Numbered from the stretch's first letter, positions 1 through 64,000 are shown. The stretch is DNA of 64,000 nucleotides from Candidatus Latescibacterota bacterium (GCA_965242865.1 CBDETK010000013.1:2048001-2112000); one strand, 5' to 3'. The notes: generated by a model from the letters alone, not told the origin. Numbers and translations are program-made.

Positions 1-1080
1 TCGGCCATGCACTGGACGGCCCACGCGCCGCCCGGCACCCAAGTGCGCGTCCGCACCCGCAGTGGGAACCAACTCGACCAGCACATCCGCTACTTTACGA
101 GCACGGGCCAAGAAGTGAACGAGGCCAAGTACCGCAAACTGCTCAGCTTTCAGCGCGGCGATTCGACCGTTACCATCATCCCCGGCCCGGATTGGAGCCC
201 TTGGAGCTTGCCTAATTTGGTCTCGGGCGCGCCCATCACTTCGCCGAGTCCGCGCCGCTATGTGATGATCGAGGCGACCCTGTGCTCAGACGATCCCGAC
301 GCGGCCGCCTTGCTGCGCTCCTTGCGCCTCGCGCTAGACGCGCCGCTCGCCAACCAAATCCGCGGCGAGCTCGCCCCCAACAAAACGCTCCAGCGCGGGC
401 GGCCCCAGACCTTCACTTTGCTCTTGCAGCCCGCGTTCCAAGACGGCAACCGCGGGTTCGACCAAGTGCTGGTGGAGCTGCCACCGGGCGCGGAGGTGGA
501 CCTGATCGACGGAGCCGTAGGCGCGGAGCAATATGGACGCGAGCAGTTGGAGCGGCTGCCGACCGGCGCGGATTCCCTGTGGGTGCGGCTGCCCTCGCCA
601 GTCGTGCCGGGACAGGATCGCGTGTCGTTGCGCTTTTCCGGCACGCTCTACTTAGTGAGCAACGCCTTTGCCGTACAGGTCGGGCACGGCCCAGTGTGGC
701 AGCGCGTGGACGCGGGCCGCAGCCTGACCGTGTTCACGCCCTTTACCAAAGCGGTTTTGGGTGCGGTGACCGCGTCGTCCAATCCGTTTACGCCCAATGG
801 AGACGGGATCAACGACGTGGTGGAATTGGCGTTTCCAGTGTTCCAAGTGCAAGGCGCCAAGGCGTTGGTTCTGGAGGTCTATGGGCTAGACGGCGAGCGC
901 GTACAGCGCATTGAGCAGGCGGCCGCGACCGCTGCCGGGCACCAGCGGCTGACTTGGGATGGCCGCGACCACACAGGTCGGTTGCTGCCGCCGGGACTGT
1001 ATTTGTGTCGCGTCGGCGTGGAAGTGGACGCCGAAGGCGAGCAAACCACGAGCACCAAACTCGTCGCTAGCGTGTACTGA
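1..1080 (+). CDS. Exported protein with C-terminal FlgD-Ig / T9SS type-B-like CTD (5'-partial)
   Basis: Frame is open from base 1. Motifs RTRSG, SPSPRRY, NPFTPNGDGIND, WDGRD..G..LPPGLY; ends ...LVASVY*. Closest in-window paralog is 39037..42123 (shared ADSLWVRLP, WQxVxAG). Confidence 0.8.
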   Translation, partial: SAMHWTAHAPPGTQVRVRTRSGNQLDQHIRYFTSTGQEVNEAKYRKLLSFQRGDSTVTIIPGPDWSPWSLPNLVSGAPITSPSPRRYVMIEATLCSDDPDAAALLRSLRLALDAPLANQIRGELAPNKTLQRGRPQTFTLLLQPAFQDGNRGFDQVLVELPPGAEVDLIDGAVGAEQYGREQLERLPTGADSLWVRLPSPVVPGQDRVSLRFSGTLYLVSNAFAVQVGHGPVWQRVDAGRSLTVFTPFTKAVLGAVTASSNPFTPNGDGINDVVELAFPVFQVQGAKALVLEVYGLDGERVQRIEQAAATAAGHQRLTWDGRDHTGRLLPPGLYLCRVGVEVDAEGEQTTSTKLVASVY

Positions 1081-1082
1081 TT

Positions 1083-1310
1083 CCTCGGTAGAGCGGGCGA
1101 TTGGACAGGGCCGTCTGTTTCAACGACACCATCTATCTATTCGAGTTCAAGGTGATCGAGATGGCGTCTGTGGGTGGGGCGATGGCACAATTGCAGGCGA
1201 AGCGGTATGCAGACAAGTATCGCGGTTTGGGTCAGCCGATTTACCTGATTGCCGTAGAATTTAGCAAGGACACCCGCAACTTGAGGGCATTCGAGGCGAC
1301 CCTCGCCTGA
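1083..1310 (+). pseudogene. C-terminal fragment of PD-(D/E)XK nuclease (PDDEXK_9-type tail of AAA-ATPase-like proteins)
   Basis: GRLDRAVCFNDTIYLFEFK...AMAQLQAKRYADKY...IYLIAVEFSKDTRNL matches the typical tail of this family. No AAA domain; in-frame TAG at 1089. Confidence 0.7.
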
Positions 1311-1336
1311 GTATTACCCAGCCGTAAGGGCCTACT

Positions 1337-2965
1337 TTGACCGCGTCTTTCTCCAACAAGGTGTTCAGCACCCTCTGCGCGACCGTGCTATGGATGTGCG
1401 GCGTTGCAGCCGAGCCGCTTGCGCCCTTCGTCGATGTGGCCGCCGAACTTGGCCTGACCCGCGTCCACGCGAGCGGCAGCTTAGAGAAAGGCTATATCCC
1501 CGAGGCCAAAGGGGGCGGCACGGCCGCGCTCGACTTTGATCGCGATGGAGACCAAGACCTCTATTGGGTCAATGGACAAGGCGGCGGGCACGCACTCTTC
1601 CGCAACGATGGCCCGACCGGCTTTGTCGATGTGGGCGAGGCACTCGGGACCGCCGGCCACGGCTGGGGCATGGGTGCGACGAGCGTGGATTTTGACAACG
1701 ATGGCGACCCAGACCTGTACGCGACCCAACTGCGGGAAAATGTGCTCTTCCGCAACGACGGCGCGGCCTTCGCGGATGTGGGCGCGGCGGTAGGTGTGGC
1801 TACGTCTCATTGGAGCACGGGCGCGGCTTGGGCCGACTACGACCGCGACGGCGACCTCGACCTATACGTGGCGAGCTATGCGATATTCGATTCCGCTGCG
1901 ATTGAACGCTTGGGGGCGCAGTGGAAGGGAGTCGATGTCTTCGTCGGCCCGAGGGGATTGATGGGAGCTGCGGATGTGTTTTATCGCAACGATGGCGGTG
2001 AATTTGCCGACATCACCGCTTGGGCGCGCCTCAATCACCCTTCCCCGGGCTACGGCTTGGGCGTCCTGTTTGCGGACGCGGACGCCGACGGCTGGCCCGA
2101 CCTGTTTGTGGCCAACGACTCTAGCCCGAACTTTTTTTATCGCAACCGCGGCGATGGTCGCTTTACCGACCGCTCCCTCCCGGCTCGTTTGGCTTATGGC
2201 CGCAGCGGGCAAATCCAAGCGAGCATGGGGGTGGCTTGGGGCGACTACGACAACGACGGCCGCCCGGACTTGCTCGCCACGCATTTTGAAGACGAGTACA
2301 ATACCCTCTATCGCAACGAGGGCGACGGCACCTTTGCGGATGTCAGCGCAGAAGCGGCCTTGGCGCGGGCTGGGAGGGCATACGTGAGCTTTGGCGCGGG
2401 GTTTTTTGACTTTGACCACGATGGCGACCTCGATTTGTTGGTAGCCAATGGTCACGTGTATCCGCAGATTGACCGCAGCGGCAGCGGCCGTGCTTATGCC
2501 CAGCCCAATCAGCTTTTTGCCAATGTTGGCGACGGTACGTTTACTCCAGTCGCGCTCGGCCCCCAAGTGCCCCGCGTCAGCCGAGGCACCAACCTGCTCG
2601 ACTTTGACGACGATGGCGACTTGGATGTTTTCGTTGCCAATCTCGACGATCGGCCCTCGTTGTTGCGAAACGATGTGGGCAACCGGCGGAATTGGCTGGG
2701 CCTGCGCTTGGTGGGTACGCGCAGCAACCGCGACGGCATTGGCGCTCGGGTGCGACTCGTCGCTGGCCAGCGGACGCAGATCCGCGACCTCGTCTGCGGC
2801 AGCAGTTTTCTTTCCAGCGAGGACCGCCGCCTTCATTTTGGACTGGGGCGCGTCGAGCAGGTCGATACGCTCGAAGTGCGCTGGCCCGATCAACGCCGCG
2901 AAATTTTTACCGATTTGCCGGTCAATCGGTATTTAATTGTCAAAGAAGGAACATGCGCTTATTAA
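1337..2965 (+). CDS. CRTAC1/ASPIC-UnbV family FG-GAP repeat protein
   Basis: Signal-peptide-like N-terminus, repeated D(F/Y)DxDGDxDL motifs, C-terminal SNRDGIGARV...LHFGLG...VRWP. Confidence 0.9.
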   Translation: MTASFSNKVFSTLCATVLWMCGVAAEPLAPFVDVAAELGLTRVHASGSLEKGYIPEAKGGGTAALDFDRDGDQDLYWVNGQGGGHALFRNDGPTGFVDVGEALGTAGHGWGMGATSVDFDNDGDPDLYATQLRENVLFRNDGAAFADVGAAVGVATSHWSTGAAWADYDRDGDLDLYVASYAIFDSAAIERLGAQWKGVDVFVGPRGLMGAADVFYRNDGGEFADITAWARLNHPSPGYGLGVLFADADADGWPDLFVANDSSPNFFYRNRGDGRFTDRSLPARLAYGRSGQIQASMGVAWGDYDNDGRPDLLATHFEDEYNTLYRNEGDGTFADVSAEAALARAGRAYVSFGAGFFDFDHDGDLDLLVANGHVYPQIDRSGSGRAYAQPNQLFANVGDGTFTPVALGPQVPRVSRGTNLLDFDDDGDLDVFVANLDDRPSLLRNDVGNRRNWLGLRLVGTRSNRDGIGARVRLVAGQRTQIRDLVCGSSFLSSEDRRLHFGLGRVEQVDTLEVRWPDQRREIFTDLPVNRYLIVKEGTCAY

Positions 2966-3828
2966 ATGCTCTTACATTCATCGCGGCCCTGTTGGCGGCC
3001 AGCCCAGCCGCCGCCGAACTGTCGCTTTCCCAGCTCAGCGACGCGGTATATGTGTTGCAAGGCGGGGGCGGCAATGTCGGGGTTTGCGTCGGCCGCGATG
3101 GCATTCTTTTGGTAGATGCCAAGTTGGCGTCGCAGGCCGAGGCAGTGCGCGCCGCGCTAGCCCGTTTTGCCAGCCAACCCCAGTACATCTTCAACACGCA
3201 TTTCCACGCCGACCACACCGGCGGCAACCGCGCCTTGGGCCAACAGGCGACGATTTTGGCGCATGCCAACGTCCGCAAACGCTTGGCCACGGGGGGTGAA
3301 TTTGGCAAGCGGTTCGTTGAGGCTGCGCCGGCGGATGCCTTGCCAAAAATTGCGTTTGAGCAGTCGGCGTCCGTGTTCTTTAACGGCGAGGAAATCCGCG
3401 CCGTTCACTTCCCCCACGGCCATACCGACGGCGACATCGCCGTATTTTTCGTCAACGCCCAAATTGCCCATCTCGGCGACCTGTTCTTCAACGGCCTCTT
3501 CCCCTTTGTCGATTTAGAGTACGGCGGCGATGTCGAGACCCTGACGCAGCACATCGCCACGCTCATCGACCAGCTTCCCGCAGACGCCAAAATCATCCCC
3601 GGCCACGGTCCGGTCGCCACCCTCGACGACCTAAAGACCTACCATCGCATGTTGGTGGAAACCACGACCCGTGTGCGGACGCGCCGGGACGCGGGCATGT
3701 CCCTCGACCAAATCCGCGCAGAGGGGCTCGATCCGCAATGGGCGTCGTGGGAGTGGGCTTTCGTGCCAACGCCGCGCTGGATCGAAACGATCTATTGGAG
3801 CTTGGAAGCGGAGGGAAGGAGCGATTGA
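2953..3828 (+). CDS. Exported MBL-fold metallo-hydrolase (cyclase-like)
   Basis: ATG 2953 after AAGGA; signal peptide MRLLNALTFIAALLAASPAAA; NTHFHADHTGGN, HGHTDGD, GDL, IPGHG. Confidence 0.88.
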   Translation: MRLLNALTFIAALLAASPAAAELSLSQLSDAVYVLQGGGGNVGVCVGRDGILLVDAKLASQAEAVRAALARFASQPQYIFNTHFHADHTGGNRALGQQATILAHANVRKRLATGGEFGKRFVEAAPADALPKIAFEQSASVFFNGEEIRAVHFPHGHTDGDIAVFFVNAQIAHLGDLFFNGLFPFVDLEYGGDVETLTQHIATLIDQLPADAKIIPGHGPVATLDDLKTYHRMLVETTTRVRTRRDAGMSLDQIRAEGLDPQWASWEWAFVPTPRWIETIYWSLEAEGRSD

Positions 3829-3952
3829 TGAGCAGTCGTTGGCACAGATCGTTGCTGGTGGTAAGGCCCAGCGAATCACATGCAAGCCAGAATCCTCCGA
3901 TTCCGCAGAAGAGTTCAACGGCATTGACGCCACTGCCGAGTTGCTGTGTCAA
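3829..3952 (-). pseudogene. 5' stump of a C5-cytosine DNA methyltransferase
   Basis: AAGGAGGT RBS, TTG at 3952, then TQQLGSGVNAVELFCGIGGFWLACDSLGLTTSNDLC (motif I FxGxGG). Similarity ends at the convergent MBL gene. Confidence 0.65.
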
Positions 3953-4013
3953 CGGTTTTTCCAACCTCCTTCTTTGGTGATTCTCGCAAAGCCGACTTGC
4001 GAAATTCTGTCGC

Positions 4014-5912
4014 TCATCGCAGATGCCAGTCCGCGTCTTCAAGCGCCTCGTAGATCACGCCGCCCTCCACTTGCGCCGGCATGGGGATGCCCAGCAAGTA
4101 GCACAGCGTCGGCGCGACATCCACCGCCCGCACCTGCCGCTCGAGTGCCAGCCCTTGCTTTACGCCGGCACCGGCCAGCACGAACGTGCAGTGTTGCCCG
4201 CCAATGCCGAGCGTGGCCGAGGGCAGTTGCTTGCCGTGCGCTCCGTCGTATTCGGGCCGCAGTGCATAGACCACGTCGCCGACGAGTTCACCCGCCAGAT
4301 TGACCATTTCCGCGTCTGCTCGCGTCAGGGCGAGGGCAAAAGGACAGCGGCCGGTCTGCGGATGGCGATAGGCGTGGAGGGCTTCGATGAGGTCGAGCTG
4401 GGTCTGCTCGTACGCGCTGGGCTCGACGATTCCGGTAGGCTCGCGTCCCTTGAGATTGATGAAGATGTGGACCAGCCCTACGTGGGCCGCCCGCGTCCGC
4501 TGCCAGTCAATCTGGCTTTTCGCAGCATCTGCATAGACCAAAAAGCCCGCTTGTTCCAGCACCTCGGCGATATCGACTGGCTGGTGCTGGTTGGGGGTGC
4601 CGCCGTGGTCCGAGACGACCGCGACAACTGCGTCGGCGTCGGCCAGCTCGACTAAGCGGCCGATCATGCGATCGATGGAGGCGTAGGTCTGGGCCACGCC
4701 CGCTTGGCAGCGCGCCAGCGTGTGCGCGTCGGCCCCGCTGCATGCGTCGGCCTGCGACAGGAAGAAGTGGCTGGTGTAGTCCGAGGCGTGGGTCTCGATG
4801 AACAGCACGTCCCAGTCGTTGCGCTCGGTCAGGTAGAAAGCCACATCGGCCAACCGCTGGTGGTGGAATTCCAACAACTCGAAATAGGTCGCGTCATCGA
4901 CCACGCCCAAGGCGTCGCGCCCTGGGTTTTGCAGGAAGTTGCCGACGTGTTGATCGAGCTGCTGCGCCACTTCGGCCGGCTGGGTGTAGCCGGTCGCCGG
5001 CCAGATCTGCGGCACAAAAAGCTCGAAGACATCCCCGGCCGCGCTCAGGCTGACCAGCTTCATGCGGAGGTAGCCGGCGAGAGCTTGGCCGTCGATCGCA
5101 AAGTCGTCCTTCCACCACTCGGTCCACTCGCCCACCGCCAGCTCGGCGACTCGATCGCCCGCATCGCGGCTGCGGCAAACGAGCAGCCGGTCGTACCCCT
5201 CGTCGCCCGAGGCGTATATCAGACCGTAGAAATGCTTGGGCGTCCCTTGGCGGCCTAAGTACATAGTCGGTCGCCCGCGCTTGAGCGGCTCGATGACCAA
5301 CTCCACTTCTTTGGGCGGTCGCGCGGATGCGGGCGCGTTTTGCCATCCTTCGGCCGGGACGATCTCCACCGGATCGACGCTGCGGACCTTTTGCAAGGCA
5401 CTGGGGTCCAAGGTCTCTGGGTCGCGCGGCCCCCCGATTGGCCGGGGCGTCCAGCCGCCGCCGACAAAGAGATGGTAGCCGGCGATCTGATGCACATTGG
5501 ATACGCCCGGGCCAGTGCCTTCGACTTGGATGCCGGTTTGCACGGTCGGCGGCCACGACATCTCCCATTTGACCAGAATGGGCTTTTTGCCCACCCGCTC
5601 AACCGTGTTCCACAAGTACTCGGCCTGCGACAGCGCGGTGTTGATGCCCCACACTGTCTCGTCGAGACGCCCTCCTAGCTTGCGGATCCCGAAGTCCATC
5701 ACTTGATGGGTCCCGGCCCAAGCCCCGGTCGAAGTGGCCGTCCAGCCGGGCGGGGTCAGAGTTGGAAAAACGCCGATCATGGGCCGGTGGACGCCCCGCG
5801 CCATGAGCTGGCCTAAATGGGGCATCTGACCTTGATCTACCAGATGTTGCACCAATTCCATGGCGGCTCCGTCCATGCCGATGACGATGGCGCGTTTGGC
5901 TGGGCTGTTCAT
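4014..5912 (-). CDS. Alkaline phosphatase superfamily / type I phosphodiesterase-nucleotide pyrophosphatase
   Basis: ATG 5912 with GAGGAG; IVIGMDG, PTLTPPGWT (Thr nucleophile region), VSDHG, INLKGREPTGIV, DVAPTL. Confidence 0.85.
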   Translation of the reverse strand: MNSPAKRAIVIGMDGAAMELVQHLVDQGQMPHLGQLMARGVHRPMIGVFPTLTPPGWTATSTGAWAGTHQVMDFGIRKLGGRLDETVWGINTALSQAEYLWNTVERVGKKPILVKWEMSWPPTVQTGIQVEGTGPGVSNVHQIAGYHLFVGGGWTPRPIGGPRDPETLDPSALQKVRSVDPVEIVPAEGWQNAPASARPPKEVELVIEPLKRGRPTMYLGRQGTPKHFYGLIYASGDEGYDRLLVCRSRDAGDRVAELAVGEWTEWWKDDFAIDGQALAGYLRMKLVSLSAAGDVFELFVPQIWPATGYTQPAEVAQQLDQHVGNFLQNPGRDALGVVDDATYFELLEFHHQRLADVAFYLTERNDWDVLFIETHASDYTSHFFLSQADACSGADAHTLARCQAGVAQTYASIDRMIGRLVELADADAVVAVVSDHGGTPNQHQPVDIAEVLEQAGFLVYADAAKSQIDWQRTRAAHVGLVHIFINLKGREPTGIVEPSAYEQTQLDLIEALHAYRHPQTGRCPFALALTRADAEMVNLAGELVGDVVYALRPEYDGAHGKQLPSATLGIGGQHCTFVLAGAGVKQGLALERQVRAVDVAPTLCYLLGIPMPAQVEGGVIYEALEDADWHLR

Positions 5913-5960
5913 TAGATAAGCTCCTCGTTGCGAATGGTTGGTCTCTGCGATTTTGTGCAA

Positions 5961-8900
5961 TTAGCGGCCGCCCTTTGAGTCAAACAACTCGTGGTTTTTT
6001 GACTGCTTAGGCGGCTTGTGCATTTCGTCTGGGATGGCTGGCAGCTCGGTGGCTTGGAAGCAATCGCTGGCGACGACGGCGTCGAGTAGCCGCTGCTGTT
6101 CGGGATAGCCCTGCACGGTTGCGGCCAAAACCCAGAGCAATTCGAGTAACTCCGTGGTAAACTGGCTGGTCCAGCGCGTGGGGCGGACCGCGTCGAGGGG
6201 CGACGACTTTTTGCCGGCCCCTTGCTTCATGCGGTACTTGAGCCAAGACGGCACGACCTTGAGGCCCGAAACCTCAAATTCGTACACCGCCGGCCCAACG
6301 GGCGCGAACGCACCTGAGCCGAGGTGGAGCGTTTGGGTCGCTTCGTCGTACGCGAATGATTCGGGATAGCCCTCGGCGTCGCCTGGAACAGCTTTGGTGC
6401 ATTTGGCCGCACCGGGCGGAATGCGCCCGCGGGTCTGGCCTTGGGGAACAAAACGCTCGCCAAAGGTGTGTAGCCACAGCAGCCGCGCTCCTACCTTGCG
6501 GACCTGCTCGAACAGCGCCGCATCCTTGGTAATGGGTACGCACCGAGTGCGCGTTGCTAATTCTCGCTCAAAGCGCGCCGTGAAAGCGGGGTGCGCCAGC
6601 ACTCCGTACAGGTAGGCGAGGAAATGTTCGGGCGCGATGTTGCGTTGGTAGGCCGTGCCGAGGGTGTTGAGCAGGTCGGGCGCGATGTTCGCCTGAGAGG
6701 CGTCGGCCGTGCGGTAGAGGGGAATGGCGTCTTTGGCGCCCCGCCCCGAAAAGTGATGCAGATCGGGCAGTAAGGCGCAGGCGGTTGCCGCTGGCCCGCG
6801 GCCTAGGGGATCGTTCAGCAGCGTCGTCAAATACACCTGCCGCTCGCTGTGGACGCGCCACAGGTCGGGGCGTGGGCGGGACATCACGCGCCCGTCCGCG
6901 ATGATGGAATGGCGGTCAAAAGAGCGATACGCATAGCGTAGGACTTGGGGAACGGGCGCGTTATTTGGTAGTTCGGAAATCGGCGTTGAGTCGCTCGACC
7001 TCGTCAGGGCGATGCGATAGGTCCCATTGATGGTGCGGTCTCCGGTCTCGCGGAACGCCTCGGCGCGCTGGTTGGCACACAGCAGTCCGCGCCAGCGTCG
7101 TTTTAGCGTCTCCTCGTCCGGTGCGATCGGCCAAGTCCGCTTGAACTGCACCCCCGAATGCTGCCACGGCATGAGATCGGTCAGCAACGGCCAGCCAAAG
7201 TACGCTCCTTGGCCCACCGGACGGAATGGGGCCTGCCAGTCGTCTGAGCATGCCTGCCACGTTACGTCCTCAAAGCGTTCCATAGCGGCGAGCACGGTGA
7301 GTTTTTCCCGGCGCGTACCTTCGATGCGCGTGTAATGCACGGCGGCGGGTCGGTCCGGGTGCGCCTTTTTTGCGCGGAAGGCCACCGCAATGGCCACGGG
7401 CGTTTGAATCGCAAAGACATTGTCGTCTTGGCGCGTGCCGCGCCCCTCGCCGCCGAGGTCGAGAATCCAAACCTCGTCGCACTGCCGGCGGATGTGCTCG
7501 CGCATCCCACAAAAGGCGTCGCCGTCGAGATAACTCGACGCGGTGATAAAACTGACCACCCCCGGGCCGCGCACCGGGTCGTGCTCAAAGACTTTCCACA
7601 AGGCCCACCGCCAGAAATAGACGTAAAGGTTGTAGAGGTTTTTGAGGTGGACGCCGCGTCCAGCGGCGAGGACCGGGTCGAGAAAGGTGCGGAGGATGGC
7701 GTCTTCGCCCTTCCCGTTTTCGCCCCAGCGCACCCAAGAGCCGGTGCGATCGCCGTTGGTCGGCGTGGCCGCTTCGTGGCGGTCGTAGGGCGGGTTGCCG
7801 AGGCAGACGATGACCGGCACTTCGCTCTTGACTTTGAGTGCCTTGACCCGTTGGTCGGCGATGGGCCGCAGGAAGAACCCCAAGTTGGGCGGTTCAGCGT
7901 GGGGGCTTTCGAGCGTGTCGGTCAGATACACGTGCGGCCCGTCTGGGGGTAGCTGGGCACCGCGGTCGCGCAGGGCGCGGCTGACGCGCAGTTCGCTCAC
8001 GGCGTACGGGCCGACCATCCGCTCAAAGCCGTAGAGATTTTCAGCGAGGGTGCTGGCCTGACCGGGCACGGCCCCCGGCCCCTGCTCGGTTTCGATCCGG
8101 CCGAGGGCGTGTTCCACGACGCCGAGTAAATAGGTCCCGGTGCCGACCGCCGGATCGAGCGTGACGACGCCGGGATCGGCAAACCCGAGCGGCTTGTCGA
8201 GACAGCGCACGAGCAAGTCGTCGATGAGGCGCACTTGGGCGCGGACGACCTCCACCGGCGTGTAGTAAGCCCCGGCGTCTCGGCGTAGTTTGGGATCGTA
8301 CTCGGCGAGGAAGTCTTCGTAGAAATAGAGCCACGGATCTTCGGGGCCGGTGAGCAGGGCGGGCGGCACCACGGCCATGACGCGCAGCAGCAAGTTGAGG
8401 GAGGCGGTGAGGTCCGCACGGGCTTGGGGATCGGTCAGGATTTGCACGGCCCGCGACAGCAGGTTGTGCTGAGCGTTGAGGGCCTGCACCGCGCTTTCGA
8501 GCGCGAGCGGGTCCGCTCCTTCGCTGCGGCCTAGCAACAGGGCGAAAGCGACCGTCTGGGCGTAAGCGTCCGCGAATTGCGCGTCCGTGGCGTCTGGGAA
8601 CAGCAGGTGCCGCCAGTCGCCGGCCAGTTGCGCTAGGGGCGAATTGGGGGCTTTGAGCGCGTCCGTCACGTCGTCGCGCAACATGCGGCACAGGGGAGCC
8701 AGCAGCGCGGCAAAGCCCTTGAGGTGGATCGCGCCGCTGCGATTGACGGGGATGATGGGCTCCCACGCGAGAAAGTCGCGCAAGAGTGCTTCGAGCACAC
8801 GGGCGTCTGGGGGCGAGGCGGCTGCGCGGCCAGCGGCGACGACATCGCCCGACAGGCGGCACCCCCGCACCTGTTGGCCGCCGCGGTACAGCGCCCACTC

Positions 8901-9242
8901 GTTGCCGTCGGTGTAGAGGAGGTTGGGGATGGCCGAGAACCGCTTGAACTGCTCGCGGTTGCGGCCTCTGAACCGGGTGGAGGTCGCGCCGACGCCGGGC
9001 GCCTTGAGCTCGACGTAGCCAGCGAGCAGTTGATTGCGATGAATGGCGTAATCGGGACGACCGAGCCGGTCGGGCAGGGGCGTTTCCCCGGTGCAGACGA
9101 CCGCCCAGCCGAAAGCGCGGCCCACTTCGCCCATAAAGCTCTCAAACGGGCCGCGCACTTGGTCTTCTGGCGCACCAGCGACCGCTTGCGTCGTTTTGGC
9201 TTGCACTGCATCGGCAAAGCCTTGTAACGCCTCGTACAGCAC
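5961..9242 (-). CDS. Single-chain restriction-modification enzyme (nuclease + N6-adenine MTase + Type ISP-like specificity domain), no helicase
   Basis: PDYAI..YVELK nuclease-like N-terminus; GAYYTP, DPAVGTGTY (motif I), GNPPY (motif IV), NLYVYFWRW, YRSFDR; probable GTG start 9242. Confidence 0.85.
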   Translation of the reverse strand: MLYEALQGFADAVQAKTTQAVAGAPEDQVRGPFESFMGEVGRAFGWAVVCTGETPLPDRLGRPDYAIHRNQLLAGYVELKAPGVGATSTRFRGRNREQFKRFSAIPNLLYTDGNEWALYRGGQQVRGCRLSGDVVAAGRAAASPPDARVLEALLRDFLAWEPIIPVNRSGAIHLKGFAALLAPLCRMLRDDVTDALKAPNSPLAQLAGDWRHLLFPDATDAQFADAYAQTVAFALLLGRSEGADPLALESAVQALNAQHNLLSRAVQILTDPQARADLTASLNLLLRVMAVVPPALLTGPEDPWLYFYEDFLAEYDPKLRRDAGAYYTPVEVVRAQVRLIDDLLVRCLDKPLGFADPGVVTLDPAVGTGTYLLGVVEHALGRIETEQGPGAVPGQASTLAENLYGFERMVGPYAVSELRVSRALRDRGAQLPPDGPHVYLTDTLESPHAEPPNLGFFLRPIADQRVKALKVKSEVPVIVCLGNPPYDRHEAATPTNGDRTGSWVRWGENGKGEDAILRTFLDPVLAAGRGVHLKNLYNLYVYFWRWALWKVFEHDPVRGPGVVSFITASSYLDGDAFCGMREHIRRQCDEVWILDLGGEGRGTRQDDNVFAIQTPVAIAVAFRAKKAHPDRPAAVHYTRIEGTRREKLTVLAAMERFEDVTWQACSDDWQAPFRPVGQGAYFGWPLLTDLMPWQHSGVQFKRTWPIAPDEETLKRRWRGLLCANQRAEAFRETGDRTINGTYRIALTRSSDSTPISELPNNAPVPQVLRYAYRSFDRHSIIADGRVMSRPRPDLWRVHSERQVYLTTLLNDPLGRGPAATACALLPDLHHFSGRGAKDAIPLYRTADASQANIAPDLLNTLGTAYQRNIAPEHFLAYLYGVLAHPAFTARFERELATRTRCVPITKDAALFEQVRKVGARLLWLHTFGERFVPQGQTRGRIPPGAAKCTKAVPGDAEGYPESFAYDEATQTLHLGSGAFAPVGPAVYEFEVSGLKVVPSWLKYRMKQGAGKKSSPLDAVRPTRWTSQFTTELLELLWVLAATVQGYPEQQRLLDAVVASDCFQATELPAIPDEMHKPPKQSKNHELFDSKGGR

Positions 9243-9261
9243 GTTGCGATGGCCTTTCGCG

Positions 9262-10737
9262 CTACAAGCCCAGCCGCTCGTACTGGTCCGGCGGTGCTTC
9301 ACACGCTGCGAGCTGCGCGCGCAACAACCCCTGCATCCGCTGCTCCAGTGCCGCGTCGTCGAGTGGGGCCTCCTGTCGCGGGTCTTGCTCTAAGTCGAAG
9401 AGCAAGGTCCCGTACTCGTGCTGCTTGGTCCGCGTGTGTCCTTGCGTCCGCAGCAGCCGACAGCCCTTGCTGAAACCAAACGGCTCGGCGAGCTCCACAC
9501 CGGCAAATTCATCGACCGAGAACAAGTCGCGCATGTGCGTGGGCATGAGCGTGTAGTTGTACAGGGGTTGGTTGTCGGGGCGGGCGGGGGCGCGCATGTA
9601 CACGTAGCGGCCATCGGTGACGTTCACCTGTCCGCCGTGGTTGCCGAAAATCGCGGCCTCGCGCCCGGGGGCGTCGCTCGCGCAGACCGCGCGCAGGCTC
9701 TGGCCCAGCATGTCCGCGGTCGGTTCCAGCCCAAACAGGTCCAACAACGTCGGCCCCAAGTCGATGGACGGCTGCACCAAGCTCTGCCGCCGCTGCCCCG
9801 CTTGGCCGCAGCGCGGATCCCAGACGAAGAACGGCGTGTTGGACAGCTCGCGATACCAAGGCATCTGCACCTTGGCCCACAGGTCGTGCTCGCCGAGCAG
9901 GAAGCCGTGGTCGGTCCACACGATGAGCATGGTGTCGTCCCACAGCACCAGCCGATCCATTTCGTCGAGGATGTCGCCGAGGCGGGCGTCGCACATGCTC
10001 AGCAGCGATGCGTAGTGGCCCCGGCATTGCTCGACGAGCGCCTGCTCTTCGGTCACGGGGCCGTACGTCGGCCAGTCGAACAGCCGGGAGGAACGGTTCT
10101 TAAAAAGCTCCGGGTAGAGGTCTTGGTATGGACGCTGAGTGAAAAACGGCTCGTGCGGATCAAAGGTTTCGATCTGCAAAAACCAGTTGTCCTCCGAGTG
10201 GTTGCGGCGGATGAACTCGACGCCGGCCTTGAAGGTCTGGGTTTGGGGTTGGTCTTCCTCGCGGCGCATGTACTGCCGATTGACGCGATCTTGGCGATGC
10301 CAGAGGCTGCGTCCCGCATTGCCCCCGTGCGCCTCTACCGGCGGTGGGTCGGCCACCTGTCCGATCCACGGGTCGCCCTCTTGGCCGCGGAAGAACTGCC
10401 AAGTGCTGTACTGGGTGTGATAGGTGGCTCCACCGGCCTCCCAGTAGTGGTAGTGGTCGCTGATCAGGTGGGACGAGACGCCGGCGTCGCGCAGCATGCG
10501 CGGCGTGGAGTCGTCGAAAGGCTCCAGCGGCCCCCAAGAGCGGTGGAGAAAGTTGGGCCGCCCGGTGTGCAAATCGCGGCGGGCCGGCATGCACGGCATG
10601 GAGCAGACGTAGCTGGTGTCAAAGGTGAGCGCCCGCTCGGCGAGCCGCTGGAAATTGGGCGCGTGCGTCCAATCGCAGCCGTAGGGCGGCAATAGGTGCC
10701 GGTTGAGCGAGTCGAACATGACCATAATGGCCTTCAT
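9262..10737 (-). CDS. Formylglycine-dependent sulfatase (cytoplasmic)
   Basis: ATG 10737 with GGAGGT; MFDSL, CMPARRDLHTGR (CxPxR), FDPHEPF, TDHGFLLGEH..K; no signal peptide. Confidence 0.92.
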   Translation of the reverse strand: MKAIMVMFDSLNRHLLPPYGCDWTHAPNFQRLAERALTFDTSYVCSMPCMPARRDLHTGRPNFLHRSWGPLEPFDDSTPRMLRDAGVSSHLISDHYHYWEAGGATYHTQYSTWQFFRGQEGDPWIGQVADPPPVEAHGGNAGRSLWHRQDRVNRQYMRREEDQPQTQTFKAGVEFIRRNHSEDNWFLQIETFDPHEPFFTQRPYQDLYPELFKNRSSRLFDWPTYGPVTEEQALVEQCRGHYASLLSMCDARLGDILDEMDRLVLWDDTMLIVWTDHGFLLGEHDLWAKVQMPWYRELSNTPFFVWDPRCGQAGQRRQSLVQPSIDLGPTLLDLFGLEPTADMLGQSLRAVCASDAPGREAAIFGNHGGQVNVTDGRYVYMRAPARPDNQPLYNYTLMPTHMRDLFSVDEFAGVELAEPFGFSKGCRLLRTQGHTRTKQHEYGTLLFDLEQDPRQEAPLDDAALEQRMQGLLRAQLAACEAPPDQYERLGL

Positions 10738-10914
10738 AGAAACCTCCGTTGGAAATGGCCGTTTGGCGGCAAACGTACTGCGCGACACCAACCCCCGCTT
10801 TCCAAGGATCGAGGGCATCTTGCCCTCGTCAAAGGTCGGCGCAAAGCAGGTGTCGCGTGCTTAGGGCGGCAAACAAAAATTGACCGTCGGCGCACCGTCG
10901 CGGCTACCGGCAGC

Positions 10915-11700
10915 CTATTCGCCCGCTCCGGTCAGGGTGCGAATGCGGTCGATGATGGCGTACACGGTCTCGGTGACGCCATTGAGCAGCGCGAAGCGGT
11001 CGTCCATCTCCACCCGCGCCCCCTCGTAGCGGTATTCTACCGCATAGCTGGTCAGCCACGTCAATTGTTCGCTGGCGGACGTGTCCTCCTCTTGGGGATG
11101 CTGGCGGATGATGGCGATCAACTTGCCCAAGTGGTGGATGTTCTGGTAGTCGGCGTCGAGCGCGGAAATCCAGCCCTTGAGCGCGTTCTCAATCGCCTGC
11201 TGCGCGTGGAAGCCGATGGCTTCTTGATCGGCGCTTCCTTCAATTAGGATGTTCAGGACGCGCAGCTCGCGCTCGGCGTTGGCAATGCGCTGTCGTATGT
11301 CGGGCCAATTCGTCGGCTGTGGGTTGTCGTAGCTCACTTTGTCTCCATTCGCGTCAAAGCCGTCGCGCACGGCTTGCCCGGCCACGTGATTGCGCGCCCG
11401 GCGGCCATCGTGAAAAGCATCCTCGCTCAGGTGAACCAAATCAACGCCCATCGGCTCGCCGTACACTTCCTCGACCGTGCGGTGGGCAGCCGCGCTGGTG
11501 CGCTGATAAGTCTGCCGGTCTAACGGACCGGGGCCGGTGACGATCAGCAGGTCGATGTCCGAGTCCGGGCGAAAGTCGCCCCGGGCGCGGGAACCGAACA
11601 GGATCACTCGATCGGGATGAACCGTCGCCTCAACGGCGCGGGCGACCGCGCAGGCGCGCGGATCGGGAGGCTGATAAAGTTGGGAAACTGCCATGGTCAA
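10915..11700 (-). CDS. MNT nucleotidyltransferase-HEPN fusion, copy 1
   Basis: LFGSRARGD..PDSDIDLL (MNT); FHAQQAIENALKG...IHHL..L, YAVEYRY (HEPN). Start TTG 11700 or ATG 11694. Confidence 0.88.
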   Translation of the reverse strand: MTMAVSQLYQPPDPRACAVARAVEATVHPDRVILFGSRARGDFRPDSDIDLLIVTGPGPLDRQTYQRTSAAAHRTVEEVYGEPMGVDLVHLSEDAFHDGRRARNHVAGQAVRDGFDANGDKVSYDNPQPTNWPDIRQRIANAERELRVLNILIEGSADQEAIGFHAQQAIENALKGWISALDADYQNIHHLGKLIAIIRQHPQEEDTSASEQLTWLTSYAVEYRYEGARVEMDDRFALLNGVTETVYAIIDRIRTLTGAGE

Positions 11701-11742
11701 CCGTCCTTGCGGTGCGGAATCACTCGTCGCTGACGACACCTG

Positions 11743-12531
11743 CTATTCACTCGTTCCGGTCAGCGTCTGAATACGGGCGATGATAGCCTGCACGGTCTCG
11801 GTGACGCCGGCGAGCAGGGCGAAGCGGTCGTCCATCTGCACCTGTACCCCTTCGTAGCGGTATTCTACCGCATAGCTCGTCAGCCACGTCAGTTGTTCGC
11901 TGGCGGACGTGTCCTCCTCTTGGGGATGCCGGCGGATGATGGCGATCAACTTGCCCAAGTCGTGGATGTTCTGGTAGTCGGCGTCGAGCGCGGAAATCCA
12001 GCCCTTGAGCGCGTTCTCTATCGCCTGCTGCGCGGTAAATCCGATAATTTCTTGAGAAGAACGGGGATTCTCAACGAGAACCTCCATGTCGGCGAGGTTG
12101 CGCTCGGCGTTGGCAATGCGCTGTCGTATGTCGGGCCAATTCGTCGGCTGTGGGTTGTCGTAGCTCACTTTGTCTCCATTGGCGTCAAAGCCGTCGCGCA
12201 CGGCTTGCCCGGCCACGTGATTGCGCGCCCGGCGACCATCGTGAAAGGCGTCCTCGCTCAGGTGAACCAAATCGACGCCCATCGGCTGGCCGTACACTTC
12301 CTCGACCGTGCGGTGGGCAGCCGCGCTGGTGCGCTGGTACGCTCGCCGATCGACCGGACCGGGGCCGGTGACGATCAGCAGGTCGATGTCCGAGTCCGGG
12401 CGAAAGTCGCCTCGGGCTCGGGAGCCGAACAGGATGACCCGATTGGGATGAACCGTCGCCTCAACGGCGCGGGCGACCATGCAAGCGCGCGGGTCGGGAG
12501 GCTGATAAAGTCGGGGGACTGCCATGGTCAA
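11743..12531 (-). CDS. MNT nucleotidyltransferase-HEPN fusion, copy 2
   Basis: Same motifs as copy 1; FTAQQAIENALKG, IHDLGKL. Confidence 0.88.
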   Translation of the reverse strand: MTMAVPRLYQPPDPRACMVARAVEATVHPNRVILFGSRARGDFRPDSDIDLLIVTGPGPVDRRAYQRTSAAAHRTVEEVYGQPMGVDLVHLSEDAFHDGRRARNHVAGQAVRDGFDANGDKVSYDNPQPTNWPDIRQRIANAERNLADMEVLVENPRSSQEIIGFTAQQAIENALKGWISALDADYQNIHDLGKLIAIIRRHPQEEDTSASEQLTWLTSYAVEYRYEGVQVQMDDRFALLAGVTETVQAIIARIQTLTGTSE

Positions 12532-12573
12532 CCGTCCTTGCGGTGCGGAATCGCTCGTCGCTGACGACGCCTG

Positions 12574-13338
12574 CTATGCACCCGTTCCGGTCAGCGTCTG
12601 AATGCGGGCGATGATAGCCTGCACGGTCTTGGTGACGCCGGCGAGCAGCGCGAAGCGGTCGTCCATCTCCACCCGCGCCCCTTCATAGCGGTATCTTACC
12701 GCATAGCTGGTCAGCCACGTCAGTTGTTCGCCGGCGGACGTGTCGTTCTCTTGGGGATGCCGGCGGACGATGGCGATTAAATCGGCCAAGTCGTGGGTGT
12801 TCCGATAGTCGGCGTCGAGGGCGGAAATCCACCCCTTGAGCGCGTTCTCAATCGCCTGCTGCGCGTGGAAGCCGATGGCTTCTTGGGAGCCATTTATTTC
12901 GATCAGCTTTTCCAAATCAGAGAGTTCGCGCTCGGCGTTGGCAATGCGCTGTCGTATGTCGGGCCAATTGGTCGGCGTTGGGTTGTCGTAGCTCACTTTG
13001 TCTCCATTGGCGTCAAAGCCATCGCGCACCGCTTGCCCGGCCACGTGATTGCGCGCTCGGCGGCCATCGTGAAAGGCATCCTCGCTCAGGTGAACCAAAT
13101 CGACGCCCATCGGCTGGCCGTACACTTCCTCGACCGTGCGGTGGGCCGCCGCGCTGGTGCGCTGATAAGCCTGCCGGTCTAACGGACCGGGGCCGGTGAC
13201 GATCAGCAGGTCGATGTCCGAGTCCGGGCGAAAGTCGCCTCGGGCGCGCGAGCCGAACAGGATCACCCGATCGGGGTGAACCGTCGCCTCAACGGCGCGG
13301 GCGACCACGCAGGCGCGCGGATCGGCTGCCATGGTCAT
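12574..13338 (-). CDS. MNT nucleotidyltransferase-HEPN fusion, copy 3
   Basis: Same motifs; FHAQQAIENALKG, THDLADL; start lies 3 nt after the PhyH stop. Confidence 0.88.
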   Translation of the reverse strand: MTMAADPRACVVARAVEATVHPDRVILFGSRARGDFRPDSDIDLLIVTGPGPLDRQAYQRTSAAAHRTVEEVYGQPMGVDLVHLSEDAFHDGRRARNHVAGQAVRDGFDANGDKVSYDNPTPTNWPDIRQRIANAERELSDLEKLIEINGSQEAIGFHAQQAIENALKGWISALDADYRNTHDLADLIAIVRRHPQENDTSAGEQLTWLTSYAVRYRYEGARVEMDDRFALLAGVTKTVQAIIARIQTLTGTGA

Positions 13339-13341
13339 AGC

Positions 13342-14397
13342 TTACGCGCCCACTTCTTCGAGCAACTGGACGGCCTGCTGGCCGCGCTCGGACTCGGGGT
13401 CGCGTCGCGCAATGCGCCGCAACTGGTATAAGGCCCGCTCGTCGCCATCCAGTGCGAGGGATAGGGCCTCGGCAAACCCTTGATCTCCCCAGCGGGACAA
13501 CTGCGGCACCACGTGCAGGTCTAGGTCTTGCCAATAGTACTGTAGGGCACTGCTTTGCCAGCCGGCGTAGCAGGCTTCCCAGTTGAAGCCGGTGACGCCC
13601 GTCAGGTGTGGATCTAGCATGTGCCGCGCAATCGGCTCGTCCCGCGCTTGATAGCGGTTGTCGAGCGAAATCCGCAGGCGGTCTTCCGTGTAATTGGGCA
13701 GGGCTTGATGGACGGTCAGGCTCGGAAAGATCAGCGCGTCCCCGGCTTCGTAATGCGCGCTGAGCCAACGCCCGGTCAGCGCGGCTTCATCGACAGCCAA
13801 GCCGCCGGCCCCTAACGAGAAGTGGTGCTCCCGCACCTTGCCGATTTTGTGCGACCCGGGCAACACGGCCAATCCCCCCAACTCCAGCGGACAGTCGCCC
13901 ACGGGCGCCCAGAACGTATAGGTGTTGAAACTGCCTTGGAAGTGGACGAAGTCTTGGTGCATGGGCGTGGTGTGCTCGGTGTATTGGGGAAACCACAACC
14001 GGGCGATTTTCTGGGGATGCGGCAGCACCGGGCCACCGACGACTTGCTCCATCACGGCCAAGACTTCCGGCCAATGCCCGGCTTGGTGGAAGGCCTCCAA
14101 GCGGTACACCCGGTGATAGACTTCGGCGTATTCGGGATCGCCCTCGGTACACTGGGCGTTGAGCCGCGCAATGCCGTCTAGGGGATCCGTGCCGGCGACC
14201 AACCACCCGGCCTCCAGCAACACCTCGGCCATCTCCTGCCGCAGGGCCAACAGCTTGTCTTTGGCCATAATCTGCCGCAAAAAGAGATAGCCTTGTTCGT
14301 CGAGGCGTCGCCGCAGCTCGGCCCCATCCCCGAGGGCATCATTGGCCTCTTGCAGCCGGCCGATTTCGCTGGCGTCCTTTGCGGTCATTGGACTCAT
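13342..14397 (-). CDS. Phytanoyl-CoA dioxygenase (PhyH) family Fe(II)/2-OG dioxygenase
   Basis: GYLFLRQ, TPMHQD, GGLAVLPGSH, GDALIF..LTVH..N...R.S.D.R; ATG 14397 (or 14388). Confidence 0.88.
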   Translation of the reverse strand: MSPMTAKDASEIGRLQEANDALGDGAELRRRLDEQGYLFLRQIMAKDKLLALRQEMAEVLLEAGWLVAGTDPLDGIARLNAQCTEGDPEYAEVYHRVYRLEAFHQAGHWPEVLAVMEQVVGGPVLPHPQKIARLWFPQYTEHTTPMHQDFVHFQGSFNTYTFWAPVGDCPLELGGLAVLPGSHKIGKVREHHFSLGAGGLAVDEAALTGRWLSAHYEAGDALIFPSLTVHQALPNYTEDRLRISLDNRYQARDEPIARHMLDPHLTGVTGFNWEACYAGWQSSALQYYWQDLDLHVVPQLSRWGDQGFAEALSLALDGDERALYQLRRIARRDPESERGQQAVQLLEEVGA

Positions 14398-14398
14398 C

Positions 14399-15211
14399 CT
14401 AACTCGCGGCTGGCTCGGCGTCGTTTTCCCGAAACCCAGCCACGACGATGTTATTGTTGCGGTCCAGCGCGTTGGCTGGGTCGATGCGATGCGGATCGTC
14501 CGTAGCGCGTCCCACCGGCCGCAGGGCCGTGCTGTGATAGCCAAAGCGCACGGACTTGCGCCAAGCGTCCGTGCGGTTGCAATCCGACCAGTGGATCGTC
14601 TGGTAGCTGAAGAAGACCATGTCGCCGCGCTGCGCCGGCACGGCGACGCTGTCGAGCCGGTCGGGATGGTACTGGGCCGGGGGCAGGTGCGGCGCGGTAT
14701 CCGGCCCCAGCACGTGCTCTAGAGGCCCCTGTTTGTGACTGCCCGGCACGACCATCAGTGCCCCGCTCTCTAGTGGGGTGTCGTCCAAGTGCAACAAGCA
14801 GTCCACGAAATCCGGGCCGTCGTGCGGGTAGAACGGATAATCTTGGTGCATGGGAAAGGGCGTTCCCTTCTCCGGCGGCTTGGCGTGCAAGACCGTGTGG
14901 TGCCACTGCACCGGGCCGTCGATGAGCTGCTGGACGCAGGCGATCATGGCCTCGTGGAAAATGACTCGACCCCAAGCGGCCGAGTAAAAATGCGGATTGT
15001 GCATAAAGACTGCCCGCGTGTTGAGCCGCTCTTCTTCGTCGAGGTAGCGGTCGCGCCACGGGCCGACCCAGCCGATGGACTCCTGCCCCCACTGCTCGAT
15101 CACCCGCACCATCTCCGAGGCCAACTCGGCGGTCTCTGCGGGCGCGAAGAGCTGGGCCACCTTGAGATAGCCTTGCTCGCGGTAGTGCGCTACTTGTTCC
15201 TTGCTTAGCAT
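14399..15211 (-). CDS. Phytanoyl-CoA dioxygenase (PhyH) family dioxygenase
   Basis: ATG 15211 with AAGGAG; MLSKEQVAHYREQGYL, KPP, HQD, GALMVVPGSH, GDMVFF..TIHWS..N. Confidence 0.9.
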   Translation of the reverse strand: MLSKEQVAHYREQGYLKVAQLFAPAETAELASEMVRVIEQWGQESIGWVGPWRDRYLDEEERLNTRAVFMHNPHFYSAAWGRVIFHEAMIACVQQLIDGPVQWHHTVLHAKPPEKGTPFPMHQDYPFYPHDGPDFVDCLLHLDDTPLESGALMVVPGSHKQGPLEHVLGPDTAPHLPPAQYHPDRLDSVAVPAQRGDMVFFSYQTIHWSDCNRTDAWRKSVRFGYHSTALRPVGRATDDPHRIDPANALDRNNNIVVAGFRENDAEPAAS

Positions 15212-15213
15212 GT

Positions 15214-17001
15214 CTAGCTCCTTTGAGAAAAATAGGTTCGTTTGCAGGGGATCGCTGCCACCGCCTCGTAGGCCACCAGCTCCCAGCCGTGAAACACCAC
15301 CGCCAGACCGATGTGCCGCACCGACGGATAGCGGCGCTGCAAACCTGGGTCCGCAAGATAGCCGCGGACCTGCTGCGCGGCCTCCCGCCGCTTTGCCGCC
15401 AGCAGGCACTCGTCGAGAGGCTCGTGCCGCTTGAGATACTTCAGCTCCAGTACGTAGCCGTACCGCATGTCGGGATACTGGGAGACAAACGGCTCTAGGT
15501 ACAGGTCGGCGTAGCCCTTGTTCAGTTCGCACTCCGAGTGCAGCAGGAAGTGGTTCACCATGCTGAAGTGGGCGGCGACAAAGCCGTGAATGACCTTCTC
15601 GCCGTCGAGATAGTCGCGAATGCCGGTTTGTGCGTCGAGTGCCGCACGCAGGAAATCGAGAACTGGCTGCCAAACGCCGTCGTACCCCATCGCACGGACG
15701 AGACGGGAGAAGGTGTACCCATCGACGGAAAACGCGCCCACGTCATCGTAGGCATCGCGCAGGTAGCCGTACATCAGCCGCTTGACCGTTTGATTGGGAA
15801 TGCCCAGCCGCGGCACCCCACTTTCCATCCCGCGAATGCTGAGTAGGCCGAAATAAAAAAGCAACGACAGGAAGTTTTCGCGTCGGTCGAGCCGGTCTAG
15901 GGGGAAGCTGAGTTGGATGTCGCTGTCCACCTGCTGCTCGCCGATGAGGTGGCGGAGCAGATCGAAGTTGCCGTTGAGTTGGCGGTTGACCGTTAGCAGA
16001 TGGCGCAACTTGCCGTAGTCAATGCGCACATTGGCGTCGATCAATTCCCTCGGTCCCCGTTTGTTCGGTATGGATCCCGCGAGGAAATAGAGGACCATGT
16101 CGGTATTGTAGAGATCGCTCGCGGCGTCCTCGGCGAAGCGATACCCATTGTACCATTCCCGCATCACCGCCAGTGCCGCTTCGACCTCCTGATTGAACAC
16201 GCCACAGTCCCGGTACATTTCCAGCAACGCCCGGACCTCCTCTTGGGTGAAGCCGAGCAGGTCGTTGAACTCCGGTTCCAAGCTGATGTTCTTGCCGATG
16301 TTGAAGCCGCTGGTGACGTCGTCCATGGTAATCGGCGATACGCCGGTGACGAACAGCCGCTCTAGCCCGCCGCGGCTTCGCCCGGCTCCGGCCTTCAAGG
16401 TGGCGAAAAAGTTGCGGTAGAAGCCGCCGCCGTGCGTGAAGGACTGATACGCGGCTTCGCCGCGATGGGCCAGCACCGTGTTGGCAAAGTTGTCGTACTC
16501 GTCGATGAGCACGTACAGGGGAATGCTGCGGTCTTCGGCATACAGAAACAGGGCGGCGAGTTTGGCGTCGATGGAGGGCGGCGCGAGGATGTGCTGTCTC
16601 GCCTCTTCGGGAAACAGGTCTCGATTGCGTCGCAGTGCGTGGTTGAGTTCCAAGTGGCAGTAGGTCTCAAAGCGCTCCCGCAAGGTTTCCAAGGTGTCGT
16701 CAAAAGCCGAAAAGTCAAAGCGCAGCACGACGTAGCGATGGCGGTTTTCCGTCGGCTGCCGCCCCAAGTCCGTGCCGCCGAAGACGGCCTCAAATTCGTC
16801 GGCTCCTCGGCGGTCGTAGTAATTTTCCAGCAGGGAGACCCAGCAGGACTTGCCCATGCGACGGGGGCGAATTAGAACGGCATAGCGTTCCTCTTCGAGC
16901 GCGTGGACGAAGCGGGTCTTATCGACGTAGAGGCGGTTTTCCAAGCGGATAGCGCGGAAATTGGCCCAGCCGTAGGGAATGCGGGGGTAGGATGCAGGCA
17001 T
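15214..17001 (-). CDS. AAA-ATPase-like / PD-(D/E)XK nuclease domain protein
   Basis: YVDKT, RPRRMGKS (Walker A variant), LIDEYD (Walker B), WYNGYRF, C-terminal GYADL...LELKY. Confidence 0.9.
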   Translation of the reverse strand: MPASYPRIPYGWANFRAIRLENRLYVDKTRFVHALEEERYAVLIRPRRMGKSCWVSLLENYYDRRGADEFEAVFGGTDLGRQPTENRHRYVVLRFDFSAFDDTLETLRERFETYCHLELNHALRRNRDLFPEEARQHILAPPSIDAKLAALFLYAEDRSIPLYVLIDEYDNFANTVLAHRGEAAYQSFTHGGGFYRNFFATLKAGAGRSRGGLERLFVTGVSPITMDDVTSGFNIGKNISLEPEFNDLLGFTQEEVRALLEMYRDCGVFNQEVEAALAVMREWYNGYRFAEDAASDLYNTDMVLYFLAGSIPNKRGPRELIDANVRIDYGKLRHLLTVNRQLNGNFDLLRHLIGEQQVDSDIQLSFPLDRLDRRENFLSLLFYFGLLSIRGMESGVPRLGIPNQTVKRLMYGYLRDAYDDVGAFSVDGYTFSRLVRAMGYDGVWQPVLDFLRAALDAQTGIRDYLDGEKVIHGFVAAHFSMVNHFLLHSECELNKGYADLYLEPFVSQYPDMRYGYVLELKYLKRHEPLDECLLAAKRREAAQQVRGYLADPGLQRRYPSVRHIGLAVVFHGWELVAYEAVAAIPCKRTYFSQRS

Positions 17002-17027
17002 GGCGACCTTAGTGTTTTATGGCCAAA

Positions 17028-18038
17028 CTAATTGACTTCTTCTTCGGCCCTTTTTTGCAGGGCGCGCATGTACGCCAGTGTATAGGCCGTGCCCAGCCGC
17101 CCGTCGTCGCCCATCTGCGGGATGTGGTCTGGGATTAAGGTGCCGTCGTACCCGACTTCGGCCAGCGCCCGCATGGCCTGATACATGTCGAAGTACCCGT
17201 CATCGACAAAGGTCTCGACAAAGTGCGGCAGCGGCTTATCTACGTTGCGGTAGTGGACCTTGAATATCTTGCCCTGCCCGCCGAAGTGGTGGATCGCCTC
17301 GACCACATCGCGGCCCATAGCCTCGCCGCCTTCCAGCCAGCAGCCAATGCACAAGCACATCCCCACGTTGGGGCTGTCGGCGATTTCGAGGGCGCGTTTG
17401 TACCCGTCAAAGCTGCTAAAAATGGGCCGCGGCACGCCACCCAACGGCACCCCGGGCGGATCGTCCGGGTGAATGCCAATGCGGACGCCGGCTTCCTCGG
17501 CGACCGGGGCGATTTCCGCGGCAAAGGAGGCGAAGTTGTCCCACAGCTCTTCCTCGGTGTATGCGCGGCCGTGCGTCAGCCCCTCGCCGGTAAAGCCGCC
17601 GCCGGAAGCCTCGGGGAGCCGCGCTAGGTCAAAGGCCCGCGCCCTAGCGCGGCCGCGGGTCTGCTCCGGCGGCGTGCTCCACACGCTGTTGGCCATGTGG
17701 GCATAGGTCGTATAGGGAATGTCGGCTTGGCCCAAGTTGTGCAGGTGCGCCTTGTACTCGGCGACTTTCTCGTCGCGGTTGGGCAGGTTGAGGGTGATCG
17801 CATCCACGTTGTGGACGCTGCTATTGCCGAGGCCGTAGAGCTGAATGCCGCCCCGGGCAAAGTGTTCCCGGCGGCTGCGATAGTACTCGGGGCTGGCCTT
17901 GGCTGGGTCGATCCAGGTCACGGCGTATTCTACGCCCATCTGGCGCACAAAGGCCATTTCCGCGTCGCTCGGCTCCGGGGACATCTGGGCCGCGACCTTG
18001 AGGCCGGGCGTTACTTCAATGTGGCTTTTGACGGCCAT
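17028..18038 (-). CDS. uxuA: Mannonate dehydratase (UxuA)-like protein
   Basis: EEELWDNF, AEEAGVRIGIHPDDPP, SPNVG.CLC.G, KIFKVHYRNV, FVETFVDDG..DM, PDHIP; ATG 18038. Confidence 0.8.
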   Translation of the reverse strand: MAVKSHIEVTPGLKVAAQMSPEPSDAEMAFVRQMGVEYAVTWIDPAKASPEYYRSRREHFARGGIQLYGLGNSSVHNVDAITLNLPNRDEKVAEYKAHLHNLGQADIPYTTYAHMANSVWSTPPEQTRGRARARAFDLARLPEASGGGFTGEGLTHGRAYTEEELWDNFASFAAEIAPVAEEAGVRIGIHPDDPPGVPLGGVPRPIFSSFDGYKRALEIADSPNVGMCLCIGCWLEGGEAMGRDVVEAIHHFGGQGKIFKVHYRNVDKPLPHFVETFVDDGYFDMYQAMRALAEVGYDGTLIPDHIPQMGDDGRLGTAYTLAYMRALQKRAEEEVN

Positions 18039-18164
18039 GGCGATCTTCCTTTCGCTCTTTCGCTCCAAAGGCAGGGGTGGGATTGCGCGGGAGCAATCTA
18101 AGGCCAATTTTGATCTGTGTCTAATTTTCTCTGGGGGGCGCACCCATTCTAGGAGGACGCAATT

Positions 18165-18959
18165 ATGCGCGGTTTTCTACCACGCCCCATCGTCACGTTG
18201 ACGACGGATTTTGGCTGGAGCTCCTACTACGTCGGCGCGCTGAAGGGGGTCATCTTGGGCATCGCACCGGAGGCCCAGCTCGTGGACATTTCCCACGAGA
18301 TTCCGCCTCAAGATGTGCTCGCCGCGGCCTTTGTTTTGCGCCACGCCGCCGGCGAATTCCCCCCCGGCACCGTGCATCTAGCGGTCGTCGACCCCGGCGT
18401 AGGGACTCGCCGTCGCCCCCTCGTTGTCCAGAGCAGCGGCCACTGGTGGGTGGGGCCGGACAACGGCCTCTTCAGCTTCGTGCTCGACCGCGCCGACCGC
18501 CGGGTTCGCGCCATCGCCCGGGCCGACCTCGGCCGCCCCCACCCGAGCAACACCTTCCACGGCCGCGATCTCTTCGCGCCGCTGGCCGCCCATCTCTGTC
18601 GCGGCTTGGATTTCGCCGCGGTCGGCCCGCCGATTGCCGACCCGGTGCGCCTAGCCGAGGCCGCGCCTTGCAAATCGGCACACCGCATTGACGGCCACAT
18701 CGTCCACATCGACGGCTTCGGCAACTTGGTGAGCAACATTGCGGCCGCCGACCTGGCGTCGTGGGGCGCGGGGCTGTGCATCCGCCTCGGCGCATGCGTC
18801 CTCACCGCGCTTTGCCGCACCTACGAAGATGCCGCTCCGGGCACACCCCTCGCCTTGATCGGCAGCGCTGGTCTGTTGGAAATTGCGGTCAACGGCGGCC
18901 ATGCCGCTCGCCAACTGGGCGTGCAATGCCGCGCCTCCATCGTCGTCGAAAAGCTCTGA
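18165..18959 (+). CDS. SAM hydroxide adenosyltransferase / chlorinase-fluorinase family (DUF62)
   Basis: LTTDFG, VVDPGVGTRR, GPDNG, TFHGRDLFAP, DGFGN, LEIAVNGG. Confidence 0.9.
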   Translation: MRGFLPRPIVTLTTDFGWSSYYVGALKGVILGIAPEAQLVDISHEIPPQDVLAAAFVLRHAAGEFPPGTVHLAVVDPGVGTRRRPLVVQSSGHWWVGPDNGLFSFVLDRADRRVRAIARADLGRPHPSNTFHGRDLFAPLAAHLCRGLDFAAVGPPIADPVRLAEAAPCKSAHRIDGHIVHIDGFGNLVSNIAAADLASWGAGLCIRLGACVLTALCRTYEDAAPGTPLALIGSAGLLEIAVNGGHAARQLGVQCRASIVVEKL

Positions 18960-18971
18960 GAAGGAAAAGTC

Positions 18972-20330
18972 ATGTCTAGTGCTCCGCTCATCGTCAGTAT
19001 TTCTGGGATTCGCGGCCTCGTCGGCCAGTCGCTCACCGACGAGGTCGTCGCCCGCTTTGCCGCGGCCTTTGGCACCACCTTGCCGTTGGGGGCCATCGTC
19101 GTCGTCGCCCGGGACACGCGCCCGTCTGGAGCGGCTTTTGCCCAAGCAGCGGCCGTGGCCCTGCGTCAGACGGGTTGCTGCGTCGTCGATGTGGGCGCGT
19201 GCTCCACGCCCGGAGCAAAGCTGATGGTCGCGGCGCTCGCGGCCGAGGGCGCGATCATCATCACTGCCAGCCACAACCCGGCCCCTTGGAACGGCCTCAA
19301 GCTGGTGCGCGCCGATGGCGTGTTCCTCAATGCAGAAGAAGGGGCGCGCGTCGAGGAGCTCTTTCGCACGGGCCGGTTTCGCCGCGCCGCGCCCGGCGCG
19401 TTTGAAGCGTGCGATGCAAGCGCCGTAGTGGCGCGTCACGTTCAGCGGATTGTGGACTACGTCGATGCGGATGCCATTCGTCGGGCGGGGTTCAAGGTGG
19501 CCGTCGATCCCTGCAATGGCACGGGCGCGTTGTTGGCCCCGCCCCTGCTAAGCGCCTTGGGCGTTGAAGCGGTCCTGATCAACGAGCGGCCCGATGGCGA
19601 TTTTGCCCACGACCCGGAGCCGGTGCCCGCCAACCTCGTCCCGCTCGGTCGGGCCGTGCGCGCCAACGGCTGCGTCATCGGCTTTGCCATAGACCCGGAC
19701 GCCGACCGCGTCGCGTTGGTCGATTCGAGCGGTGCGCCCGTAGGCGAGGACTACACGCTCGCGCTGGCGGTGCAAGCGGTGGCCGCGCGGCGGCCCGGCC
19801 CGGTCGTCACCACCCTCTCTACCTCGCAGGCCGTTGCCGACGCGGCCGCGGCCCACAACTGCCCGGTCTTTCTCACGGCGGTCGGCGAGGTAAACGTGGT
19901 GGAGAAGATGATGGCCGAGCGAGCCGTCATCGGCGGCGAGGGCAACGGCGGCGTCATCGTCACCCAAGTCGGACCCAGCCGCGACGCAGCCCTCGGCTTG
20001 GCCCTAGTGCTGGAAGCTATGGCGCGCACGGGCCAATCTCTGGCAGAACGGATGGCCGCCTTGCCCCGCTACGCCATTGACAAGCGCAAAATCACTTGTA
20101 CCCCAGCGCAGCTTGCCGAGGCCCTTGCCGCGCTGCGCGCACGCTATCCCCAAGCGTACATCCACCCGGTGCGCGATGGTTCCAAGCTCTACCTGAGCGG
20201 GCAGCTCGAATGCCCTTGGGTCCACCTCCGCGCCTCCAACACCGAACCCATTGTCCGCGTCATCGCCGAGAGCGCGAGCCCCGAGGAAGCCGCCCGGCTC
20301 TGCGACGAGGTGGAAGGATTGTTTGCGTAA
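18972..20330 (+). CDS. Alpha-D-phosphohexomutase (PGM/PMM/GlmM-like)
   Basis: SISGIRG, TASHNP, DPDADR, GGEGNGG, RASNTEP. Confidence 0.92.
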   Translation: MSSAPLIVSISGIRGLVGQSLTDEVVARFAAAFGTTLPLGAIVVVARDTRPSGAAFAQAAAVALRQTGCCVVDVGACSTPGAKLMVAALAAEGAIIITASHNPAPWNGLKLVRADGVFLNAEEGARVEELFRTGRFRRAAPGAFEACDASAVVARHVQRIVDYVDADAIRRAGFKVAVDPCNGTGALLAPPLLSALGVEAVLINERPDGDFAHDPEPVPANLVPLGRAVRANGCVIGFAIDPDADRVALVDSSGAPVGEDYTLALAVQAVAARRPGPVVTTLSTSQAVADAAAAHNCPVFLTAVGEVNVVEKMMAERAVIGGEGNGGVIVTQVGPSRDAALGLALVLEAMARTGQSLAERMAALPRYAIDKRKITCTPAQLAEALAALRARYPQAYIHPVRDGSKLYLSGQLECPWVHLRASNTEPIVRVIAESASPEEAARLCDEVEGLFA

Positions 20331-20331
20331 G

Positions 20332-20565
20332 ATGACCGAACCGATTACCCCGCAGCGAGATCACGACCGCCGCATTGGACGGTTGGCAGGGATTGCCGAG
20401 CAGTTAGATCGCCGCTTGGAATCCATTGAACGCCGAGTCGAAGGCGTTGAACGCGCCATTGCCGACCTTGCCCGCCGCATGGACAGCCAATTTCGTTGGA
20501 TGGTCGGCCTTCAAATAACAACGCTGATCGCACTGGGTACGCTGATCTTGACCCGCTTGCCCTAA
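20332..20565 (+). CDS. Small coiled-coil protein with C-terminal TM helix
   Basis: ATG 1 nt after the upstream stop; heptad-like LDRRLESIERRVEGVERAI, then FRWMVGLQITTLIALGTLIL. Confidence 0.6.
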   Translation: MTEPITPQRDHDRRIGRLAGIAEQLDRRLESIERRVEGVERAIADLARRMDSQFRWMVGLQITTLIALGTLILTRLP

Positions 20566-20631
20566 CCGCCCGCCCGAAGCCGCTAGATAGACACTCCTGT
20601 CGGGGTGTCCTCGCCAAACAAAGGAGAGATA

Positions 20632-20781
20632 ATGTACAGGCTCATTTTCGTTTCGCTAGCGTTGTTGGCTTGCGCCAATCTAGAAGGCCCGCGAGGGCCG
20701 CAAGGAGAACAGGGCGAACAAGGAGCGATAGGAACAGATGTCTTTAGGCTTTTTACTTTTTTTAACGTGAGTTCGGGTTAA
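20632..20781 (+). pseudogene. Truncated lipoprotein with collagen-like Gly-X-Y repeats
   Basis: AAGGAG RBS; MYRLIFVSLALLAC (lipobox), then GPR GPQ GEQ GEQ GAI GTD; stop falls inside the IS left end. Not in the supplied ORF track. Confidence 0.6.
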
Positions 20782-21746
20782 GGTGAGGGTCTCCTTTTTG
20801 GCTAAACTTAGGTATAGCCCTATACCCCTTAGCCATCCGGGAGCCCTCCCGATGAATTGAGTTGAACTGTTTTGCCCTGTCGATGATTTTTGCCCAGGTT
20901 TTGAGCCCTCGTGGATACGCACCCCATTCACGGCGGGACGGCGTCAGCGTCGGCGGGCGGGTTCCCTTTGTTTGAGCGAGATCATGACCTTGTTGATTTG
21001 GTTTCACCCGTCTCAGTATCGCACGTTCAAGGCGTTCTACCAGCAGCAGGTCTGTCGGCCTCTACGCGGGGCGTTTCCGGGGTTAGTCCGCTATGGGCGT
21101 TTTGTCGAGTTAATGCCTTCGGCTCTTATTCCGTTAGGCGTCTATCTGCGTCCATGCCAAGGCTCCTGCACGGGGATTTCGTTTATCGACTCCACGCCGT
21201 TGGAGGTCTATGCGGCAGCGCGCCAGCACCAGCACCGTCTGTTTGCCGGCCTTGCCCAATGGGGCAAACGCTCGACCGGGTGGTTTTTCGGCTTCAAGCT
21301 CCATCTGGTCTGTAATGATCAAGGCCAAGTGCTCAACTGGGGGCTGACCCCCGGCAACGTCGATGATCGCCGACCCGTGGTCGGCTTGGTGCGCGACCTG
21401 TTTGGCACGTTGGTCGCCGACCGAGGGTATATTTCCAGTACGCTAGGCCACCAACTGAACGCACAGAGCACTCTCCGCTTGAGTACCAAGCCCCGATCCA
21501 ACATGAAAAAGCACCCCCTGTCCCGCGCAGACCAACGCCTGCTACATAAACGAACCCTCATCGAAACCATCATCAACCAACTCAACAATATCGCCCAGAT
21601 TGAGCATACCAGACATCGAAGCCCAATCAATTTTATGGTCCATCTCATCAGCGGATTAATTGCCTATGCCCACCAACCCAAAAAACCTACCTTAAAAACC
21701 AACGGGCCCAGCCAAGCAGAGGCCGGTTAACCCGAACTCACGTTAA
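20762..21746 (+). mobile_element. IS982-family insertion sequence
   Basis: Perfect 20-bp inverted repeats TTAACGTGAGTTCGGGTTAA (20762-20781) and TTAACCCGAACTCACGTTAA (21727-21746). The outer TTAA can be read as the target duplication. Encloses a DDE transposase. Confidence 0.9.
20852..21730 (+). pseudogene. IS982-family transposase with nonsense codon at position 3
   Basis: ATG AAT TGA GTT GAA... = MN*VELFCPVDDFC; SEIMT, FIDSTPL, GWFFGFKLH, GNVDDR, ADRGY, IET, IEHTRHRS. Confidence 0.85.
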
Positions 21747-22060
21747 TATACGTTTTTGATTCGCCGGAAACGTGGGTGTATCATTTATTGATGAACTATT
21801 GGACGAAGGCCAATCCCAGCATAAATAAACTCCTTGAAAGAGTGTGCGAGCAACATGTCATCTTTGGATGGGCAAACGAAGAAATGAGGAAAAAGTTATG
21901 GATAGACAGGTTATCTGTAAGCGGAAAGCCCCTAAAGAGGCTATATATACAAGAGAAGCCTTACGAAAAATACATAATTGCCGTGTTGGGGGCACTGCTG
22001 GGGGCTCTGTTCGCAGAACTACTAAGAATGGTCAAATCCTAACCATGGAGGACATACTAT

Positions 22061-22219
22061 ATGAACACCCAACGCACCATCCTACTCTCTCTCGTTATGA
22101 TGATGGCGGCAACCCCCGCCAAAGGGCACACCCTGGCTTCGGTGGGGCGCAATAAAGGCCGCGCACAAGCCTGCCGCAGGCAAGGCGACGACGGATTGTT
22201 CGCTGTTGGATATTTATGA
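22061..22219 (+). CDS. Short signal-peptide-bearing ORF (possibly the detached N-terminus of the downstream protease)
   Basis: GGAGG RBS; MNTQRTILLSLVMMMAATPAKG; ATGA overlap with the 22216 ORF. Confidence 0.4.
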   Translation: MNTQRTILLSLVMMMAATPAKGHTLASVGRNKGRAQACRRQGDDGLFAVGYL

Positions 22220-23043
22220 AAGGCACGTGCAGCGACACGGGAAACCCAACGCCGAAATCTATACCGCCCGCAGATCCCTTCAATATCCAAATTGAGTACA
22301 AAGTGGTGGATATTGACGAGGAATTAGCCGAACTTGACCGGCGAGGAATACACTACAACGAGGAGTATCGGGAAGCTCTCGTGGAGCTATACGGCGAGAC
22401 TCCCGTTCCGTTTACACCCGCCTGCATCGAGGCCATTGAACGTGCCGCCCGACGATGGGAAGAGGTCGCCGCGGTTGGTTTTGCTGATACACTATTCCGC
22501 GAACCGTTTGTACGTTTTCCAGATCGGGAGCCCTACGTCCAAATAGACGATTTTCTTTTAACGGTCTCTGCGGGGAGTCTCGATTACTATAGCGCCGGTT
22601 TTGGCGGGCACCAACCACACCACGAGCGGCCGCACTCGGAGGTGCCTTTTGCTGGTCAAGTAACCCTATTTCGCCGCGTAGACGACATAGGGTCTGAGTA
22701 TATGTATCAACTTACACTACACGAGATTGGGCATGCACTTGGCTTGGTACAGATGGGGCGCGGCAGCGACGGTGATTACTGGCAACGTCCTGCTTTTGTG
22801 CGTCGCTTTGGGGTTACGCAAGGAGTGTTTACTCTTATCAGTGCCCACTTTAACGTCGGTGGCGACATTATGGGCGACATTTGGAATAGTGATATAACAA
22901 CCCTAAGTGCAGCCGTCATGGACGATATGGGGTATCACGTTGATTATGAAGCTGAGGCAGAGTTCGTCTTATCCAGCGGCAAGCCCACCCTACACGCCCT
23001 ACCTGCACTGCGCTGTGGTGTCGGACACTCTTATAACCCCTAA
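22216..23043 (+). CDS. Zinc metalloprotease, HEXXH (leishmanolysin/M10-like)
   Basis: AARRWEEV, LHEIGHALGL, H..DIM, MDDMGYHVDY. Confidence 0.7.
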   Translation: MKGTCSDTGNPTPKSIPPADPFNIQIEYKVVDIDEELAELDRRGIHYNEEYREALVELYGETPVPFTPACIEAIERAARRWEEVAAVGFADTLFREPFVRFPDREPYVQIDDFLLTVSAGSLDYYSAGFGGHQPHHERPHSEVPFAGQVTLFRRVDDIGSEYMYQLTLHEIGHALGLVQMGRGSDGDYWQRPAFVRRFGVTQGVFTLISAHFNVGGDIMGDIWNSDITTLSAAVMDDMGYHVDYEAEAEFVLSSGKPTLHALPALRCGVGHSYNP

Positions 23044-23070
23044 CCACCCAAACCCAGGAAGGACTCTCCC

Positions 23071-23250
23071 ATGAAGATCCCCATGAGTAATCAGGACAAA
23101 GCGCACCTTCGTAGTAAGATCCAAAGCAAGATCCTCGGCTACCTCCGCCACAACTCGTACCTGTCCATTGACCAGTTCGCCTAAAAGATGGGTCCGTATG
23201 CGTCCAAAAAAGCGGTGAAGGACGCGGCCGAGTACCTAATCCAGCGCGGT
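23071..23250 (+). pseudogene. Winged-helix-like remnant with in-frame TAA
   Basis: MKIPMSNQDKAHLRSKIQSKILGYLRHNSYLSIDQFA*KMGPYASKKAVKDAAEYLIQRG; TAA at 23182-23184. Confidence 0.45.
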
Positions 23251-24447
23251 TTGTATTTTCGCGGGCCTGTTCCCTACCTCGTCGCGGGCCTTTTAATCCA
23301 CGCCTTTTTCCTCGCCGCGCTCGCCACCGACTTCCTCCGGCCCCTCTTCAACGACGCATCTCACACCCGCCGCGGCTTTGATTTCGGGGTTTTCTATTTG
23401 GCGGGACAAGCCCTAGCCGAAGGCCGCGACATCTACTCGGTGTCCGGGGCTTTCGGCTTCCGCTATTTGCCGGCCTTTGCTTGGGTCGCCGGCCTTTTCG
23501 CCCACTTTCAGCCCCTTACGGCCTATCTCCTGCACCTGTGCTGCACCGAGCTCTTGCTCGCGGCCAACCTCTATCTGACTTGGCGGTGGGTCGAACGGCC
23601 GCGCCGCGGCTGGGCCTCGTTTATGTGGCTGGGGTTCTCGCCTTACTTTCTCGAACTCTACATGGGGCAAGTCAGCTTCTGGGCGGCCTCACTGCTCTTT
23701 TGGCTCATCGTCGGCCTCCACCGAGGGCGGCAATGGCCAGCCAGCTTGTGTTGGGCGGGGGCCCTCTTAGTCAAACCCAACGCCTTGATCCTCGTCCCCG
23801 CGCTGCTGCGGATTCGCGCTTGGCGCGTCCTCGTCTTAGGGCTGCTGGCCGTCGTTTTCACCGCGCTGCCCTATTTCCTCCTGCATCCCAACAGCTGGGC
23901 GGCCTTTTTCGCGGCCAATATGTACGGCGCGCCCAGCCCAGGGGCCCTCACCCACGCCGGCAATCTAGGGCTGCAAGGCGGGCTGGTCAGCGTCGTGGCC
24001 CAACTCGCCGGGCGGCCCCTCGCCGAGTTGACGACCCTCGCTGACCTCCCGCTCGCCGGCCGCGCGGTCATTTACTTTTCGCAGGCCGCCATCCTCGGCG
24101 CGACCTTGGTGGCCACTTGGCGCGGCCGCGACGCCCTGCCGCTTCTCGCGCTGTGGATGAGCACCTTTTTTCTCGTGTATAAAGACGTTTGGGAGCATCA
24201 CTACGTCTTTCTCCAGCCCGTGCTCGTGGGCTTGTACGCGCATTCGGGTTCTGCTAAGCTCTTGTGGATATTCGCCTTTATCGCGCTGCCGACGCCCTTT
24301 GTGTTTTTCGACACGGAGCCCGGGGTCTATGGGCCGATCGACCCGGAGCGCACGTGGGGCCCCGTCGTTTCCAGCGCCTATCGCAGCACCAAACTCATTC
24401 CCCTCGGCTGCTTGTGGTACGGGCTGTGCCGCAGGTGCAAGCCTTGA
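23188..24447 (+). CDS. Glycosyltransferase family 87-like (DUF2029) GT-C membrane protein
   Basis: DFGVFYLAG, FRYLPAFA, GQV, VKP, WEHHY; many TM segments. The native start may be TTG 23251. Confidence 0.8.
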   Translation: MGPYASKKAVKDAAEYLIQRGLYFRGPVPYLVAGLLIHAFFLAALATDFLRPLFNDASHTRRGFDFGVFYLAGQALAEGRDIYSVSGAFGFRYLPAFAWVAGLFAHFQPLTAYLLHLCCTELLLAANLYLTWRWVERPRRGWASFMWLGFSPYFLELYMGQVSFWAASLLFWLIVGLHRGRQWPASLCWAGALLVKPNALILVPALLRIRAWRVLVLGLLAVVFTALPYFLLHPNSWAAFFAANMYGAPSPGALTHAGNLGLQGGLVSVVAQLAGRPLAELTTLADLPLAGRAVIYFSQAAILGATLVATWRGRDALPLLALWMSTFFLVYKDVWEHHYVFLQPVLVGLYAHSGSAKLLWIFAFIALPTPFVFFDTEPGVYGPIDPERTWGPVVSSAYRSTKLIPLGCLWYGLCRRCKP

Positions 24448-24504
24448 TATTAGCGTACCAGAGCCGTATTATATTTTACCTCTCGTCTTTCTCTTAGCGG
24501 TCTT

Positions 24505-25392
24505 ATGGCATCCGACTCCAAGCGCCGACTCCCACCTTGGCTCAAGGCCAAAGCTCCGGGCCACCCCAATTACATCGCCCTAAAAAACCTGCTCGCCGAT
24601 TTACAGCTAAACACGGTGTGCGAGAGTGCCCAGTGCCCCAACATCGGCGAGTGCTGGAGCCAGCGCACGGCGACCTTTATGATTTTGGGCGATGTCTGCA
24701 CCCGCAGTTGCGGGTTCTGCGCGATCAAAACGGGCCGCCCTCTAAGGCTCGACGAGGGGGAGCCGGAGCGCGTGGCCGCGGCCATTGCGCGCCTCGGGCT
24801 AGACCACGCGGTGATTACCTCGGTCAATCGCGACGAACTGCCAGACGGCGGGGCGCGCATTTTCGCCCGGACGATCGCGGCCGTCCATCGCCTGTGCCCT
24901 CAGACCAGCGTCGAAGTCTTGATCCCAGACTTCAAGGGAGACTGGCAGGCCCTAGCCACCGTCCTCGCGGCCGGCCCGGACATCCTCAACCACAACATTG
25001 AAACGCCGCCGCGCCTCTACCCCACCATGCGCCCCCAAGCCCAGTACGGCCGCTCGTTGGAACTCCTCGATCAGGCCCGCGAGATGAGTTCAGCCCCCAC
25101 CAAGTCGGGCATGATGCTGGGGGCCGGCGAGACCAAAAAAGAAATAGCGCAGAGCATCCAAGACCTAGCGGATGTGGGCTGCGCCATTCTGACGTTGGGC
25201 CAGTACCTAAGCCCGTCCTCCCACCACGTGCCCGTAGAGCGCTTTGTTCATCCCGACGAGTTTGCCGAGTGGAAGCACTTCGCCCTCGGCTTGGGCTTTC
25301 GCCACGTCGAGTCCGGCCCGCTGGTGCGCAGCTCGTACCACGCCGCGAGCCAAGTCGAACAGGTGCGGGCCACTATCGCCACTACCTCCTGA
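24505..25392 (+). CDS. lipA: Lipoyl synthase
   Basis: CESAQCPNIGEC, CTRSCGFC, NHNIET, GPLVRSSYHA. Confidence 0.97.
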   Translation: MASDSKRRLPPWLKAKAPGHPNYIALKNLLADLQLNTVCESAQCPNIGECWSQRTATFMILGDVCTRSCGFCAIKTGRPLRLDEGEPERVAAAIARLGLDHAVITSVNRDELPDGGARIFARTIAAVHRLCPQTSVEVLIPDFKGDWQALATVLAAGPDILNHNIETPPRLYPTMRPQAQYGRSLELLDQAREMSSAPTKSGMMLGAGETKKEIAQSIQDLADVGCAILTLGQYLSPSSHHVPVERFVHPDEFAEWKHFALGLGFRHVESGPLVRSSYHAASQVEQVRATIATTS

Positions 25393-25401
25393 GAGAAGCC
25401 A

Positions 25402-26406
25402 ATGAACCTAGAGAAACAGGCCATACCTGAGTATCTGAAACGCAAGAAACTGCTCGCCGAGGTGGCCCCGATCCGCGTCCAAGACTTGAGCGATGGGCTG
25501 AAAAACCGGGTGTATTACGTGGAGTCTGCCAACCAGACTTGGATCGTCAAGCAGGCGCACTCGCGCGTCCAAATCAAGGAGCGCTGGTGGATTGACCGGC
25601 GGCGCATTTTCGCCGAGAAAAGCTGCATTGAGCTTTTGGCGCGGTTTCTCCCGCCCGACAACCTCCCGCAAGTCTTGCTCGAAGACCGCACGGACTTCAT
25701 CCTCGTGACGACCCCGCCGCCGCACAACGCCCTGTCGTGGGAAGGCGACCTGCTCAACGGTCGCATCAACCTGCAAATCGCCGTTCAGTGCGGCGAGATG
25801 TTGGCCACCGTTCACAACGAAACGGCTGGCTCGGCTGAGGTGGCGGCCGCGTTTGCCGCGACCAAGGCGTTTGCTCAACTCCGCATCGACCCCCTCTACA
25901 ACTACATCGCCACCGCCTATCCCGATCTCAAAAAGGTCCTTGCCATCCACACCAACCGCCTGCTCAACGAGGGGTTTTGCTTGGTCTTGGGCGACTTGCG
26001 GCCCCGCAATGTATGGGTCGCCCATGGCCGCCCCTATTGGGTAGATTTCGCCACCGCCCACTACGGTTATCCCACCTTTGACCTCGCCTTCTACACGGCC
26101 GATATGTGCATCAAGGCCATGCAGAACACCGCCCAAAAAGCCGCCTATTTAGAAGCCGTCAATGTGTTCTGGAACAGCTATTTTCAGAGCGCGAGCTACG
26201 AGCAGGTCGAGGAAATCAAGCACCGAGCCGTCCACGACCTCGGCTGCCTGCTGCTGAGCGCGACCGACGGCCGCCAGCCGGTCGCCCTCGGCGACGAGCG
26301 CGTCATTGGGCTGTCGCGGCGCATTGCCCAGAGCCTGATTTTAACGGGCTTGGAGCGCATCGAGGACGTCACCGAGTTCGTCAATCGGACCTTGATCGAT
26401 GGCTAG
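25402..26406 (+). CDS. APH / 5-methylthioribose kinase-like phosphotransferase
   Basis: GLKNRVY, IVKQA, QLRIDP, GDLRPRN, VDF..AHYG.P.FDL. Confidence 0.75.
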   Translation: MNLEKQAIPEYLKRKKLLAEVAPIRVQDLSDGLKNRVYYVESANQTWIVKQAHSRVQIKERWWIDRRRIFAEKSCIELLARFLPPDNLPQVLLEDRTDFILVTTPPPHNALSWEGDLLNGRINLQIAVQCGEMLATVHNETAGSAEVAAAFAATKAFAQLRIDPLYNYIATAYPDLKKVLAIHTNRLLNEGFCLVLGDLRPRNVWVAHGRPYWVDFATAHYGYPTFDLAFYTADMCIKAMQNTAQKAAYLEAVNVFWNSYFQSASYEQVEEIKHRAVHDLGCLLLSATDGRQPVALGDERVIGLSRRIAQSLILTGLERIEDVTEFVNRTLIDG

Positions 26407-26442
26407 AGGTTCCGAATCACTCCATCTACAAGGGAGTTTGGC

Positions 26443-27144
26443 TCACCCCCTCACCTTCTCCGCCAAATCCCCACTGCTCGACCGAATGTGCGCCGCCATC
26501 GCCTGCCGTGCGGCCTCTGCATCCCGCCGCTGCAATGCCGCCAAAATTTGGCGGTGTTCCGCCAGCGACAGTTCGGCCCGGGGACCCGCCAGCGACGGCT
26601 CTGCCAAGCTCTCCTTGATCCATTCTTGTAGGTAACTGCGCGTGGTTTCGAGTAAGCTGTAGAGAATGGAATTGTGGGTGGCGCGGGCAATGAGCAGGTG
26701 GAATTGCAAATCGCTGGCGAGAAAGCGTCCCGCGTCGGCTAGCCCCGCGGCCATGCCGGCCAGCGCGTCGGCCATGGCCGCCAAGTCAGCGGGCGTGGCC
26801 CGCTCGGCCGCCAAATAGGCGGTTTGCGACTCGAGCATCATCCGCGTCTCGCTGAGGTCTTGCAGCTTCTTGCCGTCGAGCAAAAACCCCCATTGCAACG
26901 CCCGCTCCACGTATTGGCCCTTGTCGCAGACAAAGGTGCCCTCGCCCACGCGGCCTTCGAGCAGGCCCATCATGGACAGGGAGCGCAGGGCTTCGCGCAG
27001 GGAGGATCGCCCAACCTGAAAGCGCTTGCACAGTTCGCGCTCCGGCGGCAGCCTGTCGCCGGGCTTGAGGACGTTGCGCTCGATTAAGTCGGTTATCTGC
27101 GCGATAATCGCGTCGCTTACGGACGTGCGCTGCACCGGGCGCAT
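26443..27144 (-). CDS. GntR family, FadR-subfamily transcriptional regulator
   Basis: PGDRLPPEREL...VGRSSLREAL..L...G.GTFV; FCD domain DLQFH, EH..I. Confidence 0.93.
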   Translation of the reverse strand: MRPVQRTSVSDAIIAQITDLIERNVLKPGDRLPPERELCKRFQVGRSSLREALRSLSMMGLLEGRVGEGTFVCDKGQYVERALQWGFLLDGKKLQDLSETRMMLESQTAYLAAERATPADLAAMADALAGMAAGLADAGRFLASDLQFHLLIARATHNSILYSLLETTRSYLQEWIKESLAEPSLAGPRAELSLAEHRQILAALQRRDAEAARQAMAAHIRSSSGDLAEKVRG

Positions 27145-27199
27145 GTTAGCAGAATCGGTCAAGGCATTCAGTCGCGGCTGGCGGAAAAAGTATTTGCCG

Positions 27200-27212
27200 A
27201 TGGTCAGACCAT
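27200..27212. promoter_or_regulatory. Putative FadR-type operator
   Basis: Perfect palindrome ATGGTC-A-GACCAT between the divergent regulator and methyltransferase operon; matches the TGGTCNGACCA FadR consensus. Confidence 0.7.
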
Positions 27213-27273
27213 TAGCTATTTTGTCCAACAGTACTCAACGTAGCACTTTGCTGTCAAGAGGAATGCAGAGCAG

Positions 27274-28002
27274 ATGTCACAAACCTTGGACCTTGGCTTG
27301 CGCGTCGAATTGGTCTCTATGGATCCCCACTTCCACGACATTTCCATCGCGCTCTATGCCCCAGACAGCCCCGGACCGCCCTGCTACCAAGTTCACACCT
27401 ACAGCCGGCATCCCGGGGCGGCCGAGCGCGTCGCCGGGGTCGCCCGCGCCATGCAGGTGCTCGGGGGCATGGAACCAATAACCGCCAGCCCACCCGGCTT
27501 TTCCGCCCCCTGCTGCCAGATCACCTCTAGGGTCGCCCGCACCATGCAGGCACTCAGAGGCATGGAACCAACAACCGCCGGCCCACTCGGGTTTTCCTGC
27601 GGCCACGCCCATCGGCTCGCGGTCAAGCGGATCTTCCTAGAAGCGTGCAAGCTGCCGCCGGCGCAGCCCTTACAGCCGCGCCCCCTGCACATCTTTGACA
27701 AAAAGGCCAACGCCACCATTGCCGTCGCCAGCCTCGGGCAGGGCCTGTACGAGGTCCGCGCTACGGAACAGGTCCGCGGCATCGAACGCCGCGTCGCCAC
27801 CATCGCCCGCGGCCTAATCCGCCTCGGCGAAATGGACGAGGTCGCTGGCCAACCCAACCAAGCCCAGTTCGGCTGCGGCACAGCGCACGACGCCTTGATC
27901 GGCCTCTTGCTCGTCCGCGCCCCCAACGTACGTGCGGCCGTGCGCGAGGTCGAAGCCATGGCCAGCCGCGGCGTCCTCTCAGCCCCCAGTGCCCAAGAGT
28001 AA
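27274..28002 (+). CDS. Hypothetical protein with two CGxAH motifs and an internal duplication
   Basis: AGAGG RBS; first gene of the operon; FSCGHAH...EAC and FGCGTAHD. Confidence 0.7.
   Translation: MSQTLDLGLRVELVSMDPHFHDISIALYAPDSPGPPCYQVHTYSRHPGAAERVAGVARAMQVLGGMEPITASPPGFSAPCCQITSRVARTMQALRGMEPTTAGPLGFSCGHAHRLAVKRIFLEACKLPPAQPLQPRPLHIFDKKANATIAVASLGQGLYEVRATEQVRGIERRVATIARGLIRLGEMDEVAGQPNQAQFGCGTAHDALIGLLLVRAPNVRAAVREVEAMASRGVLSAPSAQE
27439..27597 (+). repeat. In-frame intragenic duplication, period 93 bp
   Basis: 27439-27504 vs 27532-27597: VARAMQVLGGMEPITASPPGFS / VARTMQALRGMEPTTAGPLGFS. Confidence 0.85.
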
Positions 28003-28011
28003 AGGAGTCTT

Positions 28012-29046
28012 ATGCCCTCTTCCATGACCAGCCGCGAGCGCGTGCTCGCGGCCCTCGCCCGCGAGCCTGTGGACCGCACCCCGCTCTGCAACCCGACCTC
28101 GGTGGCCACCGTCGAATTGATGGACCTCGTCGCTGCCCCCTTTCCCGCAGCCAACCGCGAGCCCGAGCTCATGGCGCGGCTGGCCGCGACCAGCTACACC
28201 GAGTTGGGCTTTGACACCATCATGCCGGTCTTCACCATCATCCAAGAGTCCTCGGCCCTCGGCTGCAAAATTCAGTGGGAGCAGAAGGACAACTGGCCCA
28301 CCGTCCGCATGAGCGAGCCGATCTGGCACGAGCCCGACGACATCGTCGTCCCCGCCGACCTCTGCACCCACCCCGACACGGCCTGCGTCACCGAGGCGAT
28401 CAAAATTTTGCGCCGAGAATACGGCGACGAAGTCGCGATTGTCGGCAAGACCATGGGGCCTTGGTCGTTGGCCTATCACTGCTTCGGGGTTGAGCCTTTT
28501 CTGCTGCTGTCGCTCGACGACCCGGGCAAGACCAAGCTCTGCCTCGACCGCATGAAGGAGATTACCATTGAGTTCGGGCTCGCGCAGATCGAGGCCGGGG
28601 CCGACGCGCTGACCCTGCCCGACCACGCCACCGGCGACCTCGTCAGCGGCGACTACTACAAGCGCTACCTGCGCGACCTGCACATTGAGTTTGCCGAGCG
28701 GTTGTCCGTGCCCATCATCCTCCACATCTGCGGTCGCACGGTGGACCGCATGGAGTACATCGCCCAAACCGGCATGGCGGCCTTCCACTTCGACTCCAAG
28801 AACACGCCCGAGGAATCCACCCAAATCGTGCGCGATCGCATCTCATTAGTCGGCAACATCAACAACCCCGAGACCCTCTTTGCCAAAGGGCCGGAAGTCG
28901 TGGGGGCCGAAGTCCTGCGCAACCTCGAATCCGGCGTCCAACTCATCGGCCCGGAGTGCGCCATTCCCTTGCAGACCTCCATCGAAAACCTCAAGGCCAT
29001 CCCCCGCACGGTGCTCGAGTGGCATCGGGATCGAGCTCGCAACTAA
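28012..29046 (+). CDS. MtaA/CmuA (URO-D fold) corrinoid methyltransferase
   Basis: MTSRERVLAAL...VDRTP, GPWSLA, AQIEAGAD, ILHICG (Zn HxC), LVGNINNP, GPECAIP. Confidence 0.9.
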   Translation: MPSSMTSRERVLAALAREPVDRTPLCNPTSVATVELMDLVAAPFPAANREPELMARLAATSYTELGFDTIMPVFTIIQESSALGCKIQWEQKDNWPTVRMSEPIWHEPDDIVVPADLCTHPDTACVTEAIKILRREYGDEVAIVGKTMGPWSLAYHCFGVEPFLLLSLDDPGKTKLCLDRMKEITIEFGLAQIEAGADALTLPDHATGDLVSGDYYKRYLRDLHIEFAERLSVPIILHICGRTVDRMEYIAQTGMAAFHFDSKNTPEESTQIVRDRISLVGNINNPETLFAKGPEVVGAEVLRNLESGVQLIGPECAIPLQTSIENLKAIPRTVLEWHRDRARN

Positions 29047-29057
29047 AAGAAGAGATC

Positions 29058-29804
29058 ATGGCACACATTACCGACATCGCCAACGAATTTATCCGCGCCG
29101 AGATCGAAGAGTTCATCGAGCGCGCCGACGAGCGCGAGCGCATAACCAATCTGTTCGCCCAAGCCAGCAAACCGATGCAGGATATCGCCGCCGCCCTCAT
29201 CGACGGCAACCACCAAACGGTCGACGAGCTGACCGGCCAAGCCATCGCCGCGGGCGTGGAGGCCCTCGAAGTCATGGACGACGGGCTGATCGCCGGCATG
29301 GCCATCGTCGGCATCAAGTTCCGCGAAAACTTCATCTTCGTTCCCGAAGTGCTCGCCTGCGCCCGCGCCATGAAGGCCGGCATGGGCCACATTGAGCCGA
29401 TCCTGTCGGCCTCGGGCGTCGATCCCATCGGCATTGTGATCATGGGCACGGTCAAGGGCGATCTCCACGACATCGGCAAAAACTTGTGCATTATGATGCT
29501 GCGCGGGGCCGGCTTTGTCGTCCACGACTTAGGAGTAGATACCTCCGACGACGAGTTCATCGACGCGGTCGAAGAGCACGAAGCCCCGCTCTTGGGCATG
29601 TCGGCCCTGTTGACCACCACCATGCCCAACATGGGCAAGACCATCGAGGCCTTCATCGACGCCGACTTGCGCGACGACGTCAAAATCATGGTCGGCGGTG
29701 CCCCCGTGACCCAAGAATTTGCCGACGACATGGGCGCCGATGGCTACGGCAAGGACGCCCTCGCCTGCGTCGCCTTGGCCAAGGAATTGCTGGAGGAGCA
29801 GTGA
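29058..29804 (+). CDS. Corrinoid (B12-binding) protein, MtaC/MtbC-like
   Basis: FVPEVL, GTVKGDLHDIGKNL (DxHxxG), MSALLTTTM, MVGGAP; ATG 29058. Confidence 0.93.
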   Translation: MAHITDIANEFIRAEIEEFIERADERERITNLFAQASKPMQDIAAALIDGNHQTVDELTGQAIAAGVEALEVMDDGLIAGMAIVGIKFRENFIFVPEVLACARAMKAGMGHIEPILSASGVDPIGIVIMGTVKGDLHDIGKNLCIMMLRGAGFVVHDLGVDTSDDEFIDAVEEHEAPLLGMSALLTTTMPNMGKTIEAFIDADLRDDVKIMVGGAPVTQEFADDMGADGYGKDALACVALAKELLEEQ

Positions 29805-30072
29805 CGTGCAAATTGTCTTTCGGGCAGAGCAGAGTGATGCTCTCCAGCGGCACCGTGCCCTAGAAAGGGAGCTCATTTATATCCGTTGGAAATACGCAGG
29901 ATTGGAATCCGAGGAAGAGGAATCCGTCCTCAATGCCATGGAAGATATCTGGTACGAATTGAGTGAAGAAGAGCAGAACGAGCTCAACAGCGAAGGAACA
30001 CAGTCTCTCATGCGCGATAACGTGGCCTTGGCCAAGGAACTGCTGGAGGAGCAGTGACGTGCAAATTGTCTT
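29768..30072 (+). repeat. 52-bp direct repeat (2 mismatches) of the corrinoid gene 3' end plus the following RBS/GTG
   Basis: 29768-29819 and 30021-30072: CGT(C/G)GCCTTGGCCAAGGAA(T/C)TGCTGGAGGAGCAGTGACGTGCAAATTGTCTT. Confidence 0.95.
29806..30057 (+). CDS. Small acidic chimeric protein (83 aa)
   Basis: GTG inside repeat 1, preceded by GGAGGAG; ESEEEESVLNAMEDIWYELSEEEQNELN; ends with the copied VALAKELLEEQ*. Confidence 0.5.
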   Translation: MQIVFRAEQSDALQRHRALERELIYIRWKYAGLESEEEESVLNAMEDIWYELSEEEQNELNSEGTQSLMRDNVALAKELLEEQ

Positions 30073-30115
30073 GCAGCCGTACCACGATGACGAAAATAAG
30101 GAGGAAAACCAACAG

Positions 30116-32992
30116 ATGGCACGACCAGAGTATGTGACCTTTCGAGACCAACCTATGTGGGGGATTGCCCAAGTTCAGCAAGTTCAGAACGAAGGTAGCG
30201 GCCTCTTTGGACAGGAGCAGTGGCTTGCGGTTTCGGACATATCGCCGGTTGATCCGGAACATCGTCCGGCACGCATCCAAGTACCACAACAGTTTGTCGA
30301 AAAGGCCAAGCCAGAACCTTGGGATACCCCTGCGGCTCAGCTAGCCTGTGAGGGCATTGAGTCTGTCTTCAACTCCAAGGATCACTTCCTTCGCCTAGCG
30401 GCTTACTGGCTTCAGGCTGAGAACAAGTCAGGCCAGCTCGACAGCTTGCCTGTTCTCCAACTCCGTCACCAGACAAGTCTCGTTGAGTTCCTCAGTCGAT
30501 CTGACACACCGCGCCAAATGCTTATTGCGGACGAAGTCGGTCTCGGTAAGACGGTCGAGATGGGGCTCCTACTAGAACGCCTGAAGGCCGCGAAACCGAA
30601 TTTACGCGTTCTCTACGTCACTCCAGGAGGGTTAGTTACCAATGTCGTAGATGAGTTCAAGAACATGGGCTTAGGTGAGTTCTGGGTGTTCGGCAATAAT
30701 TCGCTGGATGAGGAGAAATACCCTCGAGCCCGACTCGGGCGAGAGAACCATGATCCATGTGTTGTTGCGTCTCTCCACCGGCTTGGATTTGGCCGAAACC
30801 CAGAAAGCCAACTTAGCGACACACAGTGGGATGTTGTAATCGCTGACGAGTGCCACCGCCTCAGAATGTATGGCACTGGTGATAGTCAGACAGCCCAGAA
30901 GTGGTTCCGACTTTTTGAACGGATCATCGCCCATCATCTCTCTGACGATGGGCGCGTCTATTTTTTATCGGGGACCCCGCATCAAGGCAATCGCGAAGTA
31001 TTCCTGAACATGATTTCTCTCATGTGCCGCCTTGGCCGTGGGGCGTCTCAACAGGAGCAGACGCAGGCACTCGCAGGGCGAGTTATATACCGAACCAAGG
31101 AGGAGGTACGCGATTGGGAAGACCTTCCAGTTTTTCCCCAGAGGAAAGTCCGGCTACCTAGTTATGCAGACAATCCTTCCGAGTACAACACTCTGTTGTC
31201 CGATATTGCTGCATTTTTTGATTGGGTCCAGAACAACGACCGTCTTGACAGTAGTAAGAAACGAGCACTCGGGTTCGTGAAGAGCCACGCACTTCAATAT
31301 GCAGCTAGTTCCCCTAAGGCTGGATTCGCCTTCTTACTTCGCCGCTACTTACGCCACTTCGACGATGATACGAATGAAAGGACACTACAGAAGTGGGTCT
31401 CGCTGTTGATTCCATATCGGCAGTGGTCCGCGAGACAAAAGCCTGAGCAGCTCCTAGAAGAACTTCGTAAATCGGTAAGAGAGGACGATTCGAGTTATGG
31501 AGAGGAAGAGGAAGACTTAGGTGACTCGGTTGGACCTTCCGGCACCTCTGAAATTCGACAGGAAGAGAAAAGGCGACTTTCGCAACTTCTCAGGAAGTAT
31601 GCTTCCTTGATGGTGTCACCGAAGGCGAAGGCGAAATTCGATGTTCTCACACAACTCTTGAAAGAAGATGAACCCTTTGTCGTGTTTGCACAGAGCGTGG
31701 ATACGGTTTTTGAGGTAAAGCGCCATGTGGAGCAACTCGGCATCCAGTGCTGTGTTATCGTTGGTGGACAAGATCCCTCAGAACGCAGGAAGGCGATAGA
31801 CGACTTCACAAATCCTGGGCGGCTTGGTCGTCGAGTTCTCGTGTCGAGTGCTGCTGGCGGAGAGGGAATCAATCTACAAATCGCTCGGCGCCTGATCCAT
31901 TTCGATTTGCCGTGGAACCCAATGGTACTGGAGCAGCGCATAGGACGCGTACATCGCATCGGCACGATCGACACCATCATCGTAGATACAATTTTACTGC
32001 GGGACTCCCGTGAGGCCGACATATATTGGCGTCTTACAGCTCGTCTTCTTCTTATCGTGAAAGACCTTGCGGAGAGCGAAACGCAGCGCGAACAGTATTT
32101 CCGCCGCATTATGGCGGGTATCCCTTTAGAGATACTACGGCATCTATTCAGCGGCCAGAGCGACGGCGATGATGCGGCTATCGGAGAAGCTGTTGAAGCA
32201 GGCAAGCAACATGTGGATCAAGTGGACGCTGAACTACGCCACAATAGAGTTACTATACCCCCCGACGAAAGAGGCAGGGCTTCGATGGAACATCTAGTTG
32301 CGCTGCTCGAAGATTCGGGTAAGATCACAAAGCTTAATAAGCCGGTGGACTACAATAAGGTACGATATGATTCCGATACTGATAGCTTCTTGGCAGAAAA
32401 AGGATATGCCAGTAGCTATCGAATCAATGATGGACAAAGGCAGGAGAGGAATAGTTGGGTCGTCTTTGACCGCGAAGCGGCGGCGCTGTCCCCCGACGTG
32501 AGTCGAGACCAAAGTGGCGGAATTAACCATCCAATAATCTCCATCGCGCTACAAACGCTACGAACTGCTCAGAACATTGAGGAACTGCCCAGACTTGCCT
32601 TCGGTTTGGGCACCTACAACAAGAAATATCTTGCCTATTTCTCAGACGGTGCTAATGAGCCGGTCGTATTGCTCAGTTACCTCGTTGCCCATCTGAGCGA
32701 CAAGCACTTCTTCAATCACGAACTTCGGCTGTTCGCCCTCTCGCCCTCCAATCCTCAACGAGAAGAACTCGATAGGGAACTTGTCGAAGACATTATCTGG
32801 ACGAACCTTAGGAAGGGTGATACGGAACTGGATAGTCCTGATTTGGCTCAGAGCTTCCTTAACGAGGTTTCTTCTCAGGATGCACAAATCCGAGAAGAAC
32901 TCAGCAGCAAGGTTAGGGATGAAGAAGGCCGTTGGCGCGGGGCAGTATGGCCCTTGGCTGCAACCATTCTGCTACCTGTGAATGAGAAGTGA
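30116..32992 (+). CDS. SNF2-family helicase/ATPase (RapA/DrmD-like)
   Basis: IADEVGLGKT, DECH, SGTPHQG, GGEGINLQ, FDLPWNPMVLEQRIGRVHRIG; visibly more A/T-ending codons than neighbours. Alternative in-frame GTG at 30059. Confidence 0.9.
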   Translation: MARPEYVTFRDQPMWGIAQVQQVQNEGSGLFGQEQWLAVSDISPVDPEHRPARIQVPQQFVEKAKPEPWDTPAAQLACEGIESVFNSKDHFLRLAAYWLQAENKSGQLDSLPVLQLRHQTSLVEFLSRSDTPRQMLIADEVGLGKTVEMGLLLERLKAAKPNLRVLYVTPGGLVTNVVDEFKNMGLGEFWVFGNNSLDEEKYPRARLGRENHDPCVVASLHRLGFGRNPESQLSDTQWDVVIADECHRLRMYGTGDSQTAQKWFRLFERIIAHHLSDDGRVYFLSGTPHQGNREVFLNMISLMCRLGRGASQQEQTQALAGRVIYRTKEEVRDWEDLPVFPQRKVRLPSYADNPSEYNTLLSDIAAFFDWVQNNDRLDSSKKRALGFVKSHALQYAASSPKAGFAFLLRRYLRHFDDDTNERTLQKWVSLLIPYRQWSARQKPEQLLEELRKSVREDDSSYGEEEEDLGDSVGPSGTSEIRQEEKRRLSQLLRKYASLMVSPKAKAKFDVLTQLLKEDEPFVVFAQSVDTVFEVKRHVEQLGIQCCVIVGGQDPSERRKAIDDFTNPGRLGRRVLVSSAAGGEGINLQIARRLIHFDLPWNPMVLEQRIGRVHRIGTIDTIIVDTILLRDSREADIYWRLTARLLLIVKDLAESETQREQYFRRIMAGIPLEILRHLFSGQSDGDDAAIGEAVEAGKQHVDQVDAELRHNRVTIPPDERGRASMEHLVALLEDSGKITKLNKPVDYNKVRYDSDTDSFLAEKGYASSYRINDGQRQERNSWVVFDREAAALSPDVSRDQSGGINHPIISIALQTLRTAQNIEELPRLAFGLGTYNKKYLAYFSDGANEPVVLLSYLVAHLSDKHFFNHELRLFALSPSNPQREELDRELVEDIIWTNLRKGDTELDSPDLAQSFLNEVSSQDAQIREELSSKVRDEEGRWRGAVWPLAATILLPVNEK

Positions 32993-33007
32993 AGCTCTCC
33001 AGCGACT

Positions 33008-33109
33008 ATAATAAAAACATTCGCCGATGGAGAAACCCAACGGGTCTATACAGAAGGACAATCCAGACGTTTACCACCCGATCTAATTCAAAGAGCCGTG
33101 AGGCGATTA
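33008..33109 (+). pseudogene. higB: N-terminal half of HigB (RelE-family) toxin, start codon ATA
   Basis: IIKTFADGETQRVYTEGQSRRLPPDLIQRAVRRL is a typical HigB N-terminus; in frame with the downstream ORF. Confidence 0.7.
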
Positions 33110-33139
33110 GGCCAGACCTTGTATCGAGGTGCAGGAAAA

Positions 33140-33778
33140 ATGAATGTTCGCGATTCCCACAATAAGGCTATGGAGTTTGCCGAACGCGCCTTTATGGTAC
33201 GTGTGCAAGGCAACACAGAAGAATCTATCAAACTCTTCGAGAAAGCATTGGAGAATGAACTTGCGGCGATCTCCCAATTAGAAGTAGAGGGGCGCATCGA
33301 GCCGACGAACTCGGTATTACACCGCAGTGCTGCGACGCTTGCATTAGACTGCAACCAGCCACGGAAGGCCGAGCAAATCGCAACTAAAGCACTCGCCCAA
33401 GATCCACCCCAAGAGATCGCAGACGAATTACGTGAGCTTCTACATCGAATATTCTCGTTCTTAAAAGATCAAAAACGCACCATCCCGCCCACGCATCCTG
33501 GGGCGATGCTAAGAGAAGATTTTCTCCCCGACTACGCACTGACGGCCGACTCGTTGGCCGATGAGTTGGGCGAATCTCGACAGACCATCCATGAACTCTT
33601 GCGAGAGCAGGGCGCTATTTCGTCCATCATGGCCCTAAAACTATCCCGTTTATTCGGGAACTCTCCTGAGTTTTGGCTGAACGCCCAACACGCCAGAGAT
33701 ATTTGGGAGTTGGAGCAGCAATATCGAGACGAATTGGCCCAGATCGAGCCCTTGCCACTGTACGCTTCTGAGCGATAA
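33140..33778 (+). CDS. higA: TPR-like helical domain fused to HigA antitoxin (Xre HTH)
   Basis: HNKAMEFAERA...EPTNSVLHRSAATLALDC...EIADELRELL, then PPTHPGAMLREDFL...LSRLFGNSPEFWLNAQ. Confidence 0.8.
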   Translation: MNVRDSHNKAMEFAERAFMVRVQGNTEESIKLFEKALENELAAISQLEVEGRIEPTNSVLHRSAATLALDCNQPRKAEQIATKALAQDPPQEIADELRELLHRIFSFLKDQKRTIPPTHPGAMLREDFLPDYALTADSLADELGESRQTIHELLREQGAISSIMALKLSRLFGNSPEFWLNAQHARDIWELEQQYRDELAQIEPLPLYASER

Positions 33779-33789
33779 CGACGCCTTCC

Positions 33790-35664
33790 ATGACCCAAAT
33801 CGACCCCCAAGAGTACCAAAAGCGTCTCGACCGCCTGTCGGGCATTCTCGCGGGCATCGCCACCCATGCCGACGAACAGGCGACCTTCCGCTGCCCGTAC
33901 AAGAACCGCTTCGACCAATGCACCGCCCACTTCGGCTGCCGCAACCAACGCAAGCCGCAACAGCCGGGCGGGCTGTTCCAGTGCGGCAGCGACGACCAGC
34001 TCGACTATCGCTCGGCTTGGGAGTCGGAGCAACGCCCGGCCGCAACCGGCCGCGGTCAAATCCGCTGCAACGGCACCGCGTACCCGCTATCGACCGGCGG
34101 CACCCTCTTTGACTACGCCGACCAACTCGGCGCGCGCGTGCCCACCTCCTGCGGGCGCACGGGCCACTGCCACGAGTGCATCGTCGAAGTCACGAACGGG
34201 GCACAAGCCCTCAACGCGCCGACGCCGGCCGAGGACTTCCTCCGCGGCGAGTTCCGGCTCGCCTGCCAAGCCAAAGTCGCCGACGCCGATGTCGATATAG
34301 AGTTCGCCCCGCTTTTTCGCGCCCCCCGAATTCTGACTCAGACCGTCGACCGTCCCGCCGCGATCGACCCCGTAGTCCAGCGGCGCGGGCAAGCCATCTA
34401 CTACGGCGACGAGGAAATTGACCAATACCGCGGCCACCTCTACGGCCTCGCCATCGACTTGGGCACCACCACCATTGTCCTCGACTTAGTCGATCTAGAG
34501 ACGGGCGAGAGCGTGCATTTGAGCGCGTTTGAAAACCCCCAGCGCTTTGGCGGCAGCGACATCATGCACCGCATTTCCTACGACGGGCACCACCCCGGGG
34601 AATTGCGCCAAGCCTTGGTCAAGGCACTTAACCACGAGATCGAGGGCCTCTGCCGGCGCGGCCGCTTTGTGCGGCAGGAGATTTACGAGATCGCGGTCGC
34701 CGGCAACTCCACGATGCGCGACATCCTCTTCCGCCTCGATGTGCAGAGCATTGGCCAAAAGCCGTACAAATCGCGCATTGAGCACGAATACCTAAATGGC
34801 GAGCGCACCGCGACTAGCCTCGTCGAAAAGACCCGCCGCCTCGGGCTGAAGGCCAATCCCAAAGCGCGTGCGTACTCGTTGCCGCTCATCGCCAGCCACG
34901 TCGGCGCGGACGTGGCCGCCGATCTGGTCGCCGTTGGTATGGACCTTTCCAGCGCGAGCGCGATGCTGGTCGATGTGGGCACCAACACCGAAGTCGTCGT
35001 CGCGCACCAAGGCCGCCTCGTGGCGGCCTCTTGCCCGGCCGGGCCGGCCTTTGAGGGCGGCGGCATCACTTACGGGATGCCCGGGTGCGACGGCGCCATT
35101 GAATCCATCCGCTGGGACGGGGCGCACTGGCAGTGGAAAACCATCGGCAACACCGCGCCGGCCGGGCTGTGCGGCTCCGGGCTGATCGACCTGCTCGCCG
35201 AGTTGCGCCGCCACGACTTAATGACCCCCAAGGGCGTGTTCGCCGACAAAAAACGCCAGTTTGAGCTCGTCCCCGAGCGCGGCATCACCTTCTCGCGCCT
35301 CGACGCTTCAAACCTAGCCCAAGCCAAAGCCGCCAATTTCTGCGGCCAGTACATCGTCTTGCGGACCTTGGGCCTCGCGCCGGGCGACGTGCAACAGCTC
35401 TATCTCGCCGGCGGCTTTGCCAACTTCGTCGATGTCCAAGCCGCCATTGACATCGGCTTTTTGGCCCCCGTGCCTCCAGCGCGGATCGCCAAGGTGGGCA
35501 ATGCCGCCGTCCAAGGGGCGCGCGAAGTGCTGCTCTCGGCCGGCAAACGCGCCCGCATCGAAGCGCTGGCCAAGCGCATTGAGCACGTCGAGCTGGAGAC
35601 GACCCCCGACTTTTTTGAGCTCTTCGTCGAGGGCTGCCAATTCAAACCCATGCCCTCGGGCTGA
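33790..35664 (+). CDS. ASKHA-domain reductive activator of corrinoid proteins (RACo/DUF4445) with [2Fe-2S] domain
   Basis: CGRTGHCHEC...RLACQ; DLGTTT, AGNSTM, DVGTNTE, GPAFEGG, GLCGSG, LAGGF. Confidence 0.92.
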   Translation: MTQIDPQEYQKRLDRLSGILAGIATHADEQATFRCPYKNRFDQCTAHFGCRNQRKPQQPGGLFQCGSDDQLDYRSAWESEQRPAATGRGQIRCNGTAYPLSTGGTLFDYADQLGARVPTSCGRTGHCHECIVEVTNGAQALNAPTPAEDFLRGEFRLACQAKVADADVDIEFAPLFRAPRILTQTVDRPAAIDPVVQRRGQAIYYGDEEIDQYRGHLYGLAIDLGTTTIVLDLVDLETGESVHLSAFENPQRFGGSDIMHRISYDGHHPGELRQALVKALNHEIEGLCRRGRFVRQEIYEIAVAGNSTMRDILFRLDVQSIGQKPYKSRIEHEYLNGERTATSLVEKTRRLGLKANPKARAYSLPLIASHVGADVAADLVAVGMDLSSASAMLVDVGTNTEVVVAHQGRLVAASCPAGPAFEGGGITYGMPGCDGAIESIRWDGAHWQWKTIGNTAPAGLCGSGLIDLLAELRRHDLMTPKGVFADKKRQFELVPERGITFSRLDASNLAQAKAANFCGQYIVLRTLGLAPGDVQQLYLAGGFANFVDVQAAIDIGFLAPVPPARIAKVGNAAVQGAREVLLSAGKRARIEALAKRIEHVELETTPDFFELFVEGCQFKPMPSG

Positions 35665-35665
35665 C

Positions 35666-37225
35666 ATGCAGAAAACCGCCACCCTGCGCCATCTGCTCGA
35701 AGAGACCGACCGCTTCATCACCTGCGTCGAGCTGGTTACATCGCGGGGCACCTTAGCCGACCGCGGCGGCAAGCGCGTGCTGGAAATGGCCCGCTGCCTA
35801 GCGGCCGACCCGCGCATTGACGCGCTCTCAATTACCGACAATCCCGGCGGCAATCCCATGCTCGCCGCGGACGCGCTGGGAACTCCGCTCAAGGAGGGGG
35901 GCCAAGAGGTCATCATCCACCTGTCCTGCAAGGATTTCAACCGCAACGGGCTGCTGGGCCAAGCTTGGAAGTTGGCCAACGAGGGCTTCGACAATATCCT
36001 CACCCTGTCGGGCGATTACCCCATCGCCGGATATCAAGGCCAAGCGAGCGGCGTGTTCGACGTGGATTCCGTCGGCTTGTTGCAATTGCTCTCCGACATG
36101 AACGAGGGGCGTTTTGCGGAGGCCGCGCCGGGCCGCAAGCCGCGTCCGCTAAAACCCACCCGTTTTTATCTCGGTGCCGCAGTCAACAACCACAAGCGGC
36201 TCGAAGCCGAGGTTATGCCGCAGTATTTCAAGCTGGCCAAAAAGATCCGCACCGGCGCCCGCTTCATCATCAGCCAAATCGGCTACGACGCCCGCAAGCA
36301 GGACGAGCTGCTCAAGTACCTAACCCTGCACGATCTCCAAGTTCCGGTCATCGCCAATGTCTTTGTCTTGTCCGCGGGCGTGGCCCGATTTTTTCACGCC
36401 GGCCGCATCCCCGGCGTCGAAGTCACCGACGAGTTGCTCGCCCTCGCCCAGAAGCAAGCCGCGTCCCCAGATAAGGGCAAAGCCTTCTTCCTCGAATTCG
36501 CGGCCCGGCAGTGCGCCATTGCCCGGGGGCTGGGGTATCGCGGCGTGTACTTGGGGGGGCACATCAAGGCCGAGGAGTACGGCCGCATTTTGGAACGAGC
36601 CGCCCAGTACGCGGCCGACGACTGGCGCGATTTCGCCCGCCAGATTTGCTACTCGCGCCCGGGCGAGTTCTTCTATTTTGCCCAAGACCCAGACACCGGC
36701 CTCGCCTCCACCCAAGTCAACCCAGCCTATCTCGCCTCAAAGACCCCCAGTGGCCATCGCCGCGCTCCTCTGCCGTACCGGATCAATCGCCAGCTCCACG
36801 ACCGCGTCTTTGAGCCAAGCAAGGCCCTGTTTCGCCTCGGAGCGGCCCTGTCGCGCAAAATCGAGGGCGGGACCCTGCAAAAGCCCCTGCACGCCGCGGA
36901 ACACGCGCTCAAGATCGCCGCTTTTGACTGCCGCGACTGCGGCGACTGCTCGCTGCCGGACATCGCCTATTTGTGCCCGGAGTCGCAGTGCGTCAAAAAC
37001 CAGCGCAACGGCCCCTGCGGCGGTACGCGCCAAGGCCAGTGCGAAGTCGGCGACAAAGACTGCATCTGGGTGCGGGCGTACGACCGCCTCAAGGCGTATG
37101 GCGAAGAGGAACAGATGCTCGGCGACTCGGCTGTGATCAAGGACGCGGCCTTACAGGGCACCAGTGCTTGGGCCAACGCCTTTTTGCAAAGAGATCATCG
37201 CGGGAAGAAGAAGGACGCCGAGTAA
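35666..37225 (+). CDS. metF: Methylenetetrahydrofolate reductase with fused C-terminal MetV-like Cys-rich domain
   Basis: SITDNPGG, HLSCKDFNR, LSGDYP, DVDSVGLL, KKIRTGARFIISQ; CRDCGDC..CPESQCVKNQRNGPCGG..CEV..CIW. Confidence 0.88.
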   Translation: MQKTATLRHLLEETDRFITCVELVTSRGTLADRGGKRVLEMARCLAADPRIDALSITDNPGGNPMLAADALGTPLKEGGQEVIIHLSCKDFNRNGLLGQAWKLANEGFDNILTLSGDYPIAGYQGQASGVFDVDSVGLLQLLSDMNEGRFAEAAPGRKPRPLKPTRFYLGAAVNNHKRLEAEVMPQYFKLAKKIRTGARFIISQIGYDARKQDELLKYLTLHDLQVPVIANVFVLSAGVARFFHAGRIPGVEVTDELLALAQKQAASPDKGKAFFLEFAARQCAIARGLGYRGVYLGGHIKAEEYGRILERAAQYAADDWRDFARQICYSRPGEFFYFAQDPDTGLASTQVNPAYLASKTPSGHRRAPLPYRINRQLHDRVFEPSKALFRLGAALSRKIEGGTLQKPLHAAEHALKIAAFDCRDCGDCSLPDIAYLCPESQCVKNQRNGPCGGTRQGQCEVGDKDCIWVRAYDRLKAYGEEEQMLGDSAVIKDAALQGTSAWANAFLQRDHRGKKKDAE

Positions 37226-37292
37226 CGCCAAATTTTCGGCTCGCCCAAATGCCGATACCATACCCCGACATCCCGCCAAGACCGGGCCGCTG

Positions 37293-38933
37293 ATGCTGCG
37301 CTGCCTGTGGGTCGCCTGCTTGGGCGCGGCAAGTGGCTGCGGCCTCTTGTCGGAAGCGCCCGTAGCGGAAGTAGGGCCGCACCCAATCACGGCCGCTGCG
37401 CTGAGGAGTTTTGTCGCCGAATGGTCGGGGAGCCGGCCCCCTGCACAGACCGCCGACCAAGCCCGTCGATACTATCTTCAGACCATGATCGACGCCCGTC
37501 TGTTGCTGGTGGAAGCCCGTTCCCGCGGCATCGACACCACGCAGGCCGTGCGAGCAACGGTTCGGGACGCAATCGACGCCCGAGTCCGGGCCCTCTATCG
37601 GGCCCGCGAAATCACGGATGCAATCGCAATTTCCGCAACCGAAATTCGCGCCTATTTCGACGACGAAGGGTATGGGGTAGAGCGCAAAGTCAGCGGCATA
37701 CTGGTAGAAAGCCAGACGGAGGCCGATTCACTGGTGGCCCAGTTGCGTGCGGGACGGCCCTTTGCAGAAGTAGCCGCGGCGCACTCCATAGATGGGCGCT
37801 CGGCCCGCCAAGGCGGGGAGTTGGGGTTCGTCGGGCGCGACATGGTGCCGCGGATTCACATCCCCCCGGAAGTTTTCCGCACGCTCCCCCTCGGCGCGAT
37901 CTCAAAACCTGTGTACACGGGCAAGTACTGGAACATCGTGCGCTTTACCGCAGACCGGCCGGCCGCCTACGACAAGTACCGAGACTCCATCCACCGGCGG
38001 CTCTTTGCGGAGCGGGCGGCCCAAGCCACCGAGGAACACCTCGAGCTGCTGCAAGACGCCTTTGAAGTGCGGCTGCACGAAGAGGCCCTGCAGCCGCTAG
38101 TAACCGCCTACCGCCGACAGAACCTTTCCGCGCTGACCGAGCAATCGCTTCTCCTATATACTTTTGACGAGGGCGCGATCACCGTGGCCGCGGCCGTGAA
38201 GATTTTGCAAGAGCAGCATATCGGCTTTGGCTTCGCCGACCATGTTCAGGCCGCTTCCACGCTCAAGCGCATCGTGCTGAATCCCTTCCTCATCCAAGAG
38301 GCCGCACGGCGGGCGGGCTACTACGAAAAACCCGCGATCCAGCAGCTAAAAAAGGCCAAGGACGAGGAAGCCTTACTCGACGGTCTCAAAGAGGCTGTAA
38401 GCCGAAAACTGGATTTATCCGAGGCGGATGTGCGCCGCTACTACGAAAGCCACCCCGCGGTTTTCAGCCACGAGCCGGCCGTGTGGGTTGAGGAAGTACT
38501 CCTGCCCAGTGCCGACGAGGCGCGAAAAAAGAGAGCGCTGCTAGAACGTGGCACTCCCTTCGCCGAGCTAGCGGGCGCAAGCCTGCGGTCGGACGCTGTT
38601 GAGAAAGCCAATCGATTCCATTTCCATCCGCTAGAGCAGGCTGTCTATCCCAAGCTGATGGCGGCGCTCGAGGACGCATCCGCGGGCGAGCTCGTCGGAC
38701 CAGTGGCTGTCGAAGGCGGCTTTTCCCTCTTTCGCATCCTCGACCACGAGGAGGCCTCCATCGAACCTTATGAACAGGTTCGGAAGCGGGCCGAGGCCCT
38801 GTTGCGCCGCGAGCGGGAACACTGGCACCTGCAAGCCCTGTTGAAGAAATTGCGAGAACAGTACGCCGCCCAGATCGAGATCGACGAAGTGCGCCTGCGC
38901 GAAGCCGTGCCCGACAGTCTCCTGCTCCGCTGA
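37293..38933 (+). CDS. Two-domain parvulin (PpiC/PrsA-like) peptidyl-prolyl isomerase lipoprotein
   Basis: Lipobox-like ASGC; VAEVG..IT; FAEVAAAHSID..SARQGGELGF; second FAELA..S..GPV..GFSLFR domain. Confidence 0.85.
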   Translation: MLRCLWVACLGAASGCGLLSEAPVAEVGPHPITAAALRSFVAEWSGSRPPAQTADQARRYYLQTMIDARLLLVEARSRGIDTTQAVRATVRDAIDARVRALYRAREITDAIAISATEIRAYFDDEGYGVERKVSGILVESQTEADSLVAQLRAGRPFAEVAAAHSIDGRSARQGGELGFVGRDMVPRIHIPPEVFRTLPLGAISKPVYTGKYWNIVRFTADRPAAYDKYRDSIHRRLFAERAAQATEEHLELLQDAFEVRLHEEALQPLVTAYRRQNLSALTEQSLLLYTFDEGAITVAAAVKILQEQHIGFGFADHVQAASTLKRIVLNPFLIQEAARRAGYYEKPAIQQLKKAKDEEALLDGLKEAVSRKLDLSEADVRRYYESHPAVFSHEPAVWVEEVLLPSADEARKKRALLERGTPFAELAGASLRSDAVEKANRFHFHPLEQAVYPKLMAALEDASAGELVGPVAVEGGFSLFRILDHEEASIEPYEQVRKRAEALLRREREHWHLQALLKKLREQYAAQIEIDEVRLREAVPDSLLLR

Positions 38934-39036
38934 GCGGCTCGGCTTTTCAGGGGGCGGATGTATTTACGCAGCCTTGTCAAATTGGTATCCTACACCAAGG
39001 CAAGGCCACCCGGCCCGGCCCAATCAGGAGGTCGCT

Positions 39037-42000
39037 ATGGGACATTCCAGCAAACGGTTCGTCCGGTCGTCGCCGCTGTTTTGCGCCTTGATTTGCCTAG
39101 GCCTGCTCGCCAGTGGGCGCGAGGTGCTCGCTCAGCGCGGCAAAGGACATCGGGTCACCAACAGCCGCATCGTCGTCGAGACCGCCGAACACTGGCGCAA
39201 CTGGCAGTTGCCCGTCCATGCCGTTGACGTGATACCCGAAGGAGGGGTTCGCCCCCACCGCTCGCGCCAGCGCTACAACATCCTCGACGACCAAGCTACC
39301 TTTACCCGCCCGCTGACCGATTTCAGACGCCGGAAAAACCAGCACGCCATCCTCAATATCGATAGCACTGTCACGCGCGACGTGAAGGGCACCGTCATTA
39401 CCGACAGAAAAGACAACCCCCTCTATACCCACTTCGCCCGGCCGGGTATCAGCCGGGTGGGCTCCAATCCGCGAGCAGCAAAAAACATCCTCGATGGCGA
39501 CTCAAGCACCTACTGGGAGCCGGACCGCAACGATCCCCTCAAAGACTGGTGGATCGAAGTGGACTTGGGCCGGGTCGTGGCGGTCGATGAGATTTTGTTG
39601 CACTTCGTCGGCGCCGGGCAGGGCGACCCCTTCCTGCGCTTTAGGGTCCTAACCGCGCCCGACCAAGAAGCCATCCTCGAAGACGCCGACGAAGTGGAAC
39701 TGAGCCGCGTTGGCGGCACGCAGGCACCCAACCGCGACCAGCGCGACTTCAGCTTTGCGCTGGAACAGCCTAAGAGCTCGCCTAGTTGGCGCGGGAGGTT
39801 GGTCCAAACCATTCGCATCGTCGTCACGGATACCCACGCCGGGCGCGGCGCCGAAGTCAGTGAAGAGCAGTGGCTCGCTCTCGACCCGGCAGACCGAGGC
39901 GACATCCTCTATTTTGTCAAGGACCGGCAGGGTTTTGAGGAACGCTTAGATCCGAGCCGCCTCCAAGAGCCGGTGGAGACGTTCTACGACAACCTGCCAT
40001 CCGCCAGGCGAGGAGCAAAGAAATTCTTCATCCGCGAGCGGCCCCGCCTAGCCGATATCGAGGTTTGGGGCTTTGGCGACAACATCAGCCCGGGCATCGT
40101 TGAGGGCGGCGGCAGCCTTTTTCTGTCAGGGGAAAATTTCGCGCCCGGCCCGGGCTTTGACGGCGACTACAATACCAACTTCCTGCACTTGGTCTGGTCG
40201 CCGCTCATCGAGCGCGGCGTCCTGACCGTCGATATGGGCGCATCCTTTTTTCTCGACGCCATAGCGGTTTCGGCTGCTGGGCGGCGGCGCGTCATCGACG
40301 GCTATATCATGCGTGGCTCCGACGGCTCGCGGGATTCCTCCGGCCGCTTGAAGTGGCGGCGCATCAGCCCGCGAGCGCGCGAAGACAACAGCGTTGACCT
40401 GTACGAGCATCTCCTCGATACCTACGACGGAATCGAACTCCGCTTTCTCGAAATGACCATCGTCTCGGTCGATCCGCGCCGCCGTGGCGGCTACAATACG
40501 GGCGCTGATATCGGCGAATACCAGATCTTTTCCCAGGGCTACCCCGCCGAGGTCGTACTGACTTCGGACCTGATTGAATTGCCCGCCGCTCGCAACTTGG
40601 GCCGCATCATCTACGACAGCGAGGTTCCACCCGGCACCAACCTCGAAATTCGCACCCGGTCCGGCGATCTGCTGGGCAAGACCATCCGCTACTTCGACAA
40701 ATCCGGCACCGAACTCACGTTTGATGCCTGGGACAGCTTGCTCCGCAGCTACAAGGGGCCGGTTGATACCTCCTTTGTGCCGGCTAGCGGCTGGAGCCCC
40801 TATAGTCGAGCCTATCAGCAGTCGGGCGATCGCGTCACGTCGCCGGGGCTGCGTAAGTTCTTGCAGATCCAAGTCAAGATGGAGACCACAGACCGCAATA
40901 TCGCCGCGGCGATCCACTCCATAAACATCGAACTCGTCAACCCGGCAGTCTCCAATATCGTGGCCGAACTATGGCCCCCTGAAGTAAAGGTGCCAGGACG
41001 GACCGATACCTTTGAGGTGTTTGTCCAGTCCCAGTTTATTCAGTCGCCCGCCTCGGCGCGCAGCGTCGGCTTTGACGAAATCCTCCTCGTCATGCCCCCC
41101 TCCCAAACGCTGCAACTGCTCGAAGTGGGCATCCAAGACAGCGCCGTTGGCTCGGAGCGGATCTTCTCGCCCGCGGGCGACCCTACCGCTTTTGTCGATG
41201 GGGGCGGCCGCCCACTCGAGCTGCTAAGTCCTAGCGCTGATTCGCTCTGGGTGCGCCTCCCCGAATCCCTCAACGCACTCGCAGACGCCCCCCGCACGTA
41301 CCGCCGCCGCACCGCGGAGGGCGACCAAGTGCCGGTGACCGCAGACGGCTTGCCGCTAACGGACGCTGCGTATGGCCTGCTCGAGGTGGAGGAACAGGGC
41401 GATATCCGCTATTTCCGCCGCACCGAGGGCATCCTGTCCCAAGTCTCCGAAGCCGCCTACCAAGCCTTGGAGCCCGAGCAGCAGGGGCCGATTCGCTACT
41501 TCCGCATCCTGCGCGGCGATGGGGCCCAGTTCCCCTTTGATGCAGCGGGCGACTCGCTCGATGTGACGGCCTACAACCGCCTGCCGACCGCCTCCCGGGG
41601 CACCGTGGTCTCGCCCGGGCCCTTAATGCGGCTGCGCTTTGCCGCTCCCGTCTTTGTCAACGGCACGACCTTGAGCTTGGCCGTGCGCAACACCAGCGGC
41701 GGCGCCAATCTGGCCGCGCCTTGGCAAAGCGTCGAAGCCGGCGACGCGACCGCCCGGATAGGCAGCAATGCCCTCTCGATCAACCTGCCGCTCAACGCCA
41801 AGGCCGTCGATGAATTCCGCATCGCCCCCAATCCGTTTACCCCCAACGGCGATGGCATCAACGACGCGACCGAAATCCACTTCTCCGTCTTCAAACTCAC
41901 CGCTCCCCGCCCGGCTCGGGTGCGGGTGTACACGCTGGCGGGTCGCCCGGTTTGGGAGCATGCCCAGCAATTGCAAAGCGGGCGCTTCAGCACGCGCTGG

Positions 42001-42123
42001 GACGGAACAGACCTGAACGGCCGCAAAGTGCCGCCCGGACTTTACCTTTGCCAAGTGGACCTCGACGTAGATCGGGCAAGCCGCTCGGCGACGCGGACGC
42101 GCCTGCTGTCGATCGCCTATTAG
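39037..42123 (+). CDS. Large exported protein with discoidin-like domain and C-terminal FlgD-Ig / type-B-like CTD
   Basis: AGGAGGT RBS; signal peptide; NILDGDSSTYWEP..WWIEVDLGR; RTRSG; PNPFTPNGDGIND; WDG.D.NG.KVPPGLY; ends SIAY*. Confidence 0.85.
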   Translation: MGHSSKRFVRSSPLFCALICLGLLASGREVLAQRGKGHRVTNSRIVVETAEHWRNWQLPVHAVDVIPEGGVRPHRSRQRYNILDDQATFTRPLTDFRRRKNQHAILNIDSTVTRDVKGTVITDRKDNPLYTHFARPGISRVGSNPRAAKNILDGDSSTYWEPDRNDPLKDWWIEVDLGRVVAVDEILLHFVGAGQGDPFLRFRVLTAPDQEAILEDADEVELSRVGGTQAPNRDQRDFSFALEQPKSSPSWRGRLVQTIRIVVTDTHAGRGAEVSEEQWLALDPADRGDILYFVKDRQGFEERLDPSRLQEPVETFYDNLPSARRGAKKFFIRERPRLADIEVWGFGDNISPGIVEGGGSLFLSGENFAPGPGFDGDYNTNFLHLVWSPLIERGVLTVDMGASFFLDAIAVSAAGRRRVIDGYIMRGSDGSRDSSGRLKWRRISPRAREDNSVDLYEHLLDTYDGIELRFLEMTIVSVDPRRRGGYNTGADIGEYQIFSQGYPAEVVLTSDLIELPAARNLGRIIYDSEVPPGTNLEIRTRSGDLLGKTIRYFDKSGTELTFDAWDSLLRSYKGPVDTSFVPASGWSPYSRAYQQSGDRVTSPGLRKFLQIQVKMETTDRNIAAAIHSINIELVNPAVSNIVAELWPPEVKVPGRTDTFEVFVQSQFIQSPASARSVGFDEILLVMPPSQTLQLLEVGIQDSAVGSERIFSPAGDPTAFVDGGGRPLELLSPSADSLWVRLPESLNALADAPRTYRRRTAEGDQVPVTADGLPLTDAAYGLLEVEEQGDIRYFRRTEGILSQVSEAAYQALEPEQQGPIRYFRILRGDGAQFPFDAAGDSLDVTAYNRLPTASRGTVVSPGPLMRLRFAAPVFVNGTTLSLAVRNTSGGANLAAPWQSVEAGDATARIGSNALSINLPLNAKAVDEFRIAPNPFTPNGDGINDATEIHFSVFKLTAPRPARVRVYTLAGRPVWEHAQQLQSGRFSTRWDGTDLNGRKVPPGLYLCQVDLDVDRASRSATRTRLLSIAY

Positions 42124-42224
42124 GACCGTTTCGTTTGACAGACGAGCGGTTTTGCCATACTTAGTTTTGGCCGTGGGGTATTGGTAGTTGCGATTGCGAT
42201 TCCTACTGTTTCGAGGAGGTCGTC

Positions 42225-44900
42225 GTGAAAGGAACGAAAAGCACCCGCTCTTTTGTGCTAACTGTTCTGGTCCCATGTTGTCTCCTGCTGCTCCCCCCGG
42301 TTGGCTCAGCCCAAGAATACGGTGCTCGGCTGGGCACCCTCCAGCCCGGCGGGCACGTTTCCTTTGAGCCTCAAGGGCCTGGGGTTCTCTTCGGGGCCCT
42401 CGATCCGGCCAAGCGCAGGTGGTACGTGCCCCAAGAGCTCTACAACGAGTACCAGTGGCGTCAATGGGAGTATTCCAACTATGCGCGCCAACACTACGAG
42501 CGCTACGTCAGCATCATCAACGAGGGCGACTCGTACTACGACCTCTACGGCAACTTCGTCACCCGAGGTTGGCTCCTTTTTAACAACTCCCAAGCCCAGC
42601 CCCAGCAATTTGGCTCCTCGGTCCTCAAAGGCAGCAATTTCCAAAGTTGGTTCAGTGGGCTGCTGGTCTCGGCCGATGCCAAGGGCCAGCACCACTACTC
42701 AGTGACCATCGGCGATAACATCCGCACCACGCTTACCCCGATGACCTTTTCCAAGCCCCGCTGGGACGGCGTCCAGTTCGACTACGCAGCCGACAAGTAC
42801 CAAGGTACGCTCATCTACTCGCGCCTCAGTCAGCCGGGGGGCAATCCCGACGTAGAAAACCTCGCCACCAACGCCACCTCCCTGATTGGCGGGCGCGGCA
42901 CCCTGCAGGTGGGCGACTTTGCCACCCTAGGCTTGACGGCCGTCAATTCCCACCAGTCCAACACCCTCATCAGCGGCTTTAGGGGCAACCCGGTCACCGG
43001 CAAACTCACGATCGACCAAAACCAGACGATCTCCTTCATCGAGATCGTGCTGCGCGACGACTCGCCCGAAGACCAAACCGGCGGCGCGGCTTTCTTCCCC
43101 ACGGGCTCTGACATCATCATCACCTACGACGACGGCACGGTGGACCGGGGCAAGGACATTCGCTTTGAGCCGATCATCGAAGGCGGCTTTATCCGCCAAG
43201 GCTTTCTCTCGGCCGATGGCACCGAGGAAATTCGCCTGCGCTACGATTTCGACAGCCCGGCGTTTGTCAATCGTTCATCCGGGGCTAAGGAGGCCATCAA
43301 AAAGGTCGAGTTCCGCCTAGTGCTGGGCAATGACTACCAAATCTGGATCTCTTCAAACAACCAACTCAACATCTCGGATGTATCGGTGCTCTTGCTGGTC
43401 GCCCAAGCCGAGGGCAATGTCCAAGACAACACCAACTTGCAGGTCGTCAGCTTTGAGTACGGCTTGCCCACGGCGACTCAAATCTGGGGCGCCACGCTCG
43501 AACTAGCCGAGGTTTTTGGCTTCAACTTCTACGGCGAATACGACTTGAGCTACTCTTATACCCAGTATCCCAACGTGTTGCGCAAAAGCCACTCGACCTC
43601 CGCGGGCCTCCGCGGCGATCGGGCGGCCCCGGCTTGGATGGTCAACCTCTCGCGCAACACGTATCCTTGGTTCGCCTTTGGCGAGGCCTACAGCATGGAC
43701 CCGCGTTACAACACGCGGACCTTCACCACGCTGAGTTCTGGCTTCATCGACTACGAGGACGAACGCGTCCACGTAGTGGAGTTGGTTGAAGACAACGACG
43801 ACCAAGACCGCTATCCCGACACCGTGCGCAAGGATTGGCGGGCCGGCGACCAAGAAGTCTATCCCGGCTGGGACGAGAACAACGACTTCATCTCCGACTT
43901 CAACCAGAACGACAATCGCTTCCTCTCCAACTCCGTTCCCGACTACGAAGAGCCTTTCCTGCGCCACAACGTCGATCATCCCGAGTTCCTCTTTGGCATC
44001 GACCTCAACAACAACGTTTGGATCGACCGCTTTGAAAACGACGAGGCTCCCGACTACCCCTACAAGAAGGACCATCGGGGGTTCAACGTATATGGCGGTA
44101 TGCACCTGACGCCAGCGGTCCGGCTGATGGCCGGGGTCCTGCGCGAGGACCTCATCACCTCGAACCAAGCAAACCGCGTCAACTACGTGCTGTTCACCAT
44201 CGACACGTCCACGCCTAATTGGGGCCGCTTTCGCCTCTTTGAGATGATCAAGTCCGTTGCGGACGACATTCCCGACGACCTGCAACAGTGGTTGCCCAAC
44301 GCCAATATCCGCACTGGCGAATCGACCAAAATCGAGGACCCCCTCATCGCGCGCGACACTTACGTCAACGCCCTGTGGCTGGGCCACGACTACCAGCACG
44401 GCGGCTTCGTCGCCAAGAACTTTCTCAAGTACGACCTGTACTATCAGCGCCTCGACGCGGACCAACGCGCCCCCTTGGGCCTGCGCCAGCGCGACTTTTT
44501 CTTTGGCTTCGTCAACAAAGTGAGCTACCGCATCAACCTAGGCCGCCTCTGGATTGAGCCGCGCTGGAAGAGCCAGTACCGCCAACAGACCATCGACCTG
44601 CTTTCGCAGGAAAAACGCACCGAACTGGCCGAAATCGGCGGTTTCCTGCTGGGTTTTCCCATGCTCCAGCACACGACCCTGCGGTTCGGCTTGGAGTTGA
44701 CCTTTGTCAACGATTTCGAGCGCGACCTCAACGACTTTAACAGCATCGTCGGTGCCGCCCAGTTCACGAATGTATCCGACTATCTGGGCTATAAGCTCAC
44801 CACGCAGATGGGCATGCGGATAGATCGCCGCAACCCCAAGGGCGACGAATCGGAAACCATCACCGAAAGTTTCATCGCCGTGTACGCCGGCCTGCAATAG
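42225..44900 (+). CDS. Exported ~890-aa protein, putative outer-membrane beta-barrel with acidic insert (paralog A)
   Basis: GAGGAGGT+GTG; signal peptide; alternating-hydrophobic strands in the C-half; EDNDDQDRYPD, DENNDFISDFNQND, DLNNNVWIDRFEND; ends FIAVYAGLQ*. Confidence 0.7.
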   Translation: MKGTKSTRSFVLTVLVPCCLLLLPPVGSAQEYGARLGTLQPGGHVSFEPQGPGVLFGALDPAKRRWYVPQELYNEYQWRQWEYSNYARQHYERYVSIINEGDSYYDLYGNFVTRGWLLFNNSQAQPQQFGSSVLKGSNFQSWFSGLLVSADAKGQHHYSVTIGDNIRTTLTPMTFSKPRWDGVQFDYAADKYQGTLIYSRLSQPGGNPDVENLATNATSLIGGRGTLQVGDFATLGLTAVNSHQSNTLISGFRGNPVTGKLTIDQNQTISFIEIVLRDDSPEDQTGGAAFFPTGSDIIITYDDGTVDRGKDIRFEPIIEGGFIRQGFLSADGTEEIRLRYDFDSPAFVNRSSGAKEAIKKVEFRLVLGNDYQIWISSNNQLNISDVSVLLLVAQAEGNVQDNTNLQVVSFEYGLPTATQIWGATLELAEVFGFNFYGEYDLSYSYTQYPNVLRKSHSTSAGLRGDRAAPAWMVNLSRNTYPWFAFGEAYSMDPRYNTRTFTTLSSGFIDYEDERVHVVELVEDNDDQDRYPDTVRKDWRAGDQEVYPGWDENNDFISDFNQNDNRFLSNSVPDYEEPFLRHNVDHPEFLFGIDLNNNVWIDRFENDEAPDYPYKKDHRGFNVYGGMHLTPAVRLMAGVLREDLITSNQANRVNYVLFTIDTSTPNWGRFRLFEMIKSVADDIPDDLQQWLPNANIRTGESTKIEDPLIARDTYVNALWLGHDYQHGGFVAKNFLKYDLYYQRLDADQRAPLGLRQRDFFFGFVNKVSYRINLGRLWIEPRWKSQYRQQTIDLLSQEKRTELAEIGGFLLGFPMLQHTTLRFGLELTFVNDFERDLNDFNSIVGAAQFTNVSDYLGYKLTTQMGMRIDRRNPKGDESETITESFIAVYAGLQ

Positions 44901-44910
44901 CTTCGGCCTT

Positions 44911-47181
44911 ATGGCCCCGAGCGTTCCGATCGGCCGCGGCGAACTTTGGACTGGGAGCCTCATCGTCCTGCTGGCCTTGGGGCTGCGCCTCTACTACCTG
45001 AACGAACTCTCGTCAAGCCCGCTTTTCGCCGTTCCGGTCGTCGATGCTCGGACCTATGTCGATGACGCCCGCTACCTCAGCGAGGTCTCTTGGGCTGGGC
45101 GTCCGACGCCCTTTTGGCAACCGCCGCTCTATTCCTATCTACTCGGCTTGCTCTTCGCCGTAGGCGGCGAAAATTACTACCTGCCCCGCCTGCTCCAAGC
45201 CCTATTCGGGGCGCTCGTCTGTGGGGGGACCTACCTGCTCGGTCTTCGGCTCTTTCCCCCGGCCGTGGCGCTCGGCGCGGGGCTGGCCGCCGCTTTCTAC
45301 GGCCCGCTCATGTACTTTGGCGGCGAATTACTGCCCACCACCTTGGCCCTCCTCCTCCACTTGGCTTTGCTGCTGTTGCTGCTCACCGCTCCCCTAAAAC
45401 GGCGTTGGCCGTGGCTGCTCGCCGGTCTGGTACTGGGGCTGGCCGCCCTAGCGGTGGCCAACATTCTCCTGTTCGCGCCGGTATTGCTTCTTTGGCTTTG
45501 GTTTTCTCGCGGGAGCTTTGTCCAGCGAGGAGCCTCGTTTTTCCTCGGCCTCGCGCTGGTCGTGGCCCCGGTCGCGGGGCGCAATTATCTAGTCGGCAAC
45601 GACTCGGTGCTCATCTCGCACAACGCCGGCATCAACTTCTACATTGGCAACAACCCCGATTACCAGCGCACGGTCGAGATCCGCCCGGGCAGGGCTTGGC
45701 TCCAGCTAGTGGAAATGCCCGAGCGCGAAGCCGGCATTGAACGCCCATCGGCTAAATCCCGTTTCTTCTTCGCCCGTTCCTATGACTTTGCCGTTGCGAA
45801 TCCGCTCGACTATGCGCGGCTCCAGCTTTACAAGCTCTATCTGTTTTGGCACGGCGACGAAATAAAGCGCAACATCGATCCATATTTTGCCCGCCGCGAC
45901 TCAGTGCTTTTGGCCGTCCTCTTGTGGAAAAAGGGCGTGGCCTTCCCCTTCGGATTGGTAGCCCCGTTGGCCCTCATCGGCCTAGTGCTCTTTGCGCGCA
46001 CTGCGGCGGGCAAGACCGAGCAGGGGCAACTCTGCTTGCTATTCACGCTGACGTACATGGTCTCGGTGGTCGGCTTCTTCGTCACCGCGCGCTACCGGCT
46101 GCCCGTCGTGCCCTTGCTTTTACTTTACGCCGGTTTTGGGCTGTACTCGCTGTGGAAAGAAGGACCCCAGCGCCGGAAGGCCCTAGTGGCTTTGCCCCTG
46201 CTATTGCTCATGGCCAATCTCGGCGCCGGGGCTATGGACGAGGAGGGCGAACCTCAGCAGCACTTCTGGCTGGGCTATGCTTACGAGCGCAAAGGGATGC
46301 CGGCCAATGCCATGCGCGAATACAAGTGGGTCCTCAACCGGCGGCCCGACCACGACGACGCGCTCTTGCGCCTAGCCGCTCTCTACGTCGAAGAAAAGGA
46401 CTACCACAAGGCCGTTGAACTCTACCGAAAATACTTGGAGTTCTACCCCGAGGCGGCCCGGGTCCGCTACTTTCTCGGCAATGCCCTATTGCAGACGCGC
46501 CACTACGAGGACGCTATTGCGATCTACGAGCAAGTAGTCCAAAAGCGCCCCCACTGGGCGGCCCTCCACGGCCGAATCGGCTATGCCCACGCCATGGCGG
46601 GCCAGCTCGGGCCAGCCGCCGCCGCCTACCGCCGCACCCTAGCGTTGCGTCCCGACTCTACCTTGGTGCGGTACCAGTTGGCCCGGCTCTACGAAACAGA
46701 AGGCCAGTTGCCGGCCGCGGCCGCTGAGTACCGCACGTTGCTGGAGCAAGCCCCTACCGAACCCGAGTACCGCATCCGCTTAGCCGAGCTGCTCGTCGCG
46801 GAAGCAGCCGCGGGACAAACGACCGCGCTCTTGCAGCAGACGCTCCAGACCCAGCGGGCCGAGGTCCTTTTGCGCCGAGCTATCGACCTCGATCCAAGTC
46901 GCGTCCAAGGCTATTGGAGCATGGGGTTACTCTTGGCGCGACAGCAGCGCTATTCCCAAGCGTTAGGATTCTTTGAGAAAATTGCCGAACTCGCGCCGCA
47001 GGATGCCCAAGTACACGCCTGTCTGGGCAATCTGTACGAGCGTCTCGGGCGCGAAGCAAAAGCGCGGGAACACTTTGCGTACTACGACCAACTCAAGCGC
47101 AAACGGCGGTTGCAGGACAAAGCGCGGGCCGAAGTAAAAAAGAATGTAGAACTGGTAGAGAAAATATTCGGGGCGCGATAG
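44911..47181 (+). CDS. GT-C (PMT/ArnT-like, GT39-type) glycosyltransferase with C-terminal TPRs
   Basis: VDARTY, QPPLYSY, NFYIGNN, RYRLPVVP; many TM helices followed by TPR repeats. Confidence 0.85.
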   Translation: MAPSVPIGRGELWTGSLIVLLALGLRLYYLNELSSSPLFAVPVVDARTYVDDARYLSEVSWAGRPTPFWQPPLYSYLLGLLFAVGGENYYLPRLLQALFGALVCGGTYLLGLRLFPPAVALGAGLAAAFYGPLMYFGGELLPTTLALLLHLALLLLLLTAPLKRRWPWLLAGLVLGLAALAVANILLFAPVLLLWLWFSRGSFVQRGASFFLGLALVVAPVAGRNYLVGNDSVLISHNAGINFYIGNNPDYQRTVEIRPGRAWLQLVEMPEREAGIERPSAKSRFFFARSYDFAVANPLDYARLQLYKLYLFWHGDEIKRNIDPYFARRDSVLLAVLLWKKGVAFPFGLVAPLALIGLVLFARTAAGKTEQGQLCLLFTLTYMVSVVGFFVTARYRLPVVPLLLLYAGFGLYSLWKEGPQRRKALVALPLLLLMANLGAGAMDEEGEPQQHFWLGYAYERKGMPANAMREYKWVLNRRPDHDDALLRLAALYVEEKDYHKAVELYRKYLEFYPEAARVRYFLGNALLQTRHYEDAIAIYEQVVQKRPHWAALHGRIGYAHAMAGQLGPAAAAYRRTLALRPDSTLVRYQLARLYETEGQLPAAAAEYRTLLEQAPTEPEYRIRLAELLVAEAAAGQTTALLQQTLQTQRAEVLLRRAIDLDPSRVQGYWSMGLLLARQQRYSQALGFFEKIAELAPQDAQVHACLGNLYERLGREAKAREHFAYYDQLKRKRRLQDKARAEVKKNVELVEKIFGAR

Positions 47182-47190
47182 CAGCCGCGT

Positions 47191-49308
47191 TTAGTATGCC
47201 ACGCCCACTAGCCGGGCCTGCTCGTCGCGTTGCGCGTCCCCTTCTACTGCCAACCGCACGATGTAGAGCCCTGGCGGGACTAGCCGCCCTTGGGCATCGC
47301 GGCCGTCCCACGCCTTGTCTTCGTAGCGGCCATTGCGTTCGGGAGCGTCGTGGACGAGGCGAATTAACCGGCCGCTTAGGTCGTACACGGCGATCGCTAC
47401 CGGGCGGGCCACATCCAACGAGAGCAAGTTGTAGTATATCCTCGCCCTATCGTTGACCCGGTCCCCGTTGGGGGTAAAGACCGCCGGCGCGATCTCTACC
47501 TTGTCTAGCAAACGGCCTTGGCGCAGCATGGCGGGGCTCAGTACCGTGGTGCCGGATAGGTCGGCATTGTCGCCGGCCGCCAGCGTTGCAGCATCCCCCG
47601 AAACCACAGCTTGGGATATGCGCCCCTCTTCGCTGAACAGCCGGACGGCCGCGGTAAAGTTGGTGCTATAGGTCAGCACCTCGGTGCGAAAGTGAATTTT
47701 TACCAGCGCATCCCCCTCCTGTAGGAAGGGAATCCGCACGGAGAATTTGTCGTCTTCTACGGCGAGAATTTGGAATCCGTCAGCGCGGGTCGCGTCCGCG
47801 AGCCCAGCAAAGACGCGCTCGGCGACGAGTTGCCCGGTTCCATCCTCCAGCACTAGTCGGTCTATGCTCTCTACTCGGGTGGGGGTGAATATCTCTATGG
47901 TGTCAAAACCGCGCAGGCCGGCCGTCTCCAAGACCGGACGGATGGCATACGTGAAGCCCGTGTTTTCGGCTGTGCGAACCTCGCGCGGAAAAATCTCGCC
48001 GATCACTTGGTCGGCAAAGGGCGGCGTCAGCACATCAAAACTCAGGGATTTCAGCCCTCGGGCTGCGGCTAGGTCGTCGCTTTGAAAAAAAACTTGGAAC
48101 TGGAAGTACCGGTTTGGGCTGGGCGAGGCGATTGGAATTCCCGGGCCGTTGGCCGCACGCGCGGGATAGGGGGTGCTGAACGGGCTCCAGTTGATTAGAT
48201 CGTCCCGGACGAGGCCCGGGTTCCACTGGCGGCCTAGGGCGTCGTCCTTGGGCAGGGTCTCGTACTCGGCTAGTTCCATTGCTTGGGTCGGGTCCGCCAA
48301 CGAGAGCGGAATCTCCTCGGCGTCGCGCTGACCCGCTAACAGCCGCGTAAAGACAAAGGGCGTGGCATCGTTGGCCGTGCGGGTGCGGATCTGCAACCGG
48401 GAAAACACCTCGGGGCCGACGACTTCTTCTACCCAGCGCATGTCGCCCCAGAGGGCGGGCTGGCCGGCGTCGAATATATCCGAAATGTACCGGGCTTCGG
48501 AAAGAAAGCCCGTGCCGTACACCTCGAATTCGTCGAGCTCGAAGTTGACCGTAGAGGTGGCGCGCAGGCGCACGAACTGGACGTACCTGGGCGGGTCTAT
48601 CGCCACATCGACGACGGGGCTTTCGTTGTCGGCCTGCAACAGCAGGGGGTCCCAGATCAAACTGCCGTCGTCGGTCAAGCTAATCCCGTCGTTGGTGAAA
48701 AGCTCAAAGGCCCGCAAGAAGTCGTTGTGAAAGGGCGTGGTTGGGGATTTATGCACGGTATTGCGCGGATAGAAGCGGATGCGATTGACGCCAAACCGCC
48801 CCCCCAAGTTGAGGATTACCAGCGTGCCCAGCGCGTTGAAATTCTTGCGCTCAAACGCCTGCTTTTCACCGCCCTTCTCGCTCGTGAGCAACTCCTCCAA
48901 AGCCAGACGGAGGTCGTTGCGATCAAATATGCTACCACTGGCGACGCCGATGTCGCGTCCAAAGTCAAAGATGTTGGGCGCGTCTATGTTGCCGCCCCGC
49001 GCCACCGTGTTGTTGGCGATGTTTTCGCCGTCTTCTATGCGCAGGGGAAAGATGCCGCGGGGAAAATCGGGATGCGCGAATTCGACTAGATTCCCCGGGG
49101 CGTTGCCCACGAGTAGGCGGTTGGGATTGAGGGGCGACCGATGCTCTGCGTCAATGACCGCCACCGCGGCCCGGCCCTCGCCCCGCCAATCCAAGTCGCC
49201 CCCCTCCCCCAAGGCCACGGTTTCGAGGGCAAAAACCGGGCCCCAAACGACCGCTAGCAACCCTGATGCTAGCGCAAAAATGCGCGAACAACAGCCCAAT
49301 ACACGCAT
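47191..49308 (-). CDS. Exported FlgD-Ig / type-B-like CTD protein
   Basis: NLGGRFGVNRIRFYPR, ELDEFEVYGTGF, IRTRT, SPSPNRYFQ, FTPNGDRVND, WDGRD..G.LVPPGLY; ends GVAY*. Confidence 0.85.
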   Translation of the reverse strand: MRVLGCCSRIFALASGLLAVVWGPVFALETVALGEGGDLDWRGEGRAAVAVIDAEHRSPLNPNRLLVGNAPGNLVEFAHPDFPRGIFPLRIEDGENIANNTVARGGNIDAPNIFDFGRDIGVASGSIFDRNDLRLALEELLTSEKGGEKQAFERKNFNALGTLVILNLGGRFGVNRIRFYPRNTVHKSPTTPFHNDFLRAFELFTNDGISLTDDGSLIWDPLLLQADNESPVVDVAIDPPRYVQFVRLRATSTVNFELDEFEVYGTGFLSEARYISDIFDAGQPALWGDMRWVEEVVGPEVFSRLQIRTRTANDATPFVFTRLLAGQRDAEEIPLSLADPTQAMELAEYETLPKDDALGRQWNPGLVRDDLINWSPFSTPYPARAANGPGIPIASPSPNRYFQFQVFFQSDDLAAARGLKSLSFDVLTPPFADQVIGEIFPREVRTAENTGFTYAIRPVLETAGLRGFDTIEIFTPTRVESIDRLVLEDGTGQLVAERVFAGLADATRADGFQILAVEDDKFSVRIPFLQEGDALVKIHFRTEVLTYSTNFTAAVRLFSEEGRISQAVVSGDAATLAAGDNADLSGTTVLSPAMLRQGRLLDKVEIAPAVFTPNGDRVNDRARIYYNLLSLDVARPVAIAVYDLSGRLIRLVHDAPERNGRYEDKAWDGRDAQGRLVPPGLYIVRLAVEGDAQRDEQARLVGVAY

Positions 49309-49447
49309 TGAAGCACTCCAATAAACCGAGACCGCGGCACCTGTTGGCCGCCAGTGCTTGTGAAATGACTTTTGGCAACGAGTCGATATGGCTTTATTTT
49401 GCCTTTAGATATGAGAATCTCGTCCCCCAGTCAAGGAAGGATGAGCC

Positions 49448-51571
49448 ATGCTTAGGTCTTTGTCTTTCTGCGTCTGCACGGTCCTGCTCACCGCTGCTTG
49501 GGTGAACGCCCGAACCGAGTACCATCTGGGAGGGGTGGAAGGCCCGTCTTGGCAAGACGCCCGCAGCCAAGCCGAAGTGGGTGCGTATCGCGTCTATGAC
49601 GCCAACGGCGAATTGCTCCGAAGCGTCGCCGTGGGCACGGCCCCGCAAGAGACCGGCGGAGACACCCTCGTCGATTTCTCCGACCGCTCCATCCGCCCGC
49701 GCTTCATCGACCCGCACGAAAATTTAGCCCTGACCGATCTAAGCGCCGAATCAAACGAAGTCCCCCTGAATTTCACCGGCGGAGAGGTCAGCGTATCCTA
49801 CGGCAATGGGACCTCGGCGTACAATTGCCTTTTTGCCGGCAACAACGCCCCCCTCAACAAGCTCATGCTCGACGCCAACCCCGTATCCGCTCAGTTCCGC
49901 CCCTTTACGCAGGACCCGAACAAAGCACCGGGCATTGGCAAAGGGCGTCCTTTTTACGATGCGATCATATTCGATTTCGGGGCCAATGTGCCGATCAACC
50001 GCATTCGCTTTTATCCGCGCCTCAGTCAAGAGGAAGACCGCTTACAGATCGAAAGTTTTGCCGCGCCCAAGCCGGCCCTTGAGTCCTTTGGCGCAGACAG
50101 CTTCGCCGATAATTTCGTCGGCTGGTTTGACATCCGCGTGGGCGATGCTTCGCTGCCCTTTCAAGATGGCGCGTGCGGTCGCACCCCCGGCCGACGCTGG
50201 ATCACGCGAAACGACCCCTTGCTGACCGAGCTGTACTCCACCCGCGAAAACCTAGACGTGGTGACGGACCTGAGCTTCCCGCCTAAGTCCATTCGCTTCC
50301 TCGCCTTCCAAGCCTTCCCCTTGCGCAACTGGGAAATCGCCGAGTTTGAAATCTACGGCGAGGGATTCGTCGAAGAGATGATTTACATTACCCAAATTTT
50401 GGACTTTGGCCGCCCGGTCAGCTATGGTCAGATCCGCTGGAGCGGCGAGTTGCCCGAGGGCACCCGGGCCGAGATCCGCACCCGTACCGGACACACCCCG
50501 GACCCCAAGCTCTACTTCGTCCTCAACAACAATGGCGATCTAGACCCGATCACCCTGAAGGAGTACTTAAAGATCGACGCGCTGTCCCGCCTGCCCACCC
50601 AGTACGATGCTGAAAATTGGAGTTTCTGGTCGCCGCCCTACGATTTCGCGGCCGGCTTGCGCGACGAGGCTTTGCCCGCCGAATTTTGGCAGGATGGCAC
50701 GCCCCTGCTCTCGCCAGGGCCTAGCCGCTATATCCAGATCGCCATCCGGTTTTTTTCGCTGCCCTTTGCCGCCCCTCGGCTCGATCAACTCTCGCTCCAG
50801 TTGGGGGAGGCCCCTTCGGCCCAAGAAGTCGTCGGCGAGATTTGGCCCATTGAAGTCGATTCCTTCGGCCCTGCCACCTTCACCTATATCGTGTTGCCCT
50901 CCTTTGAGGCGGACAATATCGGTTTCAACCACCTAGAAATTCTCACCCACGCCCGGGTCGATACCATCGAGGCGGTCGTCCTCGACGGGACTGTAGTGGA
51001 TCCTAGCCTCTTTCCGCATCAGATCTTCGACGACCGGATCGTGGTCGAATTTCCAGAGGTGAAGGGCGAAGAGGATAGCTTCAAGCAGTTGGAGGTGATC
51101 TTCAACGCGCCCGTGCTGCGCTTTGGGACCGAATTCAGTGGCTGGGTTTTTAACAGCGAGGACCCCGATCAAATTCGCCAACAGGTCCGGCCGGGCAACG
51201 CGACCTTCCGTTTTTCCGGCGATGTACTCGCCGTGAAAACCCCGGTGGGCGGCAATTTGCTGGTCAATGTGGAAGTCGGCCCCAACCCCTTTACGCCCAA
51301 TGGCGACGGCCTCAACGAGACCCTGACCATCGCGTACAGTTTGCGCGAGGTGGCAACCGATCGCACCGTCTCCGTGCATATCTATAATCTAGCCGGGCAA
51401 GAGGTGGCTGCATTGCCCCCAACGCGGTCTCGCAGCGGCCAATTTCGCCAAGAGTGGGACGGCACCGACGCCAACGGCCAGCGAGTCCCGCCCGGGATTT
51501 ACCTATACGACCTATCCCTCAATGTCGAACAAAAAGAAAGAACAATGGGATTTCTCGCGGTGGCATATTGA
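49448..51571 (+). CDS. Exported FlgD-Ig / type-B-like CTD protein
   Basis: DFGANVPINRIRFYPR, WEIAEFEIYGEGF, IRTRTG, SPGPSRYIQ, PNPFTPNGDGLNE, WDG.D.NG.RVPPGIY; ends AVAY*. Confidence 0.85.
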   Translation: MLRSLSFCVCTVLLTAAWVNARTEYHLGGVEGPSWQDARSQAEVGAYRVYDANGELLRSVAVGTAPQETGGDTLVDFSDRSIRPRFIDPHENLALTDLSAESNEVPLNFTGGEVSVSYGNGTSAYNCLFAGNNAPLNKLMLDANPVSAQFRPFTQDPNKAPGIGKGRPFYDAIIFDFGANVPINRIRFYPRLSQEEDRLQIESFAAPKPALESFGADSFADNFVGWFDIRVGDASLPFQDGACGRTPGRRWITRNDPLLTELYSTRENLDVVTDLSFPPKSIRFLAFQAFPLRNWEIAEFEIYGEGFVEEMIYITQILDFGRPVSYGQIRWSGELPEGTRAEIRTRTGHTPDPKLYFVLNNNGDLDPITLKEYLKIDALSRLPTQYDAENWSFWSPPYDFAAGLRDEALPAEFWQDGTPLLSPGPSRYIQIAIRFFSLPFAAPRLDQLSLQLGEAPSAQEVVGEIWPIEVDSFGPATFTYIVLPSFEADNIGFNHLEILTHARVDTIEAVVLDGTVVDPSLFPHQIFDDRIVVEFPEVKGEEDSFKQLEVIFNAPVLRFGTEFSGWVFNSEDPDQIRQQVRPGNATFRFSGDVLAVKTPVGGNLLVNVEVGPNPFTPNGDGLNETLTIAYSLREVATDRTVSVHIYNLAGQEVAALPPTRSRSGQFRQEWDGTDANGQRVPPGIYLYDLSLNVEQKERTMGFLAVAY

Positions 51572-51591
51572 GTTCTGGACGCGCGATTTGT

Positions 51592-51620
51592 TTGACATTT
51601 TTTTGCGATTGTCGTAGGGT
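51592..51620 (+). promoter_or_regulatory. Putative sigma70 promoter
   Basis: TTGACA (51592-51597), 17-bp spacer, TAGGGT (51615-51620), upstream of the 51742 gene. Confidence 0.55.
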
Positions 51621-51741
51621 ATAGCCCAATGCTGGCACGAAGCCAAATTTTCCAGAGCCGGTCGTCGAAAGGAGGTTTTTTCGGCAGGCGATTCCTTCGC
51701 AACGCATCCCCTACTCAACTATTCTGAGGAGGTTTCTCGAC

Positions 51742-52629
51742 ATGCAAAAAATCGCAAAAGGACTGATGGTCCTGCTCGTATCGGCTGGGCTCGCTAACGC
51801 CCACAACCCGCCGGGTGAGTTCTTCTTTCTCTTTCAGTTTCCCGATAACGCTGTGCCAACTATAGACGGCGACCTTTCGGACTGGAGTATCGTCCCGGAC
51901 AAGCCTTACGTGATTCGCAGCGACAAGCTCTACGACCCCGCTCAGTTCCACGAAGCGGGTCGCGGCGAGCTCGATCTCAGCGACTTCAACCCGCTGCACA
52001 TCCTCGGTTGGAACGAAAATCTCAACAAGCTCTATTTCGCCAACCAAGTCTTTGACAACATCCACAATACCGACCGCGAAGACCCGGCCCGCCATTGGGA
52101 CGACGACAACTGGGAGGTTGAAGTCAACCCGACCCACCTAGCGGCCGACGAGCAGAACCTCGCGGACGAGCCCGTCAACCGGATCGCCTATAAATGGGTC
52201 GTGCCGCCACTCGAGGGCGTCTATCAGTCGCTCGAGCCCATCGGCAACCTAGCTTGGCTTTCGGACGGCGGCGACTTTACTTCGTTTGGCTGGTCCTTCG
52301 ACGGCGACATGTTCGGCGAAAGTACCTATTACTACGAGCTGGGTATTACGCCGATTGCCTTGATCCCCCGGGAGAATGCCACGCCCGACAACATCGAGAT
52401 TTACGACCTCGAAGAGGACGATATCATCCATATCTCGATCAACAACGGCGATATTGACGCGCCCCAGTCCGACCACGCCTATCAGGGCTTTTGGGGCACC
52501 ACCCCAGAGAGCAGCAATATCGCGCTCAACGACTTTGTCCTCGCGCCGCTCGAAGAGGGGATTGACTTTTCGGAGACGAGCGTCGAAGCAACCAGTTGGG
52601 GCCAGCTCAAGAGCAGCTTGGGTCGATAA
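51742..52629 (+). CDS. Exported acidic DOMON/CBM9-like protein with C-terminal WGx(L/I)K tail (paralog A)
   Basis: GAGGAGGT RBS; signal peptide ...ANA|H; PTIDGDLSDW; ends TSVEATSWGQLKSSLGR*. Confidence 0.75.
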   Translation: MQKIAKGLMVLLVSAGLANAHNPPGEFFFLFQFPDNAVPTIDGDLSDWSIVPDKPYVIRSDKLYDPAQFHEAGRGELDLSDFNPLHILGWNENLNKLYFANQVFDNIHNTDREDPARHWDDDNWEVEVNPTHLAADEQNLADEPVNRIAYKWVVPPLEGVYQSLEPIGNLAWLSDGGDFTSFGWSFDGDMFGESTYYYELGITPIALIPRENATPDNIEIYDLEEDDIIHISINNGDIDAPQSDHAYQGFWGTTPESSNIALNDFVLAPLEEGIDFSETSVEATSWGQLKSSLGR

Positions 52630-52649
52630 CCCTACCTGCTAGTTAGCGC

Positions 52650-55613
52650 TCACTCATTTCCACGCCCCTGTTTCGCTTGTGTTTGCGGAACGGGGGCTTT
52701 CTTTTTTGCGAGCTTCTCGCGGGCTACGCGCAACTGACTCGCCGCTCGGGGATAGCGAGGCTCCAACCGCAGCACGGCCTCCCACTCGCGAATGGCCGCT
52801 GGGTACTGTCCCTGGGCGGCATATACCTGTGCCAGCGCGCAGCGGGCGGCGACCAAGGTGGAATCGGTGCTCAGGGCCGTCTTGAAGGCCGCCACGGCCG
52901 GCACTAGGTCGCCCTGCTGGGCGTAGGCCATGCCTAGTTTGGTTCGCACGGTCGGCAGCTCCGGCTGCAGTGCCAGTGCCCGACGATAGGCGGCAATCGC
53001 TCGTTTATAGTCGCGGAGTTGGTGGTAGGCTTGGCCTAGATCGGCAAAGGCCCCCACCAACTCCGGTTGCAGTTCGCCGGCTCGTTCATAGGCCGCAATC
53101 GCCGCTTCCAAATCGTTCTTGTAGTGCAACGCAGCGCCCAAGCCGTACTGGGCCGGCGCGTAGCTGGAGTCGGCGGCAATGACTCGGCGAAAAGCAGCCA
53201 GCCCTTCCTCAACGCGCCCTTGGGCCACGTAGGCTTCGCCCAGCAGGTGGCGCGATTCAATGTCGCCCGGAAAGGAGGACAGGTTGTCCAAATGGCGCTG
53301 CACTTCGTCTTCGATAGGCTGCAACTGCACGAAAATTTGCCGCTGGCGCGTAGCTTCCTGCGCCCTTCCCTGTTGCTCGTAGAGCCGGGCTAGGCTCAGG
53401 TGCGGGTGCGGCTGCCACGGCGCTTGGCGCACGGCGCGTTCAAAGGCCGCGATCGCCGCGGTCGGATTTTCGTTGCGGAGGTGGGCCAACCCCAGTCGGT
53501 TGTGGTTTTCCCACGTGGGGTCCAGCGCCACAGCGCGCTTGAGGAGCGGAATGGCTCGGTCTTGGCGGTTGAGATCCATATAGACCGCTCCCAAAAGCGG
53601 ATAGACCGGCGACCACGACGAATCGCGTCCTACCACCTCTTCCAAAACCGCCGCGGCCTCCTCGGCCCGGCCTAGCCCGGAATAGAGCGCGATACCCAAG
53701 GAGTAGTAGGTTTTGAGAGTGTCCGGCTGCATGCCGATGGACGTTTTCAAGGCGTCAATCGCCTCTTGGTAGCGTCCCTGTCTGTACCGTTCGATTCCCG
53801 CGTTGTAGTGGTCTGCGGCAGTCTGGTCGTCTCCTGCCACGTAGCGGGCGACCGGCCGCTCGCGGTCCCTTTGGACTGGCTGTTCGTGCGTGCCCCAGTC
53901 CGCTGTATCCGCCAGCCCGACGTAGCTGGCAATAGGCCCCTCTTCCCCTTCCCGCACCACCCAGTAACGCCGAGTCTCTGGTCGCTCCAAGAGTTGCACC
54001 CGGCCGCTGGGCCAACGGACCGCTACGCGCTCTGCGGCCTCGGCCGCTCCCAACCCGAAGAGCACCCGGCCATCGCTTTGCGATAAGTACCCGACTCCGC
54101 GCTGTACTTCCCGCACCTGTCGTCCATTGTCTGTCGAGAGCACCACCCGCGCCCCCTGTGCGTCGCGGTTGCTCTCGCTGCCCACCAGCTCGAGCCCCAG
54201 CCAATTGTTGCGGCTCCCGCCGCGATTGTGCAAAAGCGTTGGCGCGTCATTCAGATTCACGATTAGCAAGTCCAGATCGCCATCGTTGTCGTAGTCGCCC
54301 AGTGCCCCGCCGCGGCTGACCTTTTCCTCGGCAAAGCCCGGCCCAACCCGAGCTCCGACCTCGACAAACGTCCCCCCCACATTCTGGTAGAGCAGGTTGC
54401 GCTGGGCATAGCGCAGTCCCGAAGGATGCTGGGCGACTTGGGGGTAGATGTGCCCGTTGACCGCGAAGAGATCGAGCCAGCCGTCGTTGTCGTAATCAAA
54501 AAAACCCGTGCTCCAGCCCAAGTAGGGCCGCACCGGACCGCCTAGCCCCGCTGCCGCCGTGAAATCGACGAACAGGCCGTTCCCCTCGTTCTGGTACAGG
54601 GTGTTGACGTCGTCCGAAAAATGGGTCATGTACAGATCCAGATCGCCATCGTTGTCGTAGTCGCCGGCCGCCGCGCCCATGCCGGCTTGCGCCCGCCCGT
54701 CCTCGCTGTAAGCCGCCCCGGCAAAGGCCGCTACTTCCTCCAGTTGCCAAGGCCCGTCGTTGCGATAGAGCAGGTTGGGGTAGCCGTCGTTGGCCACGTA
54801 GATATCTTGGTCGCCGTCGTCGTCGCCATCGAAAAAGACTACCCCCAAGGATGCCTGCTGGTCTGCGTCAATCCCCGTCGCCCGGCTCATATCTGCAAAG
54901 CCGCCTCCGCCCTCGTTGCGGTAGAGCACGTTGGCTTGGGGCACCATGCCGTGCGGCCCGCAATAGACGTCCAGCCCCTTGAAGCCACTGCAGAGTTGAC
55001 CGCCGCCGGGCGGGTTTTGCAAGTCGAATACCAAATAGTTGGCCGCGTAGAGATCGAGGAATCCGTCGGCATCCACATCGCCAAACGCCGCGCTGGTTCC
55101 CCAGCCGCTGTCTTCCACGCCCAGCCTGACCTCGGCAAACCTGCCCCCGTCGTTGCGATAGAGCACATTGGGCCCCCAATAGGTGAGGTACAGGTCCACA
55201 TCGCCGTCGTTGTCGTAATCTCCCACCGCACACCCCATGCCCCACCCCGTGCGCCGCAGGCCAGCCTCGTCGGTTTGGTCCTCAAAGGCGCGCCCATTGG
55301 TCCCTTCGGTGTTGCGGTAGAGCCGATTGGTGGGATTTGAGGAATCGGCCTCCACTCGCGTGCTGTTGACCAAGAATACATCGAGATACCCATCGCCATC
55401 ATAGTCGAAAAAGGCAGCACCGGACGACATGGACTCGAGAATATAGCGCTGCTCTGCGCCACCGGAGACTTGGCGAAAATCGAGGCCAACAGCCTCGGTC
55501 ACATCGACGAATTGCACCTCGCCCGACGCCGTTTTGGTCTCTACTTCCGGCTCGCATCCTAACCCCAGCAACCCAATACCGGCGATCCATCCGCGCATCC
55601 GTCTTGCTCTCAT
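52650..55613 (-). CDS. ASPIC/UnbV FG-GAP lipoprotein with C-terminal TPR repeats
   Basis: Lipobox-like LGLGC; multiple DYDNDGDxDL; SNRDAQGARV..LFGLG..VRWPSG; long TPR tract. Confidence 0.9.
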   Translation of the reverse strand: MRARRMRGWIAGIGLLGLGCEPEVETKTASGEVQFVDVTEAVGLDFRQVSGGAEQRYILESMSSGAAFFDYDGDGYLDVFLVNSTRVEADSSNPTNRLYRNTEGTNGRAFEDQTDEAGLRRTGWGMGCAVGDYDNDGDVDLYLTYWGPNVLYRNDGGRFAEVRLGVEDSGWGTSAAFGDVDADGFLDLYAANYLVFDLQNPPGGGQLCSGFKGLDVYCGPHGMVPQANVLYRNEGGGGFADMSRATGIDADQQASLGVVFFDGDDDGDQDIYVANDGYPNLLYRNDGPWQLEEVAAFAGAAYSEDGRAQAGMGAAAGDYDNDGDLDLYMTHFSDDVNTLYQNEGNGLFVDFTAAAGLGGPVRPYLGWSTGFFDYDNDGWLDLFAVNGHIYPQVAQHPSGLRYAQRNLLYQNVGGTFVEVGARVGPGFAEEKVSRGGALGDYDNDGDLDLLIVNLNDAPTLLHNRGGSRNNWLGLELVGSESNRDAQGARVVLSTDNGRQVREVQRGVGYLSQSDGRVLFGLGAAEAAERVAVRWPSGRVQLLERPETRRYWVVREGEEGPIASYVGLADTADWGTHEQPVQRDRERPVARYVAGDDQTAADHYNAGIERYRQGRYQEAIDALKTSIGMQPDTLKTYYSLGIALYSGLGRAEEAAAVLEEVVGRDSSWSPVYPLLGAVYMDLNRQDRAIPLLKRAVALDPTWENHNRLGLAHLRNENPTAAIAAFERAVRQAPWQPHPHLSLARLYEQQGRAQEATRQRQIFVQLQPIEDEVQRHLDNLSSFPGDIESRHLLGEAYVAQGRVEEGLAAFRRVIAADSSYAPAQYGLGAALHYKNDLEAAIAAYERAGELQPELVGAFADLGQAYHQLRDYKRAIAAYRRALALQPELPTVRTKLGMAYAQQGDLVPAVAAFKTALSTDSTLVAARCALAQVYAAQGQYPAAIREWEAVLRLEPRYPRAASQLRVAREKLAKKKAPVPQTQAKQGRGNE

Positions 55614-55735
55614 AGCGGCTTCTTAGAGTCTCGTTGCCCTAACGACTGCTCAAAAATTGAGATTGACCGTATATTCTGATTTCTTCAACCCCGACGGTAT
55701 CAAGCTCGAAGTACCTGTGCGGGAGGGTTAGGACG

Positions 55736-56035
55736 ATGACCGAAGAAAAATGGGAAGAGCCGGAAGCGGTGGAAATCCCCATTGACGGGACGCTGGATCT
55801 GCACACCTTCCAGCCGCGCGACCTCAAGGGGTTGTTGCCCGACTATTTGGATGCTTGTCGCCGAGCGGGCATTTTGCAAGTGCGCGTCATCCACGGCAAG
55901 GGTACGGGCCAGTTGCGGTGCTCGGTCCACGCCATTTTGGGCCGCTTGCCCGAAGTGGAGGCGTTTCGCTTGGCTGGGGCAGGGGGCGGCGGTTGGGGGG
56001 CGACCTTGGTTTGGTTGACGCCGCTCGACGATTGA
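55736..56035 (+). CDS. Stand-alone Smr domain protein
   Basis: LDLHTF, VIHGKGTG.L, GGWGATLV. Confidence 0.92.
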   Translation: MTEEKWEEPEAVEIPIDGTLDLHTFQPRDLKGLLPDYLDACRRAGILQVRVIHGKGTGQLRCSVHAILGRLPEVEAFRLAGAGGGGWGATLVWLTPLDD

Positions 56036-56203
56036 CTATACGCGAACGGCCGGACCGCACTAAGTTTTCTTGATTTATCCTATTTAATACCTTATACCTT
56101 ACCACAACCTGCAACAAACGTCACGCTTCAGAGCGTCAGTTTGCGGTGCGCTATCAGAAGTGCATAAGGCTGAAATCTCGGCTAATCTACTTAAAGAGTC
56201 TTC

Positions 56204-58219
56204 TTGGAAGAATATCGCCCCATTGGTCCCCTTTTCGAGCGGCGGCTGTCGTTGCAGATAGTCCCTCCAATCCTGCTGCTGCTGCTGTCCGTGTGCCCAA
56301 CCAGCGCACGGGATGTTTTTACCGTCGGCGGCAACGAACATCCTTGGCGCAATTCTGGCACAACCCCTGGGGGGGTGATCGATTTTGTCGAGCAATTGGG
56401 AACTATTGAGGACGCCAACGGCGAAAAAGTGTTTGCCGTTGGTTTGGATTCTCTGCAAAACTGGATCATGCCGCTGCGCTTGCGCTCCGACTTCAACATT
56501 TCGCTCGGTGTTCTCGAGCGGGGGGGCACTATAGATATTCCGGGGCTGGATGCTAGTCAGAAAAATCCAGAGCAGTTGGTGGGCATGCTCAATGGCGACC
56601 ACCGAGTGGCTTTTGACCGCAAGTTCGTGGCTGGCCGCATCGTGCGCAACAACGGCGTCACCATTCGCATTGACCTCGGTGCGCGCTTTGGAGTGGACCG
56701 AATCGTGTTCTATCCGCGGATGACGGCGTCGTTTCCCTTTGGGAACGAATTCATGCGGGGATACGAGTTGTTCCTCAACGATGGCTTGCCGCAAAACCTC
56801 TTTGCCAGTGGGCAGCCCATTTTTACCTCGCCGGTGCGGCGCGATTCAGACAACCGCGCGGCCAGAGTAGAAGCCCAGATCAACCCCCAATTTGTCCGCT
56901 TTCTGCAACTCAAGTCGATTTCCACCCTCGGGTTTGAAATTGACGAGATAGAGGTGTACGGCAGGGGGTTCGTACCGACGGCTAGCTACGTGTCCAAGGT
57001 GCTGGATCTGGGCGAGGAGGTCGTCTGGGGGCAAATCGCTTGGGGCGAAGTGGCCGCGGGCAATAGCGCGGATTCCAAGCTAGAAATCCGCGTCCGCAGC
57101 GGGCGGGATACGACCCCCGATGTCTTTTTTCGCAATGCCAATGTGGGGGGGCGGCAACCCGAATACGTGCCCACCGATAGCGAAGGCAATACGCTGACAG
57201 AAGAAACCTTTGGAAAACTGGCGAAGAACCAACAGGGGCCGATTAAAGCCGACGCTGACAACGGCTGGGTCCAGTGGCAAGTGATCGACAATGGGGCCTT
57301 TCTGACTGTGCCGGCGCCACGGCGCTACTTCCAGTTCCGCATCGACTTCACCAATCTGAGCTTGGATGCTAGCCGCGCGGTCGCCGACTTAGGCTTTGAG
57401 TTTGCACGGCCCCCGGTGGATCGCATCGTCGCCGAGGTGGGACCGCCGCGCACCGAGGTCGGCCAACAGACGACTTTTACGTACTTTGCCCGCATCACCA
57501 ATACTACGGGCCGGCCGGGATTCACGCGCTTTGAAATCGAAACCCCGGCCCGCATCGCGGCCATCCATTCGGTGGAGATCCAAGACCGGGCGGGCACTCG
57601 CCTAGATGGCGCCGAGTTCAGCGGCGATCTGGCTGCTGCGTCTTTGCCCCTGCGCGTCGGAGCGTTCTCCATTGAGGCGGTGGAGGACGACCACTTTGCC
57701 CTAAGCGTACCCCGGATCGACGCCGATGGCACTCTTTTGAAAATTGTCTTTGATGCAGCCGTGTTCCGCTATGGTACGCGTTTCCAAGGGCGGGCTTTGG
57801 CCGACTCCAGTGTGCAAGTGCCGCTGCAAACTGAGGGCGGGGATGCTTCGGCCGAACAGGATACCGACGAGTTGCTGGTGCAGATTCCCGTGGGCTCGCA
57901 GGTGGCTGGCCCGCTAACAATCCAGCCGCGGACCTTCACCCCCAACGGCGATGGGGCCAATGACGTGGCGGAAATAAGCTATGCGGTTCTGCACCTGCTC
58001 AAACCATCGCCGAGCGAGGTAAATATCTATAACTTGGCTGGTAGCCGCGTGCGGCGGCTCAACTCTGCCGAGGTCCAAAACGGCCGTATCGAGCTACATT
58101 GGGACGGTCGCGGCGACGACGATCGCCTAGTGCCGCCGGGCACCTACTTGGCGGTGGTGGAAATCCGCTCCGACCGGGAGACCGAGCGGCGTTCCACCAG
58201 CGTATCCGTGGTCTATTAA
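56204..58219 (+). CDS. Exported FlgD-Ig / type-B-like CTD protein
   Basis: DLGARFGVDRIVFYPR, FEIDEIEVYGRGF, IRVRSG, PAPRRYFQ, FTPNGDGAND, WDG.GD..RLVPPGTY; ends VVY*. Exact start uncertain. Confidence 0.85.
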   Translation: MEEYRPIGPLFERRLSLQIVPPILLLLLSVCPTSARDVFTVGGNEHPWRNSGTTPGGVIDFVEQLGTIEDANGEKVFAVGLDSLQNWIMPLRLRSDFNISLGVLERGGTIDIPGLDASQKNPEQLVGMLNGDHRVAFDRKFVAGRIVRNNGVTIRIDLGARFGVDRIVFYPRMTASFPFGNEFMRGYELFLNDGLPQNLFASGQPIFTSPVRRDSDNRAARVEAQINPQFVRFLQLKSISTLGFEIDEIEVYGRGFVPTASYVSKVLDLGEEVVWGQIAWGEVAAGNSADSKLEIRVRSGRDTTPDVFFRNANVGGRQPEYVPTDSEGNTLTEETFGKLAKNQQGPIKADADNGWVQWQVIDNGAFLTVPAPRRYFQFRIDFTNLSLDASRAVADLGFEFARPPVDRIVAEVGPPRTEVGQQTTFTYFARITNTTGRPGFTRFEIETPARIAAIHSVEIQDRAGTRLDGAEFSGDLAAASLPLRVGAFSIEAVEDDHFALSVPRIDADGTLLKIVFDAAVFRYGTRFQGRALADSSVQVPLQTEGGDASAEQDTDELLVQIPVGSQVAGPLTIQPRTFTPNGDGANDVAEISYAVLHLLKPSPSEVNIYNLAGSRVRRLNSAEVQNGRIELHWDGRGDDDRLVPPGTYLAVVEIRSDRETERRSTSVSVVY

Positions 58220-58244
58220 GTGCTAGCCAAGCGAGGAGGGGATT

Positions 58245-60914
58245 TTGAACAAGCACTATCGGGTTGTGGTGGGTGCTGTTCTCTGGGCACTAGGCTGGAG
58301 TGCGCCGACTTGGGTTGGTGCCCAAGGGTACGACTCGCGCATGGGTAGAGTGAAACCGGGTGGAAAGGTGGATTTTTCTCCGCAAGGACCGGGGGTATTA
58401 TTCGACGCCCTAGATCCAGCAGTGCGCAAATGGTACGTTCCCCAAGAGCTGTACAAGGAATACCAGTGGAGACAGTGGGAATACTCCAACTACGCCCGCG
58501 CTCCCTATCAGCGCTATGTGGACACCGCGTTGGAGGGCGATTACTTCTACGATTTCTTCGGCAACCTAGTCACCCGAGGTTGGTTGATCTACGATTGGCA
58601 GCAAGATCGCCCCCAGCAATTCGGCAGTAGCATCCTCAAGACCAACAGGTTTAACCAATGGTTCAACCGAGTAGCCATCTCCTCAGACCACAAGGGACAA
58701 TACTACTATAGAATCACGATTGGCGATGAGATCCGCACTACTTTGACCCCCATGACTTTTTCTAAACCCACCTTCAACGGTATTCAGTGGGACTTTGCGG
58801 CCGACAAGTACCAAGGTACTCTACTGCTGGCCCGCCCCAGTCGGCCAGCCGTGGCCACCTCTTTGGATATTCCCGATCAGAAGACTAGCGTCACCAACTT
58901 ACTGGGCGGGCGAGGCATCGTTCAGGTCGGCGACTTCGTCCAACTCGGGGCGACTTATGTGACCGCCTTCCAAGGCCAGACGCTGTTCGACGATTTCACC
59001 GGCAATCCCTTTGCCGGTGGGGCTCTGACCACCGACCAGAATGCGCTGCCTATATCCCGTATCATTATCCGGCTGTCGGACGACTCGCCCGCCGACGGAG
59101 TGGGTGGGGCGGCCCTGTTCGACGACGAAATCATCATCGAGGATGTAGATGGCAACGTTTTCAGAGGCAGTGCCATAGGATTCGAGCCCATACGCGAAGG
59201 GGGGTTCCAACGAGTGGGGTTTTTAGCTGCGGACGGCGACGAGCGCATTACCCTTACCTACGACTTTACGGACCCTTTGTACACCGGGCCCGATCCTACG
59301 ACGATAGAAAGAGTATCCTTTGAATTGGTGATCTCCAACGACTACAAGGTGGAAATCACGTCGGACCGGCAGACGAACCGAGACTCACAGCCCGTCTTCT
59401 TGCTGATAGAACGGGCCCAGAACAATATCCGCGACAACTCCAACCAGCGCCTGTTGAAATTCGACTACGGTCTGCCCACGGCCAATACCATCTTTGGCGT
59501 CACCTTCGAGGCCAACAAGATCTGGGGGTTCGACTTTTACGGCGAGTACGATTTCAACAATCAGTACCGTCAGTATCCCAACCTCAATCTAAAGGATCAT
59601 CATAAGGCGGTGAACGACGCCCAGGCATGGATGTTCAACCTGTCCAAAGCGTCCTACCCTTGGTTCGCCTTTCTCGAAGGCTATAGCATGGACGCGGATT
59701 ACTCCACCCGCACCTTTCTAGCGGGTACTCGGGGACAGGACGAAATCGATTACGAAGACGAAATATCCTATATCTATGAATTCGTCGAGGACAACGACGA
59801 CCAAGACCGCCGGCCGGACTGGAGCCGCTATAGTATGCTGTCGGACAATGCGGTCTTTCCGGGCTTTGACGAGAACAACGATTTCGTCTCGGATTTCAAC
59901 CAGAACGATACGGAGGATCGACAGAACTTCATTCCCGATTACGAAGAGCCTTTCCTGCGCTATCACTCCGATAGGCCCGAATACCTCTTTGGCGTTGACA
60001 TGAACAACAACGGCTGGATCGACCGCTTTGAAAACGACGAAGAACCCGATTATCCCTACGGGCGCGACCACCGCGGCTACAATTTTTACGCGGGAACCCA
60101 CATCGGGCCGGAGGCCCGGCTGACCGTCGGGCATTTGCGCGAAAAATTGCTGGCGGGGGATCGCAACAACGAATCCACGTACCTGCTCTTCACCTACGAA
60201 AGGGATTTTGCCCGGTTGGGCCGTTTGCGCGTGTTCGACAACTTCAAGTGGGTCGAGGACGACATTCCCGACAATCTCTTCCAGTGGGTGCAGCCGTCTA
60301 ACTCCCGCGGTACTCAACAGCGCGTGTTCGATTTGCTCCCGGCGCGCGACACCTGGATCAACACTTCCTATGTGCAGTTCGATTTCACGCTCGTAGGGGA
60401 CCTGAATGTGATCAACAAGTTCAAGACTGAAATCTACAAGCAGTGCCGCGAGCAGCGCGACCTGCGCGACACAGCTAGCTTTGTCGGTCTCATCAACAAA
60501 GTCGATTACACGTTCCCGGTGAGAAACATCGAACTTGAACCGCGCTTCAAGAGCGAATTTTTGCGCGAGCACCCCGTTCGCAAGCGAGCCCCAGAGCGCC
60601 GCGAATTGACCGAGACTCTTTTTCTCATTGCCCGCATTCCTCTGCTCTCCCACACGCTCATCGAGTTGGGACTAGAACTGTCCCATTTTGAGCAGTTCCG
60701 CGACGATGAGGAGGGGGTGCCGGTCCATCGCGACTTGGAGCCGGATTCCTTCAGTCGCATCGTCGCGGTGCAATTTAACAACGCCTCGGATTACTTGGGC
60801 TACAGGCTCCATCTGCAGACGGGGTTTCGCCTACAGAAGCTGACGTTTGAAAATCTGCCCTCTAGCACGACCAGCAAGATATTTATGACGGCCTACGCAG
60901 GGCTAGAACGCTAG
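58245..60914 (+). CDS. Exported ~890-aa putative beta-barrel protein (paralog B)
   Basis: GAGGAGG+TTG; shares WYVPQELY.EYQWRQWEYSNYAR, IRTTLTPMTFSKP, YGLPTA, EDNDDQDR, DYEEPFLR, SDYLGY with 42225..44900; ends FMTAYAGLER*. Confidence 0.7.
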   Translation: MNKHYRVVVGAVLWALGWSAPTWVGAQGYDSRMGRVKPGGKVDFSPQGPGVLFDALDPAVRKWYVPQELYKEYQWRQWEYSNYARAPYQRYVDTALEGDYFYDFFGNLVTRGWLIYDWQQDRPQQFGSSILKTNRFNQWFNRVAISSDHKGQYYYRITIGDEIRTTLTPMTFSKPTFNGIQWDFAADKYQGTLLLARPSRPAVATSLDIPDQKTSVTNLLGGRGIVQVGDFVQLGATYVTAFQGQTLFDDFTGNPFAGGALTTDQNALPISRIIIRLSDDSPADGVGGAALFDDEIIIEDVDGNVFRGSAIGFEPIREGGFQRVGFLAADGDERITLTYDFTDPLYTGPDPTTIERVSFELVISNDYKVEITSDRQTNRDSQPVFLLIERAQNNIRDNSNQRLLKFDYGLPTANTIFGVTFEANKIWGFDFYGEYDFNNQYRQYPNLNLKDHHKAVNDAQAWMFNLSKASYPWFAFLEGYSMDADYSTRTFLAGTRGQDEIDYEDEISYIYEFVEDNDDQDRRPDWSRYSMLSDNAVFPGFDENNDFVSDFNQNDTEDRQNFIPDYEEPFLRYHSDRPEYLFGVDMNNNGWIDRFENDEEPDYPYGRDHRGYNFYAGTHIGPEARLTVGHLREKLLAGDRNNESTYLLFTYERDFARLGRLRVFDNFKWVEDDIPDNLFQWVQPSNSRGTQQRVFDLLPARDTWINTSYVQFDFTLVGDLNVINKFKTEIYKQCREQRDLRDTASFVGLINKVDYTFPVRNIELEPRFKSEFLREHPVRKRAPERRELTETLFLIARIPLLSHTLIELGLELSHFEQFRDDEEGVPVHRDLEPDSFSRIVAVQFNNASDYLGYRLHLQTGFRLQKLTFENLPSSTTSKIFMTAYAGLER

Positions 60915-61053
60915 TGGGTTTGATCTGAGCAAAGGCGACCTGTTAGTAGCTGAAAGGAGGAGAAAGGAACAGGCGTCGTTTTACCCCCGATTGGGGTGGC
61001 AAAAGACACAATGACTCACTCCCGTACTCACTCACTGAAGGAGAGGTGTTGCA

Positions 61054-61929
61054 ATGAAGAGAATCAACGAAGCATCCATTGCGTTACTGGTCTCGATCCT
61101 CATGGTCGGCTCGGCTTTTAGCCACCAAGGGGAGATGAAGTTCATGTTCCAGTTCCCGGATCACCTGACGCCGGTGCTGGACGGCGATATGTCGGACTGG
61201 GACATCGTAAGCGATGTGTACAAGATCAAAGCCGAAACCATGTTCAACCAGTTCGGTGCGCCCATGGATTTGAGCGATTTCAACGCTTGGCTCGTCTGGG
61301 GCTACAACATCAACGACGGCAAGGCCTATTTTGCAGCTTGGGTTGCCGACGACTTCATCAACGACACCGAGAAGTGGTCGACGACTACAGATTGGGACCA
61401 CTCCGGTGGCATCTTTCGCGGCTTTGACCAAGGGGACGATTTTGAGACCCGCTGGGCCAGTGCCCAAGCCCAACGCTACGATCTGGCCGGCCCCATTTTC
61501 AGCTCTTCCGGTTATTATACCCGGATTATCGACGGCTCCAAAGCGTGGGCGGGCCAGTCCCCTTACGTGGAATGGGCCGGCAAGTTTCTCCGCGGCGACG
61601 TCAATACACAGGAGCCAGCAGAAATGTTTGGCGAATACTCCATTGTGCCCTTTGACGACATCCATCCCGACGGTGCCGACCAGAGTGTCAGGCACAATTG
61701 GGTGGAAGGCACCGTTGTCGGCATAGAGGTCAACTGGGGCGACAAGGATGCCGATCCCGGCTCCTACGACGATGCCTATTGGTCCGGTTTCGGCGGCATA
61801 GGTGCTTCTCGGGACGCCGACCAGTTCGGCGACTATTTGTTGGCGCCGATTGAAGAGGGGTTGCCCGAGGCTCGAGCTACCTCAGTCGAGGCCAACACTT
61901 GGGGCCAGATCAAGTCCACCTTCAAGTAA
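61054..61929 (+). CDS. Exported acidic DOMON/CBM9-like protein with WGx(L/I)K tail (paralog B)
   Basis: AAGGAGAGGT RBS; ...AFS|H; FQFPD..PVLDGDMSDW; ends LLAPIEEG...TSVEANTWGQIKSTFK*. Confidence 0.75.
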   Translation: MKRINEASIALLVSILMVGSAFSHQGEMKFMFQFPDHLTPVLDGDMSDWDIVSDVYKIKAETMFNQFGAPMDLSDFNAWLVWGYNINDGKAYFAAWVADDFINDTEKWSTTTDWDHSGGIFRGFDQGDDFETRWASAQAQRYDLAGPIFSSSGYYTRIIDGSKAWAGQSPYVEWAGKFLRGDVNTQEPAEMFGEYSIVPFDDIHPDGADQSVRHNWVEGTVVGIEVNWGDKDADPGSYDDAYWSGFGGIGASRDADQFGDYLLAPIEEGLPEARATSVEANTWGQIKSTFK

Positions 61930-61956
61930 AGTCGAAGAGGTTGTAGGATGGTTTCA

Positions 61957-61996
61957 GGCGGGATTTACGGGCGACTGTAAATCCCGCCGTTCTCTT
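61957..61996 (+). terminator. Strong hairpin with weak U-tract (terminator or mRNA-stabilising stem)
   Basis: GGCGGGATTTAC-GG-GCGA-CT-GTAAATCCCGCC followed by GTTCTCTT. Confidence 0.65.
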
Positions 61997-61998
61997 GC

Positions 61999-63861
61999 GT
62001 GGCGACCATGCAAAGGAGGCACTGGGTGAGACGGGTACTGATGCTAGTCCTGACCGCGCTGGGAATGGCCGAGGCGCGCCAATTTTACCAGCTGGGGGGC
62101 CATGGTGGAAACCCTTGGAGCGAAAGCGGCACCCTGAGTTCTATCGATGTGGCAAAGGTGCCGGGTGCCATCCGCCCGTTCAGTACCGAAAGCGGCGAGA
62201 ACCTAATTGCCTCGATGGGCGAGCGGCAGGGCGACATCACCAGCTTGGTGAGCATTTACACCCTGCCGGCCAATTGGCTGGACGACCGCGTGCGGATCGT
62301 AGATGGCGATTCAACTACGGCTTTTGTGCATCCGCCGCGCATCAATTTTTTTCGCGGCCCTGGGTTCTTCTATACCACGCCGATGTTCTTCGATTTGGGG
62401 GCACCATTCCCCATTGAAGGGATTCGCTTTGCAACCCGCGCCGATCATCCGGGGCACAAGATCCGCCAGTTTAGGCTTTCCATCAACGACGGCAGGGAGG
62501 AGAGCAAAGACGAAAAAGGGAATCTCGTCTGGACCTTGCTTCACGACGAGAAAGACAATTTGAGCCCGGTCGTCGAACTGGCTATCGAACCCCAGATAGC
62601 GCGCCACGTCTATCTCCACCCCTTGGAAGTGGGCGAGACTTGGGAAGTGGCCGAGTTTGAGGTGTACGGTCAGGGGTTCGTTCCCCAAGCCTCATTTCGG
62701 TCCGACCCGATTGATCTGGGCCGAGCATCGAGTTTGGGGCGCATTTGGTGGAACGGTCAACTCGATCCAGAAGCGAAAATAGTCATCCAGAGCCGCAGCG
62801 GCCGCGATGACCAGCCCGAGATTTACTGGCGCAAGACCGGGGTGGGCGGAGAGGAAGTGCCATTCGGAGCCAATGGCCGCCCCATGAGCCGCCAATCCTA
62901 TGAAGCCATGCCCCAGAACGTGCAGGGGCGCATTACCCAGGATCTGGAAAACTGGAGCGTATGGCACACCTATGAATATGCGGACGGCCTCGCCGGCAAC
63001 CGCATGCTCTCGCCCAGCCCCCGGCAGTACGTGCAGCTACACATCGCTTTTTTTTCGGCCCGATTAGAGGGGGGACAGATCGACTCCCTGTTTTTTGAAT
63101 TTTCCCAACCCCCGGTCGTCTCCGCGGCGATTGGCGAGATTTACCCTCCCTTTGTCGAGTCGGCCGACCCGGTTCGGTTCACCTATGCGGTGCGGACGCG
63201 ACTGGAGGCAGAGCAATCGGGTTTTAATGTGCTCGAGGTGCGGACTCCCGCTCGTCTAGAGGCCATCCACGAAGTGCGGATCGACCGCGAAGTGGTCCAT
63301 TTTACCCCGAGTTTCGATCCGGCGGCTCCCCACCAGTTCGCAGTCCAATTTGATCGCATTGACCAAGATCAGACGCTGCTAGAAGTCGATTTCGACGCCC
63401 GCGTCTTAAACTATGGAACGACTTTCAGCGGCGCCGTGTCGGATGCAGACCGCGATGAAGTCCCCCAGAGCGTGATTCCCGGAGATGCGATGAGTGAGTT
63501 GTTGAGCGATGCTTTGGACGTCCGCACACCGCTCAAGGGCCGCCTGCTCAGCGCCGTGCAGGTGGTTCCCAACCCGTTTTCACCCAATGGAGACGGCGTC
63601 AACGACCAAGTGCAGTTCTCCTATACCTTACTCCGTCTGACCGATGGCGTACCTCTTGAGACGGAAATCTACACGCTGGCGGGAAACCGAGTGCGCCTCT
63701 TGGACGCCGGGGAGAGGGGGAGCGCGCTTTATCAAGTTACTTGGGACGGTCGGGATGACCGAGGCGAATTGGTGGCCCCAGGGCTATACATCTACCGCGT
63801 GGTGGTAGAAGCGGGCAGGGGTTGGGAGGAGCGACTGGGGCCGGTCGCTCTGGCGTACTGA
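61999..63861 (+). CDS. Exported FlgD-Ig / type-B-like CTD protein
   Basis: DLGAPFPIEGIRF, WEVAEFEVYGQGF, QSRSG, SPSPRQYVQ, PNPFSPNGDGVND, WDGRDD.G.LVAPGLY; ends ALAY*. Confidence 0.85.
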   Translation: MATMQRRHWVRRVLMLVLTALGMAEARQFYQLGGHGGNPWSESGTLSSIDVAKVPGAIRPFSTESGENLIASMGERQGDITSLVSIYTLPANWLDDRVRIVDGDSTTAFVHPPRINFFRGPGFFYTTPMFFDLGAPFPIEGIRFATRADHPGHKIRQFRLSINDGREESKDEKGNLVWTLLHDEKDNLSPVVELAIEPQIARHVYLHPLEVGETWEVAEFEVYGQGFVPQASFRSDPIDLGRASSLGRIWWNGQLDPEAKIVIQSRSGRDDQPEIYWRKTGVGGEEVPFGANGRPMSRQSYEAMPQNVQGRITQDLENWSVWHTYEYADGLAGNRMLSPSPRQYVQLHIAFFSARLEGGQIDSLFFEFSQPPVVSAAIGEIYPPFVESADPVRFTYAVRTRLEAEQSGFNVLEVRTPARLEAIHEVRIDREVVHFTPSFDPAAPHQFAVQFDRIDQDQTLLEVDFDARVLNYGTTFSGAVSDADRDEVPQSVIPGDAMSELLSDALDVRTPLKGRLLSAVQVVPNPFSPNGDGVNDQVQFSYTLLRLTDGVPLETEIYTLAGNRVRLLDAGERGSALYQVTWDGRDDRGELVAPGLYIYRVVVEAGRGWEERLGPVALAY

Positions 63862-63868
63862 TAAAAAC

Positions 63869-64000
63869 ATGCGACCCAGAAAACCATGGACTCGGCGAGG
63901 ATGCGAGCTAGCCCTCTTATGGAGTCTCGCGGCGTGTTCGCCGGGTGTGGAGGTCGTCCTCGAACCCGGTGTGGTGGCGCGCATTGATTCCACTTCCATC
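63869..64000 (+). CDS. Lipoprotein, 3'-partial (possibly another PPIase/SurA-like)
   Basis: MRPRKPWTRRGCELALLWSLAAC (lipobox)...GVVARIDSTSI, which resembles the VAEVG..IT start of 37293..38933. Confidence 0.45.
   Translation, partial: MRPRKPWTRRGCELALLWSLAACSPGVEVVLEPGVVARIDSTSI

Follow-up and report, generated by a model that had tools for sequence, protein, structure and literature searches.

TonB-dependent receptors are the textbook route of active import across the outer membrane. Two described systems come closest to the locus reported here. One is the SusC/SusD utilisome of Bacteroidota (bioRxiv 10.1101/2022.08.15.503959), which, as described in the available part of that preprint, shares with our locus a large barrel, carbohydrate-binding partners, surface binding proteins, repeated paralogous cassettes and inner-membrane transporter-like genes near the cassettes. 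It differs in that our barrel has no TonB-receptor domain, the binding proteins carry type IX secretion system (T9SS) tails rather than being lipoproteins, the partner protein W is CBM9-like without a lipobox, and the cassettes analysed contain no hydrolase. The other is T9SS type B cargo with its PorP/SprF partner (SprB-SprF, PG1035-PorP-PorE; available parts of PMC9143113 and PMC12618676), with which the locus shares a type-B-like, Ig-fold C-terminal domain (CTD), a CTD gene directly 5' of an outer-membrane barrel gene and a genomic background of SprA, PorU and a PorV-like gene. PorP/SprF, however, is a 14-stranded FadL-type barrel of ~300 aa in the available part of PMC9143113, whereas ours has 889 aa with 23 resolved strands and thus falls outside that description. 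The locus also differs in having three fixed subunits per barrel instead of varied 1:1 cargo, and in its phylum, Latescibacterota.

The window is a 64,000-nucleotide stretch of a Candidatus Latescibacterota genome (GCA_965242865.1, CBDETK010000013.1:2048001-2112000; genome completeness 93.6%). Two back-to-back copies of a cassette fill its span 37293..64000, each built from a ~890-aa predicted outer-membrane barrel, three CBM32/Ig proteins with type-B-like tails (alpha, beta and gamma, hereafter the trio), a CBM9-like W protein and a SurA-like foldase. A first-pass annotation had proposed a recurring set of families in a non-Bacteroidota lineage, comprising five CTD proteins with a sixth at 1-1080, two ~890-aa paralogs, a WG-tailed pair, a parvulin with a probable second at 63869, a GT-C/TPR enzyme and an ASPIC/TPR protein. 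Every one of these reading frames was recovered where it had been placed, and the second parvulin is a 578-aa protein. The features are as follows.

1..1080, + strand: gamma-type CTD protein, 3' end only, from a partial cassette without a barrel; a W gene lies upstream
1337-2965: ASPIC gene of that partial cassette
37293..38933, + strand: SurA/PrsA-like parvulin lipoprotein, cassette 1 foldase (Rotamase_2, E 1.6e-19; SurA_N_3; lipobox-like Cys at residue 16)
39037..42123, + strand: CTD-tailed protein, subtype gamma (long), discoidin/CBM32 plus Ig body, cassette 1 (F5_F8_type_C; CHU_C above cut-off; subtype from tree)
42225..44900, + strand: giant outer-membrane beta-barrel B1, 891 aa, unnamed family (no Pfam/NCBIfam family)
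44911..47181, + strand: GT-C (PMT_2) glycosyltransferase fused to TPRs (PMT_2, E 9.6e-10)
47191..49308, - strand: CTD-tailed surface protein, subtype alpha, cassette 1 (profile search; subtype from tree)
49448..51571, + strand: CTD-tailed surface protein, subtype beta, cassette 1 (CHU_C, 49 bits; subtype from tree)
51742..52629, + strand: W protein 1, CBM9-like, secreted, WGx(I/L)K tail (member of a 27-gene family)
52650..55613, - strand: FG-GAP/ASPIC-UnbV propeller lipoprotein with TPRs, a frequent but optional neighbour (profile search)
55736-56035: Smr-domain gene, 99 aa, between the two cassettes, missing from the first-pass annotation
56204..58219, + strand: CTD-tailed surface protein, subtype alpha, cassette 2 (AlphaFold pLDDT 91); the real start is probably a few codons 3' of the called start
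58245..60914, + strand: giant outer-membrane beta-barrel B2, 889 aa (fold predicted)
61054..61929, + strand: W protein 2, CBM9-like, secreted, WGxIK tail (Atlas matches; homologues match CBM9_1 above cut-off)
61999..63861, + strand: CTD-tailed surface protein, subtype beta, cassette 2 (profile search; subtype from tree)
63869..64000, + strand: parvulin lipoprotein of cassette 2 (578 aa), 5' end only

The gamma subunit of cassette 2, a seventh CTD protein, follows this parvulin just past the window end.

The barrels B1 and B2 are 49% identical and belong to a family of 37 paralogs in the source genome. A Pfam and NCBIfam search at E 0.01 assigned no family to either, and PF11751, TIGR03519, the PF00593 barrel and the PF07715 plug were all without a match on them. 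B2 was predicted to form a barrel of at least 23 strands (23 resolved; AlphaFold pLDDT 75.9, pTM 0.75), in line with the earlier suggestion of a novel barrel. The C-terminal side carries 11 of its 11 short links (2–6 aa), the opposite side its long loops, and in this model an inserted beta domain (248–407) and an acidic DxDxDG-type loop (483–608) appear to face outwards. The N-terminal ~110 aa are aromatic and conserved (75–80% column identity in A1), with model pLDDT below 50 across most of residues 17–125. Fold searches with the barrel returned generic barrels only, the best being SlpA (7zgx; Foldseek E 1.2e-9, TMq 0.19; VIA Z 12.9, rmsd 7.3, 425 aligned, tied with several porins). TonB receptors appeared only at a TM of about 0.2, and the matches listed included neither PorP/SprF nor PorV. 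Sequence searches of the PDB with barrel and W profiles gave nothing significant. An Atlas search with the barrel yielded unnamed clusters only, DUF6029 at 0.89 being a weak lead, and cluster look-ups for 10 distant barrels returned a single taxon name. The idea that the inserted domain is homologous to the trio body was rejected (hhalign probability 5%). The source genome retains 21 TonB-receptor (PF00593) matches, all in genes other than the window barrels, so the barrels do not replace TonB receptors; such replacement was also rejected on counts from barrel-rich genomes (21 in the source genome, G000; 26 in G099) and barrel-less ones (14 in G056, 20 in G071).

The tails of the trio proteins were compared with two type B models. 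CHU_C scored above its 27-bit cut-off in three of the six window CTD proteins (34.9, 49.1 and 37.8 bits) and slightly below it in the other three (23.1, 24.5 and 25.2), while TIGR04131 matched five of six, all below its 35-bit cut-off (16–27 bits). In support of the type-B-like class proposed at first pass, a PNxDG motif occurs in 79/97 type-B-like CTDs versus 0/88 type-A-like ones. Type-B-like CTD genes cluster with barrels beyond chance: 75/97 have a barrel gene less than 10 kb away compared with 4/88 of the type-A-like genes, the fraction of the contig that close being 11.7%. In an AlphaFold model of the alpha protein at 56204..58219, residues 96–253 match the CBM32 domain 4zxe (Z 14.6, rmsd 2.4, 129 aligned), and the C-terminal part has an Ig-like beta-sandwich fold matching residues 1019–1157 of PorU 6za2 (Z 12.8, rmsd 2.4, 100 aligned). 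Three-gene loci in other genomes hold one each of alpha, beta and gamma in 60/62 cases (shuffles: mean 14, maximum 27), and the trio proteins look like fixed subunits rather than varied cargo. Over 13 cassettes the trio bodies co-diverge with the barrel (Spearman 0.70–0.74); length-matched body windows track the barrel better than the CTD does in 18/25 comparisons, but the alpha and beta medians are similar. D-(S/T)-hydrophobic is an O-glycosylation motif. It occurs 3.4 times per 1000 aa in the trio versus 1.6 in reversed sequences and 2.2 in the background, an excess that hints at O-glycosylation and is suggestive only. The GT-C/TPR gene lies immediately 3' of 6/37 barrels, all six within the 8-member B1 clade.

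Several accessory families accompany the core genes. A dedicated foldase had been proposed, and 20 of the 27 members of this parvulin family are indeed within 10 kb of a barrel. W proteins (W1 and W2 are 31% identical) likewise number 27, of which 23 lie within 5 kb of a trio gene; W2 matched Atlas clusters at 0.93–0.97 in which 13–94% of members carry CBM9_1, and W homologues score above the CBM9_1 cut-off. The largest non-core family near barrels is ASPIC/TPR, with 25 genes. DUF6785 membrane proteins fall within 15 kb of a barrel in 9/29 cases (2.7 expected) and near TonB receptors in 1/29 in the source genome, although they are also abundant in barrel-less genomes (23 and 57 matches). Pfam searches identified no SusD among the cassette genes. 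Cassette 2 is in large part spanned by contigs of relatives ~90–93% identical, drawn from four RNA libraries. Only 5–6% of the words were present in the runs, the level is not readable from contigs and DNA carry-over is possible.

The first-pass annotation viewed the module as an analogous or derived T9SS. It is a non-Bacteroidota type-B-like module, as proposed, but it is not a stand-alone analogue, since the source genome also carries SprA (TIGR04189 above cut-off), PorU and a PorV-like gene. A canonical T9SS with a PorP-like partner would weigh against novelty, and part of one was found: a conserved single-copy locus present in five families carries a gene for a ~320-aa PorV/PorP-like barrel, a possible shuttle for these CTDs, directly 3' of a CTD gene. 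This position makes the small barrel the likelier export shuttle. In the source genome (G000), genes for such a protein lie at C13:4733853-4734815 and C13:4628155-4629117. GldM and GldN were not found in the source genome in a search in which no positive control rang, and GldK appeared as partial FGE-like matches only.

To place the cassette in the phylum, 168 Latescibacterota genomes were surveyed. The barrel is present in 107, including all 76 of the source family, and lacking in 61. The families co-occur in other genomes: the trio was found in 105/168 genomes and W in 103/168, every one barrel-positive. A long protein with a transmembrane helix, linker and DUF4159 domain follows the same pattern, with 105/107 barrel-positive genomes versus 1/61 barrel-negative ones (that one borderline, E 3.5e-26). 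Since 56 of the 61 negatives fall in three families, this distribution amounts to few independent events. The N-terminal helix of the protein contains a His, and a long linker connects it to a globular head, which is DUF4159 rather than TonB_C; the protein is encoded beside TPR, ExbB and ExbD genes, and its putative target is the unnamed barrel family. The DUF4159 profile matched only the uncharacterised 4i66 in the PDB, and a literature search found a single Pfam paper in which DUF4159 is merely listed. On contig C2 of G008, 11 of 14 long DUF4159 genes have a barrel less than 5 kb away (0.9 expected), and ExbB/ExbD genes occur in a barrel locus in G000, G008, G011 and G031. These motor and DUF4159 genes adjoin a divergent barrel clade, not the window cassettes. 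In the source genome, 6/8 long DUF4159 genes lie inside type-A propeller arrays or at their margins, five of them far from any barrel.

The reading we lean towards, at a little short of an even chance, is that the cassette is a motor-driven importer whose barrel is not a TonB receptor and which bears a lectin crown. Each cassette would encode one outer-membrane capture-and-import complex, working like a SusCD utilisome yet made from unrelated parts. The 890-aa protein would supply the large barrel, with its conserved aromatic N-terminus as a putative plug. The trio would exit through SprA on the shared ~320-aa PorV/PorP-like shuttle, both genes being present, and may then assemble as a fixed set on the outer domains of the barrel, where it and the CBM9-like W would bind glycan or a similar polymer. 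The parvulin would fold the subunits and the GT-C enzyme would glycosylate those of one clade. Given the co-occurrence above, the DUF4159-headed TonB-like protein, on a dedicated ExbB/ExbD motor encoded elsewhere, is a candidate for opening the barrel. The divergent barrel clade has expanded with TonB-like proteins and without CTD proteins, a pattern that favours energised transport over passive anchoring. A more specific proposal is somewhat less likely: an energised importer class, sequence-unrelated to TonB-dependent receptors, in which a TonB analogue with a DUF4159 head and an ExbB/ExbD motor of its own would open a ~24-strand barrel, with a lectin-like heterotrimer crown delivered by a T9SS without the GldKLMN motor, and with dozens of substrate-specific copies.

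The main rival to this importer is a display scaffold, which we consider rather unlikely. Here the barrel would anchor the secreted trio on the surface, coating the cell with adhesins or lectins that attach it to a host or particles, with no transport, either binding the CTD directly like PorP/SprF, as the first-pass annotation had supposed, or taking the trio from the small shuttle. In its favour, a CTD gene stands immediately 5' of 85/93 readable barrel genes in other genomes and of 23/37 in the source genome, the order reported for type B cargo and shuttle in the available part of PMC12618676. PF11751 matched in 0/75 genomes of the source family; 80 cassette loci contain no PorV-like gene, and neither in these loci nor in the window is a CTD gene directly followed by a PorP/SprF-like gene; genomes carry 1–4 small-shuttle genes versus up to 97 CTD proteins; and the window cassettes hold no motor gene and, by Pfam search, no glycoside hydrolase or other carbohydrate-active enzyme. 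The direct-binding version, however, is weakened by the ~320-aa barrel behind a CTD gene, by three subtypes per barrel and by the inconstant upstream subtype (gamma before B1 and alpha before B2; 72 alpha and 13 gamma elsewhere; beta twice in the source genome). CTD identity is the same within cassettes (0.366) as between them (0.362), with no cassette-specific signature, and at least 23 strands far exceed the 14 of PorP given in the available part of PMC9143113. A complex prediction of B2 (27–889) with the CTD of the upstream protein (562–671) speaks neither for nor against such binding (score 0.00 against a mark of 0.32, controls not folded). Contig C2 of G008 carries 15 barrel genes, yet the nine barrel loci read contain a single trio-type gene, and G099 combines dozens of barrels with few such genes.

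A dedicated energised exporter or assembly pore, in which barrel and ExbB/ExbD-DUF4159 motor export W or pull the trio from SprA in place of GldKLMN, appears improbable. The failure to find GldN and GldM would suit it, as would one motor operon that encodes W, a lipoprotein, a PorV-like protein, a giant TPR protein, ExbB, ExbD and a long DUF4159 protein beside a CTD gene. SprA, however, is found in 163/168 genomes, including all 56 of the three families without barrel and DUF4159 protein; T9SS export in general is thus independent of this motor. Moreover, 36/63 WG-tail proteins are unrelated to cassettes and far from barrels. Still less probable, and to our minds very much so, is a motor-coupled device for adhesion, motility or signalling, resembling Agl-Glt, in which the motor pulls barrel-bound adhesins or senses ligand binding. 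Tandem barrel pairs do co-diverge, and the arrangement of TPR, ExbB, two ExbD and a non-TonB transducer resembles vWA transducer loci, for which a role in gliding is proposed, untested, in the available part of PMC12204202. Dozens of diverged paralogous cassettes nevertheless suit substrate diversity better than a single motility machine, and rhamnosidases, a sulfatase, UxuA and DUF6785 are encoded near divergent barrels.

A literature search of main texts, with subscription journals outside its coverage, found no description of the cassette, in agreement with the view that the system is undescribed; the main text of PMC12993501 contains no mention of secretion, T9SS or TonB. The cassette may represent a new way of nutrient capture and import. 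If true, active import would have another barrel family, unrelated to TonB-dependent receptors and equipped with a force transducer of its own, which would amount to a new principle of transport. Under the display reading too, the cassette would add a large barrel of a new family and, outside Bacteroidota, a T9SS cargo made of three obligate subunits, as well as a case of type B export evolving without a gliding motor. The soluble CBM32- and CBM9-like domains are expressible and could be tested on glycan arrays now. Because barrel, trio and foldase genes occupy 368 kb of the 6.0-Mb genome (~6%) and the barrel occurs throughout the source family, the cassette probably defines feeding or attachment of these widespread uncultured bacteria.

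The first-pass annotation proposed an export/display system at 37293..64000, built from barrels and proteins with a T9SS-like C-terminal tail domain (CTD), and its ORFs were confirmed in place. The window corresponds to G000:C13:2048001-2112000, G000 being the source genome, and homologue labels assign its organism to Latescibacterota. The span comprises two cassettes. Cassette 1 encodes a parvulin (a SurA/PrsA-like foldase lipoprotein), CTD-gamma, the giant barrel B1, a GT-C/TPR protein, CTD-alpha (minus strand), CTD-beta, the CBM9-like secreted protein W, and an ASPIC/TPR protein (minus strand). Cassette 2 runs from CTD-alpha through the second giant barrel, B2, W, CTD-beta and a parvulin to a CTD-gamma just past the window end. 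Neither window cassette contains a motor or hydrolase gene.

Other features of the window
5961-9302, minus strand: Type ISP-like methyltransferase/specificity protein
10915-13338, minus strand: three tandem fused nucleotidyltransferase-HEPN genes (254-274 aa each), MNT-HEPN toxin-antitoxin-like
27274-37225, plus strand: corrinoid methyltransferase cluster (URO-D family, B12-binding protein, RACo/AcsV-like activator, MTHFR-DUF5981 protein)
29963-33778, plus strand: block of low GC (52%) encoding an SNF2 helicase (DrmD-like at a sub-threshold score) and a TPR-HigA fusion
55736-56035, plus strand: stand-alone 99-aa Smr-domain gene (PF01713, E 2e-20) separating cassettes 1 and 2

The low-GC block interrupts the corrinoid cluster; its genes and that at 5961-9302 are probably acquired defence genes.

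The giant barrel has no sequence match in Pfam, NCBIfam or PDB, and on the defining features that were tested it qualifies as neither a PorP nor a TonB receptor. Its AlphaFold model (120 sequences; pLDDT 75.9, pTM 0.75) resolves 23 strands; a further one in the poorly defined N-terminus would probably bring the total to 24. Counted from the C-terminus, 11/11 presumed periplasmic links are only 2-6 residues long; a beta domain of 160 residues and an acidic loop of 126 residues (36 Asp/Glu) lie on the opposite side. This loop, the best-conserved part of the barrel across the wider family, may bind calcium, judging from its DxDxDG-type repeats. A broad barrel profile retrieved 1214 representatives (clustered at 50%), and 407 of these reached E 1e-30 or lower.

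The source genome (G000) encodes 37 barrel paralogs. Seven barrel pairs have matching first-of-pair and second-of-pair subtrees; six are directly adjacent and one has a parvulin gene in between. A ~250-aa lipoprotein without a family match (locus L136:5090-5809, plus 12 paralogs in G000) accompanies the older barrel clades; a barrel is found within 7 kb of 11/13 of its genes. CTD-like domains occur on 185 proteins in two classes: class 1 (n=97) ends in a hydrophobic residue plus Tyr and has PNxDG in 79/97, and the type-A-like class 2 (n=88) has PNPFN in 77/88 and PNxDG in 0/88. A barrel lies within 10 kb of 75/97 class-1 genes versus 4/88 type-A-like genes. All 97 class-1 bodies are homologous and no type-A body groups with them; class 1 is a single paralogous family rather than mixed cargo. 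The other 22/97 lie more than 10 kb from any barrel, and barrel-less gamma plus epsilon (a further subtype) pairs form their own subclades (G000:C13:350480, 766820, 1428950, 1618935, 3765059 and others). Among 63 WG-tail proteins, a family of 27 is the cassette W and 36 lie outside cassettes. The WGx(I/L)K tail is carried by no fewer than 12 unrelated protein groups in G000:C13, with 36/63 genes away from cassettes, and so may act as an independent short sorting signal.

In the cassettes, CTD proteins come as a fixed trio. One of them (56204-58219, pLDDT 91) is modeled as a CBM32/discoidin domain plus an Ig-type CTD resembling that of PorU. In a FastTree tree with clades assigned by eye, 94/97 class-1 proteins fell into five clades; 13 source-genome cassettes carry a single copy each of alpha, beta and gamma, and six older-lineage cassettes carry gamma plus two other subtypes. 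Among the best 80 of 524 matches in other genomes, a sample that favours B2-like and frequently orthologous loci, 62 have exactly three CTD genes, and 60/62 of these are alpha+beta+gamma (shuffle mean 14). Gene order is shuffled between loci. Barrel distance tracks the alpha, beta and gamma bodies, and W and parvulin more weakly; whole-cassette duplication alone could be sufficient for this.

The barrel is found in 107/168 phylum genomes and 0/56 genomes of three families of the same class. The trio (105 genomes), W (103) and a long DUF4159 protein (106 genomes, 105 of them barrel-positive) follow the same distribution, while SprA is present in 163/168. In the large runs these searches were limited to the 5-13 highest-ranked candidates of each genome, and related genomes do not count as independent samples. 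SprA and PorU exceed cut-offs in the source genome, where a PorV-like gene adjoins porU; PF11751 has no match there or in 75 genomes of the source organism's family.

A conserved single-copy locus (G000, G008, G011, G031, G025) has a CTD gene followed directly by a ~320-aa barrel. Against solved PorV these small barrels reach E 1e-11. Their PorV_fam hits stay below cut-off, TIGR03519 is weak in G031, and PF11751 passes its cut-off in G025, G029 and G010. The small-barrel family occurs in 97/168 genomes (1-4 copies), 93 of them positive for the giant barrel and the remaining four borderline. That CTD proteins have such a shuttle in common is plausible, since three orphan type-B substrates of F. 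johnsoniae do so (PMC12618676). No cassette-specific CTD signature was found. Against sharing, the 80 cassette loci (best 80 of 524) contain no small-shuttle gene, and in 85/93 readable cases there a giant barrel directly follows a CTD gene.

A divergent barrel clade has multiplied in G008 and G099 almost without trio genes. In G008, 11/14 long DUF4159 genes lie within 5 kb of divergent barrels (0.9 expected), alongside CBM9-like proteins and DUF6785 genes. In G099 (L147-L153), divergent barrel genes number in the dozens; several seem to be broken into fragments of 550-650 aa, and transposases, rhamnosidases and DUF6785 genes lie nearby. The long DUF4159 proteins begin with a helix, in most cases containing His, and continue through a linker of over 100 residues. 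This is the layout of TonB/TolA except for the head, and vWA transducers are described in the same way (PMC12204202). ExbB/ExbD genes form three sets in the source genome. The first is canonical and comes with TonB, the second sits within the divergent-barrel locus, and the third shares an operon with W, a PorV-like gene, a giant TPR and a long DUF4159 gene. Arrays of type-A-tailed ~720-aa proteins (G000:C13:367162-410433, 488964-497537, 3156151-3205137) have six close TonB-like DUF4159 copies interspersed.

No description of a barrel-trio cassette appeared in the freely available main-text literature covered. The cassette resembles the utilisome in logic (bioRxiv 10.1101/2022.08.15.503959) and type-B T9SS pairs in gene order (PMC9143113; PMC12635249). 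An early study of the phylum's genomes credits non-specific porins and TonB receptors with uptake across the outer membrane (PMC4454575). What was observed is the gene content, the constancy of the trio, the co-occurrence and the predicted folds; export route, assembly, gating and substrate we infer. A display scaffold is possible but rather doubtful, an export pore improbable, and a motility or signalling device more improbable still. Importing is opposed by the lack of motor or hydrolase in the window cassettes, by most long source-genome DUF4159 genes sitting in type-A propeller arrays, by DUF6785 being common in genomes without barrels, and by retention of TonB receptors. We nonetheless tentatively prefer, over these alternatives, that the cassette would be a motor-driven capture-and-import complex.
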